Part shown: one piece after another, positions 1-64,000 of the stretch | How positions within the stretch are numbered: the stretch's first letter is position 1 | Layout: each line of letters starts with the position of its first letter | Source of the DNA: an uncultured Endomicrobiia bacterium | GTDB taxonomy: Bacteria > Elusimicrobiota > Endomicrobiia > DTEH01 | Direction of reading: 5' to 3' | NCBI GenBank assembly: GCA_937928765.1 | Contig: CALFVX010000004.1 | Location: forward strand, 15,799-79,798 | Length of the DNA: 64,000 bases | Program-made: the position numbers and the translations under genes | The notes under the pieces: generated by a model | The model's input: only the letters and a program-made list of their open reading frames with translations | Databases searched by the model: none | What the model was told of the DNA's origin: nothing

Positions 1-769
1 TAATATAGAACAAAAAGATAAATATTTGCCTGATTTTGGTAAAATACCACAGAAAATTATTAATAGAGCTAAAATAATTTTTTTAAATTATCCAAACAAT
101 CCTACAACTGCTGTAGTTGAAGATGAAAAATTTTTTAAAGAAGCAATAAGTTTTGCAAAAAAAAATAATTTGATTTTGTGTTATGACAATGCATACTCTG
201 AGATAACATTTGACGGATATGTTGCACCATCAATTTTGCAATATGAGGGAGCAAAAGATGTTGCTTTGGAATTTCATAGTTTTTCAAAAACATTTTCTAT
301 GGCAGGATGGCGAGTAGGATTTGTTGTTGGCAGTGAGTATATAATATCACATCTTGAGAAGTTTAAATCTTTTGTAGACTATGGTGTGGCAACCTTTATA
401 CAACTTTCTGCAGTGAAGGCTCTGTTGGATTATGAAAGAATTGTTAAAGAAGTAAGAAATATCTATCAGAAAAGACGAGATATTATGATAAAAGAATTTA
501 AAAAAATAGGTTATATTGTAGATATTCCAAAAGCAACAATGTATCTATGGTGCAAACTCCCACAAGAAATTACAAAAAATATTGGCTCGTTGAAATTTGC
601 AGAAAAATTGTTAGTTGATAAAGGTGTAGCGGTAGCGCCAGGTGCTGGGTTTGGTTCAAACGCTGAAGGATATATAAGGTTAGCATTAGTTACTGCAAAT
701 AACAGGTTTCATGACACGGCATTAAGGTTTGATGAAGTTTTTAAAGAATTAGGTGTGAGGCTAAAATAA
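1..769 (+). CDS. Class I/II PLP-dependent aminotransferase (AspC/DapL-like), C-terminal part; the 5' end lies outside the window
   Basis: Frame is open from base 2. NYPNNPT and SFSKTFSMAGWRVGF (Schiff-base Lys) motifs. Confidence 0.8.
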   Translation, partial: NIEQKDKYLPDFGKIPQKIINRAKIIFLNYPNNPTTAVVEDEKFFKEAISFAKKNNLILCYDNAYSEITFDGYVAPSILQYEGAKDVALEFHSFSKTFSMAGWRVGFVVGSEYIISHLEKFKSFVDYGVATFIQLSAVKALLDYERIVKEVRNIYQKRRDIMIKEFKKIGYIVDIPKATMYLWCKLPQEITKNIGSLKFAEKLLVDKGVAVAPGAGFGSNAEGYIRLALVTANNRFHDTALRFDEVFKELGVRLK

Positions 770-770
770 G

Positions 771-2078
771 ATGAATAGTTTTAAAACAATAAAATTAGCA
801 ATTATAGGTATAGGCAGTGTTGGTTCTTCTGTATTAAAGATTTTTCAAAAAAATAAAAAGATTATAGAAGAGAAATGTGGTTGTAGAATAGAGATAAAGA
901 CCGTTTGTGATAAAGATCCAAGTAAACAAAAGTTAATTTTTAATGGAACAAAGTTTACTACTAACTACAACGAAGTATTAAAAGACCCAGAGATAGATAT
1001 TGTTGTAGAATTAATAGGAGGGATACATCCTGCATACGAAATTATTTCAGAATCAGTAAAATATGGTAAACACATAGTTACTGCAAACAAAGCTGTGCTT
1101 TCAGAACATTGGGATAAAATTTTTTTGTTAGCGAATAAATATAACAAAACAATATATTTTGAAGCAGCAGTTGCGGCAGGAATTCCTGTAATACAATCTT
1201 TAAATGAAGGGCTCGCAGGAAATAATATTTTAAGTATAACAGGAATACTTAATGGCACCACAAACTATATTTTATCTTTAATGACTCAGCAGAAATGCAG
1301 TTTTGATACTGCGTTGAAAAGAATTCAAAATCTTGGTATTGCAGAAGCTGATGTTTCATACGACATTTCTGGGTATGATACAGCTTGTAAGTTAAGTATA
1401 TTAAGTTCTTTAGGTTATTCCTCATGGGTGAAACTCAAAGATATTTTTATTGAAGGTATTGAAGATATAGAATTACAGGATATATTCTTTGCAGAAAGTT
1501 TTGGATATAAGATAAAACTTTTAGGGCATAGCGGGATTTATAAAAATAAATATTTTTTTGAAGTAAGAAAATTTTTAGTACCAAAAAACTCTGTTTTTGC
1601 AAATATCAACAATGAATATAATGGTATATTGATAGAAGGAAGTAATTGCGGAAAAATATTTTTTGCTGGCAAAGGAGCAGGAGGATTTGCTGCAGCTTCT
1701 GCTGTAGTTTCTGATATAATATGTATTGCAAAAGATATAATAAACGCAGTTGGTGGTAGAGCCCAGTATGTAGAATATATTCCAAAAAAATTAGATATTT
1801 TAAATATAAAAGAAAACGAAGGATATTTTTATTTAAGATTTATCACTTTAGATAAAGCAGGAGTATTAGCAAAAATTGCAAATATTTTAGGTAGATATAA
1901 TGTTTCTATAGCATCAGTGTATCAGAAAGAGCCTTTGTTAAAACTTCGTAGAGGTGTTCCAATAATTTTGCTTACTCATAAAACAAAAGAAAAAAATTTA
2001 ATTTCTGCAATTAAAAAAATTAAAAATTTAGATGTTGTTTTGAAACCGTCTGTTTATATAAAAATATTTTCTGAATAA
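771..2078 (+). CDS. hom: Homoserine dehydrogenase with C-terminal ACT domain
   Basis: N-terminal Rossmann GIGSVG, NGTTNYIL motif, ACT-like tail (YLRFITLDKAGVLAKI). Confidence 0.9.
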   Translation: MNSFKTIKLAIIGIGSVGSSVLKIFQKNKKIIEEKCGCRIEIKTVCDKDPSKQKLIFNGTKFTTNYNEVLKDPEIDIVVELIGGIHPAYEIISESVKYGKHIVTANKAVLSEHWDKIFLLANKYNKTIYFEAAVAAGIPVIQSLNEGLAGNNILSITGILNGTTNYILSLMTQQKCSFDTALKRIQNLGIAEADVSYDISGYDTACKLSILSSLGYSSWVKLKDIFIEGIEDIELQDIFFAESFGYKIKLLGHSGIYKNKYFFEVRKFLVPKNSVFANINNEYNGILIEGSNCGKIFFAGKGAGGFAAASAVVSDIICIAKDIINAVGGRAQYVEYIPKKLDILNIKENEGYFYLRFITLDKAGVLAKIANILGRYNVSIASVYQKEPLLKLRRGVPIILLTHKTKEKNLISAIKKIKNLDVVLKPSVYIKIFSE

Positions 2079-2209
2079 AAAAATAAAAAGGTGTGGTTTT
2101 GATATCTTTAATTTTAAATATAATTTGTCAACAATATATAAAAAACGATTTCATCATTTTAATAATAATATAGTATAATAAGTCTAGATTTTTTAGTAGG
2201 AGGATTTTA

Positions 2210-3607
2210 ATGTCTATAGAAACAAAATTAATAAAATCTGTTTCTGGACCACTGATTTTAGTTGAGGGGGCTAGAGGGGCAAAATATGAAGAACTTGTTG
2301 AGATAATACTTTCAAGCGGTGAACATAAGCTTGGGAGAGTTTTAGAGATAGAAGAAGACACTGCTTTAGTACAGTTGTTTGAAGAAAGCAGAGGCATAAA
2401 TATAGGTACTACAAAATTAAGATTCTTAAATAAAACAGTTACATTAGCAGTTTCAAGAACAATTTTAGGAAGAGTTTTTGACGGGTTGGGAAGACCAATA
2501 GACCGAGGGCCAGAGATTGTTGCACAGAAACGCCTTGATATAAACGGTAATCCTATAAATCCATATTCTCGTGCTTATCCACGCGAGTTTATACAAACAG
2601 GAATTTCTGCAATTGACGGTCTTAACACTCTTGTAAGAGGACAAAAACTTCCAATATTTTCAGGTGCTGGACTACCACATAACATTCTTGCAGTACAGAT
2701 TGCTCATCAAGCAACGGTTTTAAAATCTGAAACTTTAAAAGAAACAAATGAAACAGAAGAATTTGCGGTAGTGTTTGCAGCAATGGGTATAACTTTTGAA
2801 GAAGCAAATTTTTTTATTACAGAATTTAAAAAAACAGGTGCATTATCAAGAGCAGTGTTGTTTATAAATTTAGCGAACAATCCTGCAATAGAACGTATTG
2901 CTACACCGCGATTAGCATTGACTTGTGCTGAATATTTAGCTTTTGATTTAGATATGCATGTTTTAGTTATAATGAGTGATATGACAAACTACGCTGAAGC
3001 GTTAAGAGAGGTTTCTGCTGCAAGAAAAGAAGTTCCTGGAAGACGCGGTTATCCAGGATATCTTTATACAGATTTAGCAACTTTGTATGAAAGAGCAGGA
3101 AGGATTAAAAATAAGAAAGGTTCAATTACTTTAATGCCAGTACTTACAATGCCAGAAGATGATAAAACACATCCTATAGCAGATCTTACTGGATATATAA
3201 CTGAAGGACAGATAGTTTTATCTCGTGATTTACATCGTAAAGGTGTATATCCTCCTATAGATATAATGTCAAGTTTATCACGTTTACGAGATAAAGGTAT
3301 TGGAAAAGATAGAACTCGTGAGGATCATCCTGACTGGGCAAACCAGATGTTTGCATGTTATGCTAAAGGTAAAGAAGTTGAAGAACTAGCTATAGTTTTA
3401 GGTGAAGCAGCATTGGATGAAAATGATAAAATATATTTGAGATTTGTTTCTGAATTTGAACAAAAATTTTTAAAACAAAAAAATACAGAAAATCGTAGTA
3501 TTTTAGATACGATAGAGATTGGATATTCTTTACTAAGGATGTTTCCAAAAGAAGAACTTAAACGTATAAGTCCTGAATTTAAAGAAAAATATATAGATTT
3601 TAAATGA
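2210..3607 (+). CDS. ntpB: V-type (A/V) ATP synthase subunit B
   Basis: Full-length similarity to the V/A-ATPase B subunit. Degenerate P-loop [22 protein letters not shown] and [12 protein letters not shown] motifs. GGAGG RBS upstream. Confidence 0.85.
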
Positions 3608-4254
3608 GATTATTAAAAAATTATATAAACCGATATAAATCCGAGATTAAGAAAGGCAAAGTTATAGTAATTTCTGCACCGTCAGGTGCTGGAAAGACAA
3701 CCGTATGCAAAGAGTTATTAAGAAGAAATAAAAATATTACTTTTTCGGTTTCTTATACTACTAGAGAAAAAAGAAGCCACGAAATTAATGGTAAAGATTA
3801 TTTCTTTGTTTCAGAGAAAAAATTTTTTAAAATGGTAAGACAAAATAAATTTATAGAATGGGCAAAAGTGCATAATCATTTCTATGGAACGCCGAAAGAC
3901 TTTGTTATTAAAACAATAAATTCTTCTAAAGATATTTTGCTTGATATTGATGTCCAGGGCGGGAAAAATATAAAAAAAATATTTCCTTATGGAATTTTTG
4001 TTTTTATTTTACCTCCGTCAGTAGAAGCTTTAAAACAAAGAATAATTTCTCGTGGAGAAGACGAAATAGATGAAATAAATACGCGATTAAAAAATGTTGA
4101 TAAAGAATTGAAATATATTAGTTATTATGATTATATTGTAATTAATGATAAGCTTAAAGAAACAGTAAAGATAATAGAAAATATAATTTCAGCAAATAAG
4201 TATAAAATAAAAATAGACAACAGATTGTCAAACACTTACAAGTATAGTTTGTAA
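3604..4254 (+). CDS. gmk: Guanylate kinase
   Basis: P-loop [10 protein letters not shown] and [17 protein letters not shown] motifs. ATGA overlap with the upstream gene. Confidence 0.9.
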
Positions 4255-4256
4255 TG

Positions 4257-4319
4257 AGTGATAGCAGGTAGTTTATGGTGAAGAGTAAAAAAGTGAGAAA
4301 GTGAAAAAAAGAAAAAGAG
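4257..4319 (+). repeat. Dispersed purine-rich AGTGARAA-periodic element, copy a (B-then-A module order), starting 3 nt after the gmk stop
   Basis: Sequence gagtgatagcaggtagtttatggtgaagagtaaaaaagtgagaaagtgaaaaaaag. Stops at 4279, 4286, 4294 and 4302 cover all three frames. Confidence 0.6.
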
Positions 4320-4324
4320 TTTAT

Positions 4325-4360
4325 TAGCCAACTCTTAAAGTTTGGCTAGCAGATTTTTTT
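4325..4360 (+). terminator. Candidate rho-independent terminator after gmk
   Basis: tagccaa / ttggcta 7-bp stem (4325-4331 / 4342-4348) followed by a T7 run at 4354-4360, with 5 nt between stem and T run. Confidence 0.4.
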
Positions 4361-4490
4361 GTTAAGATTTATTATGTTGTTGGGAGGCGAAGGTTGCATT
4401 TATGATTTTTTTTAATTTTTACCGTCAGTAAAAAATAAAAAATTGATAAATAAATTTAATACAAATAAACATTAAAGGAGATTTTTATAT

Positions 4491-5759
4491 ATGAAAAAAA
4501 TCAGGTTTATAATCTTTATAATTCTTATATATATAAGTTTTTCTTTTCCATCTTCTGAAGTTAAAGACAAAACTTATAAACAGATTAATCTTTTGTTAGA
4601 TGTGTTAAAATACACCGAAGAAAATTATGTTGAAGAAGTCGATAAAGAGAAATTGTTAAATTCTGCAATAAAAGGATTGTTAAAACCGTTAGATCCCTTT
4701 ACACAATTTATGGAACCAGATTTATATAAAGAACTTAAAGTTGAAACTGAAGGACAATTTGGAGGGTTAGGAATAAGAATTACTATTCGTGATGAATGGA
4801 TAACTGTTATTACACCTTTACCAGGAACACCTGCTTATAAAGCTGGAATTTTACCTAATGATAGAATCATAAAAATTGAAGGAGAATCAACTTATGGTAT
4901 GAGCTTAGAAGATGCAGTGAAAAAACTTCGTGGCCAGCCAGGAACAAAGGTTAATATCACAATTCAAAGAGAAACTCAAAAAGAACCTTTTGATCTTACA
5001 CTTACACGAGATATTATTAAGATTGAAGTAATAAAATATAAAATGTTAGAAAACAATATTGGATATATAGCATTGTTTGAATTTAACAGTAATTCATACA
5101 AAGATATTTCTCAAGCATTAGAAGAACTTAAAAAACAAGGTATGAAAGGATTAATACTCGATTTAAGAAACAATCCTGGTGGACTTTTAGACCAAGCAGT
5201 TAATATTGCAAAATTGTTTTTAGGAGAAAATAAACTTATTGTTTACACTGAAGGTAGAAAATCTCCAAGAAAAGAATATCGTGCAGATGAAAAAGCAAAA
5301 TATCTTGATATTCCAATGGTAGTTTTGGTAAATGGAGGTTCTGCTTCAGGAGCAGAAATTCTTGCAGGTGCCTTAAAAGATAATAAAAGGGCTATACTTG
5401 TAGGATCAAGAACTTTTGGTAAAGCGTCAGTACAAAGTGTTTTAGATTTAGGTGATGGTTATGGACTTAAACTTACCACTGCAAGATATTATACTCCTTC
5501 TGGTAAAAGAATTGATAAAATTGAACTTTCAAAAACACAAAAATCAACTTCTACAATAGAAGTTGGGGGTATAATGCCTGATATAGTTATAGAAGTGCCG
5601 AAAGAATTAGAGGTAAAACTTTATCAACAAAGAGAAGAAATATATACTCCAGGAAAAGAACCTGTTTCTGCAGTAAAGAAAGAAGAACAGGTAGAGGATA
5701 TAATTTTAGTTCGCGCTTTGGAAATATTAAAAGCAATAAATATTTATCTCAATAAATAA
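4491..5759 (+). CDS. ctpA: Carboxy-terminal processing peptidase (S41 family) with PDZ domain
   Basis: Signal peptide, PDZ (GLGIRI...PGTPAYKAGI), catalytic GGSASGAEI and TFGKASVQ motifs. Confidence 0.87.
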   Translation: MKKIRFIIFIILIYISFSFPSSEVKDKTYKQINLLLDVLKYTEENYVEEVDKEKLLNSAIKGLLKPLDPFTQFMEPDLYKELKVETEGQFGGLGIRITIRDEWITVITPLPGTPAYKAGILPNDRIIKIEGESTYGMSLEDAVKKLRGQPGTKVNITIQRETQKEPFDLTLTRDIIKIEVIKYKMLENNIGYIALFEFNSNSYKDISQALEELKKQGMKGLILDLRNNPGGLLDQAVNIAKLFLGENKLIVYTEGRKSPRKEYRADEKAKYLDIPMVVLVNGGSASGAEILAGALKDNKRAILVGSRTFGKASVQSVLDLGDGYGLKLTTARYYTPSGKRIDKIELSKTQKSTSTIEVGGIMPDIVIEVPKELEVKLYQQREEIYTPGKEPVSAVKKEEQVEDIILVRALEILKAINIYLNK

Positions 5760-5806
5760 AAAATTTACCTATCTATTTATTAATTTTTTTCCTAAAAACC
5801 ACAAAA

Positions 5807-6841
5807 ATGGTTAAAAAGAAAATTTATACATTAGGAATAGAAACATCCTGTGATGAAACTTCTGCTTCTGTAGTAGACAACAAATACAATATTCTCTCAA
5901 ATATAGTTTTTTCTCAACAAAAGTTACATTCTTTGTATTTTGGTGTAGTGCCAGAACTTGCCAGCAGAACTCATTACGAAAAAATACATTTTGTAATTGA
6001 AAAAGCGTTAAAAAATTTTGATATAAAAAAAATTAATCTCATTGCATACACAGGAAAACCTGGACTAAAAGGAGCACTATTAGTTGGTAAGATAGTTGCA
6101 AAAACTTTAGGTTATATATATTCTATACCTACAATTGCAGTAGATCATCTTTGGGGACATATCTACTCTATATTACTAACTTATAAAGGGGATATAAAAT
6201 TCCCTTTTTTGTCTGTTGTTATTTCGGGTGGACATACAGAATTAAGTATAGTATATTCTTTTACTGAACGAAAAATTTTAGGAGAGACAAGAGACGACGC
6301 TGTAGGTGAAGCGTTTGACAAAACTGTTAAAATGTTAGTAGAATACATAAATAAAATAAAGAAATATTATACTAAAAATTTGAAATTTTTAAATAAATGT
6401 TTAAAACACCTTAAATATCCGGGTGGACCTGTTGTTGAAAGATTTGCAAATTATGGTGATCCTTATTCTATAAATTTTCCAAAACCTTATATGTTAGAAA
6501 CCTACGATTTTTCTTTTAGCGGACTAAAAACAGCAGTTTTTTATTATCTTAATTCTAAACTTAAAGATTTCTATCCTAAACTTATATTTGATGTTTGTGC
6601 TTCTTTCCAAGAAACTGTGGTAGATACAATTACCACAAAGATCTTACATATTACAAAAAAATTAAATTGTGAGATTGTATGTATTAGCGGTGGTGTTTCA
6701 GCTAATGGTTATCTTAGAGAAAAAATGTTGGATTTAGGGAAAAAAAATAATATTAAAGTTTATTTTCCTAAAAAAGATCTTTCCACAGATAATGCTGCAA
6801 TGATAGCTTCTGCTGGGGCACATTTTTATTTTAATAGTTGA
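5807..6841 (+). CDS. tsaD: tRNA N6-adenosine threonylcarbamoyltransferase TsaD (Kae1/Gcp family) with an AT-rich internal insertion
   Basis: LGIETSCDETSASVV, ISGGHTEL, DDAVGEAFDK, YPGGP and SGGVSAN motifs. Confidence 0.9.
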   Translation: MVKKKIYTLGIETSCDETSASVVDNKYNILSNIVFSQQKLHSLYFGVVPELASRTHYEKIHFVIEKALKNFDIKKINLIAYTGKPGLKGALLVGKIVAKTLGYIYSIPTIAVDHLWGHIYSILLTYKGDIKFPFLSVVISGGHTELSIVYSFTERKILGETRDDAVGEAFDKTVKMLVEYINKIKKYYTKNLKFLNKCLKHLKYPGGPVVERFANYGDPYSINFPKPYMLETYDFSFSGLKTAVFYYLNSKLKDFYPKLIFDVCASFQETVVDTITTKILHITKKLNCEIVCISGGVSANGYLREKMLDLGKKNNIKVYFPKKDLSTDNAAMIASAGAHFYFNS

Positions 6842-6938
6842 AATAAAGATAAAAAATTTATAAAATAAATAATAGTTGAATTATAATTATCTTTAATATC
6901 TCACTTGAGTACATTTTTAAATTTATCTTCTCTATTAA

Positions 6939-6979
6939 GGTGAGTTGTGAAAAAGTGAGAAATTTAGAAAGTGAAAAAT
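6939..6979 (+). repeat. Dispersed purine-rich element, copy b
   Basis: Sequence ggtgagttgtgaaaaagtgagaaatttagaaagtgaaaaat. An inverted A-like segment (tttttctttccactct) lies about 70 nt downstream. Confidence 0.55.
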
Positions 6980-7149
6980 ATTATTATAAACACCTCCTTT
7001 GTTCTCTCATTAATAGGAGGGAAATGATTTTTCTTTCCACTCTATTACGAGTGGATTAAGGGGTATGTTATAAAAGTCTAACTTAATACATACTTGATAT
7101 GAGAAATTTTCTAAAAAAGTTACCAAAACTTTCCAACTGAGGAGGAAAA

Positions 7150-8169
7150 ATGAAAAGAAAAATAATTTTAATATCAATAATTTTTTTAATACTTTTTTTA
7201 GGTATAAAAAGTTATATTATGTCTCAACAGCAGAATAATCTTTCAGAACAACAAGTTGACCCTTTTAATGAAGCAGTGAAAAATATTTCTTCTTCTGATC
7301 CATACACAAGAAGACAAGCAGCTGAGCAGTTGGGTATGTTAAAAGATCAACGTGCAGTTGTATATCTTAAAAAACTTCTAAAAGATGAAAATCCGTATGT
7401 AAGACAGACAGCAGTAGATTCTTTAGGAATCATAAGAAACAAAGAAGTATTAGAAGATATTATAAAAGTTATAAAAACAGACAAAGAGCCGCAAGTAAGA
7501 CAATCTGCAGTTGTCGCATTAGGATATATAAATGATCCGAGATCTGTGCCTGTACTTTTAGAATTGCTAAAAGATGAAGATGAACTAATTTCAGTTAAAT
7601 ATGCAATATGTAATACCTTAAGTATAATAAGGTCTACCGAAGCAATACCTGTTTTAGTTTCTTTGTTAAAAACATCACAAGATATAAGTCTAAAAAAAAG
7701 TATAATTTATGCTTTGGGGAAAATACCTCACAAAGAAAGTGTGCAAGAGTTAAGAAGCATAATACTAGATAATCTTACTAATGAAGATATAATTATTGGT
7801 ATTCTTAGTGTTCTTACAGAAATAAATGATGTTGAAAGTATAGAAAAATTTTGGATAGTTTATTCTACAAATGTTGTATCAGAAAGGACAAAGTTTTATG
7901 CTGCATATGGAATAGCAAAGATTTCAAAAGACAAAAGTGTTCTTCCAATTATAAAAAAATCTTTGAAAAGTAATGATGAGAATATAAAAAATTCTGCAAT
8001 AGATGCAGCAAGGCTTATAGGTGATAAAGAAACCTTGAATATTTTAAAAAATATGGTTTTAGTTGAAAACTCTGAATACACTAAAGTTTTATTAGATATG
8101 GCGATAAAACAACTTGAGCAACAATTTCCTGCTCAAACACAACAAAAAACTTTACCTAAAAAACAATAA
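7150..8169 (+). CDS. Exported HEAT-repeat (PBS-lyase-like) protein
   Basis: Signal/anchor peptide. Repeated units such as RRQAAEQLG, VRQTAVDSLG and VRQSAVVALG. GAGGAGG RBS. Confidence 0.75.
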   Translation: MKRKIILISIIFLILFLGIKSYIMSQQQNNLSEQQVDPFNEAVKNISSSDPYTRRQAAEQLGMLKDQRAVVYLKKLLKDENPYVRQTAVDSLGIIRNKEVLEDIIKVIKTDKEPQVRQSAVVALGYINDPRSVPVLLELLKDEDELISVKYAICNTLSIIRSTEAIPVLVSLLKTSQDISLKKSIIYALGKIPHKESVQELRSIILDNLTNEDIIIGILSVLTEINDVESIEKFWIVYSTNVVSERTKFYAAYGIAKISKDKSVLPIIKKSLKSNDENIKNSAIDAARLIGDKETLNILKNMVLVENSEYTKVLLDMAIKQLEQQFPAQTQQKTLPKKQ

Positions 8170-8174
8170 AACAA

Positions 8175-8867
8175 ATGAAAAAATATTTTATAATCTTTAT
8201 TTTTTTAGTTTTAAATATTAGATTACTTTATAGTATGACTGAAATTGTATGTGTGAACAATCCTACTGCTGAAGTTGTAGATTATGGTATAGGTGAGATT
8301 GATATAAGACTTTATTCTTATGGTGGTATATTAAGCAGGTTTATTTTTGCTCCTTTTAATAGATTAAATTTCGGTGGAAGCTTAGATATTAATAAAATTT
8401 TAGGTACTGAAGAGCCAGAAATCCGAGATCCAGCATTTTATTTCAAATGGCGAGTTTTTGACGGAACACAGCTGTTTCCTTCGTTAGCGTTGGGTTATGA
8501 TGGCCAAGAATATAATTTTGTAGGATCAAGTTCTTTACCTGCGAAGGGATTGTTCTTAGTTTTTACAAAGAATTTATTTTTAGAAAAATTTTTTTGTGAT
8601 TTTGGAACCAATATTACAAAATATAACTCAGAAAATAGATTGTTTGGTTTTATAAATTTTAGATTTTTATACCAGGAAATATTTTCTTTTAGTTTAGAGT
8701 ATGAAAATATTGGCAAAAAAGAAATACAAAAAGTGAATTTAAAATTAGGTTTAATTTTAGCAAAAGTTTTGTCTATAGATTTTATTTTCAACAATTTATA
8801 TTCTGAAGAATCTTACAGCAAAATAGACAGGCAAGTAAGGATTAATTATTTATACAAATTTTTTTAA
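8175..8867 (+). CDS. Hypothetical outer-membrane beta-barrel-like protein
   Basis: Signal peptide, alternating aromatic/hydrophilic pattern, C-terminal ...YLYKFF beta-signal-like end. Confidence 0.45.
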   Translation: MKKYFIIFIFLVLNIRLLYSMTEIVCVNNPTAEVVDYGIGEIDIRLYSYGGILSRFIFAPFNRLNFGGSLDINKILGTEEPEIRDPAFYFKWRVFDGTQLFPSLALGYDGQEYNFVGSSSLPAKGLFLVFTKNLFLEKFFCDFGTNITKYNSENRLFGFINFRFLYQEIFSFSLEYENIGKKEIQKVNLKLGLILAKVLSIDFIFNNLYSEESYSKIDRQVRINYLYKFF

Positions 8868-8883
8868 AAATATATTATAACTT

Positions 8884-9858
8884 ATGTCAGAATATTATTT
8901 AGAATTTGAAAAACCAATTGAAGAACTAAAAAAACAAATTGACGAACTTAAATCTTCTGGTGTTGTAGATGAGAATATCAAGTTACAAATTGAAGATTTA
9001 CAGAAAAAATATGAAGAATTAAAAAAAGAAATATATACAAAACTTTCTTCTTCACAAAAGGTTTTAATTGCAAGACATCCACAACGACCTTATTCAAAAG
9101 ATTATATTTTTGCAATATTTACAAATTTTGTAGAACTTCATGGAGATAGATTTTTTAAAGATGACAAATCAGTTATTTGTGGTTTTGCAGAAATACAAAT
9201 TAAAGAAAATAAAAAAATTTCTATTGCTATAATAGGACAACAAAAAGGTAGATATTTGGAAGAAAACTTGATTTACAACTTTGGTATGATGCATCCTGAA
9301 GGATATAGAAAAGCTTTAAGAATAATGAAGTTAGCAGAAAAATTTAATATGCCAGTTGTAAGTTTTATAGACACACCAGGAGCATATCCTGGTATTGGTG
9401 CTGAAGAGCGGGGTCAAGCAGAAGCTATTGCTAAAAATTTACAGGAAATGGCTGAATTAAAAACGCCAATAATCTGTATAGTTATTGGAGAAGGTGGTTC
9501 TGGTGGTGCTTTAGGTATTGGTATAGGAGATAGATTATTAATGTTAGAAAACGCATATTATTCAGTAATTTCTCCTGAAGGATGTGCTTCAATATTGTTT
9601 CGAGACGCTTCTAAATGGCAACAAGCAGCTGAAGCTTTGAAACTTACTGCAAAAGATTTATATGAGCTAAAAATAATAGATGAAATTATTCCTGAACCAT
9701 TAGGTGGAGCACATAAAGATATACCACAAACAATAGAGAATGTAAAGAAATCAATAGTTGATAATATTTCAGAATTAATAGAAATTCCTAAAGAAGAATT
9801 ATTAAAAAGAAGATACAAAAAATACAGACAAATTGGAAAGTTTAAAACAAGTAAATAA
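8884..9858 (+). CDS. accA: Acetyl-CoA carboxylase carboxyltransferase subunit alpha
   Basis: [23 protein letters not shown] and [10 protein letters not shown] motifs. Confidence 0.92.
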
Positions 9859-9890
9859 TTTTAATAAATTAAGAAAGGAGATTGTTAAAA

Positions 9891-11282
9891 ATGGAAGAAA
9901 TAATACAAAAAATATCTAACGCAGTGGAATATAAAGATGAAGTAGTAAAAATAAAAAATATAAATTTATTAAGAGAAAAAATAATTGATGATTTAGTAAT
10001 AAAAGCTGTGTTTGGTAAAACAGATGAAGAAAAAAGTTTTTGTCGTTTATTAATTCGTAAAATTGCCCAAGAATTAAATTTAGGTCCTGCAAGTATTTAT
10101 GATCTATATGTTGCAATAGGCAAAGGTGAAGTTAACGGTTTTACAGTTCCTGCTATAAATGTTCGTGGTATGGCTTATGATACTGCGAAGGTAATTTTTC
10201 GTGCTGCAAAAGAACTTAATGTAGGAGCTTTGATTTTAGAAATAGCAAGGTCTGAGATGGGATACACAAACCAACCAGCAGATGAATATTCTGCTGTAAT
10301 TTTAGCTGCAGCTATTAAAGAAGGTTATGAATTGCCTGTTTTTATTCAAGGAGATCATTTTCAAGTTAATTTAAAGAAATATAAAGAAAATCCAAAAAAA
10401 GAACTAGATAGTATTAAAGAATTAATAAAAAATTCTATCAATGCAGGATTTTATAATATAGATCTTGATACCTCAACTTTAGTTGATGAATCAAAACCTA
10501 CTTTAGATGAACAACAGAAAGAAAATTATACTATTGCAGCAGAACTTACAAAGTATATACGAAATATTCAACCACAAGGAATAGAAATAAATCTCGGTGG
10601 TGAGATTGGCGAAATCGGGACAAAAAATTCTACACAGGAAGAACTAATAGCTTACATGGAAGGATACAAAAAATTAATAAGTTCTTCTATTAAATGTATT
10701 ACTAAACTTGCAATACAGACAGGAACAACTCATGGTGGTGTTCCTCTTGCTGATGGCACTATCGCAAAAGTTAAAATTGATTTTGATACAATAGAAAAGC
10801 TTACTGAAGTTGCAAGGAAAAAATATAATCTTGCAGGATGTGTACAACACGGAGCTTCAACATTACCAGCAGAACTTTTTGACAAGTTTCCTAAAGTAGG
10901 CACTTTGGAGATACATTTAGCAACAGAATTTCAGAATATGATTTTTGACAATTCTAAATTTCCACAAGAGTTAAAAAAGCAGATATATAACTGGTTGTTT
11001 GAAAATTGCAAAGATGAAAGAAAACCGCAGGATACAGATCAGCAATTTATATATAAAACAAGAAAAAAAGCATTAGGAGCGTTTAAAAAAGAATTGTGGA
11101 ACTTACCATCTGATGTTAAAGAAAGTATTAGTAATGAATTACAGAAAAAATTTGAATTTTTATTTGACAAATTAAATGTTAGAGATACAAAAGATATAGT
11201 AAAAAAATATATAAAACCAATAAAGATAAAGATATCTTCTTTAATAGCGAAAAAAGAAGAACAATTTGAAGGATCAGATTAA
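9891..11282 (+). CDS. fba: Class II fructose/ketose-bisphosphate aldolase family protein (long form)
   Basis: GFTVPAINVRG, QGDH, TTHGG and QHGAST motifs. ATG at 9891 follows an AAGGAG RBS; the track ORF starts at TTG 9882. Confidence 0.75.
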   Translation: MEEIIQKISNAVEYKDEVVKIKNINLLREKIIDDLVIKAVFGKTDEEKSFCRLLIRKIAQELNLGPASIYDLYVAIGKGEVNGFTVPAINVRGMAYDTAKVIFRAAKELNVGALILEIARSEMGYTNQPADEYSAVILAAAIKEGYELPVFIQGDHFQVNLKKYKENPKKELDSIKELIKNSINAGFYNIDLDTSTLVDESKPTLDEQQKENYTIAAELTKYIRNIQPQGIEINLGGEIGEIGTKNSTQEELIAYMEGYKKLISSSIKCITKLAIQTGTTHGGVPLADGTIAKVKIDFDTIEKLTEVARKKYNLAGCVQHGASTLPAELFDKFPKVGTLEIHLATEFQNMIFDNSKFPQELKKQIYNWLFENCKDERKPQDTDQQFIYKTRKKALGAFKKELWNLPSDVKESISNELQKKFEFLFDKLNVRDTKDIVKKYIKPIKIKISSLIAKKEEQFEGSD

Positions 11283-11302
11283 AGTTATTAAAGTTTAAAA
11301 GA

Positions 11303-11551
11303 GTGAGTTTAATTATAAAGAAGATGAGATTTTTTGACAATATTGGTAAATTATTAATCTTTTGTGGAATTATTTTAGTATTTTTAGGTATAATTATAAT
11401 TTTTTTTGAAAAGATACCTTATTTTGGTAAACTTCCAGGAGATATTTATATAAAAAGAAAAAATTTTGTGTTTTATTTTCCAGTTGTAACCTCTTTGATT
11501 TTAAGTTTAATAATTACTATAATAATAAACTTACTCATCAGGAGAAAATAA
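11303..11551 (+). CDS. DUF2905-type small membrane protein
   Basis: GKLPGDIYIKRKNFVFYFP signature and two TM segments. ATG 11324 is an alternative start. Confidence 0.7.
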   Translation: MSLIIKKMRFFDNIGKLLIFCGIILVFLGIIIIFFEKIPYFGKLPGDIYIKRKNFVFYFPVVTSLILSLIITIIINLLIRRK

Positions 11552-11556
11552 GTATT

Positions 11557-12705
11557 TTGTTAAATAAAAAGTTTTTTTTATTTACAATTTTTTTAAATTT
11601 ATTGTATGTTAAAATTTTCTGTGATACATATCTCGTAAGAGTTGGTATATTAAAAGATGTTAAAAGTTTTGAATTAAGCACATATAAGAAACAACTTGTT
11701 ATTGTAAAATCTTTAAGTGGTAAAATATCAACTTTAAAATTAAAAGATAAAACAGAGGTTTATTTATCAGAAGAAAATAATAAAATTAAAATTTCAAATA
11801 GATATTATACTCTTCCTGTAAAAATTTCTTCTGAAGGAAAATTAAAAATTAATGGTAATATTTATCCTCAAGAAATAGAAATTTTCTCACAAGATAAAAA
11901 AACTTTAACTGTTGTAAATGTTTTAGATATTGAAACATATTTATATGGTGTGGTTCCTTATGAGGTAGACACAAGCTGGAATGATGAAATGTTGAAGGTG
12001 CAGGCTATAATTGCAAGAACTTATACATTAGCTAATTTTGGCAGACACAAAAATGATGGTTATGATTTATGTTCTAATGTTCATTGTCAAGTTTATAAAG
12101 GAATAAATGAAAAGATGTTTACAAAAGTTAAAGAAGCTGTTGATTCTACTAGAGGATTAGTGATAGTTGATGATAAAGATAATCCTATACAAGCGTATTA
12201 TCATGCTGCTTGTGGTGCAGACGGGACAGAAAATGTTGTAGATATTTGGCAAGGTGTAAAAAGTTTTAATTATTTATCTGGAGTAAAATGTGATTATTGT
12301 AAAGATTCTCCTTATTACAACTGGAGATATCAGATTTCACAAGAAGAAATAATAAAGAGATTAAAAATTTATTTAGTTGATTTAAAAGGTAGAATCAAAA
12401 ATATTAAAATAATATCTACTACAAAAACTAAAAGAGCAAGAGAACTTGAATTTGTAACTTATAATTTTAATTTTAAAATTAAAGCCGAAGACTTAAGAAA
12501 AAGTTTAGGATATAACAATATTAAAAGTACAAAAATTATTAAAATAGAAGTAAATAATGAATATATAACTTTTTATGGTCGTGGTTGGGGACATGCAGTA
12601 GGATTATGTCAATGGGGAGCAAATAATATGTCTAAAAAAGATTACAAGTTTGACAAGATAATTAAACATTATTATCCTCATACTAAAATTAAAAAGTTTT
12701 ATTAA
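11557..12705 (+). CDS. SpoIID/LytB domain protein (cell-wall amidase enhancer family)
   Basis: YLYGVVPYEV, LKVQAIIARTY and CSNVHCQVYKG motifs. Signal peptide. Confidence 0.8.
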   Translation: MLNKKFFLFTIFLNLLYVKIFCDTYLVRVGILKDVKSFELSTYKKQLVIVKSLSGKISTLKLKDKTEVYLSEENNKIKISNRYYTLPVKISSEGKLKINGNIYPQEIEIFSQDKKTLTVVNVLDIETYLYGVVPYEVDTSWNDEMLKVQAIIARTYTLANFGRHKNDGYDLCSNVHCQVYKGINEKMFTKVKEAVDSTRGLVIVDDKDNPIQAYYHAACGADGTENVVDIWQGVKSFNYLSGVKCDYCKDSPYYNWRYQISQEEIIKRLKIYLVDLKGRIKNIKIISTTKTKRARELEFVTYNFNFKIKAEDLRKSLGYNNIKSTKIIKIEVNNEYITFYGRGWGHAVGLCQWGANNMSKKDYKFDKIIKHYYPHTKIKKFY

Positions 12706-12750
12706 TTATCAAACTAAAAAAATCTTATCTTTAAAAAATCTTATTAAATT

Positions 12751-13796
12751 ATGGAGCACGAATTTGATAGTATTTTTTACAATTTTGATTTACCAAAAGA
12801 ATTAATTGCTCAAACACCAGCTCAGAAACGTTCTGAATCAAAATTATTTTTATATAAAAGATCTAATCAAGAAATTAAGCATTTAAAGTTTAAAGATATA
12901 GTAGAAATATTAGACAACAGATACTGTATTGTTTTAAACAATACTAAAGTTGAAAAAAGAAAAATAATTTGTAGAAAACACACTGGTGCTGAAATTCCAA
13001 TATTAATAACTCAATACAAAGATAATTTATTAAAATGCATCTCCTACAAAAACATAAAAACAAATCAAAGATTGATACTTCCAGAAAATATTGAATGTAT
13101 AGTAATAAATAAAGATTATGAAACAAAAGAAATTTTTTTAGAAGGAAGTTTTACAAAACAGAAAATAAAACATTTAATTGATAAATATGGATTATCTCCA
13201 TTACCTCCTTACATTAAAAGAAAAAAACACCAAATAAAACTTAATGAAATAGATAAGGAAAGATATCAAACAATTTATGCAGAAAAAGAAGGTTCTTTAG
13301 CAGCACCTACTGCAGGCTTCCATTTTGATGAAGAAATTTTATCAAAATTAATAGAAAAAGGTATAGAAATTTTGTATATAACTTTAAATATAGGTATATC
13401 TACTTTTAAACCTATCAAAACCAAAAATATTTTGGAACATAAAATTTTTCCTGAATATGCAGAAATTACCGAACATACAGCCCAAAAAATTAATAAATTA
13501 ATATCTGACGGAAAAAAAATTTTATGTGTTGGTACTACAGTTGTAAGAACTTTAGAATTTTTAATGACAAAATATAATAAAATAATCCCTTACAGTGGTG
13601 ATGTAGATATATATATATATCCTGGTTATAAGTTTAAGATTATCTCAGCAATGATAACAAACTTTCATTTGCCAAAATCTACAAATTTAGTATTAGTTTC
13701 TGCATTTGTTGGTAGAGAAAAACTTTTAAATCTTTATAAAGTAGCAATAGAAAATAAATATAGATTTTATTCCTATGGAGATGCGATGTTAATTTT

Positions 13797-13800
<4 letters not shown>
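12751..13800 (+). CDS. queA: S-adenosylmethionine:tRNA ribosyltransferase-isomerase
   Basis: FDLPKELIAQTPA, PLPPYIKR, AAPTAGFHF, GTTVVRTLE and TNFHLPKST motifs. Confidence 0.9.
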
Positions 13801-16758
<2,958 letters not shown>

Positions 16759-16826
16759 TATGTTCATTTATTAATTTTTTTCTATTTTGAAAGAAAAAAT
16801 TTTATTTTTTTAAATTTTATATAAAA

Positions 16827-17819
16827 ATGGAGAATATAGATAAACAAAAATTAATAAAAATAATAGATAGATTTAAAGACAAAAAGATTCTTGTTGTAGG
16901 CGATGTGATGCTGGATAAATACATTTGGGGCAATGTAGATAGAATTTCTCCTGAAGCGCCAGTTCCTGTGGTTGAAGTTGTAAAAGAAACGCAAAGCTTA
17001 GGTGGTTGTGGTAATGTTGCACATAATGTTACTTCTGTAGGTGCTAATTCTTATATCGTCACACTTGTAGGGAATGACAGTTATTCTGAAGAATTAAAGC
17101 TAATGTTAAAACAAAGAAATGTTAACATAGATGGAGTTTTTATAGATAATTTCAGGCCAACAACTGTAAAAACAAGAATTATTGCTCATAACCAACAAGT
17201 TGTTAGAGTAGATAAAGAAAACAGAATGCAGATAACACCACATATTTTTGAAAAAATAAAATCGTATATAGAAGAGATTAAAGATAAAATTGATGCGATA
17301 ATTATTTCAGATTATGGTAAAGGTGTTATAACAAAAAGTTTATTATCATATTTGATAAATTTATCAAAAAAGTTAGATATACCAATCACTGTTGATCCTA
17401 AAATTGAACATTTTATGGAATACAAAAAAGTCACAACACTTACTCCAAATTTAAACGAGGCAACTTTAGGTATGAGATTAACAAAAAAACCTAAGACAGA
17501 AAAAGAACTTTATGATTTGGGAAAGAAAATATTAAAAAAATTATCGCCACAAGCTTTAGTTATTACTCGTGGTTCTGACGGTATGACTTTGTTTGAGAAA
17601 GAAAAAGTTTATCATATACCTACACGAGCAAAAGAGGTGTATGATGTTACAGGTGCAGGAGATACTGTTATTGCTATACTTACTTTATGTTTATCAACAA
17701 AAGCAGACTTTGTTTCTTCTTGCGAAATATCAAACTTTGCTGCAGGTATTGTGGTAGGCAAGATTGGTACTGCAACTGTTTCTAAAGAAGAATTAATAAA
17801 TACTATTAAAGAATTTTAA
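16827..17819 (+). CDS. hldA: D-glycero-beta-D-manno-heptose-7-phosphate kinase (RfaE domain I / HldA, PfkB family)
   Basis: ILVVGDVMLDKYIWGNVDRISPEAPVPVVEV signature and DVTGAGDT PfkB motif. Confidence 0.78.
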   Translation: MENIDKQKLIKIIDRFKDKKILVVGDVMLDKYIWGNVDRISPEAPVPVVEVVKETQSLGGCGNVAHNVTSVGANSYIVTLVGNDSYSEELKLMLKQRNVNIDGVFIDNFRPTTVKTRIIAHNQQVVRVDKENRMQITPHIFEKIKSYIEEIKDKIDAIIISDYGKGVITKSLLSYLINLSKKLDIPITVDPKIEHFMEYKKVTTLTPNLNEATLGMRLTKKPKTEKELYDLGKKILKKLSPQALVITRGSDGMTLFEKEKVYHIPTRAKEVYDVTGAGDTVIAILTLCLSTKADFVSSCEISNFAAGIVVGKIGTATVSKEELINTIKEF

Positions 17820-17828
17820 AATAAAGCT

Positions 17829-19235
17829 ATGATATCAATAATTTTGGCAGGTGGTGCAGGTACACGACTTTGGCCTTTGTCAAGAAAATATTGGCCAAAA
17901 TTTTTGCTAAAACTTGCAGATGATAAATTTTCATTGCTTCAAAAGACATTTCTTCGAGTAAAAGAGTTTTCTTCTTTAGAAAAAATTTTTATTGTTGTAA
18001 ATAAAGAACATAAATTTTTAGTAAAAGAAAATATTCAGGATTTAAAAATAAACTTTCCTTTAGAAAATATTATTACAGAACCCGAGATAAGAAATACACT
18101 ACCTGCTGTGACGCTAGGATGTGAAATTGTGAAGAATAAATATCCTAAAGAAAAAATTGTAGGAATTTTTCCTTCTGACCATATAATTAAACCAAACAAA
18201 AGATTCAAAAATTACATAGAAGAAGCCAAAAGGGTTGCATTAAAAGAAAATATCATACTTTTTGGTATTAAACCTACGAGAGTTGAATCAGGTTATGGAC
18301 ATATTAAAATTAGGAAAGATTCAAAATATGAATTTGAAAATTTTTATAAAGTTGAAAGTTTTATAGAGAAACCAGAATTTAATGTTGCAAAAAAACTTTT
18401 AAAATCTTCTGATATTTATTGGAACAGTGGAATTTTTGTTTTTCATATTGACACATTTTTCGATGAGTTAAAAATATATCAACCTTATATATATGAACTA
18501 CTTGTTAATTCTGCTTATAAAAGTGAAGATTTAAAAAATATTTATGAAAAAATAACCCCTTTGTCAATTGATAAAGGATTAATAGAAAAAACAAAGAAAC
18601 TTTTATTTATACCTTTGGAAAACATTTTTTGGGATGATTTAGGAAGCTGGGGTTCTTTGGAGAGAATTTATAAAAAAGATGAAAATAACAATATAATATT
18701 TGGTAAAAATATAGATATAAGCAGTAAAAATATCAAAGTTTTAGGAAGTGACAAAAGATTAATTGCAACCTGTGGTTTAGAAAATTTAATAATAGTTGAT
18801 ACAGAAGATGCACTTTTGGTTTTAAACAAAAATTATGACCAAAAAGTTAAAGATATTGTAGAAAAAATTGTTGATGAAACAAAACTTTATCATAAAACAG
18901 TTCAACGTCCATGGGGATTTTATACTGTATTAAAACAATCTGATGGATATAAAATTAAAATAATAAATGTTTTACCTCAAAAACGGCTAAGTTTACAAAA
19001 ACATAAAAAACGTGCTGAACAATGGTTTGTTGTATGTGGTGTTGCAAAAATTTTTTGTAAAGATAAATTTTTATATTTAAGAAAAGGAGAAACTTTGAAA
19101 ATAGAAAAAAATATGCCACATAGGTTAGAAAACCCGTCAAAAAAACAAATTCTTGAGATAGTTGAGGTAGGATATGGCAGTTATCTTGGTGAGGATGATA
19201 TAATTCGTCTTGAAGATGATTTTAAGAGGAAATAA
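17829..19235 (+). CDS. manC: Mannose-1-phosphate guanylyltransferase / mannose-6-phosphate isomerase (bifunctional, cupin C-terminus)
   Basis: ILAGGAGTRLWPLSR N-terminus and C-terminal cupin (RPWG.Y..L....YK.K...V.P...LSLQKH..R.E.W). Confidence 0.87.
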   Translation: MISIILAGGAGTRLWPLSRKYWPKFLLKLADDKFSLLQKTFLRVKEFSSLEKIFIVVNKEHKFLVKENIQDLKINFPLENIITEPEIRNTLPAVTLGCEIVKNKYPKEKIVGIFPSDHIIKPNKRFKNYIEEAKRVALKENIILFGIKPTRVESGYGHIKIRKDSKYEFENFYKVESFIEKPEFNVAKKLLKSSDIYWNSGIFVFHIDTFFDELKIYQPYIYELLVNSAYKSEDLKNIYEKITPLSIDKGLIEKTKKLLFIPLENIFWDDLGSWGSLERIYKKDENNNIIFGKNIDISSKNIKVLGSDKRLIATCGLENLIIVDTEDALLVLNKNYDQKVKDIVEKIVDETKLYHKTVQRPWGFYTVLKQSDGYKIKIINVLPQKRLSLQKHKKRAEQWFVVCGVAKIFCKDKFLYLRKGETLKIEKNMPHRLENPSKKQILEIVEVGYGSYLGEDDIIRLEDDFKRK

Positions 19236-19255
19236 TATTATTAAGAGATAATCAA

Positions 19256-20872
19256 ATGGCAATTTATATCTTTTTAGTTTTAATAATTTTTATTTTAGGA
19301 TATATTTTTTATGGCAAATTTTTAGAAAAAACTTTACAGATTAAATTTGATGAAGAAGTTCCATCAAAAAAGTTTTATGATGGTATAGATTTTATTCCAA
19401 CAAACAAATTTGTCCTTTTAGGTCATCATTTTTCTTCTATTGCAGGTGCAGGACCAATAGTAGGACCAATTTTAGCAGGTGTTTCTTTTGGTTGGTTGCC
19501 AGCATTATTATGGATTGTTTTAGGTACAATTTTTATTGGTTCAGCGCATGATTTTTATTCTCTTGTGATATCACTTCGTCATCAAGGATGGTCTGTTGCA
19601 CAGGTTGCAGATAAGTATATAAACAAAAAAACATATAAAATATTTTTGTTATTTATATGGTTAGCATTAGTTTATGTTATAGCAGTTTTTACAGATCTTG
19701 CTTCAGAAACTTTTAAATCAGAACCTTCTGTGGCACAAATTAGTATATTCTATATAATTTTAGCTATACTTTTTGGTATTTTGTTTTATAGAATAAAATT
19801 TTCTTTGTTTTTTTCAACAATTTTTTGTTTGATTTTAATTATAATTGGAATTTCTTTTAGCATCAAAAACAATTTTTTAGTTTTTGATAAAACCACCTGG
19901 ATATGGATACTTTTGATATATAGTTTTTTGGCGTCAATACTTCCGGTATGGCTACTTTTACAACCACGTGATTATTTGTCGAGTTATCTTTTATATTTTA
20001 TATTAATTTTAGGTTTGTTAGGATTAATTTTTGGTAAAAATGAAATCACATATCCATATTTTGTAAGTTTTAATTCAAAATCAATAGGACCTGTTATACC
20101 GTTTATGTTTATAACAATAGCTTGTGGAGCGATATCAGGATTTCATTCACTTATTTCTTCTGGGACTACTTCTAAACAACTTGATAACATTAAGAATGCA
20201 AAATTTATTTCCTATGGTGGGGTGATTTTAGAAGGTATAGTTGCTGTGATATCACTTTCTACTGTTATGATTTTGTCAAAAAATTTGCAAATTTCTTCTC
20301 CACAACAGATTTATGCTTTAGGGATCTCTAAATTTGCAAGTGTAGTAGGTATAAATCCCGAGTTTGGTAAAATTGTAGGATATCTTGCAATCTCAGCATT
20401 TATTCTCACAACACTTGATACTGCAACAAGAATATCAAGATATTTATTTCAAGAAATTACTAAAAAAGTTGAAAGTTCAATAATAATAAGAATAATTGCA
20501 ACTTTGATATCATTAGTCCTACCAGTTATATTGTTGAATTTTAAATTACATGATTTAAATGGCAATATAGTTGCATGCTGGAAGATTGTATGGCCATTGT
20601 TTGGTATAACAAATCAACTTCTTGCAGGTTTGGTATTTTTAGTAATATATGTTTGGGTAAGAAGAAAAAATTATAAAAACTTTTTGGTAATTTTTTTACC
20701 AATGATTTTTATGCTAACGATGACATTACTTGCTTTAGGATATACTTTGTATGTTAAAATTTTTCAGTTTGGAAAGATTGATGTAATAACAATTTCTGCG
20801 TCTGTATTATTTTTGTTGTCTTTGTTTGTAATATTTGAATCTTCTGCAACATTTAGAAGTAAAAAAAATTAA
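19256..20872 (+). CDS. cstA: Carbon starvation protein A family peptide/pyruvate transporter
   Basis: Polytopic membrane protein with HHFSSIAGAGPIVGPILA signature. Confidence 0.87.
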   Translation: MAIYIFLVLIIFILGYIFYGKFLEKTLQIKFDEEVPSKKFYDGIDFIPTNKFVLLGHHFSSIAGAGPIVGPILAGVSFGWLPALLWIVLGTIFIGSAHDFYSLVISLRHQGWSVAQVADKYINKKTYKIFLLFIWLALVYVIAVFTDLASETFKSEPSVAQISIFYIILAILFGILFYRIKFSLFFSTIFCLILIIIGISFSIKNNFLVFDKTTWIWILLIYSFLASILPVWLLLQPRDYLSSYLLYFILILGLLGLIFGKNEITYPYFVSFNSKSIGPVIPFMFITIACGAISGFHSLISSGTTSKQLDNIKNAKFISYGGVILEGIVAVISLSTVMILSKNLQISSPQQIYALGISKFASVVGINPEFGKIVGYLAISAFILTTLDTATRISRYLFQEITKKVESSIIIRIIATLISLVLPVILLNFKLHDLNGNIVACWKIVWPLFGITNQLLAGLVFLVIYVWVRRKNYKNFLVIFLPMIFMLTMTLLALGYTLYVKIFQFGKIDVITISASVLFLLSLFVIFESSATFRSKKN

Positions 20873-20928
20873 TAAAGATAAAGTTTTTAGATTATATTAG
20901 ATTTTTGTTTGTTGGAAAAGTTTTGTTT

Positions 20929-21001
20929 TGTCCCCGGCGAGAGTCGAACTCGCAACCTACGGATTAAGAGTCCGCTGCTCTACCAGTTGAGCTACGGGGA
21001 C
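20929..21001 (-). tRNA. tRNA-Lys (anticodon CUU), no encoded CCA
   Basis: Hand-folded cloverleaf: acceptor GTCCCCG/CGGGGAC, D arm GCTC-AACTGGTA-GAGC, anticodon arm GCGGA-CTCTTAA-TCCGT, T arm GCGAG-TTCGACT-CTCGC, discriminator A. Confidence 0.9.
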
Positions 21002-21156
21002 AACAGAATTTTTGATTTCAGAGTTGTTAACAAGGAATATTTCAAATAATACAATAATTGTGGTTAAAAATCAATATAATGCATCTTTTACAATATAAAA
21101 AATTTATTTTTTTATTGACAGAAAAATTTCTATTTGTAAAATTTGAATCTGACCTA

Positions 21157-21184
21157 TTGACAAAAATAATAACTTATTTATACT
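21157..21184 (+). promoter_or_regulatory. Candidate sigma70-type promoter of nrdJ
   Basis: TTGACA (21157-21162), 16-nt spacer, TATACT (21179-21184). A second candidate is TTGACA 21115-21120 with TAAAAT 21137-21142. Confidence 0.45.
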
Positions 21185-21195
21185 ATATATTGTAG
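21180..21195 (+). promoter_or_regulatory. NrdR-box-like operator 1, overlapping the -10
   Basis: atactatatattgtag matches 13 of 16 positions of the published NrdR consensus acaCwAtATaTwGtgt. Confidence 0.5.
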
Positions 21196-21210
21196 TTACA
21201 ATTTTAATAA

Positions 21211-21226
21211 ATACAATATATAGATA
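21211..21226 (+). promoter_or_regulatory. NrdR-box-like operator 2
   Basis: atacaatatatagata matches 12 of 16 positions. Its start is 31 bp from box 1, the usual tandem NrdR spacing (about 3 helical turns). Confidence 0.5.
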
Positions 21227-21253
21227 AATTTTAACTTCTAAGGAGGTGTTTTT

Positions 21254-23656
21254 ATGGCAATAAACATCACTCCACAAGAAATAAAAAAAGAGTCTTTTCA
21301 GTCTTCTTCTTATGAAAATATTGATAATGTCTTTATTAATATAAATGAAAAAACAATTTATGAAAATAACATTGATGGTAAAGTAGATTATCAAGTGGAT
21401 ATTAATATAAAACCTTCAATAACTAATAACGCGTTAGTAGTTTTAGAAAAAAGATATTTAAAGAAAGATGAGCAGGGAAATATAATAGAGTCAGCTGAGG
21501 ATTTATTTAGACGTGTAGCAAAAGCTATCTCTGAGATTGATAAAAAATATGGAGATAATTCTGAAGAATCTTATGCTAAATTTTATGAAATAATGGCAAA
21601 ACTTGAATTTTTGCCAAACTCGCCAACACTTATGAATGCTGGCACATCCTTTCAACAACTTTCTGCATGTTTTGTTTTACCTGTGGAAGATTCAATGGAG
21701 TCAATTTTTGAGACATTAAAATATGCTGCGTTGATACACAAAACAGGTGGTGGAACAGGTTTTTCATTTTCGCATCTTCGTCCGGCAAATGATGTTGTAA
21801 AAAGTACCTCTGGGGTATCTTCAGGACCCATATCATTTATGAAAGTATACAATGCTGCAACTGAAGCTATAAAACAAGGTGGGCGTCGTCGTGGAGCTAA
21901 TATGGGAATTTTAAGGATTGATCATCCTGATATAATTGAGTTTATAAAATGTAAAGAAAAAGAAGGTGAAATTTCAAATTTTAACATTTCAGTGGCAATT
22001 ACTGAAGATTTTATGAAAAAATTGGAGAAAGATGAGGAATATGAACTTATAAATCCTAGGACAAAACAAGTTGTAAAAAAACTCAAAACAAAAGAAGTAT
22101 TTGATTTAATTGTAGAACATGCATGGCTTAATGGTGAACCTGGTGTAATTTTCATTGATACTATAAATAAATATAATCCTACTCCGGAAATTGGAGAGAT
22201 AGAATCAACAAATCCTTGTGGAGAACAACCACTTTTGCCTTACGAATCATGTAATTTGGGTTCAATAAATCTTGGAAAGATGATAAAATCTGAAGAAGGA
22301 CATTGTGATATTGATTGGGACAGGTTAAGATATGTTACGCAACAGGCAGTACATTTTTTAGATAATGTTATTGATGCGAATCAATATCCAGTAGAAAAAA
22401 TTAGAGAGATGACTTTAGCGAATAGAAAAATAGGCTTAGGTGTGATGGGTTGGGCAGATATGTTGTTTCAATTAAGAATTTCTTATAACTCTAAAGAAGC
22501 AGTTAGCTTAGCAGAAAAAGTTATGGGTTTTATTAAAAAAGTAGCCACCGAGACTTCAGAACAACTTGCCCAAAAACGCGGTTCTTTTCCTAATTTTGAA
22601 AAAAGCGTTTTTAAAAATACAAAACCTAGACGTAATGCTACATTAACTACTATTGCTCCTACAGGATCTATTGGTATTATAGCAAATGCTTCAACTGGGA
22701 TTGAACCAGTTTTTGCATTAGCATATATAAGAAAAAACATTTTAGGTGGTGAAGAATTGTTTGAGATAAATCCTTATTTTAAACAAGCTTTGATAAAAGA
22801 AGGACTTTATTCTGAAAGTCTAATACAAGAAATTATACAGAAAGGCAGTTTAAAAGATATAAAAGGTATACCTGAATCTTTTAGGAAAATATTTGTTACA
22901 GCTATGGATATACCACCTGAGATGCATATTCGTATGCAAGCAGCATTTCAAAAATATGTTGACAATGCTGTATCAAAAACTATAAATTTACCAAGTTCTG
23001 CTACAAAAGAAGATATTGCAAAAGTTTATCTTTTAGCATATAAACTTGGATTAAAAGGTGTAACAGTTTACAGGGACGGTTCAAGAAATATGCAAGTTTT
23101 AAATGTTGGGACATCTAAAAAATCACAACAACAAGAAAAAGTAAAGCCCGAACCAAGATTAAGACCAAGGATTGTTACAGGAAAAACAATAAAGATGGTA
23201 ACAGGTTGTGGTAATATGTATGTAACAATTAACGAAGATGAAATTGGTCCCTGTGAAGTTTTTACTTCGTTAGGTAAAAGTGGTGGCTGCACTTCATCTC
23301 AATCAGAAGCTATTGGTAGGTTAATTTCTTTAGCACTAAGAAGTGGTGTTAAACCAGAAAAAGTTGTAGAACAACTTAGAGGTATTCGTTGCCCATCGCC
23401 AGTTATATTTCAAGGCGAATCAATATTTTCTTGTGCAGATGCTTTATCTAAAGCATTAGAAATTTATGTTAAGGAAAAAGAAGTTCCTAATTTATTTGAT
23501 AGTATAAAAGAAAAAAATAAACAATATCTTAATTTAAGCATAAATAATGCTAATCATCTTGGTATAAACTCACAGTGTCCTGAATGTGGTGGTGTGTTGG
23601 AAATAGGAGAAGGATGTGCAACTTGTAGACGATGTGGATATTCAAAATGTTCATAA
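21254..23656 (+). CDS. nrdJ: Adenosylcobalamin-dependent (class II) ribonucleotide reductase with C-terminal 4-Cys zinc ribbon
   Basis: LPNSPTLMNAGT, SACFVL, NPCGEQPL, TIAPTGS and KTINLP motifs. Tail CPECGG...CATCRRCG. Confidence 0.9.
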   Translation: MAINITPQEIKKESFQSSSYENIDNVFININEKTIYENNIDGKVDYQVDINIKPSITNNALVVLEKRYLKKDEQGNIIESAEDLFRRVAKAISEIDKKYGDNSEESYAKFYEIMAKLEFLPNSPTLMNAGTSFQQLSACFVLPVEDSMESIFETLKYAALIHKTGGGTGFSFSHLRPANDVVKSTSGVSSGPISFMKVYNAATEAIKQGGRRRGANMGILRIDHPDIIEFIKCKEKEGEISNFNISVAITEDFMKKLEKDEEYELINPRTKQVVKKLKTKEVFDLIVEHAWLNGEPGVIFIDTINKYNPTPEIGEIESTNPCGEQPLLPYESCNLGSINLGKMIKSEEGHCDIDWDRLRYVTQQAVHFLDNVIDANQYPVEKIREMTLANRKIGLGVMGWADMLFQLRISYNSKEAVSLAEKVMGFIKKVATETSEQLAQKRGSFPNFEKSVFKNTKPRRNATLTTIAPTGSIGIIANASTGIEPVFALAYIRKNILGGEELFEINPYFKQALIKEGLYSESLIQEIIQKGSLKDIKGIPESFRKIFVTAMDIPPEMHIRMQAAFQKYVDNAVSKTINLPSSATKEDIAKVYLLAYKLGLKGVTVYRDGSRNMQVLNVGTSKKSQQQEKVKPEPRLRPRIVTGKTIKMVTGCGNMYVTINEDEIGPCEVFTSLGKSGGCTSSQSEAIGRLISLALRSGVKPEKVVEQLRGIRCPSPVIFQGESIFSCADALSKALEIYVKEKEVPNLFDSIKEKNKQYLNLSINNANHLGINSQCPECGGVLEIGEGCATCRRCGYSKCS

Positions 23657-23816
23657 TAATAAATGGACCTTTTCTTTTTTAAATTTTTTTATTTTCTTTC
23701 CAATTACTAGGTTTTTATGTGTTTTTAGGTTGTTATACCTTGAATTTTATTTTTTATTATTGTATTCAAAATTTTAATCCTAGATTTTAATAATTTCTTT
23801 CCTGAGGTTTTATCCT

Positions 23817-24374
23817 ATGATCTTAAGCGATATTGAAATAAAAAATTATGTAGAAAAATATAAGATGATAGAACCTTTTGAAGACACTAGATTGTCAAAA
23901 TTAGAAAAAAGAATTTCTTGGGGTGTTTCTTCTTATGGATATGATTTAAGATTATCAGATGAGTTTATAGTTTTTCAAAAGGATTCTAGTGAAGTCATTG
24001 TAGATCCTAAAAACTTTGATATAAAAAAATTAAAAAAAATAAAATCACAATCTTATACTATTGCTGAGAATAATTTTGTGTTAGCAAGATCATTAGAATA
24101 TTTTAGAATTCCAAGAAATATTTTAGTTATTGTTTTTGGTAAATCAACTTATGCGCGATGCGGATTAATAGTAAACATTACACCACTTGAACCAGAATGG
24201 GAAGGATATATAACAATTTCTATAATAAACCCATTAAATCACAAAATTAAAATTTATTCAAATGAAGGTATTGCTCAAGCAGTTTTTTTAAAAGCAGATA
24301 AACTTTGCAAAATTTCTTATAAAGATAAACAAGGCAAATATCAAGCACAGAAAGATATAACTTTGCCAAAATAA
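23817..24374 (+). CDS. dcd: dCTP deaminase
   Basis: SSYGYDLRL, GKSTYARCGL and EGYITISI.N motifs. Confidence 0.87.
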   Translation: MILSDIEIKNYVEKYKMIEPFEDTRLSKLEKRISWGVSSYGYDLRLSDEFIVFQKDSSEVIVDPKNFDIKKLKKIKSQSYTIAENNFVLARSLEYFRIPRNILVIVFGKSTYARCGLIVNITPLEPEWEGYITISIINPLNHKIKIYSNEGIAQAVFLKADKLCKISYKDKQGKYQAQKDITLPK

Positions 24375-24402
24375 AAAAACTTAAACAGAGAAAATTAAAT
24401 TT

Positions 24403-24433
24403 GTAAGAGAAATTTAGAAAATGAAAAGAAAAT
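24403..24433 (+). repeat. Degenerate copy (j) of the purine-rich element
   Basis: gtaagagaaatttagaaaatgaaaagaaaat closely parallels copy b (gtgagaaatttagaaagtgaaaaat). Confidence 0.4.
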
Positions 24434-24555
24434 AAATTTAGTTGTTATTTTTACTTTTATTATTACCTATATTAATATTGGGTAAATTGTTTTATAATAA
24501 TAGATTTTAATAAAGAAGTTTAAAAGAAACTTTATTCTAGGGAGGATAAAAATAT

Positions 24556-25716
24556 ATGGCATTTTTTATAGGTAGGGATAAAGAAGTAAGACGAGCATAC
24601 GGATTTGACGAAGTTGCAATAGTTCCAGGCAGTTTAACTGTTGACCCAGAAGATACTGATATTTCAGTAGAACTGTGTGGACATAAACTGCAAGTTCCAA
24701 TTTTAGCTTCTGCGATGGACGGTGTTGTAGATCCTAAAATAGCAATAGAATTAGGCAAACTTGGTGCTTTAGGTGTATTAAATTTAGATGGTATTTATAC
24801 AAGATATAAAAATCCTTATGAACAAATTGAGAAGATTGTTTCTGCGCCAGATGATAAAGTTACTGAAATTATTCAACAAATATATAAAGAACCAGTAAAA
24901 GAAGAGTTAATATATGAAAGAATAAAAGAAATTAAAAAAGAAAATGTTTTATGTGCAGTTTCTACGATACCACAGAATGCACCAAAATATATCCAAATAG
25001 CAAAACAAGCAAAAGCAGATATTTTTGTTATTCAAGCAACTGTGGTTACTGTGAAACATTACTCATCTAGTTATGGTTGTGTTGATTTAGAAAAAATTTG
25101 TAAAGAAAGTGGTTTACCTGTGATTATTGGCAATTGTGTCACATATCAGGTTGCACTACAGCTTATGGAAATAGGAGCATCAGCAGTATTAGTAGGAGTT
25201 GGTCCTGGTGCTGCTTGTACTACAAGACAGGTTTTAGGTATAGGTGTTCCGCAGATAACTTCTACTGTAGATTGTGCAAGAGCAAGAGATTTTTATTTCA
25301 AAAAAACAGGTAAATATGTTCCTGTTATAACTGATGGTGGGATAATCACAAGCGGTGATATGTGCAAATCTTTTGTTGCAGGAGCAGACCTTGTAATGTT
25401 TGGTTCTGGTTTTGCAAAAGCAAAAGAAGCTCCTGGTAAGGGTTATCATTGGGGTATGGCTATGCCGCATTTTTATCTTCCTCGTGGAGCAAGAATTTAT
25501 GTTGGCACAACAGGAAGCTTAAAAGAGATTTTGTTGGGTCCTTCAAAAACAGACGATGGGACACAAAATTTTGTAGGTGCACTTAGGACTTGTATGGGCA
25601 ATGTTGGCGCAAGAAGAATTAAAGAACTGCAGCTAGCACAACTAATAATTGCACCTGAGATTAAAACTGAAGGTAAAAGATATCAAAAAGAGCAAAGAGT
25701 TGGTATGGGAAAATAA
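24556..25716 (+). CDS. IMP dehydrogenase family protein lacking the CBS pair (GuaB3-like)
   Basis: TIM-barrel IMPDH motifs, including GVGPGAACTTR with the catalytic-type Cys, and DGGI..SGD. GGGAGG RBS. Confidence 0.8.
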   Translation: MAFFIGRDKEVRRAYGFDEVAIVPGSLTVDPEDTDISVELCGHKLQVPILASAMDGVVDPKIAIELGKLGALGVLNLDGIYTRYKNPYEQIEKIVSAPDDKVTEIIQQIYKEPVKEELIYERIKEIKKENVLCAVSTIPQNAPKYIQIAKQAKADIFVIQATVVTVKHYSSSYGCVDLEKICKESGLPVIIGNCVTYQVALQLMEIGASAVLVGVGPGAACTTRQVLGIGVPQITSTVDCARARDFYFKKTGKYVPVITDGGIITSGDMCKSFVAGADLVMFGSGFAKAKEAPGKGYHWGMAMPHFYLPRGARIYVGTTGSLKEILLGPSKTDDGTQNFVGALRTCMGNVGARRIKELQLAQLIIAPEIKTEGKRYQKEQRVGMGK

Positions 25717-25731
25717 TCAAGTAGTTTAGGT

Positions 25732-27285
25732 ATGATAATAATTTTAGATTTTGGTTCACAGTATACACAACTTATAGCAAGAAGAATTAGAGAGTTTAAT
25801 GTATATTGTGAAATTCATCCTTATAATGTTGAAATAAAAACTTTTGATTTTAAAACTGTCAAAGGAATAATTTTTTCTGGTGGACCCGACAGTGTATATG
25901 AAAAAAACTCACCTAAAATAGATTTTTCTATTTTAAACTATTTCTTAGAAAATAAAATTCCGATACTTGGCATTTGTTATGGTATGCAACTTATCAGCTA
26001 TGTCTTAAAAGGAAGGGTTGAAAAAAGTAAAATTCATGAATATGGTCTTGCAAAAATTAAACAAACAAAAAAAAATATTTTGTTTTCTAATATACCAAAA
26101 GAGTCGGTTGTATGGATGAGTCACGGAGATACAATAGTAAACTTACCAGAGGGATTTTATACTACTGCAAAAACAGAGAACAATCTTATAGCTGCAGCAG
26201 AAAATTTTAAAAAAAATATATATATTTTACAATTTCATCCTGAAGTAAAACACACTGAATACGGAGTTGAAATTTTAAAAAATTTTGTTTTTAAAATTTG
26301 TAAAGAATTCCCAAATTGGAAAATGGAAAATTTTATTTCTAAATCAATTGATGAGATTAAAACTAAAGTTGGCAACAAACCTGTTATTTGTGCAATCTCT
26401 GGCGGTGTAGATTCGTCAGTTGCGTCAACTTTAGTCTACAAAGCAGTTGGTGAAAATTTACATTGTATTTTTGTAGACAACGGTTTGTTAAGGTATAAAG
26501 AAAGAGAAAAAGTTGAAAAAATATTTAGGCCTATATTTGGAAAAAATCTTTACATTGTTGATGCAGAAAAAATTTTTCTTTCAAAACTTATAGGTGTATT
26601 AGATCCTGAAAAAAAAAGAAAGATTATTGGTAAAACATTTATTAAAGTTTTTGAGCAACAAGCCAAAAAAATTGAACATAAAATAGGCAAAAGAATAGAA
26701 TTTTTGGTTCAAGGTACTCTTTATCCTGATGTTATAGAAAGTGTTTCAGTTAAAGGTCCATCAAAAACAATTAAAACACATCATAATGTAGGTGGGTTGC
26801 CAAAAAGGCTGAAATTCAAACTTGTTGAACCGCTAAAATTTTTGTTTAAAGACGAGGTAAGAAAACTTGGTGAAGAACTTGGTCTGCCAAAAGAGATTTT
26901 GTTAAGACATCCATTTCCTGGTCCTGGGCTGGCGGTAAGAATTATTGGTGAGGTTACAAAAAAAAGAACAGAACTTTTAAAAAAAGCAGATAAAATTATA
27001 GAGCAAGAAATAATAAAAGATGGATTTTATGAAAAAGTTTGGCAATGTTTTGGCGTTTTATTACCAATAAAAACTGTTGGTATTATGGGTGATAAAAGAA
27101 CTTATGAAAATGTTTTAGCAATAAGGTGTGTAGAATCACAAGATGCAATGACAGCTGATTGGGTAAAACTTCCATATGAGTTATTATCAAAACTTTCAAA
27201 CAGGATAATAAACGAAGTTCGTGGTATAAACCGTGTAGTTTATGATATATCTTCAAAACCACCTGCTACAATTGAATGGGAATAA
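25732..27285 (+). CDS. guaA: GMP synthase (glutamine-hydrolysing)
   Basis: GATase ([13 protein letters not shown]), PP-loop SGGVDSSV, C-terminal dimerisation domain ending ATIEWE. Confidence 0.93.
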
Positions 27286-27329
27286 AATAATGTTTACATT
27301 ATTTTCCAAAAATGGAGGAAATTTTTAAT

Positions 27330-28754
27330 ATGAAAGAAAAAATTTTTAGAGAATATGACATTCGTGGAATTTATCCACAGGATATCAATAAAGATATTGC
27401 TTATAAAATTGCGTTGTCATTCTCAAAATATTTGATTCAACAAACAGGCAAAAAAGATGATGTTTGGATAATTGTTGGTATGGATGTGCGAAAAAGTTCG
27501 CCTGAGATTAAAGAAGGAGTTATTTCTGGTTTTGTAAATTCTGGAATAAATGTTATAGACATTGATACTGTACCAACACCAGTTTTATATTTTTCATTAT
27601 TTACAAAAATTGTTCCACCAAATGAAAAAACAAAACAAGTAGATGGTGGTGTAATGATCACAGCATCTCATAACCCACCTGAGTTTAATGGTATGAAACT
27701 TTGTGTTGGAACTTCTGCTTTGTATGGAGAAAAAATAAAGGAAATTTATAAAATAGCAATTAAAGAAAACTTTTTAATTTCTGACAAAAAAGGCAAAGTT
27801 GTAAAGTATGATATTATCTCTGATTATGTAAATTTTTTAACAGGGCATTTTTATAAACTAAAAAAATTATTTTCTGATTTTAAAAAACCGGTTTTTGCAG
27901 TTGATTGTGGCAATGGTACTGCAGGTATTGTGATAAAAAAAATATTAGATAATTTAGAAATAAAATATATACCTCTATTTTTCGAACCAGATGGAAATTT
28001 TCCTAACCATCATCCAGACCCTACGCTAAAAGAATATGTAAAAGAATTATCAAATGTAGTAAAACAAAAAAGACTTTTTTGTGGTATAGGTTATGATGGC
28101 GATGCAGACCGTCTTGGTGCTGTTGACAGTAAAGGTGAGATTGTTTTTGGTGATAAATTACTGTTGTTGTTTTCAAAGTATGTTATAAAAGAATTCGGAG
28201 TTAAACATAAACCAAAATTTATAGGAGAAGTTAAATGTTCACAAGTATTATTTGACGGGATAAAAAAATTGGGTGGCCAACCAATAATTTATAAAACAGG
28301 ACATTCGTTGATAAAAGAAAAAATGAAAAAAGAAAATGCACTTTTAGCAGGAGAAATGTCAGGCCATATGTTTTTTAACGATAAATATTTTGGTTTTGAT
28401 GATGCAATATATTCTTCTTTAAGATTGTTAGAAATTATTGGATTAGAAAAAAAATCGTTAGACAAAATTATAAGTTTTATACCTAAAACTTATACTACAG
28501 CTGAAATAAGAATTGAATCATCAGATGAAAAAAAGTTTGAAATTGTAGAAAAATTAAAACAAGAACTTAAAAAACAAAAGATTAAATTTATAGATATTGA
28601 TGGCGTAAGGATACAATTTTCTGATTACGGGTTTGGACTTTTAAGAGCCTCAAATACACAACCTGTTTTAGTTTTAAGGTTTGAAGCAAAAACACAAAAA
28701 TTGCTTCAACATCATAAAAATTTTGTAATGAACTTGTTAGAAAAAATAAAGTAA
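27330..28754 (+). CDS. Phosphomannomutase/phosphoglucomutase (alpha-D-phosphohexomutase family)
   Basis: TASHNPPEFNGMK active-site loop, GYDGDADRLG and GEMSGH motifs. ATG 27330 follows GGAGG; the track ORF starts at 27312. Confidence 0.87.
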   Translation: MKEKIFREYDIRGIYPQDINKDIAYKIALSFSKYLIQQTGKKDDVWIIVGMDVRKSSPEIKEGVISGFVNSGINVIDIDTVPTPVLYFSLFTKIVPPNEKTKQVDGGVMITASHNPPEFNGMKLCVGTSALYGEKIKEIYKIAIKENFLISDKKGKVVKYDIISDYVNFLTGHFYKLKKLFSDFKKPVFAVDCGNGTAGIVIKKILDNLEIKYIPLFFEPDGNFPNHHPDPTLKEYVKELSNVVKQKRLFCGIGYDGDADRLGAVDSKGEIVFGDKLLLLFSKYVIKEFGVKHKPKFIGEVKCSQVLFDGIKKLGGQPIIYKTGHSLIKEKMKKENALLAGEMSGHMFFNDKYFGFDDAIYSSLRLLEIIGLEKKSLDKIISFIPKTYTTAEIRIESSDEKKFEIVEKLKQELKKQKIKFIDIDGVRIQFSDYGFGLLRASNTQPVLVLRFEAKTQKLLQHHKNFVMNLLEKIK

Positions 28755-28761
28755 AAGATAT

Positions 28762-28796
28762 AATAGCCGACACCTTATTAAAAAGTGTCGGCTATT
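28762..28796. terminator. Bidirectional hairpin terminator between the convergent PMM and hsp20 genes
   Basis: Perfect 12-bp stem aatagccgacac / gtgtcggctatt with an 11-nt loop, flanked by A/T runs on both sides. Confidence 0.6.
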
Positions 28797-28840
28797 TATA
28801 AATTTTTAAGCATCTTCACGAATAAATAAAAAGCAGAGCA

Positions 28841-29296
28841 TTACTCAATCTCTACTTTGGTTGACTTTTCTTTTGCTTCTTTTGTTTTTGGCAGAGTTAA
28901 TTCTAAAACACCATTTGTGTACTTTGCTTTTATAGATTTTTTATCAACTTCAGATGGCAATCTTAGACTTCTTACAAACTCGCCATAAGATCTTTCTGCA
29001 TAGTAGTAATTTTTATCTTTCTTTTCTTGTTGTTGTTTTTTGGTAGCTTTTATAGTTATGACGTCGTTAGTTATATTTAAATCTATATCTTTTTTATCAA
29101 ATCCAGGAAGTTCTGCTTCTACGACATATTTGTCGTTATCTTCCCAAACATCTATCTTGGGAAGATTAACAGATTCTGTTGGTATATCTAAATCCCAATC
29201 TTCAAAAAATCTTTTTAATCTTTGTAGAGGTTTAAATGTTTGTTCAATAGTTTTTTCAAATTCGTCAATAGGTTTTAAGAATTTCATACTTATCAC
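28841..29296 (-). CDS. Small heat-shock protein (Hsp20/alpha-crystallin family)
   Basis: Alpha-crystallin domain (DVWEDNDKYVVEAELPGFDKKDI...GVLELTLPK). GGAGGTG RBS. Confidence 0.9.
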   Translation of the reverse strand: MISMKFLKPIDEFEKTIEQTFKPLQRLKRFFEDWDLDIPTESVNLPKIDVWEDNDKYVVEAELPGFDKKDIDLNITNDVITIKATKKQQQEKKDKNYYYAERSYGEFVRSLRLPSEVDKKSIKAKYTNGVLELTLPKTKEAKEKSTKVEIE

Positions 29297-29321
29297 CTCC
29301 TTTTAGTTAAAAATTTTTTAT

Positions 29322-29337
29322 ATTGGTGATCACCAAT
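29322..29337. promoter_or_regulatory. Perfect 16-bp palindrome in the hsp20 leader/operator region
   Basis: attggtgatcaccaat lies 26-41 nt upstream of the hsp20 ATG. Its AUCACC half is also complementary to the SD GGAGGUGAU. Confidence 0.35.
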
Positions 29338-29520
29338 GTTTTGGTTGTTTTTCCATAAGATATAGATGCAGAAAATTTCTTTAGGTTTCATTATTTGTGT
29401 TCATTTCCACAAGTTGATTTTTTGATAATAAATTTTATAAAATTACATCTCTATAAATTTCTGATTTTAAATTAAGAAGTTTTAGATAAATTAACAAAGC
29501 TAAATTTTTGGGAGGAATAT

Positions 29521-30108
29521 ATGATAAAATCTTTAACATATTCAGAATATTTAAGCCAAAAAATTTTAAAAATTTCAAATCCTGTAGAACAAATTTTTTA
29601 TACATTTACAATTTCAATTTTAGGCAATATTTTATTAATCTTATCTTCAAAAATAAATTTTAAAATACCATTTACAATGATACCTTTCACAATGCAAACT
29701 TTTGCAGTATTATTTTTATCAATGTTATTAGGAAGAAAAGTTTTATATGTTTTAAGTTTGTATCTTTTTGAAGGTATATTAGGGTTGCCGGTATTTTCGT
29801 ATGGAGGAGGAGTTTTATATATTGTAGGTCCTACAGGTGGGTATATTTTGGGTTTTTTTATTGCTGGATATATTTGTGCTTTGTTGGCAGAATACGGGTT
29901 TGACAGAAGTTTTATAAAAACATTTTTTTGTATGATTGTTGGAAATTTAATTATATATATTTTTGGCATTTTGTGGTTATTAAGATTTGTAAATTTTGAT
30001 TTTTTAAAAGTTTTACATATTGGTGTTATTCCTTTTATAATTAGTGATTTTATAAAGATTATTTTTGCATCATTAGTTTTACCTCTTGGATGGAAAATAA
30101 TAAAGTAA
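29521..30108 (+). CDS. bioY: Biotin transporter BioY (ECF S-component)
   Basis: Six TM segments with LGLPVFSYGGGVLYIVGPTGGYILGF signature. Confidence 0.85.
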   Translation: MIKSLTYSEYLSQKILKISNPVEQIFYTFTISILGNILLILSSKINFKIPFTMIPFTMQTFAVLFLSMLLGRKVLYVLSLYLFEGILGLPVFSYGGGVLYIVGPTGGYILGFFIAGYICALLAEYGFDRSFIKTFFCMIVGNLIIYIFGILWLLRFVNFDFLKVLHIGVIPFIISDFIKIIFASLVLPLGWKIIK

Positions 30109-30190
30109 AAATTTTGCTTATCAAAAGATTATTTTTTTAAAACTTTAACAGAACTTCAGTATTGTTGCTTTTCTTAAAATTTTTAAACAT

Positions 30191-33019
30191 ATGGATAAAA
30201 TAATAATTGTTGCTGCTAAAGAGCATAATTTAAAAAATATAAATCTTGAATTACCAAAAAACAAAATTATTGTTATTACAGGACTTTCAGGTTCAGGAAA
30301 ATCTTCACTTGCGTTTGATACAATATATGCTGAAGGACAAAGAAGATATGTTGAATCACTTTCTGCTTATGCAAGACAATTTTTGCCTTTAATGGACAAA
30401 CCAGAAGTTGATAAAATCGAAGGACTTTCTCCTGCAATATCAATTGAACAACGATCTCCTTCACATAATCCTCGTTCTACAGTAGGGACAACAACTGAAA
30501 TTTATGATTACTTAAGATTATTATATGCTCGTGTAGGAAAAACTTTTTGTCCTAATTGTGAAAACCATCCACAGATTTCTTCATCCTCTCCACAACAAAT
30601 TTTAGATGACATTTTAAAATCTTATAATGAACAAAAAATTGTAATATCTTCTCCTGTGGTAAGAGGAAGAATTGGTACTTATCAAGATTTGTTGGAAAAA
30701 ATTTTAAAGGAAGGATTTGTAAAAGTTAGAATTGACAACAAAATTTATGATTTAGATGAAACACCTATACAAAAAATAAAACTTGACAGATATAAGAAAC
30801 ATAATATTGATATCATAGTTGATACAATTACTGTTTCACTACAAAATAAATCTAGGATATTCGATTCCATAGAAATTGCATTAAAAAAATCGCAGGGTTT
30901 AGTTTTAATAATTGCTAAAGATAAAGAAAAAATTTTTTCTGAACATTTTACTTGTATAAATTGTGGTTATAGCATACCACAGCTTGAACCACGGATGTTT
31001 TCGTTTAATTCACCTTATGGTGCATGTCCATCCTGTCATGGTTTAGGACATAAACTTGAAATTGATCCAGAACTTGTTGTTCCTGACAAGAATATTTCTA
31101 TTTTAGATGGTGCAATAGAACCATTTTCTAATCCTATCACAACAAGAACTCATAGATGGAAATCTTCATGGAGAAATTATTATGAAGAAATTTTAGATGA
31201 AGTTGCAAAAAGACATAATATTGATCTTTCAAAACCGTTTAATAAATTGTCAAAAGAACAACAGAAAGTTATTCTATATGGAGACGATATTTTTGAAGGT
31301 GTGATAACTCATCTACAAAGAAGATATCAACAAACTGACTCTGAGTATGTAAAAGAAGAGATTTATAGCAAATATATAAGCAGAGTTGTTTGTCCTCTAT
31401 GTAAAGGTAAAAGATTAAAACAGGAAAGTTTATTTATAAAAATAAATACTAACATAGGATTTCTTAATATAGCAGAGATATCTTCTTTTTCAATTAAAGA
31501 ATTTAAAAATATTATAAACAAACTTGTACTTACAGAACAAGAACAAGAAATTGTAAAACCAATATTAAAAGAATTAAACCACAGAACAGATTTCTTACTT
31601 TCAGTTGGTATTGATTATATAACATTAGACAGAGAAACTTCCACACTTGCTGGTGGAGAAGCACAAAGGATACATCTTGCAACACAGATAGGTTCTGGAC
31701 TTACAGGCGTGCTTTATGTTCTAGATGAACCAACTGTAGGTCTTCATCCAAGAGACACACAGAGGTTGATTGATGCAATGAAATCTTTAAGAGATATTGG
31801 TAATACTTTAATTGTAGTTGAACATGACGAAAGTGTAATAAAACAATCTGACTGGATTGTAGATTTAGGTCCGTATGCAGGAATTCACGGTGGTGAAGTT
31901 GTAGTTTCAGCACCAACAAAATATGTTTTAGACAAAAATTTTAAAAATGAAAACTCTTTAACATTAAAATATTTGCGCAATGAATTAAAAATAGATGTTA
32001 ATAAACAGAAGCGTAAACCAAAAGGAAAATCTGTAAAGATTTTTTCTGCACAACAGTTTAATCTAAAAAATATAGATGTAGAATTTCCTTTAGGATTATT
32101 TATCTGTGTTACAGGAGTATCAGGTTCTGGTAAATCAACTTTAGTCAATGAAATTTTGTACAAAGCTTTAGCAAAAAAGCTGTACAATTCAAAAGAAGAA
32201 CCTGGCAAATTTAAAAAAATAGAAGGTTATGAATACATTGATAAAGTTATTATAGTTGACCAATCGCCGATAGGAAGGACTCCAAGGTCTAATCCTGCAA
32301 CTTATACTGGAGTTTTTACTTATATAAGAGAACTTTTTTCGCAAACACAAGAATCAAGAAGAAGAGGATATCTTCCAGGAAGATTTTCTTTTAATGTAAA
32401 AGGTGGAAGATGTGAAAATTGTCAAGGAGATGGTATGTTGAAGATAGAGATGCAATTTTTGCCTGATGTATATGTAAAATGTGATGTTTGTGGTGGGAAA
32501 AGATTTAACGAAGAAACTCTTAAGATAAAATATAAAGATAAAAATATTTATGAAGTTTTAGAGATGACTGTAGAAGAGGCACTAGAGTTTTTTAATAATA
32601 TCACAAAAATAAGAAGTATTTTGTCAGTTATAAACGATGTAGGTCTTGGATATATAAAACTTGGCCAGCCAGCGACAACACTTTCTGGCGGTGAAGCACA
32701 AAGAATTAAGTTAGCAGCAGAACTTTGTCATAGATCTACTGGAAAAACTTTGTATATTCTTGATGAGCCAACTACAGGATTACATTTTGCAGATGTAGAA
32801 AAACTTCTTAAAGTTTTACACAAACTTGTAGATTTAGGCAACACAGTTGTTGTAATTGAACACAACTTAGAAGTGATAAAAACCTCTGACTGGGTGATAG
32901 ATTTAGGTCCTGAAGGAGGCCAAGAAGGTGGATATGTAGTTTATCAAGGAGAATTTGAAAATTTTTTAAAAATACAAAATTCTTACACAGCAAAATATCT
33001 TTTAGAAAAATTAAGATAA
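30191..33019 (+). CDS. uvrA: Excinuclease ABC subunit A
   Basis: Two ABC modules (GLSGSGKSS, GVSGSGKST), zinc-finger cysteines and LSGGEAQRI signatures. Confidence 0.95.
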   Translation: MDKIIIVAAKEHNLKNINLELPKNKIIVITGLSGSGKSSLAFDTIYAEGQRRYVESLSAYARQFLPLMDKPEVDKIEGLSPAISIEQRSPSHNPRSTVGTTTEIYDYLRLLYARVGKTFCPNCENHPQISSSSPQQILDDILKSYNEQKIVISSPVVRGRIGTYQDLLEKILKEGFVKVRIDNKIYDLDETPIQKIKLDRYKKHNIDIIVDTITVSLQNKSRIFDSIEIALKKSQGLVLIIAKDKEKIFSEHFTCINCGYSIPQLEPRMFSFNSPYGACPSCHGLGHKLEIDPELVVPDKNISILDGAIEPFSNPITTRTHRWKSSWRNYYEEILDEVAKRHNIDLSKPFNKLSKEQQKVILYGDDIFEGVITHLQRRYQQTDSEYVKEEIYSKYISRVVCPLCKGKRLKQESLFIKINTNIGFLNIAEISSFSIKEFKNIINKLVLTEQEQEIVKPILKELNHRTDFLLSVGIDYITLDRETSTLAGGEAQRIHLATQIGSGLTGVLYVLDEPTVGLHPRDTQRLIDAMKSLRDIGNTLIVVEHDESVIKQSDWIVDLGPYAGIHGGEVVVSAPTKYVLDKNFKNENSLTLKYLRNELKIDVNKQKRKPKGKSVKIFSAQQFNLKNIDVEFPLGLFICVTGVSGSGKSTLVNEILYKALAKKLYNSKEEPGKFKKIEGYEYIDKVIIVDQSPIGRTPRSNPATYTGVFTYIRELFSQTQESRRRGYLPGRFSFNVKGGRCENCQGDGMLKIEMQFLPDVYVKCDVCGGKRFNEETLKIKYKDKNIYEVLEMTVEEALEFFNNITKIRSILSVINDVGLGYIKLGQPATTLSGGEAQRIKLAAELCHRSTGKTLYILDEPTTGLHFADVEKLLKVLHKLVDLGNTVVVIEHNLEVIKTSDWVIDLGPEGGQEGGYVVYQGEFENFLKIQNSYTAKYLLEKLR

Positions 33020-33076
33020 AAAATTATAAATTTTCTGAATATAAAAATTTTTATTAAAAAATTTTAAAAAATTCTG

Positions 33077-33105
33077 TTGACAAATTTACATTTTGTGTAT
33101 ATATA
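33077..33105 (+). promoter_or_regulatory. Candidate sigma70-type promoter in the 600-bp gene-free region
   Basis: TTGACA (33077-33082), 17-nt spacer, TATATA (33100-33105). Confidence 0.4.
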
Positions 33106-33206
33106 TAAAAAATGAAAATGTTCTTTGAGAAAAAAATTTTAAAAAATTAATTTTAAAAAATTTCTAAAGTAACTACTAGATGAGAATTTGTAGAAATGTT
33201 AAATTT

Positions 33207-33361
33207 GGGACCGGGGAATAAAACCTGTGTGGCTGGAGAGCCCATTATAAATTTTCTTCCCTGGTCCAATAAAAAATTTTGGCCAGGGGACAAAACTAAC
33301 CCTTAAGCCGGGTAGGCTTTTGATAAAAAAGTTAGTATCCATTTGTTCCCTGGCCATTTTT
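33207..33361 (+). ncRNA. Candidate structured sRNA core: two tandem, related GC-rich hairpins, the second followed by U5
   Basis: H1 is 33208-33218 / 33257-33267 (11 bp, apical GGCU-GGAG-AGCC). H2 is 33280-33294 / 33342-33356 (15 bp), plus ACTAAC/GTTAGT and apical AAGCC-GGGUA-GGCUU, then TTTTT at 33357-33361. It is a GC island in AT-rich DNA, about 95 nt downstream of the promoter. Confidence 0.45.
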
Positions 33362-33621
33362 GTATCTATTGACTTTATAAAAAAAATTTTGTATTAGATA
33401 AATTAGTGAAAGTAATTAATTTTAAACCAAATTCTTCCAAATATGATTTAATTTTTCCTACATTTTTCTTTTTTCTATTTAAAAAAATTAATCCTAATTT
33501 AGAAACTTCAATTTTACACAAAATTTTCCCCATTCAATTTTTTTTCAAATAAATTTGTGTTGCTTGTTATGTTTTTCTTTGAATTTTTTTCTTTAATTTT
33601 TAGTATTAGATAAAATAAAAT

Positions 33622-33867
33622 ATGAAACTGAAAAGAAAAACAATTTTTTTAGGAATGTTGTGTATAGTAGTTTTGCCAGGATTGATTTTTGGTCAAACAG
33701 GACAACCAGTTAATAGCTGGGTTTGGGTAACTTCCGCACCATTAGCTGCAGCGTCTGGTGTTGCTGTTTGCTGCTACTTTATTTCCTTGACCCCACAACA
33801 ACGGCTTGACATCCTTCAGTATTTAAGAGAACAGTTCTATAAGATAAAAGAGATAAAAGGAGGTTGA
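33622..33867 (+). pseudogene. Truncated paralog of the N-terminus of the giant surface protein, fused to unrelated sequence
   Basis: First ~52 aa (signal peptide + GQTGQPVNSWVWVTSAP...GVAVCCY) parallel aa 1-55 of the 34826 ORF (AQTGQAINSWVQLTTAP...GVCVVYV). It then diverges and stops. Confidence 0.5.
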
Positions 33868-33906
33868 ACAAAAAATTTGTATAACAGGAAATTTTAGAGA
33901 AATTGA

Positions 33907-34158
33907 GAACAGAAAGAAGGTTTTGAAGATTTTTTAGAATGCTTGAATAAGTATAGAGTCAAATACTGTATAGTTGGCGGGTTTGCAGTTTCGTATCACA
34001 GTAAACCACGGTATACAGACGATATGGATATTTTGGTTTATCCAGATTTAGATAACAGTAGAAAGACAAAATTAGCAATGGCTGAATTTGGCGTAGATGT
34101 TTCAAAAGTTGAAGATGAATATTTTGCTGTTAGTGGGAATTTTTATCAGATTGAATAA
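33907..34158 (+). pseudogene. Truncated copy of the minimal nucleotidyltransferase-fold gene (no proper start, premature end)
   Basis: EDFLECLNKYRVKYCIVGGFAVSYHSKPRYTDDMDILV aligns with the 34365 ORF (KDLLKTFNKYRVKYIIVGAYAVIYYTEPRYTKDIDIWI). It ends at ..FYQIE where the intact copy continues. Confidence 0.55.
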
Positions 34159-34210
34159 CTACTCTTGATGTGGTAGATTTAAAAACCGTATAGAAGAGTT
34201 AAACAAAGTA

Positions 34211-34417
34211 ATGAAGAAAAGACGAGTTATAATGGAAAGGATTGTGAAAATTTCAGAGTCAAACGATGATTGGAACATAAAGTTCTGGCAAAAACTTGGG
34301 GTAACACGCAGATTTTCAGTAGCATGGGAGATGTTACGAGATTATGAAAAAATAAGAGGGAAAAATGCAATTAAGTTCAGACTACAAAGATCTGTTGAAA
34401 ACATTCAACAAATATAG
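34211..34417 (+). CDS. Small hypothetical protein, putative partner of the downstream nucleotidyltransferase
   Basis: 68-aa ORF overlapping the NTase gene by 53 nt. FWQK...RLQRSVENIQ tail resembles small proteins I recall upstream of such NTases (from memory, unverified). Confidence 0.45.
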   Translation: MKKRRVIMERIVKISESNDDWNIKFWQKLGVTRRFSVAWEMLRDYEKIRGKNAIKFRLQRSVENIQQI

Positions 34418-34826
34418 GGTGAAATACATAATTGTAGGGGCATATGCTGTGATTTACTATACGGAGCCACGATATACAAAAGATATAGATATTTGGATAA
34501 AACCTGATAAGGAAAATGCAATTAGGGTTTATAATGCGTTAAAAGAATTTGGTGCTCCATTGAGAAATATTTCCATAGATGATTTTACTAATAAAAATTT
34601 GATTTATCAGATCGGTGTGGAACCTGTAAGAGTTGATATAATGATGGATTTTGGAGGTTTAAATTTCAATTCGGCATGGAAACGAAGAAAAAGGATAAAA
34701 TACGGTGATGTACTTACTAACCTTTTAAACATAAAAGACCTGATAAAAGTAAAAAGTAAGTTAAAAAGACCAAACGATATTTTGGATGTTGAAAAATTGA
34801 AAATGGTACTTAAATTGAAGAAGTGA
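34365..34826 (+). CDS. Minimal nucleotidyltransferase-fold protein (MNT/AbiEii-like superfamily, TA-like module)
   Basis: hG[GA]x(9-13)DhDh pattern (VGAYAVIYYTEPRYTKDIDIWI). Its stop TGA overlaps the ATG of the giant gene. Confidence 0.65.
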   Translation: MQLSSDYKDLLKTFNKYRVKYIIVGAYAVIYYTEPRYTKDIDIWIKPDKENAIRVYNALKEFGAPLRNISIDDFTNKNLIYQIGVEPVRVDIMMDFGGLNFNSAWKRRKRIKYGDVLTNLLNIKDLIKVKSKLKRPNDILDVEKLKMVLKLKK

Positions 34827-37800
34827 TGAAAACTAAATTGGAAAAAATTTTTTCAGGTGTAGTTTTGTGTTTAGCAGTTTTATCGCAGTATACCTTTGCG
34901 CAAACAGGTCAGGCAATTAATAGCTGGGTTCAACTTACAACAGCGCCTGGCAATGCACAAGGGGCTGGAGTTTGTGTTGTTTATGTTCAAAAAGAAGGTA
35001 AAGATAAAATATATAGTATGCGCGGAGGAAGTAATATTTTTCAAATTTATGATATTGAAACAGATGTTTGGATTTCTACTACTAATTTACCATATAATGC
35101 AAGTACCGGCGCTTCAATGACCTGGGATGGTGAAAATTTTATATATATGCTTTTAGGTGGAACAACGTTTTATCAATACGATATTTCTGCATCAACATTT
35201 ACAAGATTAGCAGACCCGCCAGGTTCTATAGCAGGCGGTGGTGCAATAGTTTATGTAAGCACTTCAGTAGATGCTAAATGGTGTTATGCATTTCAAGGTG
35301 GAACAAATGTTTTTTGGAGATATAATATATTGACTAATGAGTGGAGTTCTGTGGCGCCTCCCGGAGCGGCAACAGGGGCTGGAAGTAATCTTTTATGGAC
35401 AGGAGATAATTATATTTATGGTTCAAGATTCGGTAGTACTTCTAATGCATTTTTCAAAAGGTACAATATAGATACTGATACGTGGGAATCTCTTCAATCA
35501 TTACCTACGGGCAACTGGGGAGCAGGCGGTTCTTTATGTTGGGATGGTGTTATAACTTCATCAAATATTTACGCGATTCAAGGTGGTGGTAGTACAAATT
35601 TTTTAAAATATAACATTTCTCAAAATCAGTGGGTTACAGTTCAGTCATTACCAATTGCTGTGGGGACAAACACAGGTAACCGTCTCGCAAGGGTTGGTGA
35701 TTATATTTACGGAAGGTTAGGCTCAACTAATGCTACGGATTCTTTCTGGCGTTACCGATGGCGAGATGTTGACCCGCCGGGGAAAATCACAAGTTTTGTT
35801 GCAGAAACCGGCACAAATGGTGGCGAGATAAATTTAAGTTGGGTTTCTCCAGGAAATGATGGATACATAGGTAACCTTCCTTCAGGGAGCACTTTTTATA
35901 TCCAATATTCTTCAATGACTGAAAATGTTGTCTTTTCAACTTCATCACCACAGAATGTTTATGAAATTTATATCCCAACAGGACCTGTTCTACAAGGAAC
36001 AACTGTTTATTATACTGTTGGTGGTCTTCAAGAAAATGTAACTTATTATTTTAGAATCTGGACAAAAGACAATTCTGGTAATTGGTCAGAAATTTCAAAT
36101 GGTGCAACTGCCTGGGCTCAAGTTACACCGCTTGCTTCTGCGCCAAATGATCTTGAGATAACGAATGTAACCACAAATATAATAACCCTATCTTGGTCTC
36201 TTTCTGGTGCAGCGACTTACTGGGTAGAACACTCAACCATTTCTTCTCCTTATAACTGGATATGGCGTTCAAGTGTTCCAGCGCCAGGTAATATGTATCA
36301 AGATGTTGATTTAGAATGGGGAACTACTTACTGGTATAGATTAATAGCTGTAAACTCTGTGGGAAAACCAAATTATGATTCTTCAAGTAATATAGTAAGT
36401 TCAACTACTTATCCTGGAGTACCTACAGATTTTAATATACAAGCAAGAACATCTACTTCCATAACCTGGACATGGACACCTCCTAATGGTTTTGCTGATG
36501 GATATAAAATATATCAGGCCACATCTCCCACGACACTTGTTGCTACAGTACCCTTTGGAACAAACACTTACGAAGAAACAGGTCTCTCCACCAACACCGC
36601 CTATGGCAGATATGTCCGTTCATATAACATTGTCGGTGAATCGTTGGATTCAAACCATGCAACATTTTATACACTTGCAGTTCCACCGGAAAATCTGCAG
36701 ATAACAGAGGTTTATTCAAGTTCAGTGACACTGACCTGGCAAGCAGGTGGTAATCCCCAAGGTACAAGGTTTGGTCTTGCCCGTGCAGAAGATGAGAATT
36801 TTACAGTTAATCATACGACCTTTGTTTCTCTTTCTGATAATCTCACAGAACTTACAACAACAGCAACAGGTCTTGGTGAGGATACTACTTATTATTTCCG
36901 TGTTTGGGCATATAACGGCGACGGAATTGAATCTGGGTATAGTAACATAGTCAGTACAAAAACATTACCAGGTCCGCCTGCTACACCACTTGGACTTTAT
37001 GGAATTGCATTATCTACAGTTTCAATAAAATGGGAGTGGAATATTACAAAAAATGCTACTTATTATCAGGTTTATGATGCGGACAACAATTCACTATTAG
37101 CAAATCTTGAAGGCAACGGGACAACTACTTGGATTGAAGTTGGCCTTTCTTCAAACACGCAGTATACAAGATACATAAAAGCAGGAAATGAATACGGCCT
37201 TTCAGCTCCGTCTCTAAATGTCTCAAGATACACACTTGCTTACCCACCGACGGTATTAAATGCAGTAGCGGTAAGTTCATCAACAATAGATTTATCCTGG
37301 AATTATAGTGGTGCAACTAAATATCAGATATGGTGTTCAACTGTTGATTCACAATCACAGGAATATTGGTTAAATATCACCACGGTTGCCTCACCGACGT
37401 TGACTTATCAACATCAGAATTTATTATCAGGAGTGACTTATTATTACAGAATTTATCCTGTCAATGGTGATGATATTGTAAATACAGAATTTGACTTTCC
37501 GAGTGCATCAACAAGAACATATCCCTCACCAGTTGGTTCTTTTTACGGTATTGCAATATCCACAACATCAATAAACTGGCAATGGGAACCTGCCTTAGGT
37601 GCTGACGGCTACAAAATTTATAGTGCCACAGACAACTCTGTAGTTGCAGAACTTGTCTCTGCTAATACTTTTTATGTAGAAAGCGGATTTGCTCCAAATC
37701 AGCAGTGTGGCAGATATATCCGCGCGTTTAATACAACAGGGCTGGGTGAACTTTCAGCAAAAACAACTGTTTATACACTTGCAAACCCGCCTACAAACTT

Positions 37801-40084
37801 AACTGTTATCGGTGTAAATTACAATAGTGTTTTATTATCCTGGTCTGCAAACAACAATCATTCTGCAACAAGATATGAGGTGTCACAATCTACTGATAAC
37901 TTTGTTACAAATTTTTCAACTCCAATAAAGTTGACGGATAATTATACAAACACAACAGCAGATATTGATGGTTTAGCTGTTGATACTGAATATTTCTTCA
38001 GAGTAAGAGCATTTAATGGCGATGATGTTTCTACCGAATTTAGTGATATATTTAGTACAAAAACACTTTCTTATCAAATAGGAGTAATTATTGATGAAAG
38101 TTTTGATGGTGAAACATTTCCGCCTTCTGGTTGGGTGGCACAAGGTACAACAAGAGTTACAACTCGTTATGTTAGCCCTCCATATAGTGTTGGCAATTTT
38201 ACTGCATCAAATTATTTGTTTACTCCTTTCCTAGAGAATCCTCTAACTATGACATTTCAGTTGTATGTTACCGGTTCAGCATCTGTATTTACTGTTCAGA
38301 TAGGTACTTCACAATTTATTTCTGGTACTTGGTTAACTATTTTTTCTACAGGTGGAATAGCAAATACTTGGCAAACACAAACAATTGATTTATCAGGATA
38401 TCAAAATGTTTATGTAAGAATGAATCGTACATCTGGTCAAAATTCTTTTAATCTTGACGATGTCAAAATCACAGGATATCTAATACCTGACACTATAATA
38501 CCTTCATCAATCTCCAACCTAACTGCTTTATCTACTAATATTGAAGGGGCAGTTCAACTCAACTGGACATCGCCTGGGGATGATGGCGAAGATGGCACTT
38601 TGAATAATGCCGCCTATAGAATCAAATATTCAACCATTAACTTTACAAGTTTTTCAAAGGATGATAGTTACAACATAGAATTTTCAACAACAGGCGTTCC
38701 ACCAAAAACAGAAGTTAGTTATATTGTTAGAGGGCTTGCTCCAGGAACTTCATACTATTTTGGAATTATTGCAAGAGATGATTCTAACAACTGGTCAACT
38801 TGGACAAAAGATGAAGGCCTGGGTATAAACACTTCAAATTATGCCTGGACAGTTGATTTACCACCTTTTCCACCATCTCAGATTTCAGCGGTGTCTTCAA
38901 ACAGAAGTATATCACTTTCTTGGCAACATCCTTCAGCTGATCCTGGAGATATAGACAAGTACTGGGTATATCAGGCGACATTTAGTTTTAGTTCGTCAAC
39001 TGAAGAAAATGTTGTTCATATTGCAACAGTCAGTTATCCTTTGGCACATACAACAATTACCGGACTGACAAACGGCACAGAATATTTCTATAGGATAAGA
39101 ACAGTAGATAAAGGTGATACTGGTGATGGTTATTATGGTGAAGTTCTTGTAGGCTCTTTAAGTGACCCGCCTGTTTCAGCAGTTCCTAAAATTCGCCCGC
39201 CAGGCAATTTAGTTGCAACCCATTATGGTAGTTATGTTTCACTTTCATGGGAAGATTCGCCTGATTATAAAGCAGACAATTTTGCTGGATATAATATTTA
39301 TCGTTCTACTGACAATTCATCTTCTTCATTTTTTCACTTTCTTACTTTTTCACTTTCTAACTCTGCTACTGATTATTCTGTTGAAAAAACTAAAACTTAT
39401 TATTATTTAGTTCGCACTTCAGATACTTTTGGTTCTTTAAGTGACCCCTCAAATATTGCTGAAGCAATTCCTGATTTAATCCCACCTAAGATACAGATTT
39501 TAAGGCAGCTTACTTCGCGTGATATTGCAAAAGATGTTGCTTTTGTAGAATTCAAAATTCTTGATGACAGGTTTAACGAAAATGATAAACAAGGTAAGAT
39601 AACATCTGTAATAGGTAAGTATAGAAATATCGCTGCACAAAATAATTTTGAAAAAGAGATAAAGATTACAGGTGATGGGTTATATTCTGCAGAATTTATT
39701 GGCAAAGGTGAACTTGAGTTCACAATTTTTGTTATTGGCAAACAAGGAGTTGAGTATTATCTTGAAGCAAAAGATGAAGTTAACATAACAAGATGGCCTA
39801 AAGAAAACGAGTGGTGGCGTGTTTTACCACCAGAAGATAAACCTGAACAAAAGTTTATCACGACAAAAAATCCTGAGATTGTTTTTGGTAAAGAGACACA
39901 AGAGGTTGTAATACGAGATTATAACGGAAACGAAATATGGAGACAAAAATCTGATGGAGACAAATTAATCATATGGCATGCCGAAGATAGTAAAGGTAAA
40001 AAAATAGAATCTGGTGCGTATATTTATCAGATAAAAACAAAAGATGGGAAACGAAAATATGGAGTAGTTATTGTGGTGAAGTGA
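34826..40084 (+). CDS. Giant exported surface protein: 6-blade Kelch-like propeller, ~10 FN3-like modules, a jelly-roll (choice-of-anchor-J/MAM-like) insert and a FlgD-Ig/T9SS-like C-terminal domain
   Basis: Signal peptide. Six W-containing Kelch-like units (aa ~30-315). Repeated FN3 signatures (LSW/LTW...Y.V/Y.I...YYFR). ESFDGETFPPSGW domain. Tail ..IWHAEDSKGKKIESGAYIYQIKT..GVVIVVK. Confidence 0.85.
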   Translation: MKTKLEKIFSGVVLCLAVLSQYTFAQTGQAINSWVQLTTAPGNAQGAGVCVVYVQKEGKDKIYSMRGGSNIFQIYDIETDVWISTTNLPYNASTGASMTWDGENFIYMLLGGTTFYQYDISASTFTRLADPPGSIAGGGAIVYVSTSVDAKWCYAFQGGTNVFWRYNILTNEWSSVAPPGAATGAGSNLLWTGDNYIYGSRFGSTSNAFFKRYNIDTDTWESLQSLPTGNWGAGGSLCWDGVITSSNIYAIQGGGSTNFLKYNISQNQWVTVQSLPIAVGTNTGNRLARVGDYIYGRLGSTNATDSFWRYRWRDVDPPGKITSFVAETGTNGGEINLSWVSPGNDGYIGNLPSGSTFYIQYSSMTENVVFSTSSPQNVYEIYIPTGPVLQGTTVYYTVGGLQENVTYYFRIWTKDNSGNWSEISNGATAWAQVTPLASAPNDLEITNVTTNIITLSWSLSGAATYWVEHSTISSPYNWIWRSSVPAPGNMYQDVDLEWGTTYWYRLIAVNSVGKPNYDSSSNIVSSTTYPGVPTDFNIQARTSTSITWTWTPPNGFADGYKIYQATSPTTLVATVPFGTNTYEETGLSTNTAYGRYVRSYNIVGESLDSNHATFYTLAVPPENLQITEVYSSSVTLTWQAGGNPQGTRFGLARAEDENFTVNHTTFVSLSDNLTELTTTATGLGEDTTYYFRVWAYNGDGIESGYSNIVSTKTLPGPPATPLGLYGIALSTVSIKWEWNITKNATYYQVYDADNNSLLANLEGNGTTTWIEVGLSSNTQYTRYIKAGNEYGLSAPSLNVSRYTLAYPPTVLNAVAVSSSTIDLSWNYSGATKYQIWCSTVDSQSQEYWLNITTVASPTLTYQHQNLLSGVTYYYRIYPVNGDDIVNTEFDFPSASTRTYPSPVGSFYGIAISTTSINWQWEPALGADGYKIYSATDNSVVAELVSANTFYVESGFAPNQQCGRYIRAFNTTGLGELSAKTTVYTLANPPTNLTVIGVNYNSVLLSWSANNNHSATRYEVSQSTDNFVTNFSTPIKLTDNYTNTTADIDGLAVDTEYFFRVRAFNGDDVSTEFSDIFSTKTLSYQIGVIIDESFDGETFPPSGWVAQGTTRVTTRYVSPPYSVGNFTASNYLFTPFLENPLTMTFQLYVTGSASVFTVQIGTSQFISGTWLTIFSTGGIANTWQTQTIDLSGYQNVYVRMNRTSGQNSFNLDDVKITGYLIPDTIIPSSISNLTALSTNIEGAVQLNWTSPGDDGEDGTLNNAAYRIKYSTINFTSFSKDDSYNIEFSTTGVPPKTEVSYIVRGLAPGTSYYFGIIARDDSNNWSTWTKDEGLGINTSNYAWTVDLPPFPPSQISAVSSNRSISLSWQHPSADPGDIDKYWVYQATFSFSSSTEENVVHIATVSYPLAHTTITGLTNGTEYFYRIRTVDKGDTGDGYYGEVLVGSLSDPPVSAVPKIRPPGNLVATHYGSYVSLSWEDSPDYKADNFAGYNIYRSTDNSSSSFFHFLTFSLSNSATDYSVEKTKTYYYLVRTSDTFGSLSDPSNIAEAIPDLIPPKIQILRQLTSRDIAKDVAFVEFKILDDRFNENDKQGKITSVIGKYRNIAAQNNFEKEIKITGDGLYSAEFIGKGELEFTIFVIGKQGVEYYLEAKDEVNITRWPKENEWWRVLPPEDKPEQKFITTKNPEIVFGKETQEVVIRDYNGNEIWRQKSDGDKLIIWHAEDSKGKKIESGAYIYQIKTKDGKRKYGVVIVVK
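35768..38047 (+). repeat. Tandem FN3-like coding repeats (eight modules; three recurring subtypes in order 1-2-3-2-1-2-3 after a first SPGNDG-type module); boundaries approximate
   Basis: Recurrent subtypes ITLSWS..YWVEHS, TWTWTPP..DGYKIYQAT and VTLTWQAGGNPQGTRF..YYFRVWAYNGDG, and their later copies. Confidence 0.6.
39329..39373 (-). repeat. Inverted copy of the purine-rich element embedded in frame in the giant ORF (encodes FFHFLTFSLSNSATD)
   Basis: ttttttcactttcttactttttcactttctaactctgctactgat. Its reverse complement reads B-like atcagtagcagagttag followed by aaagtgaaaaagtaagaaagtgaaaaaa. Confidence 0.55.
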
Positions 40085-40158
40085 GAAAATAAAAAAGTAA
40101 AATATTGAGAAAGTAAAAGAGTAAAAAAGACAGCTGATAGTTTATAGCAGGCAGGTGA
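40076..40158 (+). repeat. Purine-rich element copy c (A then B module), overlapping the giant-gene stop. Its B module is the left inverted repeat of the four-helix-bundle cassette
   Basis: gtgaagtgagaaaataaaaaagtaaaatattgagaaagtaaaagagtaaaaaagacagctgatagtttatagcaggcaggtga. Confidence 0.6.
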
Positions 40159-40183
40159 AAAAATAAAGGAAAAGGTTTTAGAT

Positions 40184-41524
40184 ATGAGTGATAAAGAATA
40201 TATTTCACCAAATAAAAAATTGTTAGTATTGCAGAAAGCGTTTGCATTATGTAAAGAAGTTTATCAGATTGTTAAAAAATTTCCAAAGAGTGAACTGTTT
40301 GGTATTACACAACAAATCAGACGAGCGGTAGTTTCTATAGTAAGCAGTATAGCTGAAGGTGCTGCAAGGACAGGTGGGAAAGAAAAAATAAAGTTTTTTA
40401 TTACAGAAAAAGGTTCTCTTACAGAGTTGGAAACACAACTGTTGTTAGCAAAAGAGTTAGAATATTACATTTATAATCAAGAAATATTTAATAAAATCCA
40501 AAAAGTATGGAAGTTATTAAATGTATTGATTCAAAGCAAAAGAAAAATTATCAAAAATTTTCTTTTGTTATTTTTAACTATCACCTACCTGCTATCACCT
40601 AACTGCTGTTTGTTATTTTCCGCATTCCAAAGCACTGACTGGTCTGTTCGTGCAGAAAGTATGGGGGGTGTTTTTACTGCCATAAGTGATGAACCATCAG
40701 GGGTTTATTATAACCCTTCAGGGACAAGATTTGTTGAAAAAAATTTTGTCCAAACAATGTATTCAAAACCGTTTTTAGGTATTGAAGATATCAATATTTA
40801 TCTTATGAACATAGCAGGAGTTTTTAAAACAAAATATATTTCTTTAGGATTTAGTTATGGAAGTTATAATGTAGAAAACAATTTGTATAAAGAAGATACA
40901 ATTATTTTTAATCTTAGCAAAAAATTGGATGAAATTTATTCTGAATTACCGGCTTTAAGTTTAGGTATAAATTTTAAATATCTTACTAAAAAATATACTT
41001 TTGATGATGAAATCTTAAATTTAGAACCAGAATTGAAAGATAAAAAATCAAGATCAGTTGTATCATTAGATTTTGGTGCAATATACAAATTTTTAGATGA
41101 TAAGATGTCTGTAGGTTTTGCAGTGAAAGATTTTAATCAACCAAATATTGCTGTTTTGGAAGAAAACAAAGATATAATACCAATGGTAGTATCTTTTGGT
41201 AGTGCATACAATTTTGGTGATATAAAAACAGGACTGTATTTTGAAGATTTTACTTTAGGCATAGAGTTAAGGTATAGAAACCAAGATTGGGGTGATGAAA
41301 ATACAAAATTTTTTTATGCATTAGCTATTGAGACATATTTAAATTTTCATACCATACCTATAAGGTTTGGAATAAACAAAAATTCTTTTAATTTAGGTTT
41401 TGGATATCAAGGGATAAAAATTTCTGAAAAACTTAACCTTGGTATAGTTTATAATTTTGGGTTACCAATAGTGTATAATGATACTTTTGGTAATCATAGA
41501 ATTTGTGTAGATGTAAAGTTTTGA
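40184..41524 (+). CDS. Uninterrupted ORF joining a four-helix-bundle protein (23S rRNA IVS-type, TIGR02436-like; ~40184-40525) to a PorV/PorP-like OM beta-barrel protein (possible own TTG start at 40526)
   Basis: N-part: FPKSELFGITQQIRRAVVSIVSSIAEGAAR...GSLTELETQLLLA. From 40526: signal-peptide-like MIQSKRKIIKNFLLLFLTITYLLSPNCCLLFSAF, then AESMGGVFTAISDEPSGVYYNPSG and terminal ..VDVKF. Confidence 0.6.
   Translation: MSDKEYISPNKKLLVLQKAFALCKEVYQIVKKFPKSELFGITQQIRRAVVSIVSSIAEGAARTGGKEKIKFFITEKGSLTELETQLLLAKELEYYIYNQEIFNKIQKVWKLLNVLIQSKRKIIKNFLLLFLTITYLLSPNCCLLFSAFQSTDWSVRAESMGGVFTAISDEPSGVYYNPSGTRFVEKNFVQTMYSKPFLGIEDINIYLMNIAGVFKTKYISLGFSYGSYNVENNLYKEDTIIFNLSKKLDEIYSELPALSLGINFKYLTKKYTFDDEILNLEPELKDKKSRSVVSLDFGAIYKFLDDKMSVGFAVKDFNQPNIAVLEENKDIIPMVVSFGSAYNFGDIKTGLYFEDFTLGIELRYRNQDWGDENTKFFYALAIETYLNFHTIPIRFGINKNSFNLGFGYQGIKISEKLNLGIVYNFGLPIVYNDTFGNHRICVDVKF
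40581..40608 (-). repeat. Right inverted repeat of the four-helix-bundle cassette (inside the ORF, encodes part of the signal-peptide-like segment)
   Basis: The reverse complement of tcacctacctgctatcacctaactgctg matches 40131-40158 (cagctgatagtttatagcaggcaggtga) at 23 of 28 positions. Confidence 0.55.
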
Positions 41525-41525
41525 T

Positions 41526-41580
41526 ATTAGCTGGTAGGTGGTAGTTAGAGAAAAATGGTTGTATTCAAAGGTGATAGAAA
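41526..41580 (+). repeat. Purine-rich element copy e (B-type module), starting 2 nt after the stop
   Basis: attagctggtaggtggtagttagagaaaaatggttgtattcaaaggtgatagaaa. Confidence 0.45.
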
Positions 41581-41614
41581 TTTTTGTTCATTGTTTTAAT
41601 ATTAATGCTAAAAT

Positions 41615-42973
41615 ATGATTTTAATTTTATTTCTTTGTTTTTTTATAACTTGTATTTCTTATTCTTCAGAAATAAATGTTTATTTTACTGACCCAAGCAG
41701 TTTTCTTCCTTCATTAAGTGCACTTTCAACTCACCAAAAACCTATAGATTTTGCATTAAAAGAGTTTATAGAATCAGTACCTGCAGGAACTACGATGTAT
41801 GTTTGTATTTACGAAGTTAATAATACAACAATAACTTCTGCGGTGGACAATGTTATAAAAAAAGGTGTAAAAGTTTATTCTATTTTTGATAAAGATGTTT
41901 CTACTGCTGTATTTAAATCAAGTTTTGAGTGGAAAAAACTTGGTTCAAGCAACATATTGATGCATAACAAGTTTGTGGTAGTTAAAAGTTCAAAAGTGTG
42001 GAGTGGTTCGTACAATTTTACAGTTTCTGCAACTTATCAACAGGATAATTTTTGTGTAGAGATTTTTTCAAAAGAACTTGCTGAGATTTATGAGAAAGCA
42101 TTTTTGTATATGTGGGGATCAACAGGAACAATAACTATCGAAGATTTCAACGGAAAACAAACATTTTTATCTGACGGGACAAAAATAAGTGTATATTTTA
42201 ATCCTTACTTAAAACCAAAAGAATTAAAAGATGTTTTAGTTGATATTTTGTATGACAAATACTATGAAAAACCTATGGTAAAAAATTTATACTTTTCAGT
42301 TGCATGGTTTACATATAATGATATTTTAGACAAACTAATATTATTAAAAAATGAAAATGTAAAAATATACGGCATAATAGACGATGATAGTATGAATTTT
42401 TATGTTTATCAAAAATTAATATCCTATGGTATAAATATTTATTTTGATTCACGCAGAACTTCTTATGGTGAAGGACTTATGCACCACAAATTTTGTGTTT
42501 TAGACCCTTATGCAGAAAGCCCAAAAGTTATCTGCGGTTCTGCAAACTGGACACAGCAAGCGTTAAGCTCTTCTGGCGGAAACTATGAAAATTTGATTGT
42601 TATAGAATCAAGAAAAATTGCTGAAGTGTTCTACAAAGAATTTTTAAGGTTGTACAATAAAACAGTATCACCACAACTTGTTAATACAACTGATGAGTTA
42701 GTTGAAGATATTTTGTTTTATCCTAATCCTACAAAAGAAAGGTTAAATATAAAATTTAAACCCAACGATGGAGTTAAAGAAATAAAATTTTTGTTAGTCT
42801 CACTTTATGGTGTAAAAATTTTTGAACAAAATTTAAGTTTTGTTCCTGTGGTGGAAAATAAAGTTGAGTTATATTTGTCTAAAGAAATGAAAAAAGGAAT
42901 TTATTATGCAATATTAAGAGTAAAAAGTAGCCAGTATAGTAAAGATTATGTTAGAAAAATTGTTAAAGAATAA
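41615..42973 (+). CDS. Secreted phospholipase-D/HKD-family protein (Nuc-like nuclease or phosphodiesterase) with T9SS-type C-terminal sorting domain
   Basis: Signal peptide. HKD motifs from 41963 (HNKFVVVK..WSGSYNFT) and 42482 (HHKFCVLD..CGSANWT). C-terminal LFYPNPTKERLNIKF...GIYYAILRV. Confidence 0.8.
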   Translation: MILILFLCFFITCISYSSEINVYFTDPSSFLPSLSALSTHQKPIDFALKEFIESVPAGTTMYVCIYEVNNTTITSAVDNVIKKGVKVYSIFDKDVSTAVFKSSFEWKKLGSSNILMHNKFVVVKSSKVWSGSYNFTVSATYQQDNFCVEIFSKELAEIYEKAFLYMWGSTGTITIEDFNGKQTFLSDGTKISVYFNPYLKPKELKDVLVDILYDKYYEKPMVKNLYFSVAWFTYNDILDKLILLKNENVKIYGIIDDDSMNFYVYQKLISYGINIYFDSRRTSYGEGLMHHKFCVLDPYAESPKVICGSANWTQQALSSSGGNYENLIVIESRKIAEVFYKEFLRLYNKTVSPQLVNTTDELVEDILFYPNPTKERLNIKFKPNDGVKEIKFLLVSLYGVKIFEQNLSFVPVVENKVELYLSKEMKKGIYYAILRVKSSQYSKDYVRKIVKE

Positions 42974-43832
42974 AAATTGTAAAATTTTAGTATTTATATT
43001 TATTTTAGTAAATAGCGTGCTTTTTATAAATTGTAGTGTGTATGAAACATTACTTCTTCCATCTTCTGCTGAAGAGACAATGTTAATGCGATCTTTAGAA
43101 GTTTTATCTGAAGGTAGTGGTTCTTTAGCTAACAATCCTGCTGGTTGTGGTATGGAAAATAAAAAAAGTTTTTCTTTAAGTTATACTTATTGGCGTTTGA
43201 AAGAAAATTTGTATTCTTTAGGATTGTTTTTGCCAAAAAATTTTGCTAATTTAGGTTTTAAACTCAGATATGCTGACTTAGGTGAAACAGAGTTTGTCTT
43301 GGAAGAACCGATAAATGTTAGAAAAGAAAATTTGTATTTTATAATTTTTAACACAAGTTTAGGCAAAGAGATATTTTTCCCAGGATTTTTCTTAGGTATA
43401 GATTTAGGTTTAGGAAGTATAAAATTAAACCGTAACTTAAATTTGTTAAGTAGCAAACTTGGGGTTGGGTATATTTTAAATTTTACCTCTACGGAACTAC
43501 ATTTGGGTTGTAGTGTTGGAATAACTTTTTGTGATAGTGAGAGTTTAGGTGTTTACGGTTTAGGTATTAAATATTTTATTACGGAATATAAAACATTTTT
43601 TAATATATCTTATACCAAAAATGTTTACAGTTTTATAACTTTAGGGCTTGAATGCGAATTATGGCAAAACTTTGTACTTATTTCAGGATATGAGATTTCT
43701 AACGAAAAAAGTTTAATAAACTATTCTATAGGTGGAAAGATAATACAAAAAAATTTTGATATTATTTTGGCTACAAGGTATAACCAAGAACTTAACTGGA
43801 CAACAAGTGTCAGTGTTGGTATAAAATGGTAA
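42948..43832 (+). CDS. Small OM beta-barrel-like protein (PorV/PorP-like), possibly lipidated
   Basis: Signal peptide ending LFINC. GSGSLANNPAG motif, alternating beta pattern, terminal ..VGIKW. Overlaps the PLD gene by 26 nt. Confidence 0.5.
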   Translation: MLEKLLKNKNCKILVFIFILVNSVLFINCSVYETLLLPSSAEETMLMRSLEVLSEGSGSLANNPAGCGMENKKSFSLSYTYWRLKENLYSLGLFLPKNFANLGFKLRYADLGETEFVLEEPINVRKENLYFIIFNTSLGKEIFFPGFFLGIDLGLGSIKLNRNLNLLSSKLGVGYILNFTSTELHLGCSVGITFCDSESLGVYGLGIKYFITEYKTFFNISYTKNVYSFITLGLECELWQNFVLISGYEISNEKSLINYSIGGKIIQKNFDIILATRYNQELNWTTSVSVGIKW

Positions 43833-43879
43833 AACTTATAACTGACATTTTAAATTGGGTTAAATAGAGGTAAGTTAAT

Positions 43880-44932
43880 ATGTTTAAACATAAATGGTTT
43901 TTTTTAGGTTTATTCATTTTTATATCTCAAACATATCCACTACCAAAACTTGTAATCACAGAAGTTGCACCTGATCAATCAGATTATCAAGATTGGGTTG
44001 AAATTTTTTCTTATGATATAATTGTTTCAACAGATATTGTCAATTTAAGTTTAGAAATTACACATTATAATACAAGTAAAGTTTTTAGTTTTGGCAATAT
44101 AATTTCTTCAACAGATAGCTTTAAACTTGGGAAGGAAAAATTTATTATAGTTTATATAAATGCTAAAGAAAATATTTATTATTTTGATAATAAAGATAAT
44201 TTAGTTATAAAAACAACATTTACAATGACAACTTATGGTATGTACGCTACAGATGTGATAGTTTCGCTTAAAACTTCAACTGGTGCTTATATTGATGTTT
44301 TATGTTTTGCAGATAAAGATGGTTCTACTGGGTCTACTATAAAATCAAAATTTGATGATGTTATAAAAAATAACCAATGGATAGCAGAAGGATGGAATGT
44401 TAACACAAGTAGTTATACAACACCATGGGTTGTAAGTTCAGTTGGTGTTGATAATAATAAAACACTACAGAGAACAAAAACTTTTGAAGGATTACCTAGA
44501 GATACAAACCAAACAACCGACTGGGAAATAAAACCTGCTACTTTAGGTTATGGATATAAAAAAATTGTTTCAATAACACAAAATGTTGTAGAAGTAGATA
44601 AAAACACAAATCCGTTTTGTCCTGAAGATGAAACAAATAGTTTTGTAAAGATAAATTTTAATGTTGATGATTTTGATGCACAAAAGACGATTGTAATATA
44701 TGACATCTCAGGAAAAGAAATAATTAGACTTTTAGACAGAGACAAATTACCCAATGGAGATTTTACAACATACCGTCAACTAAGGTCTGGAAGTATCACA
44801 TGGGATGGCAGAACAAAAGATGGCAGTCGTGTTGCAACTGGAGTATACATTGTATATTTTGAAGCTTACAATCCAACTAACGCTAAAAAATATGTTGGTA
44901 AAGATGTTATTGTTGTAGGAAGAAAATTTTAA
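43880..44932 (+). CDS. Exported lamin-tail-domain (LTD)-like protein with FlgD-Ig-like C-terminal domain
   Basis: Signal peptide. LVITEVAPDQSDYQDWVEIFS (LTD-like start). Tail VIYDISGKEI...ITWDGRTKDGSRVATGVYIVYF. AGAGG RBS. Confidence 0.6.
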   Translation: MFKHKWFFLGLFIFISQTYPLPKLVITEVAPDQSDYQDWVEIFSYDIIVSTDIVNLSLEITHYNTSKVFSFGNIISSTDSFKLGKEKFIIVYINAKENIYYFDNKDNLVIKTTFTMTTYGMYATDVIVSLKTSTGAYIDVLCFADKDGSTGSTIKSKFDDVIKNNQWIAEGWNVNTSSYTTPWVVSSVGVDNNKTLQRTKTFEGLPRDTNQTTDWEIKPATLGYGYKKIVSITQNVVEVDKNTNPFCPEDETNSFVKINFNVDDFDAQKTIVIYDISGKEIIRLLDRDKLPNGDFTTYRQLRSGSITWDGRTKDGSRVATGVYIVYFEAYNPTNAKKYVGKDVIVVGRKF

Positions 44933-44978
44933 AGAAGTAAAGAAAGTAGCTGTTAAAAAGTATAAGCTATTGAGTAGG
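44933..44978 (+). repeat. Purine-rich element copy f, starting immediately after the stop
   Basis: agaagtaaagaaagtagctgttaaaaagtataagctattgagtagg. Confidence 0.4.
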
Positions 44979-44998
44979 AATTGATAAAAACAAAGTAT

Positions 44999-46483
44999 AT
45001 GAAAAATATATATTTTTTATTTTTATATTTCTTAATATTTTTTTCAAAAACATATGCGTTATTTGAATATAAAGAAATTTTTGCAAACAGTGCTGGATTA
45101 TGTGGAGCATTCAGTGCTGAAGAAGAAAATCTGTCAGTTATTTATTACAATCCGGCTGGGATTTTTAATATACCTAGATATAGTTTTTATTTTTCTAATA
45201 CAAACTTATATAATATATCTAAACTTGCAAACAACACATTTTGTTTTGCTACGGAAATAAGATCTTTAGGGAATATTGGATTTATTTATAACAATTTTGG
45301 TTTTGAACTTTATAAAGAAAATTTAATTTATTTTACTTATGCTAATAATGTTAAAGAAAAATTTTCTTTTGGGATAAATTTTAAGTTGCTTTCTGTTGAT
45401 ATAAAAAATTATGGTAGCAGAAGTTTTTCAAGTTTTGATATAGGAGTTTTAGCAAGGCCACATTATAAATTTCTAACTTCTTTTGTAGCAAAAAATATTT
45501 ATTCAGCAGATATTTCAGAAGATGAAGTAATACAGAAAGAATTAGTTGTAGGAAGTAAAATACAGTTTGTTAAAAATTTTTTAAGTTATATTGATGTTAT
45601 AAAAAATCCAAAAGATCCATTATTTTTCCGTATAGGTGAAGAAATAAGATATAGTTTGAATGATAAATTTTCAAGTTCTATTAGGTTAGGGATAGAAACT
45701 GCGGTAGAATACAAACCTGCAAGATATTCTTTAGGTTTTAGTTTAAGTTATAAAATTAAAGATTATGAATTAAATATTGATTACTCATACTTACATCATT
45801 TTGTTTTGTCAGGTCAACATCTAGTTTCTTTTGGACTAAATTTTGCTAAAAGACAAAATGTTTACTATGAAGAAACTGTTGATAAAAAAACAAAAAAAAT
45901 AGATGTCAAAAGAGAAACACAAATAATAAAAAAAGATTTACCTAAAAAAACAATAAATTTAAACACAGCGACTAAAGAAGAGATTGCAAATCTTCCTGGA
46001 ATTGGTCCTTATAATGCACAAAAAATTATAGAATATAGACAACAAATAGGGAAGTTTACATCATTAGAACAACTCTTAGATATACCTCGTATTGGTAGTT
46101 TAACCTTGCAAAGAATAAAACCATATATTGTGTTAGAAGAAGATTTACCTCAAAAACAACTTCAAGAACAAAGTTTTGGCCAGCAGACACAACAAGATTT
46201 GACCCAACCAAAAATAAACCAGCCAGAAGAAAAAGCTGTTGAACAACAAGAAAAACAAGAAGTTGTTAAACAAGAAAAAGAAGTTTCTAAAAAGAAATAT
46301 AATCTTAACGAAATTACTGAAGAAGAATTAAAAACTTTAGGATTTACTTCTTCTGAAGCAAAAAATATAATAAGATACAGAACAAGATTTGGTAATTTTA
46401 ATTCAGTAGAAGAAATTTATAAAATTCCTAATATTAACCGTAAGAATATAGATAAAGTAAAAAATTTATTGTATGTTGAATAA
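44999..46483 (+). CDS. OM beta-barrel-like protein fused to two C-terminal ComEA-type helix-hairpin-helix DNA-binding units
   Basis: Signal peptide ..SKTYA. GLCGAFSAEEENLSVIYYNPAGIFN. HhH-1 about 45952-46135 (INLNTATKEEIANLPGIGPYNAQKIIEYRQQIGKF), Q/E-rich linker, degenerate HhH-2 about 46300-46480. Confidence 0.7.
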   Translation: MKNIYFLFLYFLIFFSKTYALFEYKEIFANSAGLCGAFSAEEENLSVIYYNPAGIFNIPRYSFYFSNTNLYNISKLANNTFCFATEIRSLGNIGFIYNNFGFELYKENLIYFTYANNVKEKFSFGINFKLLSVDIKNYGSRSFSSFDIGVLARPHYKFLTSFVAKNIYSADISEDEVIQKELVVGSKIQFVKNFLSYIDVIKNPKDPLFFRIGEEIRYSLNDKFSSSIRLGIETAVEYKPARYSLGFSLSYKIKDYELNIDYSYLHHFVLSGQHLVSFGLNFAKRQNVYYEETVDKKTKKIDVKRETQIIKKDLPKKTINLNTATKEEIANLPGIGPYNAQKIIEYRQQIGKFTSLEQLLDIPRIGSLTLQRIKPYIVLEEDLPQKQLQEQSFGQQTQQDLTQPKINQPEEKAVEQQEKQEVVKQEKEVSKKKYNLNEITEEELKTLGFTSSEAKNIIRYRTRFGNFNSVEEIYKIPNINRKNIDKVKNLLYVE

Positions 46484-48719
46484 AAGATGTATTTTAATAA
46501 TACTTATCATTTTTTTTTACAAAAGTTTTCTAAAACCCCAACAAACAGACCAATTAGATATTCAATCTTTTACACAACAAGATGAAGAAATTCAGTTTGA
46601 AGAAGAGAAGTTGTTAGAAGAATATGAGCAGTTTTTAGACAAACAAGAACAAGAAACAACATTTACTGCAATACAGCAAGATCTAGATTTATTTCAAGAA
46701 GATGAAGATTTTTTAGAAAATTTAATAAAAAATCCAATAGATTTAAACACTGCAACATATTCAGAATTAAAATCTCTTCCTGGGATGACTGTAGAGCTTG
46801 CAAGACAGATTGTCCGTCAAAGAAGAATCCAACCGTTTAAATCAAAAAAAGATATTAAAAAACTTCGTGGTGTTGATGATGAAGTTTATAATAAAATTTC
46901 TTCTTATATTACAGTTAGAAAAATAAAACAGCCAAGGAAACTCAAAGGACAATTAAGATTAAGGTTAAAACAAGATGAAGTAGACATATCTGAACTTAAT
47001 AAAGTTAAATATTTAGAAAAAGAAAAGTTTAATCAGCCACTTTATTTTTATAACAGAACTTATCTTTCTTACGGAGATAATTTATCTTTAGGATATACTT
47101 TTTTACACAGGCCTATGGAAATAGAGGTTAATTATGAAACATTTAAATATTTTTTACGCAAATGGTGGATAAGATTAAATTCTATAATTTTTTTTGATAA
47201 AATTCTTTTAGGCGATTACAAAGCAGGTTTTGGTTACGGTTTGGTTTTTAATGAAAACTATTATATAAGCGGTTCTTTAAGCTCAGTAAAACCTAAGATG
47301 CGTGGCTTAAGAGAAGATAAGTCTTCTTATGATAACACAAATTTTTATGGGATAGGTTTTGAAAGTCATATTTCAGGTTTAGAATATTCAATTTTTTATT
47401 CACAAAAAGAGTTGATTTCAAAAACTTCTGTTTATTATGAAATAACTATAAACGAAACTTCTGGTGAAGAAAAGACGGAAACAAAAACAATTTCTTTAGA
47501 TGATTTGTTAGAATTAAGAAAACAATATATTGAATATGATAGAATATTAATGGATTATGATTTAAATATTCAAACATCAACTGTTGGAAAACTTCCTCAA
47601 AGTAAAATTCAAGAAAGACTTTTTGGTATAAACTTTTCTTTGCCGTTAAACATTTTAAAATTAGGTTTTTGTGGATATTATGCTGAATATGATAAAGTAT
47701 TTGACCCAATAACGGCTTTAAGATATGGGTTATATAAATATTCTGACAAATGGGGTAATGTTTATCGTGGAGATAGGTTAGCTGTAGGAAGTTTGTATTT
47801 TGATCTTCCTTTATACAAGTTTAACTTCTATGGTGAAATAGCTAAAAGTAATGCTTATTTTGATGAACAAAGTTCTACTTCAACATTTTCACAGCAAGGT
47901 TTTGGTTTAAACTTAGGTTTGTTATCTCATACAAAAAATAAAAAATTTTATTTTTTATACACATATCTTAGTCCAAAATTTTATTCACCTTTTGCTAAAA
48001 GTTTTACAATTTATGATTATCCAAATAATCAACAAGCAGTGAGATTTGGTAATGAGTATTTGTTAGGAAAATTAAATATAAATTTTTCTTACACAACTGG
48101 TGAAATTTTTGATAGCATCTTTAGTGGTGCTTCAACATCTGAATCTCCGAGATACCCATCAAGATATGAAGAGTTATTTTTTGAAACAAAATATAAAATT
48201 AAAGAAAATATTGAATTTTATTTTAGGAATGTAGATACTTTAAAAGAAAAATATATAAATTTAAAAACATACAATATTTCTCAACAAACAGATTATGTTC
48301 AAACACAACAGTTAAAAATAAACAATAGATACCAAATTTCATATAATATAACCAAAGATATATCTTTAAGGTGTAGGTTTGACCAACAATTTCAAAAGTT
48401 TATAAAATATAATGTGGAATATTACGGAGAACAACTGTGGACCGAAGTGAAATATAAAATTTATCCGTTTACAATTAATAGTAGATTTTGTGTGTTTGAA
48501 ACAGATAAAAATGTATATCTTAGCTATTTAGATCCTCAATGGTACAATGTCTATGTCGTTGAAACAGAAAATAATTCTTTTGGAGACAAATTTTATTTTA
48601 CTATATCTACCAAATTTTTTAAAAAATTTATTCTATGGTCAAGATATAGATATAAATATTACTTAAATTCAAAAAAGTTTGATAACGAGTTAAGATTTCA
48701 GATTGATTTTAATTTTTAA
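46473..48719 (+). CDS. Exported protein: acidic Q/E-rich linker, ComEA-type HhH unit, then a large (~600 aa) OM beta-barrel-like domain
   Basis: Signal peptide. IDLNTATYSELKSLPGMTVELARQIVRQRR (about 46735-46920). Y/F/G-rich alternating sequence with GDYKAGFGYGLVF. Terminal ..RFQIDFNF. Confidence 0.7.
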   Translation: MLNKRCILIILIIFFYKSFLKPQQTDQLDIQSFTQQDEEIQFEEEKLLEEYEQFLDKQEQETTFTAIQQDLDLFQEDEDFLENLIKNPIDLNTATYSELKSLPGMTVELARQIVRQRRIQPFKSKKDIKKLRGVDDEVYNKISSYITVRKIKQPRKLKGQLRLRLKQDEVDISELNKVKYLEKEKFNQPLYFYNRTYLSYGDNLSLGYTFLHRPMEIEVNYETFKYFLRKWWIRLNSIIFFDKILLGDYKAGFGYGLVFNENYYISGSLSSVKPKMRGLREDKSSYDNTNFYGIGFESHISGLEYSIFYSQKELISKTSVYYEITINETSGEEKTETKTISLDDLLELRKQYIEYDRILMDYDLNIQTSTVGKLPQSKIQERLFGINFSLPLNILKLGFCGYYAEYDKVFDPITALRYGLYKYSDKWGNVYRGDRLAVGSLYFDLPLYKFNFYGEIAKSNAYFDEQSSTSTFSQQGFGLNLGLLSHTKNKKFYFLYTYLSPKFYSPFAKSFTIYDYPNNQQAVRFGNEYLLGKLNINFSYTTGEIFDSIFSGASTSESPRYPSRYEELFFETKYKIKENIEFYFRNVDTLKEKYINLKTYNISQQTDYVQTQQLKINNRYQISYNITKDISLRCRFDQQFQKFIKYNVEYYGEQLWTEVKYKIYPFTINSRFCVFETDKNVYLSYLDPQWYNVYVVETENNSFGDKFYFTISTKFFKKFILWSRYRYKYYLNSKKFDNELRFQIDFNF

Positions 48720-48784
48720 AAAATTGTAAATTTTTAATATAAATAGTTGACAAAAATATAAAATTTATATATTTATATTTTATA

Positions 48785-48825
48785 CAGGGTTGGGTTTTTA
48801 TAATAATATCCCAAACTAAACCCTG
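48785..48825 (+). promoter_or_regulatory. GC-rich 5'-leader hairpin directly upstream of the pilin RBS
   Basis: cagggttggg...cccaa..aaccctg; CAGGGTT/AACCCTG and TTGGG/CCCAA pair. Preceded by TTGACA at 48747-48752, followed by AAAGGAGGTG. Confidence 0.4.
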
Positions 48826-48842
48826 AAAGGAGGTGAAAAAGA

Positions 48843-49313
48843 ATGAACAAAAAAGGTTTTACATTAATAGAATTAATGGTAGTAGTAGTTATTCTTGGTA
48901 TTCTTGCAGTAGCAATTGCTCCTCGTATTCCTGACCTTGTAAAAAGAGCACAAGAAGGTGCAACAAAAGGTTCGCTTGCTACTATGAGATCATCTTTAAA
49001 TATTTACTATGGTGATGTTGAAGGTTTTTATCCTATAGCAGGAACTGGTGTTATTACAAATGATTTTACTGCAGTGATGGTGCCAAGATATTTAAAGAAA
49101 ATTCCAGAAATAAGAATCCCAACTGCTCATCCTGCCGGAAATTTAAGTGGTGTTTATGGATATAGTTCAATTCCTACTGCTGCAGCAAATATTGTAGGCG
49201 ATGGTTCTCAAGCGTGGGGATATTGCGGTAATCCTACAAGTGCTGACTATGGTAATATTATAGTAAATTGTAGCCATACTGACACAAGAGGAGAGTATTG
49301 GTTTAATTATTAA
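48843..49313 (+). CDS. Type IV pilin / pseudopilin (prepilin-type N-terminal cleavage/methylation domain)
   Basis: MNKKG|FTLIELMVVVVILGILAVAIA class III signal peptide. Strong RBS. Confidence 0.88.
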   Translation: MNKKGFTLIELMVVVVILGILAVAIAPRIPDLVKRAQEGATKGSLATMRSSLNIYYGDVEGFYPIAGTGVITNDFTAVMVPRYLKKIPEIRIPTAHPAGNLSGVYGYSSIPTAAANIVGDGSQAWGYCGNPTSADYGNIIVNCSHTDTRGEYWFNY

Positions 49314-49334
49314 ACCAAATGTTTAGTATACTTT

Positions 49335-49365
49335 TTGGGGTGATTACAGTTAGTAATCACCCCAA
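49335..49365 (+). terminator. Strong hairpin between pilin and pilD (attenuator/terminator candidate)
   Basis: 13-bp perfect stem ttggggtgattac / gtaatcaccccaa with a 5-nt loop. The downstream T tract is weak (gtttacttt). Confidence 0.5.
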
Positions 49366-49376
49366 GTTTACTTTAA

Positions 49377-50120
49377 ATGATAATTTTTTTAATTTTTTTA
49401 TTAGGGCTTACCTTTGGCAGTTTTGCAAATGTTCTAATCTATAGAATACCAAAAAAAATTTCTATAATCTTTCCATGGTCTTTTTGCCCAAATTGTAAAA
49501 TCTCTATTAAATGGTATGACAACATTCCTGTTTTAAGTTATATTTTACTTTCGGGAAAATGTAGAAGTTGTAAAACAAAAATTTCTGTAGAATATCCGTT
49601 AGTTGAACTTTTAAGCGGAATATTAGCAGTTTTATGTTATTTAAAATTTAATATTTATACTATGTGGATTTTTTATAATTTCTTATTTGTTCTTTTAGTT
49701 ATTAGTTTTATTGATATAAAAACAACAGAGATACCAGATATACTTTCATATTATTTGATAATTTCAGGCATAATACTTTCAGTTTTTAATCCATTTTTAG
49801 GTAGAGATATTTTTTTAAGAATATCAAACTCTATAATTGGCGGGATAGTTGGATTTTTATTTTTATGGGTTATAGAATTTTCAAGCAGAAAAATTTTTAG
49901 AAAACTAGCTTTAGGTGGTGGTGATTTAAAACTTTTCTGTGCTGTAGGAACACATTTTGGTTTGTTTTCTATTTTTAAAATTTTATTTTATTCTTGTGTT
50001 GTTGCTTTGGTATATGTGCTAAGTGCGGGTTTGATCAAAAATAAAAAAATTTTTGGTGAATATATACAATTTGCACCTTTTGTTTCATTAGGATGTTCAT
50101 TTTATATATTAACTTTATAA
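49377..50120 (+). CDS. pilD: Prepilin peptidase (A24 family) with N-terminal zinc-binding CxxC pairs
   Basis: FCPNCK...CRSCK, DIKTTEIPD and GGGDLKLF aspartyl-protease motifs. Polytopic membrane protein. Confidence 0.88.
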   Translation: MIIFLIFLLGLTFGSFANVLIYRIPKKISIIFPWSFCPNCKISIKWYDNIPVLSYILLSGKCRSCKTKISVEYPLVELLSGILAVLCYLKFNIYTMWIFYNFLFVLLVISFIDIKTTEIPDILSYYLIISGIILSVFNPFLGRDIFLRISNSIIGGIVGFLFLWVIEFSSRKIFRKLALGGGDLKLFCAVGTHFGLFSIFKILFYSCVVALVYVLSAGLIKNKKIFGEYIQFAPFVSLGCSFYILTL

Positions 50121-50129
50121 ATTAAATGT

Positions 50130-50711
50130 TTAAAATTTGATTCTGAATTTGTTTTCACTGTCAGGAATTTTTTTAATAAATCTGTAGTTTAAAATTTTTT
50201 TATCTTTTAAAACAACATCTTTTTCTAAAGGAAAAATTTTGCAAGTTTCACAAGGAAAACTTTTGTAGTTTCTATAAAGCACTATATCGTCATAGATTGG
50301 ACTACCCCAAAAAGCTGTCTGGTATATATCAAAATTTTTAATTAAGAGAAAATTTTTTAAATTTTCCCATTGGTTGTTGAAAAAAATTTCTATTTTTAAT
50401 TCAGGCAAAAATTTTTGTGTATAGATTTTGTCCCACAGTTGCCAATCAATAGATGCTATAGCTGTTTGTAATTCTTTAAGTTTTGATGAAGAAGTAAATA
50501 TACAATGTGATTTTAACCAAGGATAACTTTTGAAATAAAATAAAAAATATTTTTTTTCTTTTGAATGATTAAGTTTTGCTGAAAATATAATTGTTCTATT
50601 TTCTTTATCAATTTCTATTGTAGATATATTTTTTTCTTTTTTACAACAAAATAATAAAAAAATTGTTAATATAATTATGGAATATGGAAATTTTTTTAAT
50701 ATTAAAATCAT
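50130..50711 (-). CDS. Hypothetical lipoprotein (likely start at Met-20 of the track ORF)
   Basis: MILILKKFPYSIIILTIFLLFC|C lipobox-like signal. No recognisable domain. Lies 28 nt downstream of the radical SAM gene. Confidence 0.5.
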   Translation of the reverse strand: MILILKKFPYSIIILTIFLLFCCKKEKNISTIEIDKENRTIIFSAKLNHSKEKKYFLFYFKSYPWLKSHCIFTSSSKLKELQTAIASIDWQLWDKIYTQKFLPELKIEIFFNNQWENLKNFLLIKNFDIYQTAFWGSPIYDDIVLYRNYKSFPCETCKIFPLEKDVVLKDKKILNYRFIKKIPDSENKFRIKF

Positions 50712-50739
50712 TACTTTATTAAATTTTTTATTTAAAAAT

Positions 50740-51831
50740 TTATTCCCAAATACCAGGAATTTTTTCACCGCAAAATTTGCATCTTCCTTTAATAATATTA
50801 TTTTCTAATACAGAATAACCAACACGTTTTATTAAAACTTTATTACATTTTGGGCAATAAGTTGACTCATACGGATGACCAAATACATTCCCAATATATA
50901 CATATTTTAGTCCAACATCTTTTGCAATTTTGTATGCTTTTTCTAAAGTTTCAACAGGAGTAGGTGGAATGTTTGTAATTTTATAAGTAGGATAAAATCT
51001 TGAGAAAAACAATGGTGTTTCATCACCTAAGTTTTCTTTTATCCAAACACACATTTTTTTAATTTCTTGCTGGTTGTCATTCATTGTTGGAATTATCAAG
51101 TTTACAACTTCAATAAACGCACCTTTTTGTTTTATATATTTTAACATATCAAGTACTGGTTGTAATTTTCCAAAAGCAATTTTGCGGTAAAAAGCTTCTG
51201 AAAAACCTTTTAAGTCAACACGAAATACATCTATGTATTTCACAAGTTCGTTTAAAGGTTCTAAGTTTATATATCCAGATGTAACCATCACATTTTTTAA
51301 ATTATATTTTTTTGCTTCTTTTGCTATATCTAACATATATTCATAAAAAATTACAGGTTCAGTATAAGTATACGATATACTTTTTGAACCAGAATCAATT
51401 GCCATTTTAACAACTTGTTGTGGAGTAAATTGGTATGTTTTTATTTCTTGTGGTGGTCTTTGTGATATTTCCCAGTTTTGACAGTGAATACATCTTAGAT
51501 TACATCCCGCAGTTGCTAAAGAAAAACTTTTACTACCAGCAAGCATATGAAATACAGGCTTTTTTTCTATAGGATCAACTGCAATTGATACAGGATTGTT
51601 ATAAGTCATAGTGTAAAGTTTTCCATTAAGATTTATCCTTACTGTACAATATCCTTTTTGATTAGGTTTTAATATACACTCCCGTGGGCAAAGTAAACAT
51701 TGGACTAATTTTTCTTTTTCATCTATCAGCTGCCAATATAGCGCTTCTTTATATTTTGTTTGTGGATATAAATTTGAATTAAAAATTATAAACTGTAGAT
51801 TTATTAAAAAAAATAAAATTTTATATTTCAT
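50740..51831 (-). CDS. Radical SAM enzyme of the AmmeMemoRadiSam / PFL-activase-like type, with a hydrophobic N-terminal leader
   Basis: CNLRCIHCQNW (CX3CX2C). C-terminal CPKCN...CKFCG zinc-ribbon-like pairs. N-terminus MKYKILFFLINLQFIIFNS. Confidence 0.8.
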   Translation of the reverse strand: MKYKILFFLINLQFIIFNSNLYPQTKYKEALYWQLIDEKEKLVQCLLCPRECILKPNQKGYCTVRINLNGKLYTMTYNNPVSIAVDPIEKKPVFHMLAGSKSFSLATAGCNLRCIHCQNWEISQRPPQEIKTYQFTPQQVVKMAIDSGSKSISYTYTEPVIFYEYMLDIAKEAKKYNLKNVMVTSGYINLEPLNELVKYIDVFRVDLKGFSEAFYRKIAFGKLQPVLDMLKYIKQKGAFIEVVNLIIPTMNDNQQEIKKMCVWIKENLGDETPLFFSRFYPTYKITNIPPTPVETLEKAYKIAKDVGLKYVYIGNVFGHPYESTYCPKCNKVLIKRVGYSVLENNIIKGRCKFCGEKIPGIWE

Positions 51832-51835
51832 AACT

Positions 51836-51922
51836 TATACTCTTTTTACTTTCAAACTTTTTTATACTACCTATCTTCTAACACCTAACCCTTTTTAACT
51901 TTGTCACTTTTTCGCTTTATAC
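51836..51922 (-). repeat. Purine-rich element copy g (A-B-A on the minus strand), starting right after the SagB-like gene stop
   Basis: Minus strand reads agtataaagcgaaaaagtgacaaagttaaaaagggttaggtgttagaagataggtagtataaaaaagtttgaaagtaaaaagagtataag. Confidence 0.5.
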
Positions 51923-52609
51923 TCATCTTGCATGATATCCTACTGGCATAATATAAAATGGTGTTTCATCATCAGGTAAACTAAGTAAATTTTTAACTTC
52001 TTTTTCGTTATATGAACCAACTTGAACTGTTGCTAACTTTAAAGCAGTAGCCTGTATGGTTAAATTTTGTGCTGAATGGCCTAAATCTATATTTATATAT
52101 TTTTCTCTTCCCCTGGAGCCATATCTTGATGTTTTATCGTACTTTGCTGCCCATACAAAACTCACTGGTGCTTGTGAAATAAAAAATTGGTTATAAGAAG
52201 CTTTTGTAAGTTCATCTCTTAAATCACCTAGTTTTATTAACTCTAAAGAATGAGTTTTGTGGTTATATTTATAAACTCCATTTTGTAAATTTTCTACATT
52301 ACCACATACAACATAAACCTCTAAAGGATAAATACCTCCTGCCGAAGGATAAACACGGGTTGCAGAAGAGATCCCATCTATTGTTAATCCTGCAGCAGAC
52401 CACAAAAGCTGGCTTAGTTGTTGTAAAGTCAATGGTTTTTCTTTATCAAATCTTCTTGTTGCTTTCCATTTATATATTGTTTCTTCAAAAGAAACATTGC
52501 TCTTATAGTAAGGTTTTGGAAGTGAGATGGTATTTTTTTGAGTAAAAATTAGTGTGGTAAGTAATATTGAGGATAAAACTATTAGATGAATTTTATGATA
52601 TATTTTCAT
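51923..52609 (-). CDS. SagB/ThcOx-type dehydrogenase (nitroreductase superfamily) with N-terminal signal anchor
   Basis: YPSAGGIYPLEVYVV and nitroreductase-fold motifs. Likely start MKIYHKIHLIVLSSILL (Met-19 of the track ORF 51923..52663). Confidence 0.75.
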   Translation of the reverse strand: MKIYHKIHLIVLSSILLTTLIFTQKNTISLPKPYYKSNVSFEETIYKWKATRRFDKEKPLTLQQLSQLLWSAAGLTIDGISSATRVYPSAGGIYPLEVYVVCGNVENLQNGVYKYNHKTHSLELIKLGDLRDELTKASYNQFFISQAPVSFVWAAKYDKTSRYGSRGREKYINIDLGHSAQNLTIQATALKLATVQVGSYNEKEVKNLLSLPDDETPFYIMPVGYHAR

Positions 52610-52710
52610 AATTTTAAATCCCCTTTTATTTTTTATAAGGTTATGCTGAATTTTATATATCAATTTATCTAATTTTAATAAAATATAAATTCTTTAAACC
52701 ACTAATTAAT

Positions 52711-52782
52711 AGCAACCATCACCTGTCAGCTAACTATCTTTTTCACTTTTTAACTTTATAAATCTTTCACTATCTTACTTAT
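52711..52782 (-). repeat. Purine-rich element copy h (A then B on the minus strand), upstream of the SagB-like gene
   Basis: Minus strand reads aagtaagatagtgaaagatttataaagttaaaaagtgaaaaagatagttagctgacaggtgatggttgct. Confidence 0.5.
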
Positions 52783-52829
52783 TCCTAATTATTGTTTTAA
52801 ATATAAAATTTTAATATTAACATCAACAA

Positions 52830-54680
52830 ATGGAAAAAGTAATATACTATTTATTTTTAACAATTTTTTGTATCTTCTTTTTAATAGTTCCGATAATTCC
52901 AGATGTTCAAATTTCAAGGCCAAAACTTTTATTTATAGAAATTTTAAGTTATATTTTATTTTCTTCTTTTGTTATATATTCAATTTTAAAAAATAAAATT
53001 ATTTTTAGAAAAAATAAATTTTTATATTTTACATTTTTGTTTTTAGTATATATTATTATAAGATACATCTTTTCTTCTAACAAACTACTTGCTTTTACTG
53101 AATTAAAACGATTTAGTTTAAGCATATGGCTGTTTTATTCTATAAGTTTAATAAATCCAAAACATTATAATATATTATTTAACTTTTTTATCCTCGGCTC
53201 ATCTTTAGCAGTAATTTATGGTTTATTACAATACTATGGTGGTTTATGGATTCTAAAAGTGCCAAAATATGACAGAGTAATGAGTATGTTTGGCAATCCA
53301 ATATTTTTTGCTGCTTATTTGATAATTTTTTTACCTATAATTTTTGGGATATATCTTATTGAAGGAAATAAAAAAATTAAGTTTTTATATATTTTAGTTT
53401 TAATTATTTCAGGAGTTGTAATTTATTATACAAAAACTCGTGCTGCGTTTTTAGGAATATTTTTTTCAGGAATGTTTTTTGTTTATAATATTTATAGTTC
53501 TAAAAATAAGTTTAAATATTTGTTAATTATATTAATTACATTTTTTATCTTTGTAGTTTTAACTAGAAACATATGGTTAAGACAACAAGCACATTTTTTA
53601 ATCTGGAGGGATACTTTAAAGATGTGGAATTCAAATCTAATATTTGGTATAGGATTAGGTGAGTTTCATACTAAATTTGTTAATTTTGCTTCTGAAAGGC
53701 TTCGTAATATCTGGCCTGAAAAAAATTTTATCATCAATGATGCACACAATGAATATATTCAGTTTTTAGCAGAAAATGGAATTTTAGGATTTATTTTTTT
53801 TGTTTTATTAATATATTTATTTTTTTATTCGTCTTTAAAATATATTAAAAAGATTTCTTTTAAAGATAAATATGAGTTTAAAACAAAAATAATTTTAACA
53901 TCTTTACTTAGCGGCTGTGTCGCTTTGTTAACACAAAATTTTTTCAGTGTTGATTTACGATTTATAATTTCTAATATATATCTTTTTCTTATAATGGGTT
54001 TTGTTATAGGATTTACAAGTGAGATTGAAGAAAAGAAGTTAATTTTTGATAGCTTGATAGTAAAATTTTTTTCTTTAACTATAGTTTTCTTCTTACTTGG
54101 AATATTTTCAATATCTAAAAAAACTTTCAGTATGTTAAGTTTAATACATTTTACTCCACAAGGGATAAAGTTATATATAGACGATGTTGGCAATGGACTG
54201 CTACAAAATTTGTTAAGACCATATATAGCAAATTACAAACTTAAACAAGAAAAAGATTTTTTTGATGAAAAAATTGTAGATTCAGCTAAAACATTAGAAG
54301 AACTTGAAGAATTAAAGAACAAATTTCCTAATAAACATATAATTTATGAGCGTATTGCATGGATTTATGCAAAAGAAAAAAATTTTAACAAAGCAATAGA
54401 AAATTATCTTCAAGTAATAAAAATTAATCCACGATCATATTCTTCATATAACAATTTAGGTAATATAATGTTTGTATTAAACAATATTGATAAAGCAATA
54501 GAGTTTTATAAAAAATCAATTGAAATTAATCCAAATCAGGTTGATGCAAGGATTAATTTAGGTATTGCTTATTATTATCAAGGTAAGATAAATCTTGCAG
54601 CAGAAGAGTTTAATGAAGTTTTAAAGATAGATTCTAAAAATGAAAAAGCAATTTTTTACATCAAAAAAATAAGAGAATAA
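52830..54680 (+). CDS. O-antigen ligase/polymerase-like (Wzy_C) polytopic membrane protein with C-terminal TPR repeats
   Basis: About 12 TM segments, Wzy_C-like loop (TKTRAAFLG...HNEYIQFLAENG) and three or more TPR units at the C-terminus. Confidence 0.78.
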   Translation: MEKVIYYLFLTIFCIFFLIVPIIPDVQISRPKLLFIEILSYILFSSFVIYSILKNKIIFRKNKFLYFTFLFLVYIIIRYIFSSNKLLAFTELKRFSLSIWLFYSISLINPKHYNILFNFFILGSSLAVIYGLLQYYGGLWILKVPKYDRVMSMFGNPIFFAAYLIIFLPIIFGIYLIEGNKKIKFLYILVLIISGVVIYYTKTRAAFLGIFFSGMFFVYNIYSSKNKFKYLLIILITFFIFVVLTRNIWLRQQAHFLIWRDTLKMWNSNLIFGIGLGEFHTKFVNFASERLRNIWPEKNFIINDAHNEYIQFLAENGILGFIFFVLLIYLFFYSSLKYIKKISFKDKYEFKTKIILTSLLSGCVALLTQNFFSVDLRFIISNIYLFLIMGFVIGFTSEIEEKKLIFDSLIVKFFSLTIVFFLLGIFSISKKTFSMLSLIHFTPQGIKLYIDDVGNGLLQNLLRPYIANYKLKQEKDFFDEKIVDSAKTLEELEELKNKFPNKHIIYERIAWIYAKEKNFNKAIENYLQVIKINPRSYSSYNNLGNIMFVLNNIDKAIEFYKKSIEINPNQVDARINLGIAYYYQGKINLAAEEFNEVLKIDSKNEKAIFYIKKIRE

Positions 54681-54686
54681 ATTTCT

Positions 54687-55889
54687 ATGAATAATTTAAT
54701 AAATTATCAAACTACAGATTCAATATGTAAACATTTTAGTATTTGTGGTGGGTGTGAATTTCAAGATATTGAATATTCTCAACAGTTAAAAAATAAACAA
54801 GATTTTTTAAAAGAGTTATTTAAAGAGTTTGATATTAAAGAAACTCATTCGATAATTCCTTCCTGTGGAATAACTTATTACAGAAACAAAATGGAGTTTG
54901 TCGTTGGTAAAGATAAATCTGGCAAAGTTGTTGCTGGTTTAAGACAAAAAGGTAAATTTTATAAAATTGTAGATTTGTCTGAATGCATAATTAGTTTAGA
55001 ATATGTAGGTGAAATATTAAAAATCATAAAAGAATGGATTAAAGAGAACAATATTGAACCATATGATCTTATAACTCATAAAGGAAAGTTTAGATATATT
55101 GTTTTGCGCCATTCAAAAACTACAGATCAAATAATGTTAAATTTTGTTATAACAGGAACAAAATATCAGTTTGAACAAAATGAAAAAAAAATATTTTTAA
55201 ATATAGTTGATAAGATTAAAAAAATACAAAATTTGTATTCTTTATATATCTCGATAAACAATAAATTATCTGACAATGCTTCAGCAGAAGAGATGTTTCA
55301 TCTTTATGGCGAAAAATATATTACAGAAGTTCTTAACGGAATAAAATATTTAATTTATCCAACAATTTTTTTCCAAACAAACACAAAAACAGCAGAAGTA
55401 ATGTATAAAATAATCCAACAACAGATAATTGATGGTAATGTTTTAGACATCTATTGTGGCAGCGGTGGCATAACATTACAAGTCTATAATAACAAAAATG
55501 CGAATAAAATAATAGGTATAGATTCTTCATCAGATAACATAGAAGTCGCAAAAAAAAATTGTATTTTAAATAATATTTCAGAAGATAAAGTAGAATTTGT
55601 AAAAGACGCTGCAGAAGTGTTTTTGTTAAAATTGTGGAAATCAAAGTTTTTATCAAATTTGTCTACTATAATAGTAGATCCTCCAAGAGCTGGATTGAGT
55701 AAAAAAGTTAAATATATGATTTCTGATTTAGGAGTGAATAGAATAATATATATTTCCTGTAATCCAGAAACCTTGAAAGAAGATTTGAAAAGTTTTGTTA
55801 AATTTTATAATATTAAAAAATTAATTCCTATAGATATGTTTCCTAATACAAAACATATTGAAATAATTTGTGTTTTAGACCATAAATAG
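54687..55889 (+). CDS. 23S rRNA/tRNA (uracil-5-)-methyltransferase, RumA/TrmA family (Fe-S cysteines, no TRAM domain)
   Basis: CKHFSICGGCEFQ cluster, FFQTN, DIYCGSGG SAM motif, DPPRAGL, catalytic-type ISCNP. Confidence 0.8.
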   Translation: MNNLINYQTTDSICKHFSICGGCEFQDIEYSQQLKNKQDFLKELFKEFDIKETHSIIPSCGITYYRNKMEFVVGKDKSGKVVAGLRQKGKFYKIVDLSECIISLEYVGEILKIIKEWIKENNIEPYDLITHKGKFRYIVLRHSKTTDQIMLNFVITGTKYQFEQNEKKIFLNIVDKIKKIQNLYSLYISINNKLSDNASAEEMFHLYGEKYITEVLNGIKYLIYPTIFFQTNTKTAEVMYKIIQQQIIDGNVLDIYCGSGGITLQVYNNKNANKIIGIDSSSDNIEVAKKNCILNNISEDKVEFVKDAAEVFLLKLWKSKFLSNLSTIIVDPPRAGLSKKVKYMISDLGVNRIIYISCNPETLKEDLKSFVKFYNIKKLIPIDMFPNTKHIEIICVLDHK

Positions 55890-55950
55890 AAAAAATTTTG
55901 TAGTTTATAAGCACAACACTTAATTTCTAATTGATAAAAAAATAGATATT

Positions 55951-56044
55951 AGAAGTGAGAAAGTGAAAAAGTGAGAATGTTATAAAGTAAGAAACATAAT
56001 TAGTAGAGTGTATGGTGGTAGGTAGACTTAAGTAACAGGTGTTG
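55951..56044 (+). repeat. Purine-rich element copy i (best-preserved A module, then B module), upstream of pcrA
   Basis: agaagtgagaaagtgaaaaagtgagaatg...ggtggtaggtagacttaagtaacaggtgttg. TGA at 55956, 55964 and 55972 (8-nt spacing) falls in all three frames. Confidence 0.6.
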
Positions 56045-56079
56045 TTTAATCTTTTTATAATACGAAAAGTTTAATAAAA

Positions 56080-58359
56080 ATGAAAGATTTATTATCAAAG
56101 CTAAACGAACAACAACTTGCTGCTGTAAAATACATAGAAGGACCAATTGTAATTTTTGCAGGTGCTGGTAGTGGTAAAACTAGAGTTATAACATATCGTA
56201 TAGCGTATTTATTAAATTTAGGCGTAGATCCTTATAGTATTATAGCAGTAACTTTTACAAATAAAGCAGCAGAAGAAATGAAAACTCGTATTTGTGATCT
56301 AGTAGGACAAAAAGCTGAAAATGTTTTGATTTCTACATTTCATTCTTTTTGTGCAAAATTTTTATATCAGGAGGCGAAAAATATTAATTTAAACAAAAAT
56401 TTTTTAATTTATGACGAATCAGATTCTAAAAAAGTCATAAAAGATTGTATAAAAGAGTTATCTTTAGATGAGCAAAGAATTCCTTTATCTTATATTTATG
56501 AGGAGATAAGTAGAGCAAAGGATAATATTATAGATGCAGAATCATACAGAATTAATTCTTTAATTTCACAAAATCCGTTTAAAGAAACCGTTGCAGAGAT
56601 ATATTTGAAGTATCAACAAAAGCTAAAAAGTTATAATGCGTTAGATTTTGGCGATTTAATAATGAAAACAATTGAAATTTTGAAAGACCCACAGTTTGCA
56701 AGGATTAAAGAAAAATATTCTGAAAGGTTTAAATTTATACATGTTGATGAATATCAAGATGTGAACTTTGCACAAGTTGTGTTGTTAAAACTTCTTTCTT
56801 CTAAACATAAAAATATTTGTGTTGTAGGTGATGATGACCAAGCAATATATTCTTGGCGTGGAAGTGATATGAATTATTTATTAAATTTTAAAAAAGATTT
56901 TTCTTTTGAAAATATAGAAGTAAAAGAATTTAAATTAGAAAAGAATTACAGATCAAAACAGTCAATACTTGATATAGGCAATATTTTAATTTCTAAAAAT
57001 AAAAACAGAGTTAGTAAAATTTTGTTTAGTGAAATAAAAGGTAAAATTGAAGATGATATTAAGATTTTAAGGTTTCAAAACGAATACGAAGAAGCAAAAT
57101 TTGTTGCAAAAGAAATTAGAAGTTTAATAAAAGAAAAAAAAACTGATATAATAAATTTTGCAGTGTTTTATAGAACAAATGCGCAATCTCGTGTATTTGA
57201 AGATGTTTTTAGAGAAGAAGATATTACATATAAAATAGTTGGTTCATTAAGTTTTTATGACCGTAGCGAAATTAAAGATATTTTAGCATATTTAAGAATA
57301 ATTATTAATCCTGAAGATAACATTTCGCTTAAAAGAATAATTAATACACCTTCAAGAGGTATCGGTGATACCACAATTCTTTATCTTGAAACTTTAGCAA
57401 AAGAGAAAAAAACATCTTTATGGCAGCAACTTGTAGAGATTGATAATACAGAACTTTCTTTGAAAACTAAAAATGCAGTATGGAAATTTTTGACATTATA
57501 TGATATTCTTAAAAGAGAAAAAGAAATGTTGTATCCATCAGAGTTTATTGAATTTTTGTTAGATAAAACAGGATATTTAAAAATGCTTGAAGAAAATTTA
57601 TATTTTGAAAATAAAATTGATAAAATAGAAAATGTTAAGGAGCTAATTTCTTTAGCAAAAAATTACGAAATTCAACAGAATATCACTACTTTAGAAGAAT
57701 TTTTAACAAAGATTTCTCTTACAACAAATATAGAAACAGAAAAAAAATATTACAAAGGTAATAAAGAAAATATTGTTTCATTAATGACATTGCATTCAGC
57801 AAAAGGTCTTGAGTTTGATGTTGTTTTTTTAACAGGACTTGAAGAAGGTGTTTTGCCTACACGGTGGGCAATAAAGAAAGAAAACAATTTTTATAGGTTT
57901 TTAGAAAATAAAATTACAGAAATAAATTACAATGAAAATATCTGCAGCATAGAGGAAGAAAGAAGGTTGTGCTATGTAGGTATAACTCGGGCTAAAAAAA
58001 CAATATATTTAACCTATTCTGAAGAAAGAAATGTTTGTGGAGTTAAAATGCGTATGCTTGCATCGAGATTTTTAAATGAAATTTTAGAATATTATAATAA
58101 AAAATTATTTAAAGAAAACAGTGAACTTAAAAATATTGTTTTTAAAACAGAAGATATCTCTCAGAATGAAGAGTTTAAAGTTGGTGAATATGTTCTGCAT
58201 GAAAAATTTGGTATAGGAAAAATTAAGGAGATTTACAAAGAACCAACAAGTGATAAAATAGAAGTAATTTTTTATGATGGTAAAATAAGAAAGTTAGATT
58301 TAGAATATGCTAATTTGAAAAAAATTAAGGGGTATAACAAAAATGCAAAAAATAACTAA
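56080..58359 (+). CDS. pcrA: ATP-dependent DNA helicase PcrA/UvrD (SF1)
   Basis: AGAGSGKT, TFTNKAA, DEYQD, VGDDDQAIYSWRG, TLHSAKGLEF and YVGITRA motifs. Confidence 0.9.
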   Translation: MKDLLSKLNEQQLAAVKYIEGPIVIFAGAGSGKTRVITYRIAYLLNLGVDPYSIIAVTFTNKAAEEMKTRICDLVGQKAENVLISTFHSFCAKFLYQEAKNINLNKNFLIYDESDSKKVIKDCIKELSLDEQRIPLSYIYEEISRAKDNIIDAESYRINSLISQNPFKETVAEIYLKYQQKLKSYNALDFGDLIMKTIEILKDPQFARIKEKYSERFKFIHVDEYQDVNFAQVVLLKLLSSKHKNICVVGDDDQAIYSWRGSDMNYLLNFKKDFSFENIEVKEFKLEKNYRSKQSILDIGNILISKNKNRVSKILFSEIKGKIEDDIKILRFQNEYEEAKFVAKEIRSLIKEKKTDIINFAVFYRTNAQSRVFEDVFREEDITYKIVGSLSFYDRSEIKDILAYLRIIINPEDNISLKRIINTPSRGIGDTTILYLETLAKEKKTSLWQQLVEIDNTELSLKTKNAVWKFLTLYDILKREKEMLYPSEFIEFLLDKTGYLKMLEENLYFENKIDKIENVKELISLAKNYEIQQNITTLEEFLTKISLTTNIETEKKYYKGNKENIVSLMTLHSAKGLEFDVVFLTGLEEGVLPTRWAIKKENNFYRFLENKITEINYNENICSIEEERRLCYVGITRAKKTIYLTYSEERNVCGVKMRMLASRFLNEILEYYNKKLFKENSELKNIVFKTEDISQNEEFKVGEYVLHEKFGIGKIKEIYKEPTSDKIEVIFYDGKIRKLDLEYANLKKIKGYNKNAKNN

Positions 58360-58651
58360 AGAAGAAGTAAAAAAAATAGCATATCTTTCAAGATTAGCAT
58401 TATCAGAAAAAGAACTTGAAATATACTCTCAACAATTAGAAAAGATACTTGAATATATGGATAAACTTAACAGTGTTGATACATCAAAAATAGAGCCGGC
58501 TACAAATATGATTAAACTTTATCCTAAAATAAACATAACACATAATTATAGAAATGATGAACCAAAAGATAGTAATTGTCAAAAAGAAATTCTTGACAAC
58601 GCACCTCAAAGAGTCAACAATTATTTCAAAGTAGAAAAAGTTATTGAATAA
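58343..58651 (+). CDS. gatC: Asp/Glu-tRNA amidotransferase subunit C
   Basis: ITKEEVKKIAYLSRLALSEKELE....L..IL.Y...L..VDT pattern; about 100 aa. Confidence 0.87.
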   Translation: MQKITKEEVKKIAYLSRLALSEKELEIYSQQLEKILEYMDKLNSVDTSKIEPATNMIKLYPKINITHNYRNDEPKDSNCQKEILDNAPQRVNNYFKVEKVIE

Positions 58652-58678
58652 ATATTTTTTAGAAAGGAGAAAAATTTT

Positions 58679-58873
58679 ATGTCAAGAAAATGTTTATTAT
58701 GTGAAAAAAATCCAAAAGCAGGTAAGAATGTTGCACATTCTAAGAAATCTACTCCAAGAAGATTTTTACCTAATGTCCAAAAAAAAGTTTTTAAGTTTAA
58801 AGGGAAATTGTACAAAGGATACATATGTACAAGATGTATGAGGACATATAAAGATGAAATAATTTACTTATAA
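58679..58873 (+). CDS. rpmB: 50S ribosomal protein L28
   Basis: [16 protein letters not shown].....R.F.PN.Q signature. AGGAG RBS. Confidence 0.9.
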
Positions 58874-58877
58874 TATA

Positions 58878-59852
58878 ATGAAAAAAGAAGTGATACTTAA
58901 AAATACAAAAATAAAAATAATTTTTGGTGATATTACTGAAATACCTGTTGACGCTATTGTTAATCCTGTCAATACGAAATTGAAATTAGATTTTGGTCTT
59001 TCAAAACTGATAAGGCAAAAATGTAGTGATTTGATACAAAAAGAATGTGATAAATTTGTTCCTATAGAAGTTGGCTCTTCAGTTATCAGTTCTTCTTTTA
59101 AATTAAAAACTTGCAAATACATAATACACTCTGCTACAACAGATACTGATTTTAAAACAAATCAGGAGTATATAAGATTAGCAACAAGAAATGTATTAAA
59201 AATTGCTGAAAAGAAAAATATAAAATCAATATCATTTCCAGCTTTATGTTCTGCTACAAGAAAATTCTCTTATGAACATATAGCAAAAATTATGGTTGAA
59301 GAAATTACAAGATATATTTTAGAAAATAAAGAAACAAAAATTAGAGAAATACTTTTTGTATTAAAAGATAAAAAAACATATAAAATTTTTTCAGAATTAA
59401 TACCCGAACATATAGGATATATAAATCGTAAGATAGGTGTTTATCCTATACCTACAGTTGATATAATAATTAATGTGAAAACAAAAAATAAATCTGGTAT
59501 TGTTTTGATAGAACGTAAAAATCCTCCATATGGTTGGGCAATACCAGGCGGATTTGTAGAATACAATGAATCTTTAGAAACTACAGCTTTAAGAGAATCA
59601 GAAGAAGAAACAGGGCTTAAAATAAAAAATTTAAAACAATTTCACACATATTCTGAACCAGGTAGAGATCCAAGATTTCATACAATTACTACAGTTTTTA
59701 TTGCCGAAGCAGACAAGCTTCCTAAAGCCTCATCTGATGCTAAAAGAGTTGCAGTTGCAACAAAAGAAGAAATTTTTTCTGACAAATATCCATTAGTTTT
59801 TGACCACAAAAAAATCTTACAAGACTATTTTGATTATATAGAATCAAAATAA
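58878..59852 (+). CDS. Macro domain (ADP-ribose/O-acetyl-ADP-ribose binding or hydrolase) fused to a NUDIX hydrolase
   Basis: N-half [16 protein letters not shown]...FPALCS. C-half Nudix box [24 protein letters not shown]. Confidence 0.8.
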
Positions 59853-59870
59853 ATTTAAGGAGTTTTTAAT

Positions 59871-60878
59871 ATGAAAATTTTAATTACAGGGGTTGCTGGA
59901 TTTATAGGGTTTCATCTTGCAAAAAGGTTAATATCTGAAAATGAAGAAGTTATAGGTGTTGACAACCTCTCTTCTTATTATGATGTAAACTTAAAACTTG
60001 CAAGACTAAAACAGATTGAAGATTATAAAAATTTTAAATTTATCAAAGTTGATTTAAAAGATACAAAATATGTTTTTAGCCTTTTTGAAGAAGAAAAATT
60101 TGATTATATTCTCCATATGGCAGCGCAAGCAGGTGTAAGATATTCTTTAGAAAATCCATATCAATATATAGATAGCAACATTTTTGCAACAGTGAACTTA
60201 TTTGAAGCAATAAGAAAACATCAAATAAAACATTTTGTTTTAGCATCTACTAGTTCTGTATATGGAGCAAATAAAAACATACCGTTTTCTGTGCACCATA
60301 ATGTTGACCATCCAATATCTTTATATGCCGCAACAAAAAAATCAGCAGAGTTAATATCACATTACTACTCTGCAATATTTAATATTCCTACCACAGTATT
60401 AAGATTTTTTACTGTCTATGGTCCTTGGGGCAGGCCTGATATGGCACTTTTTATTTTTACAAAAAATATTCTTGAAGATAAACCAATCGATGTTTACAAC
60501 TATGGAAAAATGAAACGTGATTTTACATATATTGATGATATAGTTGAAGGAGTGGTTCGTGTGATGAGAAGAGTGCCACAAAAGAATTCTTATTGGGATG
60601 CAGAAAATCCTGACCCTGCAACAAGTTTTGCTCCATATAAAATTTATAACATTGGCAACAACCAACCAGTTGAACTTTTAAAATTTATAGAAGTTATTGA
60701 AGAATGTTTAGGAAAGAAATCAAAGAAGAATCTATTACCTTTACAACCTGGCGATGTTATTGAAACATATGCAGATGTAGATGATCTAATAAAAGATGTT
60801 GGATTCAAGCCACAAACGCCAATAGAGGTTGGTATAAAGAAATTTGTTGAGTGGTATAAAAGTTTTTATTCTAAATAA
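59871..60878 (+). CDS. NAD-dependent sugar-nucleotide epimerase (UDP-glucuronate 4-epimerase / CapI-like, extended SDR)
   Basis: GVAGFIGFH Rossmann motif, YAATKKSAE catalytic YxxxK, FTVYGPWGRPDMA. Confidence 0.85.
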   Translation: MKILITGVAGFIGFHLAKRLISENEEVIGVDNLSSYYDVNLKLARLKQIEDYKNFKFIKVDLKDTKYVFSLFEEEKFDYILHMAAQAGVRYSLENPYQYIDSNIFATVNLFEAIRKHQIKHFVLASTSSVYGANKNIPFSVHHNVDHPISLYAATKKSAELISHYYSAIFNIPTTVLRFFTVYGPWGRPDMALFIFTKNILEDKPIDVYNYGKMKRDFTYIDDIVEGVVRVMRRVPQKNSYWDAENPDPATSFAPYKIYNIGNNQPVELLKFIEVIEECLGKKSKKNLLPLQPGDVIETYADVDDLIKDVGFKPQTPIEVGIKKFVEWYKSFYSK

Positions 60879-60903
60879 TGTGTTGAAAAACAAAATATCT
60901 TTT

Positions 60904-62019
60904 ATGAAAATATTATTTATTTTTGGCACACGTCCTGAAGCAATAAAACTTGCTCCACTTATTTTTGAATTTAAAAAACAACCATCAAAATTTGAAGTAA
61001 AGGTTTGTATTACATCACAACATAAAGAAATGTTACAACAAGTTATAAATTTTTTTGATATAAAAATTGACTATGATCTTCACATAATGGAACCTAATCA
61101 GACACTTTTCAAAATCACATCTAAGATTATAGAAAGAATAGAAAATGTTTTAAACAAATTTAATCCAGATTTTATTTTTGTCCAAGGAGATGCATCATCA
61201 GCATTTTTAGGCGCGCTTGCTGGGTTTTATAAAAAAATAAAGATTGCACATGTAGAAGCAGGATTAAGAAGTTATGACAAATATTCGCCTTTCCCTGAAG
61301 AAGTTAACCGTGTATTAATTTCTCATATAGCAGATTATCATTTTGCACCAACAAAACTTGCAAAAGAGAATTTGAATAAAGAATGGATTAAGAAAAATGT
61401 CTGGGTTGTGGGAAACACAGTTATAGATGCTTTGTTTTTAACATTAAAGATAATAAAAAAGGAAGAAAAAAAATATGAAAAATTTTTTAATTTTTTAGAT
61501 TTTTCAAAAAAAATAATTCTTGTTACAAGCCACAGACGAGAAAGTTTTGGTGAACCGTTTAAAGAGATATGTTTAGCAATAAAATCTCTTGCAGAAGAGT
61601 TTAAAGATGAGATAGATATAGTTTATCCTTTACATTTAAATCCAAATGTAAGAAAACCCGTATTTGAGATTTTAAAAGATCAAAAAAATGTCAATTTAAT
61701 AGAACCTCTTTCTTACTCGTATTTAGTATGGTTACTTAATAAATCATACTTTGTCTTAACTGATTCTGGTGGTATTCAGGAAGAAGCACCTTCTTTAGGT
61801 AAACCAGTTTTAGTTATGCGTAATGTAACAGAAAGAATTGAAGGCATAAAAGCAGGCACTGCAAAACTTGTTGGCACAAAAAAAGAAAGTATTTTTAAAA
61901 ATGCAGAAAAACTTTTAATAAACAAAGATTTGTATCAAAAAATGGCCAAAGCAAAAAATCCGTATGGTGATGGCAAATCATCAGAAAGAATAGTTGAAAT
62001 TATAAGAAAACTTAAATAA
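60904..62019 (+). CDS. wecB: UDP-N-acetylglucosamine 2-epimerase (non-hydrolysing)
   Basis: MKILFIFGTRPEAIKLAPL, VQGDASS, HVEAGLRS and TDSGGIQEEAPSLGKPVLVMR motifs. The track start 60844 is an upstream in-frame extension. Confidence 0.9.
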   Translation: MKILFIFGTRPEAIKLAPLIFEFKKQPSKFEVKVCITSQHKEMLQQVINFFDIKIDYDLHIMEPNQTLFKITSKIIERIENVLNKFNPDFIFVQGDASSAFLGALAGFYKKIKIAHVEAGLRSYDKYSPFPEEVNRVLISHIADYHFAPTKLAKENLNKEWIKKNVWVVGNTVIDALFLTLKIIKKEEKKYEKFFNFLDFSKKIILVTSHRRESFGEPFKEICLAIKSLAEEFKDEIDIVYPLHLNPNVRKPVFEILKDQKNVNLIEPLSYSYLVWLLNKSYFVLTDSGGIQEEAPSLGKPVLVMRNVTERIEGIKAGTAKLVGTKKESIFKNAEKLLINKDLYQKMAKAKNPYGDGKSSERIVEIIRKLK

Positions 62020-62074
62020 AATTCTACTAATCAAAATAAACAAAATATTATTTTTTTAAAAAAATTTTCACATC

Positions 62075-62103
62075 TTGACAAAAAAATTTTTATTTTATAA
62101 AAT
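62075..62103 (+). promoter_or_regulatory. Candidate promoter of the wHTH regulator gene
   Basis: TTGACA (62075-62080), 17-nt spacer, TAAAAT (62098-62103). Confidence 0.4.
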
Positions 62104-62123
62104 TGTTCAAAGATTGAACAATT
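62101..62123. promoter_or_regulatory. Perfect 10-3-10 inverted repeat, candidate (auto)operator
   Basis: aattgttcaa-aga-ttgaacaatt overlaps the -10 and ends 11 nt before the regulator ATG (62134). Confidence 0.45.
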
Positions 62124-62133
62124 GGATAATTTT

Positions 62134-62709
62134 ATGGAAACACAAAAACTTGCTGATAAAGAAATAAATATAATATCAGAAATACAGAAAAATCCTTTAG
62201 TTGACCAAAGAACAATTGCACAAAATGTTGGACTCTCTTTAGGACTTACAAATTTAATAATAAAAAAACTTGCAAAAACAGGATATATAAAGATAAGACA
62301 ATTGAATAAAAAAAAGTTGCAGTATATTCTCACACCCGAAGGGTTTGCTGAAAAAGCAAAAAAGTCCTACAATTACACATTAAAAACAATAAAACTTTTT
62401 AAAGAAATAAAATCAAAAATACAACAACTTATATTAGACTTCCAACAACAAGGAGTAAAAAAATTCATAATTATAGGCAACAATGAATTGACCGATATAG
62501 TAGAATTTGCTTTCAAAACATTTCCTGAAATTAAAAACTTAGAATATCTTGTCATAAAAGAGAATCCATCAATCAACAAATTAAAAAAAGAAGAAAACAC
62601 TGCAATATTTTATACTGAAACAAAGAACTCCATAAAACCAAAACAAGAAAACAAAAATAATTTTGTCTATTTGTTAGATTTTCTTGCTGAATCAGGAATA
62701 TTTTTGTAA
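62134..62709 (+). CDS. Winged-helix (MarR-like N-terminus) transcriptional regulator in the polysaccharide locus
   Basis: EINIISEIQKNPLVDQRTIAQNVGLSLGLTNLIIKKLAKTGYIKI wHTH segment, plus a C-terminal Rossmann-like segment. Confidence 0.6.
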   Translation: METQKLADKEINIISEIQKNPLVDQRTIAQNVGLSLGLTNLIIKKLAKTGYIKIRQLNKKKLQYILTPEGFAEKAKKSYNYTLKTIKLFKEIKSKIQQLILDFQQQGVKKFIIIGNNELTDIVEFAFKTFPEIKNLEYLVIKENPSINKLKKEENTAIFYTETKNSIKPKQENKNNFVYLLDFLAESGIFL

Positions 62710-62713
62710 AAAT

Positions 62714-62941
62714 ATGACAAAGTTAACTAAAGAAGAAAAAAAAGAAATTAAAACTCTTGCTAAATTAAAAAAATTAAAAGAAGATTTAAGAAAAATCTTA
62801 AACCAAAGATACAATCCTTTTGTTATAAACGGCGAGGTTGATATCGACAAATTTCTAGATTTTCTTAACGAATATAACCAGTTTATAAACCATACTCCAA
62901 AACCGTTTAAAAAAATTTTAACAAAGAAGAACAAACTTTAG
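62714..62941 (+). CDS. Small lysine-rich hypothetical protein
   Basis: ORF only; ATG at 62714. No recognisable motif. Confidence 0.3.
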   Translation: MTKLTKEEKKEIKTLAKLKKLKEDLRKILNQRYNPFVINGEVDIDKFLDFLNEYNQFINHTPKPFKKILTKKNKL

Positions 62942-62953
62942 TTGGAGAAAAAA

Positions 62954-63919
62954 ATGAAAAAAGCATTAATCACAGGTATCACAGGACAAGATGGCAGTTA
63001 TCTTGCAGAATTGTTATTAAGCAAAGGTTATGAAGTTTACGGTTTAGTAAGAAGGTCAAGTTTAGAAAACTATGAAAGAATTGAACATATCCGTGAAAAA
63101 ATCAAATTTGTGTCAGGTGACTTAAACGACCAAACATCATTAGATGAGGCTATTAGAAAAATTCAGCCTGACGAAGTTTATAATTTAGCCGCACAATCTT
63201 TTGTCCCCACTTCTTGGGAGCAGCCAATATTAACTGCAGAAATAACAGGCCTCGGCGTTTTAAAACTTCTTGAAGCAATAAGAAAATACAAACCTGATGC
63301 AAGATTTTACCAGGCATCTTCTTCAGAAATGTTTGGCAAAGTTAAAGAAGTTCCACAAAAAGAAACAACTCCTTTTCATCCACGAAGTCCTTACGGAGTT
63401 TCAAAAGTTTTCGGCCATTATATTACTGTAAACTATCGTGAAAGTTATAACATCTTTGCCTGCAGCGGGATTTGTTTCAACCACGAATCACCACGCCGTG
63501 GGTTAGAATTTGTTACAAGAAAAATCTCAGACGGTGTTGCAAGAATAAAACTTGGTCTTGCAAACGAATTGCATTTAGGAAATTTAGAAGCAAAAAGAGA
63601 TTGGGGTTTTGCTAAAGACTATGTAGAAGCTATGTGGCTTATGCTACAACAAGACAAACCCGACGATTATGTAATAGCCACAGGTGAAACACATTCAGTA
63701 AAAGAATTTGTAGAACTTGCATTTTCTTATGTTGGACTTGACTGGAAAAAATATGTTGTAGTAGATCAAAAACTTTACCGTCCTGCAGAAGTAGACTTGT
63801 TAGTCGGAGATTCAACCAAAGCAAGACAAAAACTTGGCTGGAAACCAAAAGTAACTTTTAAAGAACTTGTTGAAATGATGGTAAAACACGATATAGAAAG
63901 ATTAAAGAAAGGATCATAA
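62954..63919 (+). CDS. gmd: GDP-mannose 4,6-dehydratase
   Basis: [42 protein letters not shown] and NHESPRRG motifs. ATG 62954 follows a GGAGA RBS. Confidence 0.93.
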
Positions 63920-64000
63920 TTGCTAAAACTTAACTGAAATATAAAATTTATTATCTTGATGAATAAAGAAGAAATAGTCAACAAAATTGTTGGAAAAATA

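Follow-up and report, generated by a model that had tools for sequence, protein, structure and literature searches.

Purine-rich periodic repeats of an Endomicrobiia bacterium as candidate arms of a four-helix-bundle gene cassette

The closest described systems are the intervening sequences (IVSs) of 23S rRNA that carry an ORF of the S23p/PF05635 family, as in Leptospira and Coxiella; it was in such IVSs that this protein family was first noticed. In Coxiella, the S23p ORF occupies the loop of an IVS closed by a 28-bp terminal stem, and RNase III excises the IVS (PMC4990558). Paired short repeats have been described from Geobacter metallireducens, where 24, 21 and 8 pairs of opposite-strand sites, made of 3–5 tandem 7–9-nt repeats with variable spacing, lie between genes and were presented as classes 1–3 of “global regulator binding sites,” read as sites for IHF/HU (Aklujkar et al., 2009, PMC2700814). 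We analysed a 64-kb stretch of DNA from an uncultured Endomicrobiia bacterium (the window), in which a preliminary description had noted a dispersed purine-rich family of 8-nt periodic AGTGARAA units. Heptamer repeats of cyanobacteria (STRR), intergenic, tandem, strand-asymmetric and present in many copies, were reportedly described by Mazel et al. in 1990 with their function unexplained; they differ from the window repeats in phylum and in units, and we know of no published link between STRR and four-helix-bundle (4HB) genes.

In-phase AGTGARAA-type arrays (A modules) occur at seven loci of the window, and a GATAGCAGGTAGGTGA-type B module at four to six. Matches to AGTGARAAAGTGARAA with up to three mismatches numbered 29 in the window as against 10.95 ± 3.65 in shuffled sequence, and none of 100 shuffles reached 29; the 16-nt B core GATAGCAGGTAGGTGA, with the same tolerance, was matched four times where 0.19 were expected (four reached in 0 of 100 shuffles). 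This enrichment is a property of multi-unit arrays only, the single octamer AGTGARAA being found 14 times against 12 expected, and a plain lag-8 autocorrelation scan of the window was too coarse, finding three loci. The plus strand of the window is purine-rich overall (A 38%, G 16%). When an nhmmer profile was built solely from the arrays of relatives, with window sequences left out, and then run on the window, its top ten matches were exactly the A sites of the preliminary description. The dispersed periodic family is therefore largely real, since arrays and B core lie far above shuffles and a foreign-trained profile finds the A sites. The copies, with the evidence for each, are the following (further profile matches are at 40074 and 52764):

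4257–4319, plus strand: solitary B+A arm in the gmk 3′ UTR (B-core scan; profile match 4285–4307, E = 4e-3; no partner arm)
6946–6977, plus strand: solitary A-type array in the tsaD–HEAT spacer (profile match 6947–6964, E = 0.24; no partner arm)
24403–24433, plus strand: doubtful, degenerate copy (one 3-mismatch match; no profile match at E ≤ 10)
39323–39362, minus strand: A-type array within the giant T9SS cargo gene, in pyrimidine orientation (best profile match, 39332–39361, E = 1.5e-5)
40080–40127, plus strand: A-type array, outer part of the cassette 5′ arm (mismatch scan; profile match 40106–40129, E = 0.06)
40125–40158, plus strand: B-type 5′ arm, …CAGCTGATAGTTTATAGCAGGCAGGTGA (34-nt inverted repeat with 40581–40614)
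40184–40546, plus strand: 4HB ORF of the 23S rRNA IVS protein family (PF05635, E = 1.4e-27; TIGR02436, 98.3 bits against a cutoff of 24)
40568–40614, minus strand: B-type 3′ arm, purine strand on the minus strand (B-core scan, complementarity, RNA fold)
41526–41554, plus strand: B-type array directly 3′ of the PorP stop (complementary to 40575–40594, z = 4.5–4.8)
44933–44978, plus strand: doubtful copy in a purine-rich spacer (no profile match at E ≤ 10)
51836–51922, minus strand: A-B-A array filling the entire nitroreductase-to-radical-SAM (rSAM) spacer (mismatch scan; profile match 51893–51915, E = 1.5)
52711–52782, minus strand: solitary arm of type A+B in a divergent spacer, upstream of the nitroreductase gene (mismatch scan; profile match 52737–52756, E = 0.4)
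55951–56044, plus strand: solitary A+B arm in the rlmD–uvrD spacer, with the best A copy of three perfect octamers (profile match 55954–55975, E = 6e-4)

Of the sites first listed, all seven A loci stand, and both inverted copies inside ORFs (39.3 and 40.6 kb) were borne out by mismatch, complementarity and B-core scans. The copy placed at 41526–41580 was retained only through its B-type complementarity to 40575–40594, while the segments at 24403–24433 and 44933–44978 failed and are best treated as what appears to be ordinary A-rich spacer. The A and B modules both exist, not however as a fixed A+B unit, their order and number varying across elements (B-A, A-B, A-B-A).

Intergenic DNA makes up about 8% of the window, yet it holds six of the seven A loci, and each of these six has its purine strand in the sense direction of a neighbouring gene, as had been claimed. 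Adjacency to a stop codon also holds at the five sites named: the element begins at 4257 after the gmk stop (TAA, 4252–4254) and at 41526 after that of PorP (41522–41524), the TGA of the giant gene (40082–40084) falls within the first A unit, a 350-aa gene ends at 44932 next to the segment 44933–44978, and the nitroreductase stop lies at 51923 next to the minus-strand element 51836–51922. Several solitary arrays abut the start codon of the next gene. Folded alone, each element is unstructured (minimum free energy 0 to −9 kcal/mol, |z| ≤ 2 against its own shuffles), and none contains an intrinsic terminator in the form of a G+C-rich hairpin with a T run; promoter and terminator consensus scans were uninformative for the elements. 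Downstream of the gmk stop codon, the 4257–4319 arm is followed by a terminator-like hairpin (4315–4358, −13.1 kcal/mol) that is not part of the element.

The copy that had been seen directly before the 4HB ORF is the A+B 5′ arm of an inverted repeat enclosing this ORF. The full cassette (40080–40614) consists of this array, the 4HB ORF and an inverted B copy as the 3′ arm. The arms at 40125–40158 and 40581–40614 span 34 nt and are 79% complementary (z = 4.6–5.5 against shuffles), and they are paired around the 4HB ORF in the predicted RNA minimum-free-energy fold (z = −3.5); the A array at 40080–40127 pairs with 39330–39362 (z = 3.4). The 4HB ORF has no stop of its own and continues in frame into PorP, to 41524. 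On the plus strand, the 3′ arm (40568–40614) encodes the hydrophobic core of a signal-peptide-like segment of PorP, LLLFLTITYLLSPNCCLLF. The same arrangement is found in the relatives L116, L217 and L219, and the PorP reading frame through the arm is kept in six lineages. The array inside the giant gene is in frame and takes the place of one strand of an fn3 domain; it is common to L116 only, being absent from L219, L214 and L216. Synteny with L116 ends at the array 41526–41554.

With the 23S rRNA IVSs the cassette shares the ORF family, the position of the ORF in the loop of a stem of about 28–33 nt and the character of a selfish insertion that host expression tolerates (PMC4990558). Unlike them it lies between protein-coding genes, the T9SS cargo gene and porP, and since there is no rRNA in the window it is not in helix 25 or 45 of 23S rRNA. 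Its arms, furthermore, are short-period tandem repeats of fixed G-rich/C-rich polarity, and 4HB cassettes have dispersed ORF-less and single-arm derivatives. Excision by RNase III, as in the rRNA IVSs, is a hypothesis for 4HB cassettes. The window's 4HB protein passes the cutoff of TIGR02436, which with PF05635 comprises multicopy genes, and is distantly homologous to Avd, the accessory protein of DGRs. A DGR was rejected, with a score of 28.9 bits for the Avd equivalog NF033474 (cutoff 80) and no reverse transcriptase among the ten annotated neighbour genes (34365–48719). The Geobacter pairs resemble the window elements in having 3–5 tandem 7–9-nt units, opposite-strand pairs and dozens of copies per genome; this anatomy is found in the 39.3–41.6 kb cluster and not in the solitary copies. 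Their units differ (GTTGCTYN, TCTCCGTS, MTYCTGA), and their description does not connect them with 4HB genes (PMC2700814). Rfam yielded a tRNA-Lys as its sole match in the whole window, and over 39300–41650 no match at E ≤ 1 in gathering and relaxed searches. We found no paper that links these repeats to 4HB genes or contains the repeat sequences, and in the searchable literature no description of flanking repeats of the TIGR02436/PF05635 family, in keeping with the initial impression that this is not a named repeat family.

The association of 4HB genes with such arms extends to other phyla. Among 71 metagenomic 4HB loci, picked by protein similarity alone (related-locus search with a 35-sequence alignment), complementarity between upstream and downstream flanks exceeded 199 of 200 shuffles in 51 (72%); the lack of significance in the remaining 28% is partly due to crude ORF-start calls. 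A complementarity score of at least 15 was reached by 37 of the 71 loci vs. none of 53 distal-flank controls, and the mean aligned arm length was 33 nt. The dominant unit period in the flanks is 7 nt, followed by 8 nt, with GTGA and AGTG as the commonest repeated tetramers. G exceeds C in the upstream flank of 68 of the 71 loci, and the cassettes are co-oriented with the upstream neighbour in 48 of 58 cases and with the downstream one in 50 of 59 (83–85%). The cassette anatomy is also seen at three more 4HB genes, including one that lies between rpsG and fusA. Four related cassettes were found in four unrelated contexts, their similarity beginning at the 5′ arm or slightly upstream and ending past the 3′ arm, which indicates that cassettes disperse as units. 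Threefold AGTGARAA is present at more than 120 loci in Acidobacteriota, Bacteroidota, Ignavibacteria, Planctomycetota, Elusimicrobiota and others; in 26 of 134 cases a complementary run pairs with it to form a hairpin, and in five cases it stands directly 5′ of a 4HB ORF. That every array flanks a 4HB gene was rejected, a 4HB gene lying beside just five motif sites in 120 loci (tblastn and iterative HMM searches), and arrays without an ORF are far more numerous than those with one. Simple co-inheritance of arm type and ORF was likewise rejected, as A-armed 4HB proteins do not cluster. Taken at the sequence level, these data strongly support the view that the A and B modules are lineage-specific arm repeats of a PF05635/TIGR02436 4HB gene cassette.

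Several states of the cassette are preserved in Endomicrobiia relatives. The junction between the giant gene and PorP is empty in L216, A-armed in L219 and B-armed in L217, has an A+B 5′ arm in the window and L116, and in L214 retains the arms and a 4HB ORF with an internal deletion. With arms that enclose the ORF and recur in many phyla, and with the ORF-deleted derivative of L214, the earlier suggestion of a cassette-derived family is strongly supported. A-armed and B-armed cassettes at this one junction encode 4HB proteins that are 41–47% identical, as against 56–60% for the adjacent PorP, and no target-site duplication is evident from the comparison of empty and filled sites. The presence/absence and unit-number polymorphism looked for at syntenic loci does exist: in two of three orthologous spacers the element is missing from some relatives with the flanking genes intact, and unit number varies freely. 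Thus, the 52711–52782 arm is present in L123 (about 24 nt shorter) and absent from L125 and L126, and the rlmD–uvrD spacer has A+B+A and an extra module in L123 and L124 and none in L125. L121 and L122 equal the window in the compared spacers (L122 with a 1-nt indel and one substitution) and thus carry no information on polymorphism. At the nitroreductase-to-rSAM spacer the orthologues in three relatives have periodic arrays of other units, so that some C-poor periodic array is present in all four lineages, a pattern that might reflect selection on the array as such. In relatives the specific B sequence is also present at other loci.

We infer that the other copies in the window are solitary 5′-type arms or patches left by cassette turnover, because of the sequence identity of their modules with those of the cassette and because of the comparative series in relatives, where ORF deletion, arm loss and gain or loss of units are seen. 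At the solitary sites themselves this descent is deduced rather than seen, since the copies are unpaired, with no partner arm found within 1.5 kb, and a search for 4HB remnants beside them returned none; the window has one 4HB gene only. Like the window repeats, REP/BIME elements and MITEs are small, scattered, chiefly intergenic and polymorphic for presence or absence, and GTAG-containing units of the window recall the 5′ GTAG of REP. REP/BIME was nevertheless rejected, as the window elements are no palindromes (z about 0). Among the ORFs scanned in the 64-kb window no RAYT or transposase was seen. The label “MITE-like” fits only loosely and a MITE proper was rejected, for the solitary copies are without terminal inverted repeats, fixed length, partner arm or evident target-site duplication.

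We consider it probable, though well short of certain, that all these observations reflect a 4HB cassette with repeat arms, orphan arms derived from its turnover and an RNA stem cut by RNase III. Such a cassette sits between co-oriented host genes. Its 5′ arm consists of tandem 7–8-nt units that are rich in G, A and T and poor in C on the sense strand, in most cases beginning at or over the upstream stop codon. It is followed by a 4HB ORF of about 120 codons and a 3′ arm, the reverse complement of the first, which often extends as far as the start of the next gene or into it. Upon transcription of the host operon the arms of about 30 nt would pair into a long stem with the 4HB ORF looped out, as in the rRNA IVSs, and RNase III would probably cut this stem and free the ORF. 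On this proposal the host cistrons could still be translated, the 5′ arm being rich in stops and the 3′ arm an open frame in each of the three registers. Orphan arms would be unstructured purine-rich spacer RNA, their sense orientation and stop adjacency inherited from the geometry of the cassette. The RNase III step is deduced from the rRNA analogy and the G·U mismatch test gave it no support: mismatches in the arms are not biased to G·U in the sense RNA (50 GU-type vs. 76 AC-type, p = 0.03 in the opposite direction), so that complementarity may be kept at the DNA level or be young. A role as processing site is possible for paired arms only and cannot hold for the unpaired copies.

The absence of a G·U bias is one of several points that would suit an element acting at the level of DNA, a possible though not probable reading in which the arms are recombination or landing sites, perhaps binding arrays of 4HB pentamers, and cassettes hop or are exchanged between existing arrays by homologous or protein-guided recombination, RNA pairing being incidental. 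One site holds A- and B-armed cassettes with 4HB proteins less alike than the adjacent PorP, an A-type patch overwrote a coding stretch in frame, synteny breaks within an array, and ORF-less arrays far exceed ORF-bearing ones; the 3–5 tandem units would also fit a multimeric binder, an S23p homologue being a homopentamer (PMC4990558). Pure DNA recombination does not, however, predict the strand-specific polarity of the arms and their co-orientation with host genes, neighbour genes, empty and filled sites and dispersed cassettes yielded neither a recombinase or transposase nor a target-site duplication, and binding of 4HB proteins to the repeats is hypothetical. This reading is compatible with the cassette and RNA-stem explanation, and both can hold together.

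It seems doubtful that the solitary arrays are functional per se as intercistronic or 3′-UTR modules, be it as an unstructured leader keeping the next start accessible, as an all-frame stop or in strand-asymmetric Rho control, the latter resting on a C-free sense strand vs. a C-rich, G-free antisense strand. Their lack of structure when folded singly (z about 0), the sense orientation of every intergenic copy, the next start codon adjoining several of them and the array kept in the nitroreductase-to-rSAM spacer despite differing units would all agree with such a role. Stop triplets 8 nt apart, noted earlier as TGA in all three frames, are indeed present at 55956/55964/55972 and at 4279/4286/4294/4302, except that 4286 is a TAA. 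The 5′ flanks of the 71 cassettes, however, contain 4.73 stops per 70 nt where 4.34 are expected from their own base composition; all-frame stops are therefore a by-product of C-poor composition, and a stop function finds no specific support. Loss of the element from spacers with intact flanking genes, free change in unit number and the same modules lying antisense inside genes also speak against functional modules.

That the arrays serve to bind a global nucleoid or regulatory protein of the IHF/HU type is very unlikely: the Geobacter pairs for which this was proposed do have the same anatomy (PMC2700814), but the units differ between close relatives and even at one site, which a conserved regulator would not tolerate, the pairs enclose a specific gene family, and their polarity follows transcription. 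Least credible of all is a set of unrelated chance low-complexity tracts or independent microsatellites, for which the A-rich genome, the non-enriched octamer and the two copies failing the profile test could be cited, and which is largely refuted by the array, B-core and profile tests and by the return of the specific B sequence in relatives.

A wider proposal, tentative and rather improbable as it stands, is that 4HB genes, taken together with their inverted arms of short period, make up a separate class of mobile cassettes that spans phyla and has no conventional transposase. The pentameric 4HB protein would recognise its own arm units, as RNA or single-stranded DNA, and would bring about or direct excision and spread; the ORF-less hairpins and orphan arrays, which number in the thousands and would include the “regulator sites” of Geobacter and perhaps the STRRs of cyanobacteria, would be non-autonomous derivatives and landing pads, and the rRNA IVSs a special case that was noticed first.

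Among small bacterial genes that lack an explanation, those for 4HB “IVS proteins” rank with the most common, and short tandem 7–8-nt intergenic repeats have been catalogued for decades without explanation. The tie between the two gives a concrete anatomy, a C-poor 5′ arm, an ORF and a complementary 3′ arm, co-oriented in host operons, and offers a testable model of RNase III processing. As a rule for annotation it would drop many spurious repeat-encoded “hypothetical proteins” and flag gene fusions made by cassettes. It also illustrates how a host may absorb an insertion: here the pyrimidine-rich 3′ arm appears to have become the signal-peptide hydrophobic core of the outer-membrane protein PorP, its frame preserved in six lineages.

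The preliminary description had proposed a dispersed family of purine-rich 8-nt repeats in the window, and this repeat finding is real. The lone octamer AGTGARAA occurs at background frequency (14 matches vs. 12 expected), but two in-phase units with at most three mismatches match 29 times against 10.95 ± 3.65 in shuffled sequences, a count equalled by none of 100 shuffles, and these matches group at seven loci (A loci). The core of the second repeat type, the B module (GATAGCAGGTAGGTGA, at most three mismatches), occurs four times vs. 0.19 expected, so that the enrichment holds for two-unit arrays and the B core and fails for the single octamer. The ten best window matches of an nhmmer profile trained only on arrays of related genomes are exactly the seven A loci (E-values 1.5e-5 to 10); two further copies originally listed, at 24403 and 44933, were not recovered and should be dropped. 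Of the seven A loci, six are intergenic, compared with an intergenic share of about 8% for the window as a whole; in each of the six, an adjacent gene has the purine strand as its sense strand, as had been claimed. The placement of five copies at stop codons was also confirmed: they overlap the upstream stop codon or start 0-2 nt from it. The stop triplets within the elements lie at the positions reported, with the correction that the one at 4286 is TAA, not TGA. No Rfam family matched the elements.

The window has a G+C content of 28%, a purine-rich plus strand and nearly all of its genes on that strand, and it encodes type IX secretion genes (PorP/SprF and Por_Secre_tail). The closest named relatives of its RlmD are Endomicrobiia MAGs (identity ≤85%), and the Endomicrobiia MAG contig L116 is 82.6% identical to the window over 3.1 kb. 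This places the source, an uncultured bacterium, within the Endomicrobiia (Elusimicrobiota). A solitary minus-strand tRNA-Lys(CTT) (20928-21002) is located in a 381-nt spacer of a gene run that is otherwise on the plus strand. The 1.3-kb "gap" 5' of the giant type IX cargo gene (33943-34158, 34211-34417, 34365-34826) has no Rfam match. It contains a 68-aa ORF, which overlaps the start of an intact DUF6036 nucleotidyltransferase gene, and a truncated paralogue of that gene, an arrangement resembling a duplicated pair of toxin-antitoxin-like type.

The repeats are identified as IVS-type cassettes outside rRNA, built around an ORF of the four-helix-bundle (4HB) family, together with their orphan arms. 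The window holds one complete cassette:

Features of the cassette at 40.1-40.6 kb
40125-40158, plus strand: 5' B module, upstream arm of a 34-nt inverted repeat
40184-41524, plus strand: 4HB-PorP ORF, with a 23S_rRNA_IVP/TIGR02436 domain (residues 11-113) and, after it in the same frame, a PorP/SprF barrel
40581-40614, minus strand: inverted B copy, downstream arm of the 34-nt inverted repeat

The two B arms enclosing the 4HB ORF are 79% complementary and their pairing exceeds that of shuffled sequences (z = 4.6-5.5); in the RNA fold of 40100-40640 (-116.6 kcal/mol, z = -3.5) the same arms close the ORF. Translation of the pyrimidine-rich 3' arm yields the hydrophobic core of PorP's signal-peptide-like segment. 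Paired arms are confined in the window to the 39.3-41.6 kb cluster, and the copies outside it have neither a partner arm within 1.5 kb nor an adjoining 4HB remnant. In six Endomicrobiia lineages, the 4HB ORF lacks a stop codon and continues in frame into PorP (identity of PorP 56-100%). Both the window and L116 have an in-frame TTG (40526 in the window) that could serve as a PorP start. Another relative, L219, has no ATG, GTG or TTG at this position, and translation of PorP thus seems to begin at the start codon of the cassette.

The comparison of syntenic loci in relatives showed presence/absence polymorphism. At the junction between the giant gene and porP, filled, empty and deleted states coexist among the relatives; together with the B arms enclosing the 4HB ORF, the deleted state strongly supports the earlier "cassette-derived" reading, which is right:

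State of the giant-porP junction in the window and its relatives, with coordinates of the 4HB-PorP fusion
Window, 40184-41524: A+B 5' arm, B 3' arm
L116, 1921-3288: A+B 5' arm, B 3' arm
L217, 108-1427: filled, B-type arms
L219, 1501-2829: filled, A-type arms on both sides
L214, 1501-2553: L219-type cassette, its 4HB ORF shortened by a deletion of about 90 codons, frame into PorP intact
L216: empty, 5-nt spacer and ordinary signal peptide

The rlmD-uvrD spacer carries A+B in the window, A+B+A and another module in the relative L123 and no such element in L125, where a 10-nt periodic GATATTnATT repeat takes its place (5192-5280). The element in the divergent nitroreductase/Wzy spacer was found only in the window and L123, with a difference of about three units. 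All four lineages compared have a periodic C-poor array in the nitroreductase-to-rSAM spacer, with different units: A/B type, (TAGnnGG)15, or (ATGnGTRR)14 followed by its complement. The last of these, in L126 (1119-1307), is an ORF-less hairpin of about 14 octamers and their complement at a site where the window has a single arm.

Synteny between L116 and the window stops within the B module 3' of porP. The giant gene (34823-40084) contains, at 39323-39362, a pyrimidine-oriented A-type array that replaces in frame an fn3 beta-strand (FFHFLTFSLSNS); common to the window and L116 and missing from three more distant orthologues, it resembles a gene-conversion patch. Another short module, TATAAACACCTCCYTTG…ATAGGAGGGA, a hairpin pairing anti-SD-like with SD-like sequence, adjoins A arrays in the window (6985-7030) and in the rlmD-uvrD spacer of L123 (5400-5470). 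In L116 (3440-3900; genome G+C 30%), G+C-rich GTCATCCTGAGCGAAGCGAAGG-type repeats directly adjoin B-A-B-A arrays; sequences of this kind are common generators of junk ORFs in many phyla.

The association of arms and ORF was also approached from 4HB genes gathered by protein similarity alone, namely three from exact-protein look-ups and 80 metagenome loci, 71 of which had both flanks. All three looked-up genes have periodic arrays on both sides, with units unlike those of the window, and in two (L130 and L132) the downstream array is a clear reverse complement of the upstream one. The cassette of L130 (GCA_964746005.1, 700-1260) lies between rpsG and fusA of the str operon, where its (TTTAGAG)n and (CTCTAAA)n arms directly adjoin the stop codon of rpsG and the start codon of fusA. 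Reverse complementarity between flanks exceeded 199 of 200 shuffles at 51 of the 71 metagenome loci (72%), and a complementarity score of at least 15 was reached by 37/71 loci vs. 0/53 distal-flank controls. G exceeds C upstream in 68/71 and C exceeds G downstream in 56/71; the main period is 7 nt, then 8 nt, and GTGA and AGTG are the most frequent repeated tetramers of the 5' arms. The upstream neighbour has the same orientation as the cassette at 48/58 loci, the downstream one at 50/59. Four related cassettes each occupy a context unrelated to those of the other three, their similarity extending from the 5' arm (or just upstream) to past the 3' arm. A-armed 4HB proteins from different phyla share 27-52% identity and are no more similar to each other than to B-armed ones; simple co-inheritance of arm type with the ORF is therefore rejected.

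Searched as an exact pattern in 185,579 species genomes, AGTGARAAAGTGARAAAGTGA matched at least 120 loci, spanning 30-68% G+C. The matches listed include Acidobacteriota, Bacteroidota, Ignavibacteria, Planctomycetota, Verrucomicrobiota, Elusimicrobiota, a few archaea and other groups. Among them, runs often start at a stop codon, with a stop within the run in 34 of the 75 that have a long upstream ORF; 26 of 134 runs have a complementary run within 300 nt downstream (loop mostly about 30 nt), and runs lie directly 5' of a 4HB ORF in Tenacibaculum, Xylanibacter, an Ignavibacteria MAG and Endomicrobiia. The Xylanibacter 3' arm, (TTCTCACC)4, likewise codes for part of the next gene's signal peptide. 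Cultured organisms with a cassette include Xylanibacter ruminicola KHT3 (locus L108), Tenacibaculum caenipelagi CECT 8283 (L006) and Sphingobacterium paucimobilis (L128). In L025 (3520-4230), a locus of an Ignavibacteria MAG, two tRNA genes are interspersed with a 4HB cassette and an ORF-less (AGTGATnn)n hairpin, and the arrays adjoin the tRNA ends.

These data demonstrate how the cassette is built, which polarity it has with respect to the ORF and to transcription of the host genes, that cassettes disperse as units, and that internal deletion produced one or more of the ORF-less forms. In the IVSs of Coxiella and Leptospira, a 28-bp stem with an S23p ORF in its loop is excised in vitro by RNase III (PMC4990558). 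By analogy, the two arms would pair into a stem in the operon transcript, and RNase III would cut this stem. The mean aligned arm measures 33 nt with 86% identity; its mismatches in the sense RNA show no G·U bias (50 GU-type vs. 76 AC-type), which counts against the RNA model, whereas the nearly invariable upstream position of the G-rich arm counts for some strand-specific constraint. The suggestion of an all-frame stop module found no specific support: C-poor 5' arms contain 4.73 stops per 70 nt and composition alone yields 4.34, and we therefore read the stops as a by-product of composition, possibly a useful one. A REP or MITE identity is rejected, as solitary copies lack a partner arm and the elements are unstructured alone (|z| ≤ 2 vs. 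shuffles for every element), and a DGR identity of the cassette is likewise rejected. Neither a recombinase nor a target duplication was seen at the cassettes examined.

The cassette shares its ORF family and its terminal stem with rRNA IVS elements and differs from them in location. The closest earlier description of the repeats is that of 53 pairs of opposite-strand sites with tandem 7-9-nt repeats in the genome paper of Geobacter metallireducens, read there as IHF/HU sites (PMC2700814). A literature search, mostly without subscription journals, found neither the window's repeat sequences nor a tie between such repeats and 4HB genes. The cross-phylum rule on the arms flanking 4HB genes is a more interesting result than the window's own repeats.

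Follow-up and report, generated by a model that had tools for sequence, protein, structure and literature searches.

A four-helix-bundle (4HB) protein of the type encoded in 23S rRNA intervening sequences (IVSs) and an outer-membrane beta-barrel share one uninterrupted reading frame in the DNA of an uncultured Endomicrobiia bacterium, the 4HB part being enclosed between the arms of a long inverted repeat. We consider it probable that an IVS-type 4HB cassette resides here within an mRNA and has become genetically entangled with the downstream barrel gene. In what follows, the window is the whole stretch of DNA analysed, 64,000 nucleotides in length, and all features lie on its forward strand. 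An earlier note on this DNA had left three alternatives for the products of the locus, namely RNA processing at the stem, an internal translation start, or a genuine 4HB-barrel fusion protein; the comparative data favour the last, as the fusion is conserved and a conserved internal start is missing.

The reading frame, 40184-41524, encodes 446 amino acids without any stop codon between the 4HB domain, a hydrophobic segment and the barrel, exactly as had been claimed, and both PF05635 and PF11751 match within it. The missing stop is not an assembly or sequencing artefact: an identical fusion protein is found on an independent Logan assembly, an ENA assembly encodes a 99% identical one, five further assemblies encode diverged fusions, and diverged copies are present in several MAGs. 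The upstream gene (34823-40084) encodes a 1753-aa surface protein with Kelch and fibronectin-III repeats (Pfam fn3, E 2e-60), presumably a secreted cargo, whose stop codon is directly followed by repeat arrays. The order of cargo gene, barrel gene and a gene for a phospholipase-D-like protein with a secretion tail is conserved in all related loci. The locus lies between two protein-coding genes, not within a 23S or 16S rRNA helix; Rfam recognized no known RNA family at the locus, and no rRNA in the whole window, which contains a single tRNA (20929-21001). No promoter or terminator was predicted above shuffled expectation in the interval between cargo and 4HB.

The 4HB domain spans aa 1-118 (40184-40537). 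It is matched by PF05635 (23S_rRNA_IVP) at aa 11-113, with an E-value of 1.4e-27 and 96.4 bits against a cut-off of 33.8, by the NCBIfam model TIGR02436 'four helix bundle protein' (94.5 bits, cut-off 24) and by PDB entry 2gsc (E 1e-15). A structure model also features four helices in this part, at a pLDDT below 50 because of the shallow alignment, and was not used there. The dN/dS values lie at 0.10-0.39 in the 4HB, which is thus evolving under purifying selection, and at 0.20-0.46 in the barrel. The mature barrel, of the PorV/PorP/SprF-like type, corresponds to aa 148-446 and the stop codon (40625-41524): PF11751 (PorP_SprF) covers aa 174-442 with 50.4 bits, above its cut-off of 22.3, while the NCBIfam models PorV_fam and T9SS_PorP_fam score 52.8 and 48.3 bits, below their cut-offs of 90 and 90.55. 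The predicted structure, with about 14 strands at pLDDT 70-90, is a FadL-like beta-barrel resembling PorV, and the best Foldseek matches are the PorV chains 8gl6_F (E 1.9e-8, TM 0.50/0.60) and 6h3i_F of the type 9 translocon, followed by FadL. NCBI names these fusion proteins just 'four helix bundle protein'.

The two 28-nt repeats previously proposed, 40131-40158 and the reverse complement of 40581-40608, do match at 23 of 28 positions and can be extended to an inverted repeat of 34 nt with 79% complementarity (40125-40158 and 40581-40614). Both arms are arrays of 7-nt units. The left one, with TAG or CAG recurring each 7 nt, is separated from the 4HB start codon by 25 nt; the right one consists of four CTA-initiated heptamers, CTATCAC, CTACCTG, CTATCAC and CTAACTG (TRF period 14, 2.1 copies), and is coding, its translation TITYLLSPNCC falling, as had been noticed, within the core of a signal peptide. 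When the region 40110-40630 was folded, the expected long-range stem was present in the minimum-free-energy structure (z = -3.75, none of 100 shuffles being as good). The local alignment score of the arms was 33 against a null of 19.6 +/- 3.3, with one of 200 shuffles reaching 34, and their duplex energy -44.6 kcal/mol against -27.9 +/- 4.3, not attained by any of 60 shuffles. The description as an IVS-type unit is borne out in that a PF05635 ORF occupies the loop of a long stem of heptamer-built repeats. Taken from this one locus alone, the case against chance is moderate; the repeat is convincing because the arrangement recurs in all orthologous loci with an intact 4HB and across the 4HB family. 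The further copies of the 28-nt repeat that might have been expected were not found in the window (allowing up to 3 mismatches), where only related solo arrays occur, and six-frame translations revealed no second 4HB, either in the window or in related loci.

Several other arrays surround the cassette. A purine-rich array of 8-nt units (AGTRARAA) with stops in several frames lies at 40080-40129, just after the cargo stop (40086-40129 by TRF, period 8, 5.5 copies), and similar arrays are found at 4284-4317 and 55953-55994. Its portion 40080-40117 forms a second long-range inverted repeat, 38 nt long and 76% complementary, with a pyrimidine-rich array of 8-nt units within the cargo ORF (39325-39362, TRF period 8/16, encoding FHFLTFSLSN); the equivalent cargo-internal position is occupied only in the closest relative, L002. 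A third array, oriented as the left arm, directly follows the barrel stop (41528-41554) and is complementary to 40568-40594 (27 nt, 81%); a longer counterpart follows the barrel stop of L002, and none is present in L020, L021 and L022. Arrays of the left-arm type also stand alone elsewhere between genes, and the left arm itself might thus belong to the host and not to the cassette.

The fusion and its flanking repeats recur in five other Endomicrobiia lineages, with barrels 56-79% identical. Proteins P0001-P0005 and P0007, of 439-446 aa, carry both PF05635 and PF11751, with barrels that share 56-99% identity with the one in the window. An ordinary domain fusion, which the earlier note had set against the cassette, is thus only half supported: orthologues do share the fusion, but those that share it also have the flanking repeats, and the locus is therefore not an ordinary, repeat-free fusion. 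In the same way, a cassette-type unit does sit between cargo and barrel genes, as suggested, but its landing was not recent, the arrangement being common to orthologues down to 45-56% barrel identity.

An inverted repeat stretching from the intergenic region to the signal-peptide codons is present in every locus having a 4HB or its remnant. The arm sequence varies by lineage, including CAGGTAG-type heptamers, AGTGAAAA-type octamers and, in L004, the AAGTTTAAAG type. In intact fusions and in L004 the z-scores of the duplex energies range from -3.9 to -6.4, and cross-pairings between loci form blocks by arm type; in remnant-bearing loci arm complementarity is AU-rich and the energy is no better than that of shuffled purine-rich sequence (z -0.2 to -1.9). 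RNAalifold detected only a 9-bp core common to six fusion loci, because repetitive arms align poorly, and two compensatory pairs in the remnant loci, whose sequences are too similar to one another.

In other lineages the 4HB is a separate gene, is frameshifted, is deleted in frame or is absent. A stop followed by an ATG makes 4HB and barrel separate genes in L005; the start in L004 is the ATG of the 4HB 'KML' motif; L007, L009 and L013-18 have kept the 4HB ATG, with in-frame internal deletions. These alternative states fit a barrel dependent on the 4HB start. The remnant junction is identical in L009 and L013-18, though their barrels belong to different clades, which suggests recombinational exchange of the 5' region between them. 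The cassette-free locus L023 is nested among remnant-bearing loci in a midpoint-rooted NJ tree, and rooting on its own branch is equally parsimonious, so that its lack of a cassette may as well be ancestral as a loss.

The segment joining the two domains (40538-40624) has, from the alignment of orthologues, the features of a signal peptide or signal anchor in internal position: KRKIIKN as a positive n-region, FLLLFLTITYLLSPNCCLLFSA as a hydrophobic core, modelled as a helix at 125-135, and an end at A147-F148-Q149, three residues invariant in 14 orthologues. In orthologues devoid of the 4HB (P0008 and P0017) the corresponding segment is an ordinary N-terminal signal peptide. Here the hydrophobic segment extends over about 22 residues, which is long, and an aromatic residue stands at -3 of the A|FQ cut; both features are unfavourable for signal peptidase I, so that the exact cleavage site is uncertain. 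The 4HB ATG, preceded by the Shine-Dalgarno-like AAGGAAAAGG at 40167-40176, is the sole conserved translation start of the whole ORF. There is no ATG, GTG or TTG across the 48 codons preceding the cleavage region in L020, L022 and L007, and the sole candidate in L003 and L021 is a TTG inside the hydrophobic core: with no start codon before the signal peptide in several lineages, translation of the barrel must begin at the 4HB start. The TTG at 40526-40528, which had been put forward as a possible barrel start, is present in frame, with a weak GGAAG 12 nt upstream, but occurs only in the window and L002 among the 14 loci compared; it is not a conserved internal start, and might at most serve as an independent one in this particular genome.

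These observations bear directly on the view that a cut by RNase III in the stem, an internal start, or both, would yield two products, with the 4HB made from the loop once it is cut out and the barrel starting at the TTG at 40526. Folding does predict a stable long-range stem, RNase III cleavage has a precedent in this type of element (Coxiella), and in the window and L002 the TTG stands ahead of a complete n-region and hydrophobic region. The right arm, however, lies 55 nt downstream of the TTG, within the signal-peptide codons, and a cut there would remove the barrel start together with the n-region and leave a 4HB message with no stop codon; as the barrel message would be left without a start codon, processing cannot separate two functional products, contrary to one of the alternatives in the earlier note. 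The architecture is moreover unchanged in the lineages with no start codon before the hydrophobic core (L020, L022 and L007), and in L007, L009 and L013-18 the ORF still begins at the 4HB ATG in spite of the in-frame deletions. We regard this explanation as unlikely.

The conservation of the fusion over 56-79% barrel identity, along with the purifying selection acting on the 4HB, would also be expected of an adaptive, membrane-spanning two-domain protein, in which the 4HB would be a functional cytoplasmic domain and might, for example, link a cytoplasmic partner to the barrel or to barrel assembly, the complementarity of the arms being incidental or inherited. Yet the 4HB is deleted, frameshifted or absent in at least five related lineages, while the barrel is intact in all of them and hence does not need it. 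An outer-membrane barrel tied by about 40 residues to an inner-membrane anchor would be sterically implausible, and the flanking inverted arrays, a hallmark of free-standing 4HB cassettes, are retained here. An adaptive fusion of this kind is distinctly unlikely.

The same architecture is a general trait of 4HB genes situated in operons. Flanking inverted repeats with z of at least 4 (median 7.7) were detected in 25 of 37 unrelated 4HB loci, as against none of 32 other ORFs of the window and one of 107 shifted windows from the same 4HB loci. The arms are 25-48 nt long and mostly made of 7-nt units; the left one stops 7-70 nt short of the start codon, and about 1-60 nt separate the stop codon from the right one. 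Arm sequences differ between loci, with no shared terminal sequence, and the architecture is also present in unrelated GC-rich loci, where the right arm is non-coding. Co-directional 4HB genes were found inside operons, such as one between rpsG and fusA and one in a polysaccharide operon; a further 4HB gene has been reported between cmr3 and cmr2 (PMC3936711). Ordinary cassettes of the family have a stop codon just before the right arm, which is non-coding: 19 of the 21 standalone loci checked combine a non-coding right arm with a stop of the 4HB's own. L024 is the only standalone locus whose downstream gene starts inside the cassette, and a full fusion was seen, among the loci surveyed, only in the Endomicrobiia locus. 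We tried a universal rule by which left arms would carry stops in the three frames and right arms none, and found only a tendency: in a count covering 25 loci (L003, L020, L021 and L022 were left out), stops occur in each of the three frames in 11 left arms and in no frame in 15 right arms. A full-text search of the literature retrieved papers on IVSs, diversity-generating retroelements (DGRs) and cas contexts, none of which describes inverted heptamer arrays around mRNA 4HB genes.

In seven related standalone cassettes, 84% of the cells of the outer stem are paired and 15 of 26 pairs are changed on both sides, a covariation not reached in any of 500 shuffles; slid controls were 24-44% paired. 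Selection for RNA pairing could be mimicked at the DNA level by concerted evolution of the arms, through slippage and template switching between the inverted repeats. In a further alternative, the repeats have no RNA role and are termini of a small non-autonomous mobile element, sites of recombination or inversion, or quasi-palindromes maintained by template switching. The small size of the element, about 480 bp between arm ends, with terminal inverted repeats, would suit such an origin, as would the variation of array length by whole heptamers, both between L029 and L030, which differ by exactly 11 units, and among Coxiella strains, and the remnant junction shared by L009 and L013-18. On the other hand, a miniature transposable element would not agree with arms that differ in every locus, leaving no common sequence for a transposase to recognize, nor with the lack of a second arm (up to 3 mismatches) or 4HB copy in the 64-kb window or in the relatives' flanks. 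A phase-variable invertible segment was likewise rejected: inversion of the arms would bring a TAA in frame within the signal peptide, an unworkable on/off switch, and the 4HB segment has a single orientation in all assemblies. No recombinase or transposase was found among the neighbouring genes, and the frequent G-U pairs among the covarying positions of the seven cassettes fit RNA rather than DNA pairing. A purely DNA-level origin appears very unlikely, although the cassette as such may be mobile.

Chance complementarity between purine-rich arrays and the pyrimidine-rich codons of any Leu/Phe-rich signal peptide is hardly credible: shuffled purine-rich left regions do reach -25 to -39 kcal/mol, the duplex energies of the remnant loci lack significance and arrays of the left-arm type exist at other intergenic sites, but own-locus pairs beat all shuffles in the six intact fusions and L004, the left region of the window, at -45 kcal/mol with its own partner, reaches only -17 to -31 with five signal-peptide regions taken from elsewhere in the window and with one N-terminus of cytoplasmic type, heptamer-type arms are not low-complexity sequence, and unrelated GC-rich loci with a non-coding right arm show the same architecture.

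For the cassette entangled with the barrel gene, we can propose the following course of events. In the Endomicrobiia clade, the stop of the 4HB and the barrel's own ATG have been lost, leaving one ORF that runs through the right arm into the barrel, and the T/C-rich right arm is read as a Leu/Phe/Thr/Tyr-rich sequence, serving as the hydrophobic core of the barrel signal peptide. Ribosomes initiating at the 4HB ATG would produce a 446-aa precursor; the 4HB would fold in the cytoplasm, while KRKIIKN and the 22 hydrophobic residues that follow would engage Sec, with the N-terminus inside. Cleavage by signal peptidase next to the invariant AFQ would then free the barrel for insertion into the outer membrane, and the 4HB would remain as a membrane-tethered cytoplasmic stub, or be degraded. 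The RNA stem, 30-45 bp long, would be an inherited trait of the family, formed on untranslated message and, by analogy with rRNA, cut by RNase III. As such a cut would inactivate the barrel message, the most likely role of the stem is not to separate products, and it would instead tie survival of the message to ongoing translation, or lower expression.

To our knowledge, apart from the DGR relatives (Avd), no function is known for the very large family of 4HB, or '23S rRNA intervening sequence', proteins, and of its own genetic contexts only the rRNA intervening sequence has been described. The survey, together with this locus, shows that the stem-plus-heptamer architecture surrounds 4HB genes in ordinary operons too. 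It is conceivable, though we say so tentatively, that stem-loop cassettes of a widespread, as yet undescribed class carry PF05635 4HB genes as cargo, in operon transcripts as well as in rRNA and in many phyla. If so, these cassettes would be closed by inverted arrays of locus-specific 7-8-nt units, which covary to keep pairing and grow or shrink by whole units; they would persist either by self-excision at the RNA level or by entanglement with a downstream gene, to which they donate a start codon or, at this locus, a signal peptide, so that the host could not delete the cassette without losing the entangled gene. The Avd-like 4HB protein may recognize the periodic arrays. A 4HB cassette can also become an obligatory part of a host gene: here it provides the barrel with its translation start as well as the core of its signal peptide, a case in nature of a repeat element furnishing a signal peptide. 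The locus also offers a testable model of such elements, as RNA-level 'introns without religation' or as selfish cassettes, and a warning for annotation, since 4HB genes that co-occur with cas or other operons may be there through insertion and not for a functional reason.

Comparison with known systems places the locus between several of them. The barrel resembles the PorV, PorP and SprF proteins of type 9 secretion (T9SS) in its PF11751 score, in a predicted fold whose nearest counterpart is the PorV of two SprA translocon structures, 8gl6 and 6h3i, and in adjoining genes for proteins with secretion-tail or FlgD-Ig-like C-termini; unlike them, it belongs to Endomicrobiia (Elusimicrobiota) and not to Bacteroidota, and scores under the NCBIfam cut-offs. 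We know of no other member of this group with a cytoplasmic domain preceding the signal peptide. The cytochrome b/c1 precursor FbcH of Bradyrhizobium, a polyprotein with an internal, cleaved signal peptide, likewise carries a hydrophobic signal segment in its middle part, where cleavage frees the exported downstream part; in contrast with FbcH, the upstream part here would be the protein of a selfish element rather than a functional partner, and cleavage is predicted.

Tandem 7-nt units in intergenic regions are shared with the heptanucleotide STRR repeats of cyanobacteria, which include insertions into structured RNA genes; we know of no description of STRRs as inverted pairs around a 4HB ORF. 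The DGR accessory protein Avd is of the same four-helix-bundle superfamily, but the 4HB of the window matches its models only weakly (bAvd PF22296, 29 bits; NF033474, 25 bits), below the curated cut-offs of 40 and 80 bits. A DGR was ruled out on this score and on the lack of a reverse transcriptase among the Pfam-assigned neighbours; no direct repeat of the TR/VR type is in the repeat list of the window. Much closer are the free-standing 4HB genes of operons (TIGR02436), with their co-directional insertion, inverted arrays of 7-8-nt units and similar loop size, although these mostly have their own stop and a non-coding right arm.

The 23S rRNA IVSs, such as those of Leptospira and of helix 45 in Coxiella burnetii, similarly hold a PF05635 ORF in the loop of a stem formed by terminal repeats. 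Unlike them, the element of the window lies in a protein-coding operon, between cargo and barrel genes, and its ORF has no stop and runs into the host gene, the right arm coding for the signal-peptide core; excision by RNase III would, by comparison with rRNA, be harmful here. In Coxiella, the terminal stem is 28 bp long and is cut by RNase III in mid-stem, and tandem heptamers, whose copy number varies among strains, lie upstream of the S23p ORF (PMC4990558). The present locus closely recalls this organization, with tandem heptamers near the start of the ORF, both arms being made of 7-nt units and preceded upstream by an array of 8-nt units.

The continuity of the fusion proposed in the earlier note was confirmed: a single ORF of 446 aa on the forward strand (40184-41524), lying between the arms of a 34-nt inverted repeat, contains both a four-helix-bundle (4HB) and a barrel domain. 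It starts 99 nt past the cargo gene, which encodes a Kelch/fibronectin-III surface protein of 1753 aa (34823-40084), and is followed by genes for a phospholipase-D-like protein with a secretion tail, further PorV-like barrels, ComEA-like proteins, a pilin and a prepilin peptidase. The solved structure 2gsc matches the 4HB part (E 1e-15); a PorP/SprF-type barrel was recognized by profile match at aa 174-442, modelled confidently with about 14 strands, the best structural matches being PorV chains of the type 9 translocon. Between the domains lies the segment KRKIIKN, followed by 22 hydrophobic residues and ending at A147-F148-Q149 (AFQ), invariant in 14 of 14 aligned orthologues; in orthologues lacking the 4HB, the equivalent segment is an ordinary N-terminal signal peptide. 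By its relatives, the window derives from an uncultured member of the Endomicrobiia (Elusimicrobiota). Its G+C content is about 28%, being 35-38% in the cargo gene region (34001-40000) and about 24-31%, mostly 26-29%, in the remainder.

Over 34 nt, complementarity between the repeat arms, 40125-40158 and 40581-40614, reaches 79%; the earlier count of 23 matches out of 28 positions is correct. The stem is present in the minimum-free-energy structure of the 40110-40630 RNA (z -3.75). Both arms are arrays of 7-nt units; those of the right arm, CTATCAC, CTACCTG, CTATCAC and CTAACTG, encode TITYLLSPNCC, which forms the signal-peptide core. Units of 8 nt, AGTRARAA, make up an array 5' of the left arm (40086-40129), and a third array is found, of the left-arm type, directly after the barrel stop codon (41528-41554). 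No Rfam family was found at the fusion locus.

Related solo arrays, composed of 7-/8-nt units (GATAGCAGGTAG, AGTGAGAAAGTGAAAA and GGTGGTAGGTAG), are found in three intergenic regions of the window, 4255-4320, 55945-56040 and 41528-41554, with neither a 4HB gene nor a complementary partner close by. They lie on the coding strand, each behind the stop codon of a gene, and may be what is left of cassettes, sites where cassettes land, or a separate signal of intergenic regions. A second long-range inverted repeat, limited to the window and its closest relative (L002, 1107-1138), pairs 39325-39362 with 40080-40117 (76% complementarity over 38 nt, with 717 nt separating the arms) and encloses the final 240 or so cargo codons; its first arm is a pyrimidine-rich array of 8-nt units within the cargo ORF (FHFLTFSLSN), the partner lying just past the cargo stop codon. 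Recurrent GC-rich motifs, of the GTCATCCTGAGCG..GCGAAGG and TTGTCATTGCGAGGAGCGTAAGCGATGAAG types, adjoin arrays in intergenic regions of two related loci (L002, 3455-3640; L013, about 3735-3775); they appear to form a small-repeat family of their own, of a kind seen in many phyla.

The barrel part was used as query in a protein search, and genome and metagenome contigs were scanned; together these retrieved about 20 related loci with the same gene order as the window. The fusion is intact in the window, L002, L003, L020, L021 and L022, the barrels of the relatives being 56-79% identical to that of the window. In L005, the most distant orthologue, the 4HB gene is separate, its TGA being directly followed by the barrel ATG, and the 4HB also contains an internal stop codon. 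The 4HB is frameshifted in L004/L017, where the 'KML' motif of the 4HB supplies the ATG of the barrel ORF, partly deleted in frame in L007/L011, and reduced to an in-frame remnant in L009 and L013-L018, where 15 N-terminal and 11 C-terminal residues precede the signal peptide. It is absent from L023, where the barrel ATG lies 6 nt past the cargo stop codon. The barrel clearly survives without the 4HB. Where intact, the 4HB shows dN/dS values of 0.10-0.39, against 0.20-0.46 for the barrel, indicating a selected protein, not a spacer. The deletion junction of the remnants (..QQAVN joined to LNCLLKYCQ..) is identical in L009 and L013-L018 (about 3866-4007), loci whose barrels the NJ tree assigns to different clades. 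One metagenome yielded both L009 and L018. These observations suggest that recombination has exchanged the 5' region among populations living together.

Wherever a 4HB or its remnant is present, the sequence from the cargo stop codon to the 4HB ATG is reverse-complementary to the signal-peptide core; L023 lacks anything comparable. Arm sequence varies by lineage: most fusions carry CAGGTAG-type heptamers, L022 and the remnant loci AGTGAAAA-type octamers, and L004 AAGTTTAAAG-type units; duplex energies group in blocks by arm type. For the intact fusions and L004, arms of the same locus pair better than every shuffle (z -3.9 to -6.4); the AU-rich stems of remnant loci are not significant by energy. 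RNAalifold kept only a 9-bp core (CAGGUAG : CUACCUG) in the six fusions, because the repetitive arms misalign.

Similar arrays surround 4HB genes elsewhere. Four standalone genes from other phyla (in the rpsG-fusA interval, in a polysaccharide operon, beside conjugation genes and in Sphingobacterium) are co-directional within operons, and each has tandem 7-nt units on its flanks; in the first (L028, 2461-2911, in the str operon), the CTCTAAA units of the right arm abut the fusA ATG. Addition of 35 viral-contig loci gave 37 scoreable loci, 25 of which have a flanking inverted repeat with z of at least 4 (median 7.7), several misses being accounted for by mis-set ORF starts. This threshold was reached by none of 32 other ORFs of the window and by 1 of 107 windows shifted within the survey loci, against 20 of 27 real ORFs. 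Arms are 25-48 nt long, with a unit differing at each locus; the left arm ends 7-70 nt 5' of the start codon and the right one begins about 1-60 nt past the stop. Covariation is strong in the outer stem of seven related cassettes: of its 26 pairs, 15 differ on both sides, and 84% of cells are paired, a level that no shuffle out of 500 attained, slid controls giving 24-44%. Overall, about two thirds of the PF05635 genes from unrelated bacteria and viral contigs (L028-L065) are enclosed by inverted arrays of 7-8-nt units, left arms tending to be purine-rich with stop codons and right arms pyrimidine-rich without stops. Two Sphingobacterium-type contigs (L029, 2292-2500; L030, 1856-1987; units GTAACCA/GTGACGA) share an identical 4HB protein and downstream flank, and their upstream arrays differ by 77 nt, exactly 11 heptamers. 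In one locus (L047, 30-2720) an open frame of at least about 896 codons spans, in a different frame, the whole cassette and both arms; it may be spurious, or a large gene may contain the cassette. The family-wide pattern is a more important lead than the fusion locus.

The cassette reading of the earlier note is supported: the locus is a cassette of the intervening-sequence type, carried in an mRNA and fused to its host gene. Rather than separating two products, the stem more likely makes survival of the message dependent on translation, damps expression, or is simply kept as a trait of the family. A role of the arms at the DNA level, through slippage, template switching between arms or recombination, is conceivable, but the arms have no common sequence recognisable by an enzyme, and inversion of the segment would be non-functional.

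Among the outcomes envisaged in the earlier note, a genuine fusion protein is favoured. The stem cannot separate two products, since a cut would hit signal-peptide codons and remove the only start. Nor is an internal start conserved, the TTG at 40526 being restricted to the window and L002, the sole candidate in L003 and L021 being a TTG within the hydrophobic core, and ATG, GTG and TTG being absent from the 48 codons before AFQ in L020, L022 and L007. The 4HB ATG is therefore the only conserved start; as all decay events left it in frame, the barrel appears to be made as a 4HB-signal peptide-barrel precursor. The barrel ORF depends on the 4HB start. The internal signal segment, with its positive n-region, would target the precursor to Sec with the N-terminus inside, and signal peptidase would cleave beside the invariant AFQ, releasing the barrel to the outer membrane and leaving the 4HB in the cytoplasm. 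Cleavage is likely, because about 40 residues of tether would scarcely reach across the periplasm; its exact site is uncertain, given the long core and the aromatic residue at position -3.

The 23S intervening sequence of Coxiella has a 28-bp terminal stem, cut by RNase III mid-stem, and tandem heptamers, strain-variable in number, 5' of the S23p ORF (PMC4990558). Terminal stem and tandem heptamers by the ORF are shared with the 4HB cassettes, RNase III cutting being a feature of Coxiella. 4HB genes have also been reported within cas operons, for example in the cmr3-cmr2 interval (PMC3936711); a literature search of partial coverage retrieved no account of inverted arrays around non-rRNA 4HB genes. 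Checked in 21 standalone cassettes, the right arm proved non-coding in 19; the exceptions are the Endomicrobiia locus and L024 (2478-2918), from a GC-rich genome. In L024 a downstream hexapeptide acetyltransferase gene has an ATG overlapping with the 4HB stop codon (ATGACTGA), and the right arm encodes the first 14 residues of the enzyme (MTEPSTIHHPPSTT); here, too, a cassette has captured the start of a host gene, the second such case. The pyrimidine-rich right arm yields a Leu/Phe/Thr/Tyr-rich translation, fit for a signal-peptide core. The topology of L005 is that of L024, and the other Endomicrobiia lineages went further, to full fusion.

Follow-up and report, generated by a model that had tools for sequence, protein, structure and literature searches.

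Background

ComEA is the DNA receptor of natural transformation, located in the periplasm or anchored in the membrane, the latter in Gram-positive bacteria and Thermus, and in canonical competence it binds the emerging double-stranded DNA and biases its movement inward. The Helicobacter nuclease NucT is also implicated in transformation. In the outer-membrane barrels FadL, PorV, OmpA, LptD, the ushers and the TonB-dependent transporters, the chain ends lie in the periplasm, as do the accessory domains attached to the N- or C-terminus.

Two described systems take up DNA through dedicated barrels. In Bacteroides, the ddbABCDEF locus combines secreted nucleases with an outer-membrane transporter dedicated to DNA (PMC12478041), and Riemerella anatipestifer transforms with an essential HhH-domain protein and an outer-membrane barrel (PMC8459023). 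Like the locus presented here, they set genes for secreted or surface nucleases beside one for a dedicated outer-membrane DNA barrel (a candidate in our case), with no type IV pilus needed. However, DdbC and RA0C_RS04915 are described as TonB-dependent-transporter-like with a carboxypeptidase-regulatory domain, whereas our large barrel has no Plug, TonB_dep_Rec or CarboxypepD_reg match and carries an HhH domain itself. No homology of the large barrel to DdbC or RA0C_RS04915 was detected.

Gene content of the locus

The window is a stretch of 64,000 nucleotides from an uncultured Endomicrobiia bacterium. Three of the proteins encoded between 34.8 and 50.1 kb are exported and end in T9SS-like tails: one is a giant with FN3 domains, the next is PLD nuclease-like with two HKD motifs, and the last is lamin-tail-like. 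After each of their genes comes one for a PorP/PorV/FadL-like barrel, the third such barrel continuing into two fused ComEA-type HhH domains. Genes for an HhH-large-barrel protein, a pilin and PilD come next:

34823..40084, + strand: giant exported surface protein, cargo 1 (1753 aa; Pfam fn3 2e-60, Kelch)
40184..40540, + strand: four-helix-bundle (23S rRNA-IVS protein/bAvd-like) coding part (PF05635 1.4e-27, TIGR02436 4e-27, aa 11-118)
40526..41524, + strand: barrel 1, PorP/SprF-PorV-like outer-membrane barrel (PF11751 PorP_SprF E=3e-13)
41615..42973, + strand: exported PLD/HKD nuclease-like protein, cargo 2 (PLDc_2 twice, 8e-34)
42948..43832, + strand: barrel 2, divergent PorV-like barrel candidate (294 aa; N-terminal PorV_fam 2.8e-6)
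43880..44932, + strand: exported lamin-tail-like protein, cargo 3 (FlgD_ig 7.8e-5, below threshold)
44999..46483, + strand: small-barrel-HhH protein (HHH_3 twice 3.5e-34; TIGR00426 89 bits, cut-off 53; PorV_fam 2.8e-8)
46473..48719, + strand: HhH-large-barrel protein (HHH_3 1.9e-14)
48843..49313, + strand: GspG/PulG-like prepilin (N_methyl 1.3e-9; gspG 4e-12, below cut-off)
49334..49366, + strand: strong intrinsic-terminator-like hairpin with a 14-bp stem, between the pilin gene and pilD
49377..50120, + strand: prepilin peptidase PilD (A24_N_bact 2.7e-34, Peptidase_A24 9e-17)

All of the open reading frames reported by the first-pass annotation were recovered where it had placed them, and the array of genes and domains that it observed is real; its interpretation is partly supported. 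The succession of three CTD-bearing exported proteins, each before a PorP/PorV-like barrel, was borne out by HMM searches and, for the third barrel, by AlphaFold and Foldseek, with PorV_fam matches in all three barrels. The first-pass annotation drew a parallel with type-B CTD cargo; the tails are nearer to type A/FlgD-Ig, with scores below threshold, and every CTD and NCBIfam PorV/PorP score in the locus lies under its curated cut-off.

The giant protein (start at 34823 or 34826, end at 40084) consists of a signal peptide, a Kelch-like N-terminal region, at least seven FN3 domains and a C-terminal T9SS-type-A/FlgD-Ig-like tail that matches TIGR04183 weakly (E=0.002; 18.0 bits, below the cut-off of 23). 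Its orthologues in L001 and L002 have a weak CHU_C match, and that of L001 an LTD domain in addition. In the DNA, the 23S_rRNA_IVP four-helix bundle, a homologue of which lies at the same place in L007, reads in frame into barrel 1 (40526-41524) with no stop between, the open frame beginning at 40184. Translation of barrel 1 probably starts at TTG 40526, which yields a good signal peptide (MIQSKRKIIKNFLLLF...), and terminates with ...VDVKF. The barrel exceeds the gathering score of PF11751 PorP_SprF (50.4 bits against 22.3), matches PorV_fam (4e-14) and T9SS_PorP_fam (9e-13) under their own cut-offs, and is matched at 4.6e-17 by an HMM built from the barrel domain of the HhH-barrel.

The PLD protein was proposed to be related to Nuc-type nucleases, and its matches to NucT (3.8e-11), DrmC (9e-13) and Zucchini/MitoPLD in the PDB (1e-6) agree in placing it, on sequence, in the Nuc/NucT/Zucchini-like branch. 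Shared with these are the paired PLDc_2 domains and their HxK...GSxN motifs (here HHKFCVLD...GSANW, which is canonical, and HNKFVVVK...GSYNF); it differs in that both domains lie in one chain, which also has a signal peptide and, at the C-terminus, a T9SS-like tail of YPNP type (PF18962 Por_Secre_tail 6e-5, TIGR04183 0.003; both below threshold). Its NucT score, 42.9, is far below the equivalog cut-off of 297, and the first motif has K at the canonical D position; the nuclease activity is putative. PLD-HhH fusions occur elsewhere (P0071, P0072). Barrel 2, whose start overlaps the PLD ORF by 26 nt, has an NNPAG motif, the C-terminal end ...GIKW and orthologues in L001 and L006; it aligns with the HhH-barrel family (A1) in hhalign (78% probability, E=1.9e-5, 233 columns) and is probably a barrel.

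As for the lamin-tail-like protein, whose C-terminal tail is FlgD-Ig/T9SS-like, no direct Pfam LTD match was found at E<0.1. Its N-terminus aligns (E=4e-7) with a region of the orthologous giant protein of L001 that matches Pfam LTD above threshold (8.5e-9), so the original LTD call holds transitively only. The protein is 45% identical to its L001 orthologue and, in L002, is fused to the PLD protein.

The two HhH-barrel proteins

The small-barrel-HhH protein begins with a signal peptide, a FadL/PorV-like hatch containing YYNPAG and a 14-strand barrel (aa ~61-282; last strand ...SFGLNF), and its C-terminal part comprises a disordered linker, a first ComEA HhH with a canonical LPGIGP hairpin, a Q/E/K-rich linker and a second HhH whose hairpin is degenerate. 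The linkers (aa 288-313 and 382-430) are long, flexible and charged. The barrel is predicted with good confidence, the AF2 model having 14 strands and a barrel pLDDT of about 90. Foldseek retrieved FadL (1.5e-10) and PorV chains (8gl6_F, 6h3i_F; rmsd 4.0-4.2, TMt 0.59-0.63), and profile matches in the PDB include ComEA 8dss (1.4e-22) and EEPD1 (3e-30).

The gene of the HhH-large-barrel protein overlaps the preceding one by 11 nt. Its product has a signal peptide, an acidic, charged and flexible linker (aa 20-85), one ComEA-type HhH (aa 87-147) with a degenerate G-I-G hairpin, and a ~26-strand beta-barrel (aa ~157-747) ending in ...QIDFNF. This barrel is predicted with moderate confidence (26 long strands, mean pLDDT 66); Foldseek returned nothing more specific than large barrels in general (FimD usher, TonB-dependent receptors, LptD; TM about 0.35-0.45), and no sequence match was found in Pfam, NCBIfam or PDB.

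The fusion of ComEA-type HhH domains to outer-membrane barrels, called non-canonical in the first-pass annotation, is thus genuine by HMM matches, AlphaFold models and Foldseek, but it is no local oddity, for it belongs to a large, widespread and unnamed family. Judged by its sequences, the large-barrel family is widespread and uncharacterised: it comprises 2,417 clusters at E<=1e-30, from Ignavibacteria, Calditrichota, Bacteroidota and Endomicrobia, bearing only generic names. In an exhaustive search, 144 of the 149 best representatives had the N-terminal HhH, and the fusion is therefore under selection rather than an accident of one genome.

With ComEA (PF12836/TIGR00426; structures 8dss, 8dfk, 2duy) the HhH domains have in common the HhH_3 DNA-binding domain, at family thresholds, and a likely periplasmic location. 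They differ in being fused C-terminally to a 14-strand barrel and N-terminally to a ~26-strand one, in having no SLBB or oligomerisation domain, and in having no comEC nearby; the full-length ComEA model TIGR01259 scores 107.8, below its cut-off of 152. The T9SS barrels PorV, PorQ and PorP-SprF (SprA-PorV translocon 6h3i/8gl6) have the same FadL-like 14-strand fold and N-terminal NPAG hatch motif, and here, too, barrel genes directly follow genes with CTD-like tails. However, our host belongs to the Elusimicrobiota and not the Bacteroidota, the NCBIfam PorV/PorP/PorQ scores are far below cut-off, and the tails are type A/FlgD-Ig-like rather than type B. Unlike the small barrel, no described PorV or PorP carries ComEA domains, to our knowledge.

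The pilin and PilD indeed adjoin the barrel genes, as judged by the N_methyl motif and by A24_N_bact and Peptidase_A24. However, membership of the pilin in the module was not upheld: with its own TTGACA promoter-like site at 48746, a strong Shine-Dalgarno sequence (AAGGAGGTGA, 7 nt 5' of the ATG) and the strong terminator after it, the gene appears to be a separate transcription unit, and it has no link to the barrels outside Endomicrobia.

Conservation across genomes

The gene pairs were expected to be kept as neighbours in related genomes, and this is the case: five further contigs from Endomicrobia show the same gene order, so the array is far beyond chance. The idea of a cargo/barrel-paired DNA locus stands as regards the pairing but not as regards the full array as a conserved unit, since the complete array is retained only within Endomicrobia. 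There, the downstream housekeeping genes (Wzy/TPR, tRNA U5-methyltransferase, UvrD) are syntenic too; together with radical SAM and nitroreductase genes, they keep one and the same order around the locus in L001, L002 and L006. Synteny within Endomicrobia therefore says little for a functional unit. PLD and barrel 2 are missing from L007 and rearranged in L002, and the association with PLD, LTD and pilin is confined to one syntenic class.

What is conserved more widely is a core of two genes for outer-membrane proteins (44999-48719), which alone recurs in other phyla (Calditrichota, unclassified metagenomic contigs). The first encodes the small PorV-like barrel, whose flexible C-terminal linker bears one ComEA-type HhH domain or two, and the second, usually translationally coupled to it, the HhH-large-barrel protein. 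A small PorV-like barrel gene was found directly upstream of the large-barrel gene in 10 of 12 large-barrel loci, including those of Calditrichaceae (L009), an unclassified bacterium (L005) and metagenomic contigs L086 and L088. HhH is kept in 11 of the 12 large barrels, although it is weak or missing in those of L002, L087 and L088, and the small barrel is without HhH in L086 and L088. In L089, the small-barrel-HhH gene has SNase and TatD DNase genes at a distance of 2-4 kb.

The genes comEC, pilQ, pilB/C/T and those of the T9SS core, which the first-pass annotation had named as companions to look for, are all absent from the 64-kb window, and no comEC, comF, dprA, pilQ or pilus ATPase gene was found in the window or beside the pair in any examined locus. 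Outside Endomicrobia the neighbours of the pair are quite different, with no pilin genes nearby.

Possible function of the barrel pair

The best reading of the pair, held tentatively and at somewhat less than an even chance, is a receptor or port for DNA import in which ComEA is tethered to the outer membrane. In our weighing, the adjacency of a nuclease-branch PLD, the PLD-HhH fusions, the L089 nucleases and the Riemerella and Bacteroides precedents were counted for DNA import, and the degenerate hairpins, HhH-less members, the pLDDT of 66 and the absent competence genes against it. Because the termini of 14-strand FadL/PorV-type and of even-stranded large barrels are normally periplasmic, the HhH domains of both proteins are most likely periplasmic and not on the surface. 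The earlier proposal of cell-surface DNA capture is weakened on this point. It would have surface-exposed HhH domains, the LTD protein, the PLD nuclease and the pilus catch extracellular DNA for uptake, adhesion or biofilm matrix, and it draws on the same HhH evidence, on neighbours that are surface or secreted proteins with CTD tails, and on charged linkers long enough, perhaps, to reach outward. With an even number of modelled strands in both barrels (14 and about 26), periplasmic termini in the known barrels of these folds, and a pilin that appears to be transcribed separately and is unlinked to the pair outside Endomicrobia, we consider it very doubtful.

Secretion or anchoring of a T9SS-like kind is unlikely rather than very doubtful. 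The PorP/PorV-like barrels would bind the tails of their neighbours and hold cargo on the surface, the large barrel would be a translocon or attachment partner as in SprA-PorV, and the HhH domains would be accessory. This agrees with the PF11751 match of barrel 1, the PorV_fam matches, the PorV chains of the SprA translocon as best-fitting solved structures of the small barrel, the three consecutive cargo-barrel pairs with CTD-like tails, the precedent of PorP-type B cargo anchoring (PMC9143113) and the CHU_C cargo genes adjoining the pair in L088; the PorD-like (T9SS accessory) genes beside the small-barrel-HhH gene in three FCB loci (L005, L009, L089) also hint at a secretion-related role for that protein instead. 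However, the large barrel does not resemble SprA/Sov in sequence, the CTD and NCBIfam scores are all sub-threshold, and the T9SS is described in the literature as confined to Bacteroidota/FCB, with no core gene in the window. Moreover, ComEA-type HhH_3 domains are retained in nearly all family members, and we know of no role of such a domain in protein secretion. It is rather unlikely, too, that there is no functional unit, the genes being neighbours through narrow-clade synteny and the pair having an unrelated task, such as an envelope-structural one or nucleoid/outer-membrane tethering. The conserved flanking genes, the loss of PLD and barrel 2 in L007 and the changing neighbours elsewhere fit this, but the two barrel genes stay adjacent across phyla, the Endomicrobia genes from giant protein to large barrel lie on one strand with tight spacing or overlaps and no strong terminator between them, and functional themes (nuclease, LTD, HhH) converge.

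If the pair imports DNA, both HhH sets would be suspended from the outer membrane on its periplasmic side and, like ComEA, grip emerging double-stranded DNA and bias it inward. The likely passage or docking site for the DNA would be the large barrel, by itself or together with the small one. DNA would then cross the outer membrane without PilQ. The proposed role, a double-stranded DNA passage feeding ComEA, is that of the PilQ secretin with its type IV competence pilus, and pilin and PilD adjoin the pair in Endomicrobia; the candidate conduit differs in being a single-chain beta-barrel, in a window with no secretin, ATPase or platform gene. The domain content, the predicted barrel folds and the conserved adjacency of the genes are what the analysis shows; topology, DNA binding, transport and any part played by the nuclease or the pilin are inferred. 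In Endomicrobia, the PorP/PorV-like barrels probably anchor or escort their paired tail-bearing proteins, and the PLD, lamin-tail-like and giant FN3 proteins could bind and cut extracellular DNA before uptake. In short, the pair may let DNA pass the outer membrane independently of a secretin, the imported DNA being destined, perhaps, for transformation or nucleotide nutrition.

Two barrel proteins with ComEA-type HhH domains

Every open reading frame listed in the first-pass annotation exists, and the parts and theme of its interpretation are right overall, most of its domain calls having held. The genes concerned, in window coordinates, are the following.

34823/34826-40084 (+), giant FN3 protein
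40526-41524 (+), barrel 1
41615-42973, PLD protein
42948-43832 (+), barrel 2
43880-44932, lamin-tail-like (LTD-like) protein of 350 aa
44999-46483 (+), small-barrel-HhH protein of 500 aa
46473-48719 (+), HhH-large-barrel protein of 748 aa
48843-49313, pilin
49377-50120, PilD

The conserved and novel object among these is the two-barrel HhH module, which is an architectural variant of the ComEA receptor and the PorV/FadL barrel, and is outside every described system. ComEA-type HhH domains were confirmed in both of its members by PF12836 (HHH_3; gathering score 27), with 117 bits for the 500-aa protein and 53.9 bits for the 748-aa protein, and by sequence-profile matches of both to solved ComEA structures. 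TIGR00426 gave 89.1 bits (cut-off 53.1) for the former and 21.3 bits, under its cut-off, for the latter. The full-length ComEA model TIGR01259 scored 107.8 and 33.9 bits, respectively, against a cut-off of 152.35, and the hairpins are degenerate in two of the window's three HhH units. So the HhH_3 domain, above threshold in both proteins, is what they have in common with ComEA; ComEA, however, is small and occurs either free in the periplasm or with an inner-membrane anchor, whereas here the domain is fused to predicted outer-membrane barrels.

The AlphaFold2 model of the small-barrel-HhH protein (21-homologue alignment) has an N-terminal hatch containing YYNPAG and a 14-strand barrel with a pLDDT of about 90, and its two HhH domains sit on disordered linkers. 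A Foldseek search assigned the small barrel to the FadL family (E = 1.5e-10), the best structural fit being to the PorV chains of the SprA translocon (rmsd 4.0-4.2 Å, TMt 0.59-0.63); a FadL-like barrel of 14 strands with an N-terminal hatch is thus the feature that the predicted model shares with PorV, PorQ and PorP-SprF of the T9SS. In the model of the 748-aa protein (15 homologues), whose mean pLDDT is a middling 66, a helical HhH region is followed by 26 long strands. Single-chain barrels of 24-26 strands are among the largest known. The large-barrel domain lies outside all sequence families of Pfam, NCBIfam and PDB, and Foldseek returned only generic large barrels (ushers, TonB-dependent receptors and LptD) with poor superposition. 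The similarity to the TonB-dependent transporter fold is likewise generic (TM about 0.36-0.42, rmsd 13-15 Å), and neither Pfam nor NCBIfam showed Plug, TonB_dep_Rec or CarboxypepD_reg in 46473-48719 at E<0.1. Identification of the large barrel as a TonB-dependent transporter, usher or LptD was rejected, the likeness being one of generic fold without a sequence-family match.

Conservation and family size

The same gene order (giant protein, barrel 1, PLD protein and barrel 2 where present, LTD-like protein, small-barrel-HhH protein, HhH-large-barrel protein, pilin and PilD) was found in five other Endomicrobia/Elusimicrobia contigs (L001, L002, L006, L007 and L008), so that the gene pairs are conserved as neighbours in related genomes. 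L007 lacks the PLD and barrel 2 genes. The downstream housekeeping genes are collinear in the five Endomicrobia contigs too, and synteny inside Endomicrobia therefore says little on function.

HMMs made from both barrel domains were run over every homologous locus fetched. In 10 of the 12 large-barrel loci, the gene immediately upstream of the large barrel encodes a small PorV-like barrel; among these 10 are the loci of a Calditrichaceae MAG (L009), an unclassified bacterium (L005) and two metagenomic contigs (L086 and L088). HhH is kept in 11 of the 12 large barrels, and the small barrels of L086 and L088 are without it; the constant feature is thus the barrel pair with at least one tethered HhH. 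None of the PLD, LTD-like, pilin and PilD genes was found beside the pair in the non-Endomicrobia loci examined. To regard all of these genes as a single array was accordingly too generous: their order is kept within Endomicrobia, but only the barrel pair with HhH recurs outside. In L005 and L009 the large barrel is followed by a DUF6913 gene, and another homologous locus, L089, has staphylococcal nuclease (SNase) and TatD DNase genes (1832-3606) at 2-4 kb from its small-barrel-HhH gene.

A genome-collection scan with the alignment of the HhH-barrel family, using a pattern inside the HhH, recovered for the most part conventional ComEA genes from Firmicutes and Chloroflexi, and only L006-L009 and L011 were informative; a word-indexed homology search with a second alignment added only six distant relatives. 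The extent of the family emerged only when 1.84 billion representatives were searched exhaustively with a profile of the HhH-large-barrel alignment, which yielded 2,417 proteins at E<=1e-30, an upper bound to which proteins with multiple HhH repeats may contribute. The best 150 of these all score at least 253 bits and are nearly always 600-830 aa long, and 144 of 149 top representatives have an N-terminal HhH, usually behind a signal peptide and an acidic linker. Named members of the large-barrel family come from Ignavibacteriaceae, Calditrichota/Caldithrix, Bacteroidota MAGs and Endomicrobia, and small-barrel-HhH proteins are present in Candidatus Thermochlorobacter. No description of a ComEA-barrel fusion was found in the literature searched, itself an incomplete selection.

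Surface proteins and their partner barrels

The giant protein contains seven or more FN3 domains along with Kelch-like repeats. The GC content is 24-30% in every 2-kb stretch of the window except the giant-gene region (34-40 kb), where it is 35-38%; this could reflect either amino-acid composition or foreign origin. Upstream lie an 81-aa ORF (33622-33867) that phmmer matched (1.1e-8) to the giant protein's signal peptide and N-terminus and, between it and the giant gene, a DUF6036 nucleotidyltransferase-like ORF (34365-34826), whose stop overlaps the giant gene start. The 5' end of the giant gene looks like the product of a rearrangement or insertion.

The last 60 or so residues of the giant, PLD and 350-aa proteins match weakly the models of FlgD-Ig and of the type A C-terminal T9SS sorting domain (CTD). 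The position, YPNP motif and G.Y...K pattern of these tails all fit a CTD, and the three can be aligned with one another. TIGR04183 gave 18.0, 17.5 and 18.1 bits against a cut-off of 23, PF18962 23.7 bits against a threshold of 27, and CHU_C E = 0.02. Hence the sorting-domain tails of the first-pass annotation stand as a resemblance to T9SS CTDs in sequence, with all scores below threshold.

Two HKD motifs had been noted in the PLD protein, and they correspond to two PLDc_2 stretches (116.7 bits, 8e-34); the second (HHKFCVLD...GSANW) is canonical, and the first (HNKFVVVK...GSYNF) is without the D. Among named relatives, its best matches are to nucleases or nuclease-like proteins (NucT, 3.8e-11; DrmC, 9e-13; Zucchini/MitoPLD, 1e-6), all under the equivalog cut-offs. 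PADLOC reported weak matches of DrmC, ZacB and PbeA types from the PLD protein alone, which any Nuc-like PLD would be expected to give; a defence-system reading was dropped for want of partner genes. Two proteins of about 540 aa from elsewhere (P0071 and P0072) have PLDc_2 and ComEA-type HHH_3 in a single chain, and these fusions independently support a functional link of this PLD branch with HhH DNA binding.

For the 350-aa protein, the LTD assignment held only indirectly: Pfam LTD (PF00932) had no match at E<0.1, but residues 26-167 align (E = 4e-7) to a region of the L001 giant protein that itself matches LTD with 36.2 bits (gathering score 34.3). Neither PDB relatives nor defence-system relatives of this protein were found. 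In L002, a more distant Endomicrobia relative, barrel 2 is absent and the PLD and LTD-like proteins are fused into one of 656 aa (8034-10004), which indicates that the two cargo proteins are functionally tied.

The four proteins taken for barrels in the first-pass annotation are not equally secure. The small barrel is supported by AlphaFold2, and the large one too, at middling confidence. Barrel 1 passes PF11751 PorP_SprF (50.4 bits; gathering score 22.3), but TIGR03519 gave 48.3 bits against a cut-off of 90.55, and NF033709 PorV_fam, with a cut-off of 90, also stayed below it, at 52.8 bits for barrel 1, 27.1 for barrel 2 and 33.7 for the small-barrel-HhH protein. Barrel 2 is the weakest call, with an N-terminal PorV_fam match only (2.8e-6) and a whole-length profile-profile match to the HhH-barrel family (78% probability, E = 1.9e-5).

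The barrel 1 ORF opens at 40184 with a complete four-helix-bundle domain (23S rRNA-IVS protein/bAvd-like) and continues in frame, free of stops, to 41524. The real start of the gene is probably TTG at 40526, which gives a proper signal peptide. A homologous four-helix-bundle gene occupies the same spot in L007 (1691-1963), and in L001 two barrel genes (beginning at 5576 and 8065) have short YKKLEIWQQ-like remnants at their called N-termini. Together these suggest that small four-helix-bundle genes were inserted repeatedly just upstream of barrel genes.

Pilin, PilD and the remaining genes of the window

The pilin and PilD matches are clear (N_methyl, 37.6 bits with a gathering score of 21.2; A24_N_bact, 117.5 bits and Peptidase_A24, 61.8 bits). 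The pilin gene has its own promoter-like site and a strong Shine-Dalgarno sequence, and between it and pilD there is a very strong terminator-like hairpin (49334-49366; 14-bp stem, six GC pairs). Major pilin genes with high expression typically have such a terminator. A link of the pilin to the barrels is unproven. The promoter scan as a whole was uninformative in this AT-rich DNA (97 sites observed vs 102 expected).

Among the window ORFs of at least 120 aa, Pfam scans found no comEC, comF, dprA, pilQ or pilus genes (pilB/C/T), that is, no pilus assembly ATPase, platform protein or secretin, and the T9SS core genes (SprA/Sov, PorK/L/M/N) were likewise not found in this 64-kb set; nor do competence genes adjoin the pair in any locus examined. 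The ORFs of this size outside the finding are ordinary housekeeping genes (amino-acid, nucleotide and sugar-nucleotide metabolism, ribonucleotide reductase, UvrA, UvrD and a tRNA methyltransferase). The window proteins have homologues named as Endomicrobia/Endomicrobiia MAGs, the nearest at 86% identity, which assigns the window to an Elusimicrobiota genome. A conserved trio at 50130-52663 (-), consisting of a 212-aa protein without a family match, a radical SAM enzyme and a nitroreductase-family protein, is present in L002 too, and its relation to the locus is not obvious.

A possible route for DNA across the outer membrane

In FadL, PorV and the large even-stranded barrels (LptD, ushers and TonB-dependent transporters), both termini and the accessory domains are periplasmic, as is the C-terminal accessory domain of OmpA. 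By this precedent, the C-terminal HhH domains of the small barrel and the N-terminal HhH of the approximately 26-strand barrel should be periplasmic, and the first-pass annotation, which set them on the cell surface, probably chose the wrong side of the membrane. So placed, both proteins would be, and would act as, outer-membrane-tethered versions of ComEA, a receptor in the periplasm that draws DNA inward by binding it (PMC3879209). The approximately 26-strand barrel would be the obvious candidate for the passage of DNA itself. In Endomicrobia, the PLD, lamin-tail-like and giant FN3 surface proteins encoded upstream may capture and cut extracellular DNA, and each of the three would have a PorP/PorV-like partner barrel, in the way that type B cargo is paired with PorP/SprF barrels (PMC9143113).

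The scheme resembles two systems of Bacteroidota, in which a pilus-independent DNA route is only now emerging (PMC8459023, PMC12478041). Transformation of Riemerella requires an outer-membrane barrel, a surface protein and an HhH-domain protein (RA0C_RS02645, essential, with HhH at aa 236-301), and the essential genes that the transposon screen recovered included no pilus component (PMC8459023). Bacteroides ddbABCDEF couples secreted nucleases to a dedicated outer-membrane transporter, and the DNA is consumed (PMC12478041). A role of the pair in secretion or anchoring is nevertheless a serious rival, because of neighbours outside Endomicrobia. A DUF4835/PorD-like gene (NCBIfam T9SS_PorD 3e-27, below cut-off) lies divergently beside the small-barrel-HhH gene in three FCB loci (L005, 6727-7602 (-); L009, 8972-9985 (-); L089, 5028-5951 (-)), PorD being a periplasmic T9SS accessory protein (PMC8754138), and in L088 two NIDO/PKD proteins with CHU_C (type B CTD) tails (4421-8458 (-)) are convergent with the pair and follow right after it. 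That the pair instead forms a secretin-independent outer-membrane port for dsDNA, with a conduit of about 26 strands and a ComEA ratchet at its periplasmic mouth, used across Elusimicrobiota and the FCB superphylum (Ignavibacteria, Calditrichota, Chlorobia-like lineages and some Bacteroidota), is a reading we offer tentatively and consider rather improbable as a whole.

The 'CTD cargo and PorP/PorV-like barrel' arrangement is now extended to Elusimicrobiota, and it bears on T9SS-like surface anchoring beyond Bacteroidota. What is understood of DNA passage over the outer membrane concerns mainly the secretin/type IV pilus route, and the port, if real, would account for DNA uptake by lineages without complete type IV pilus machinery. 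Endomicrobium symbionts keep comEC, comF, dprA, PulG-like pilins and pilD, with no evident outer-membrane route, and that route was explicitly called unknown by the authors (PMC8809381); the proposed scheme would answer this puzzle. In short, a widespread family in which a DNA-receptor domain is hard-wired to outer-membrane barrels provides a concrete candidate for the step that crosses the outer membrane.
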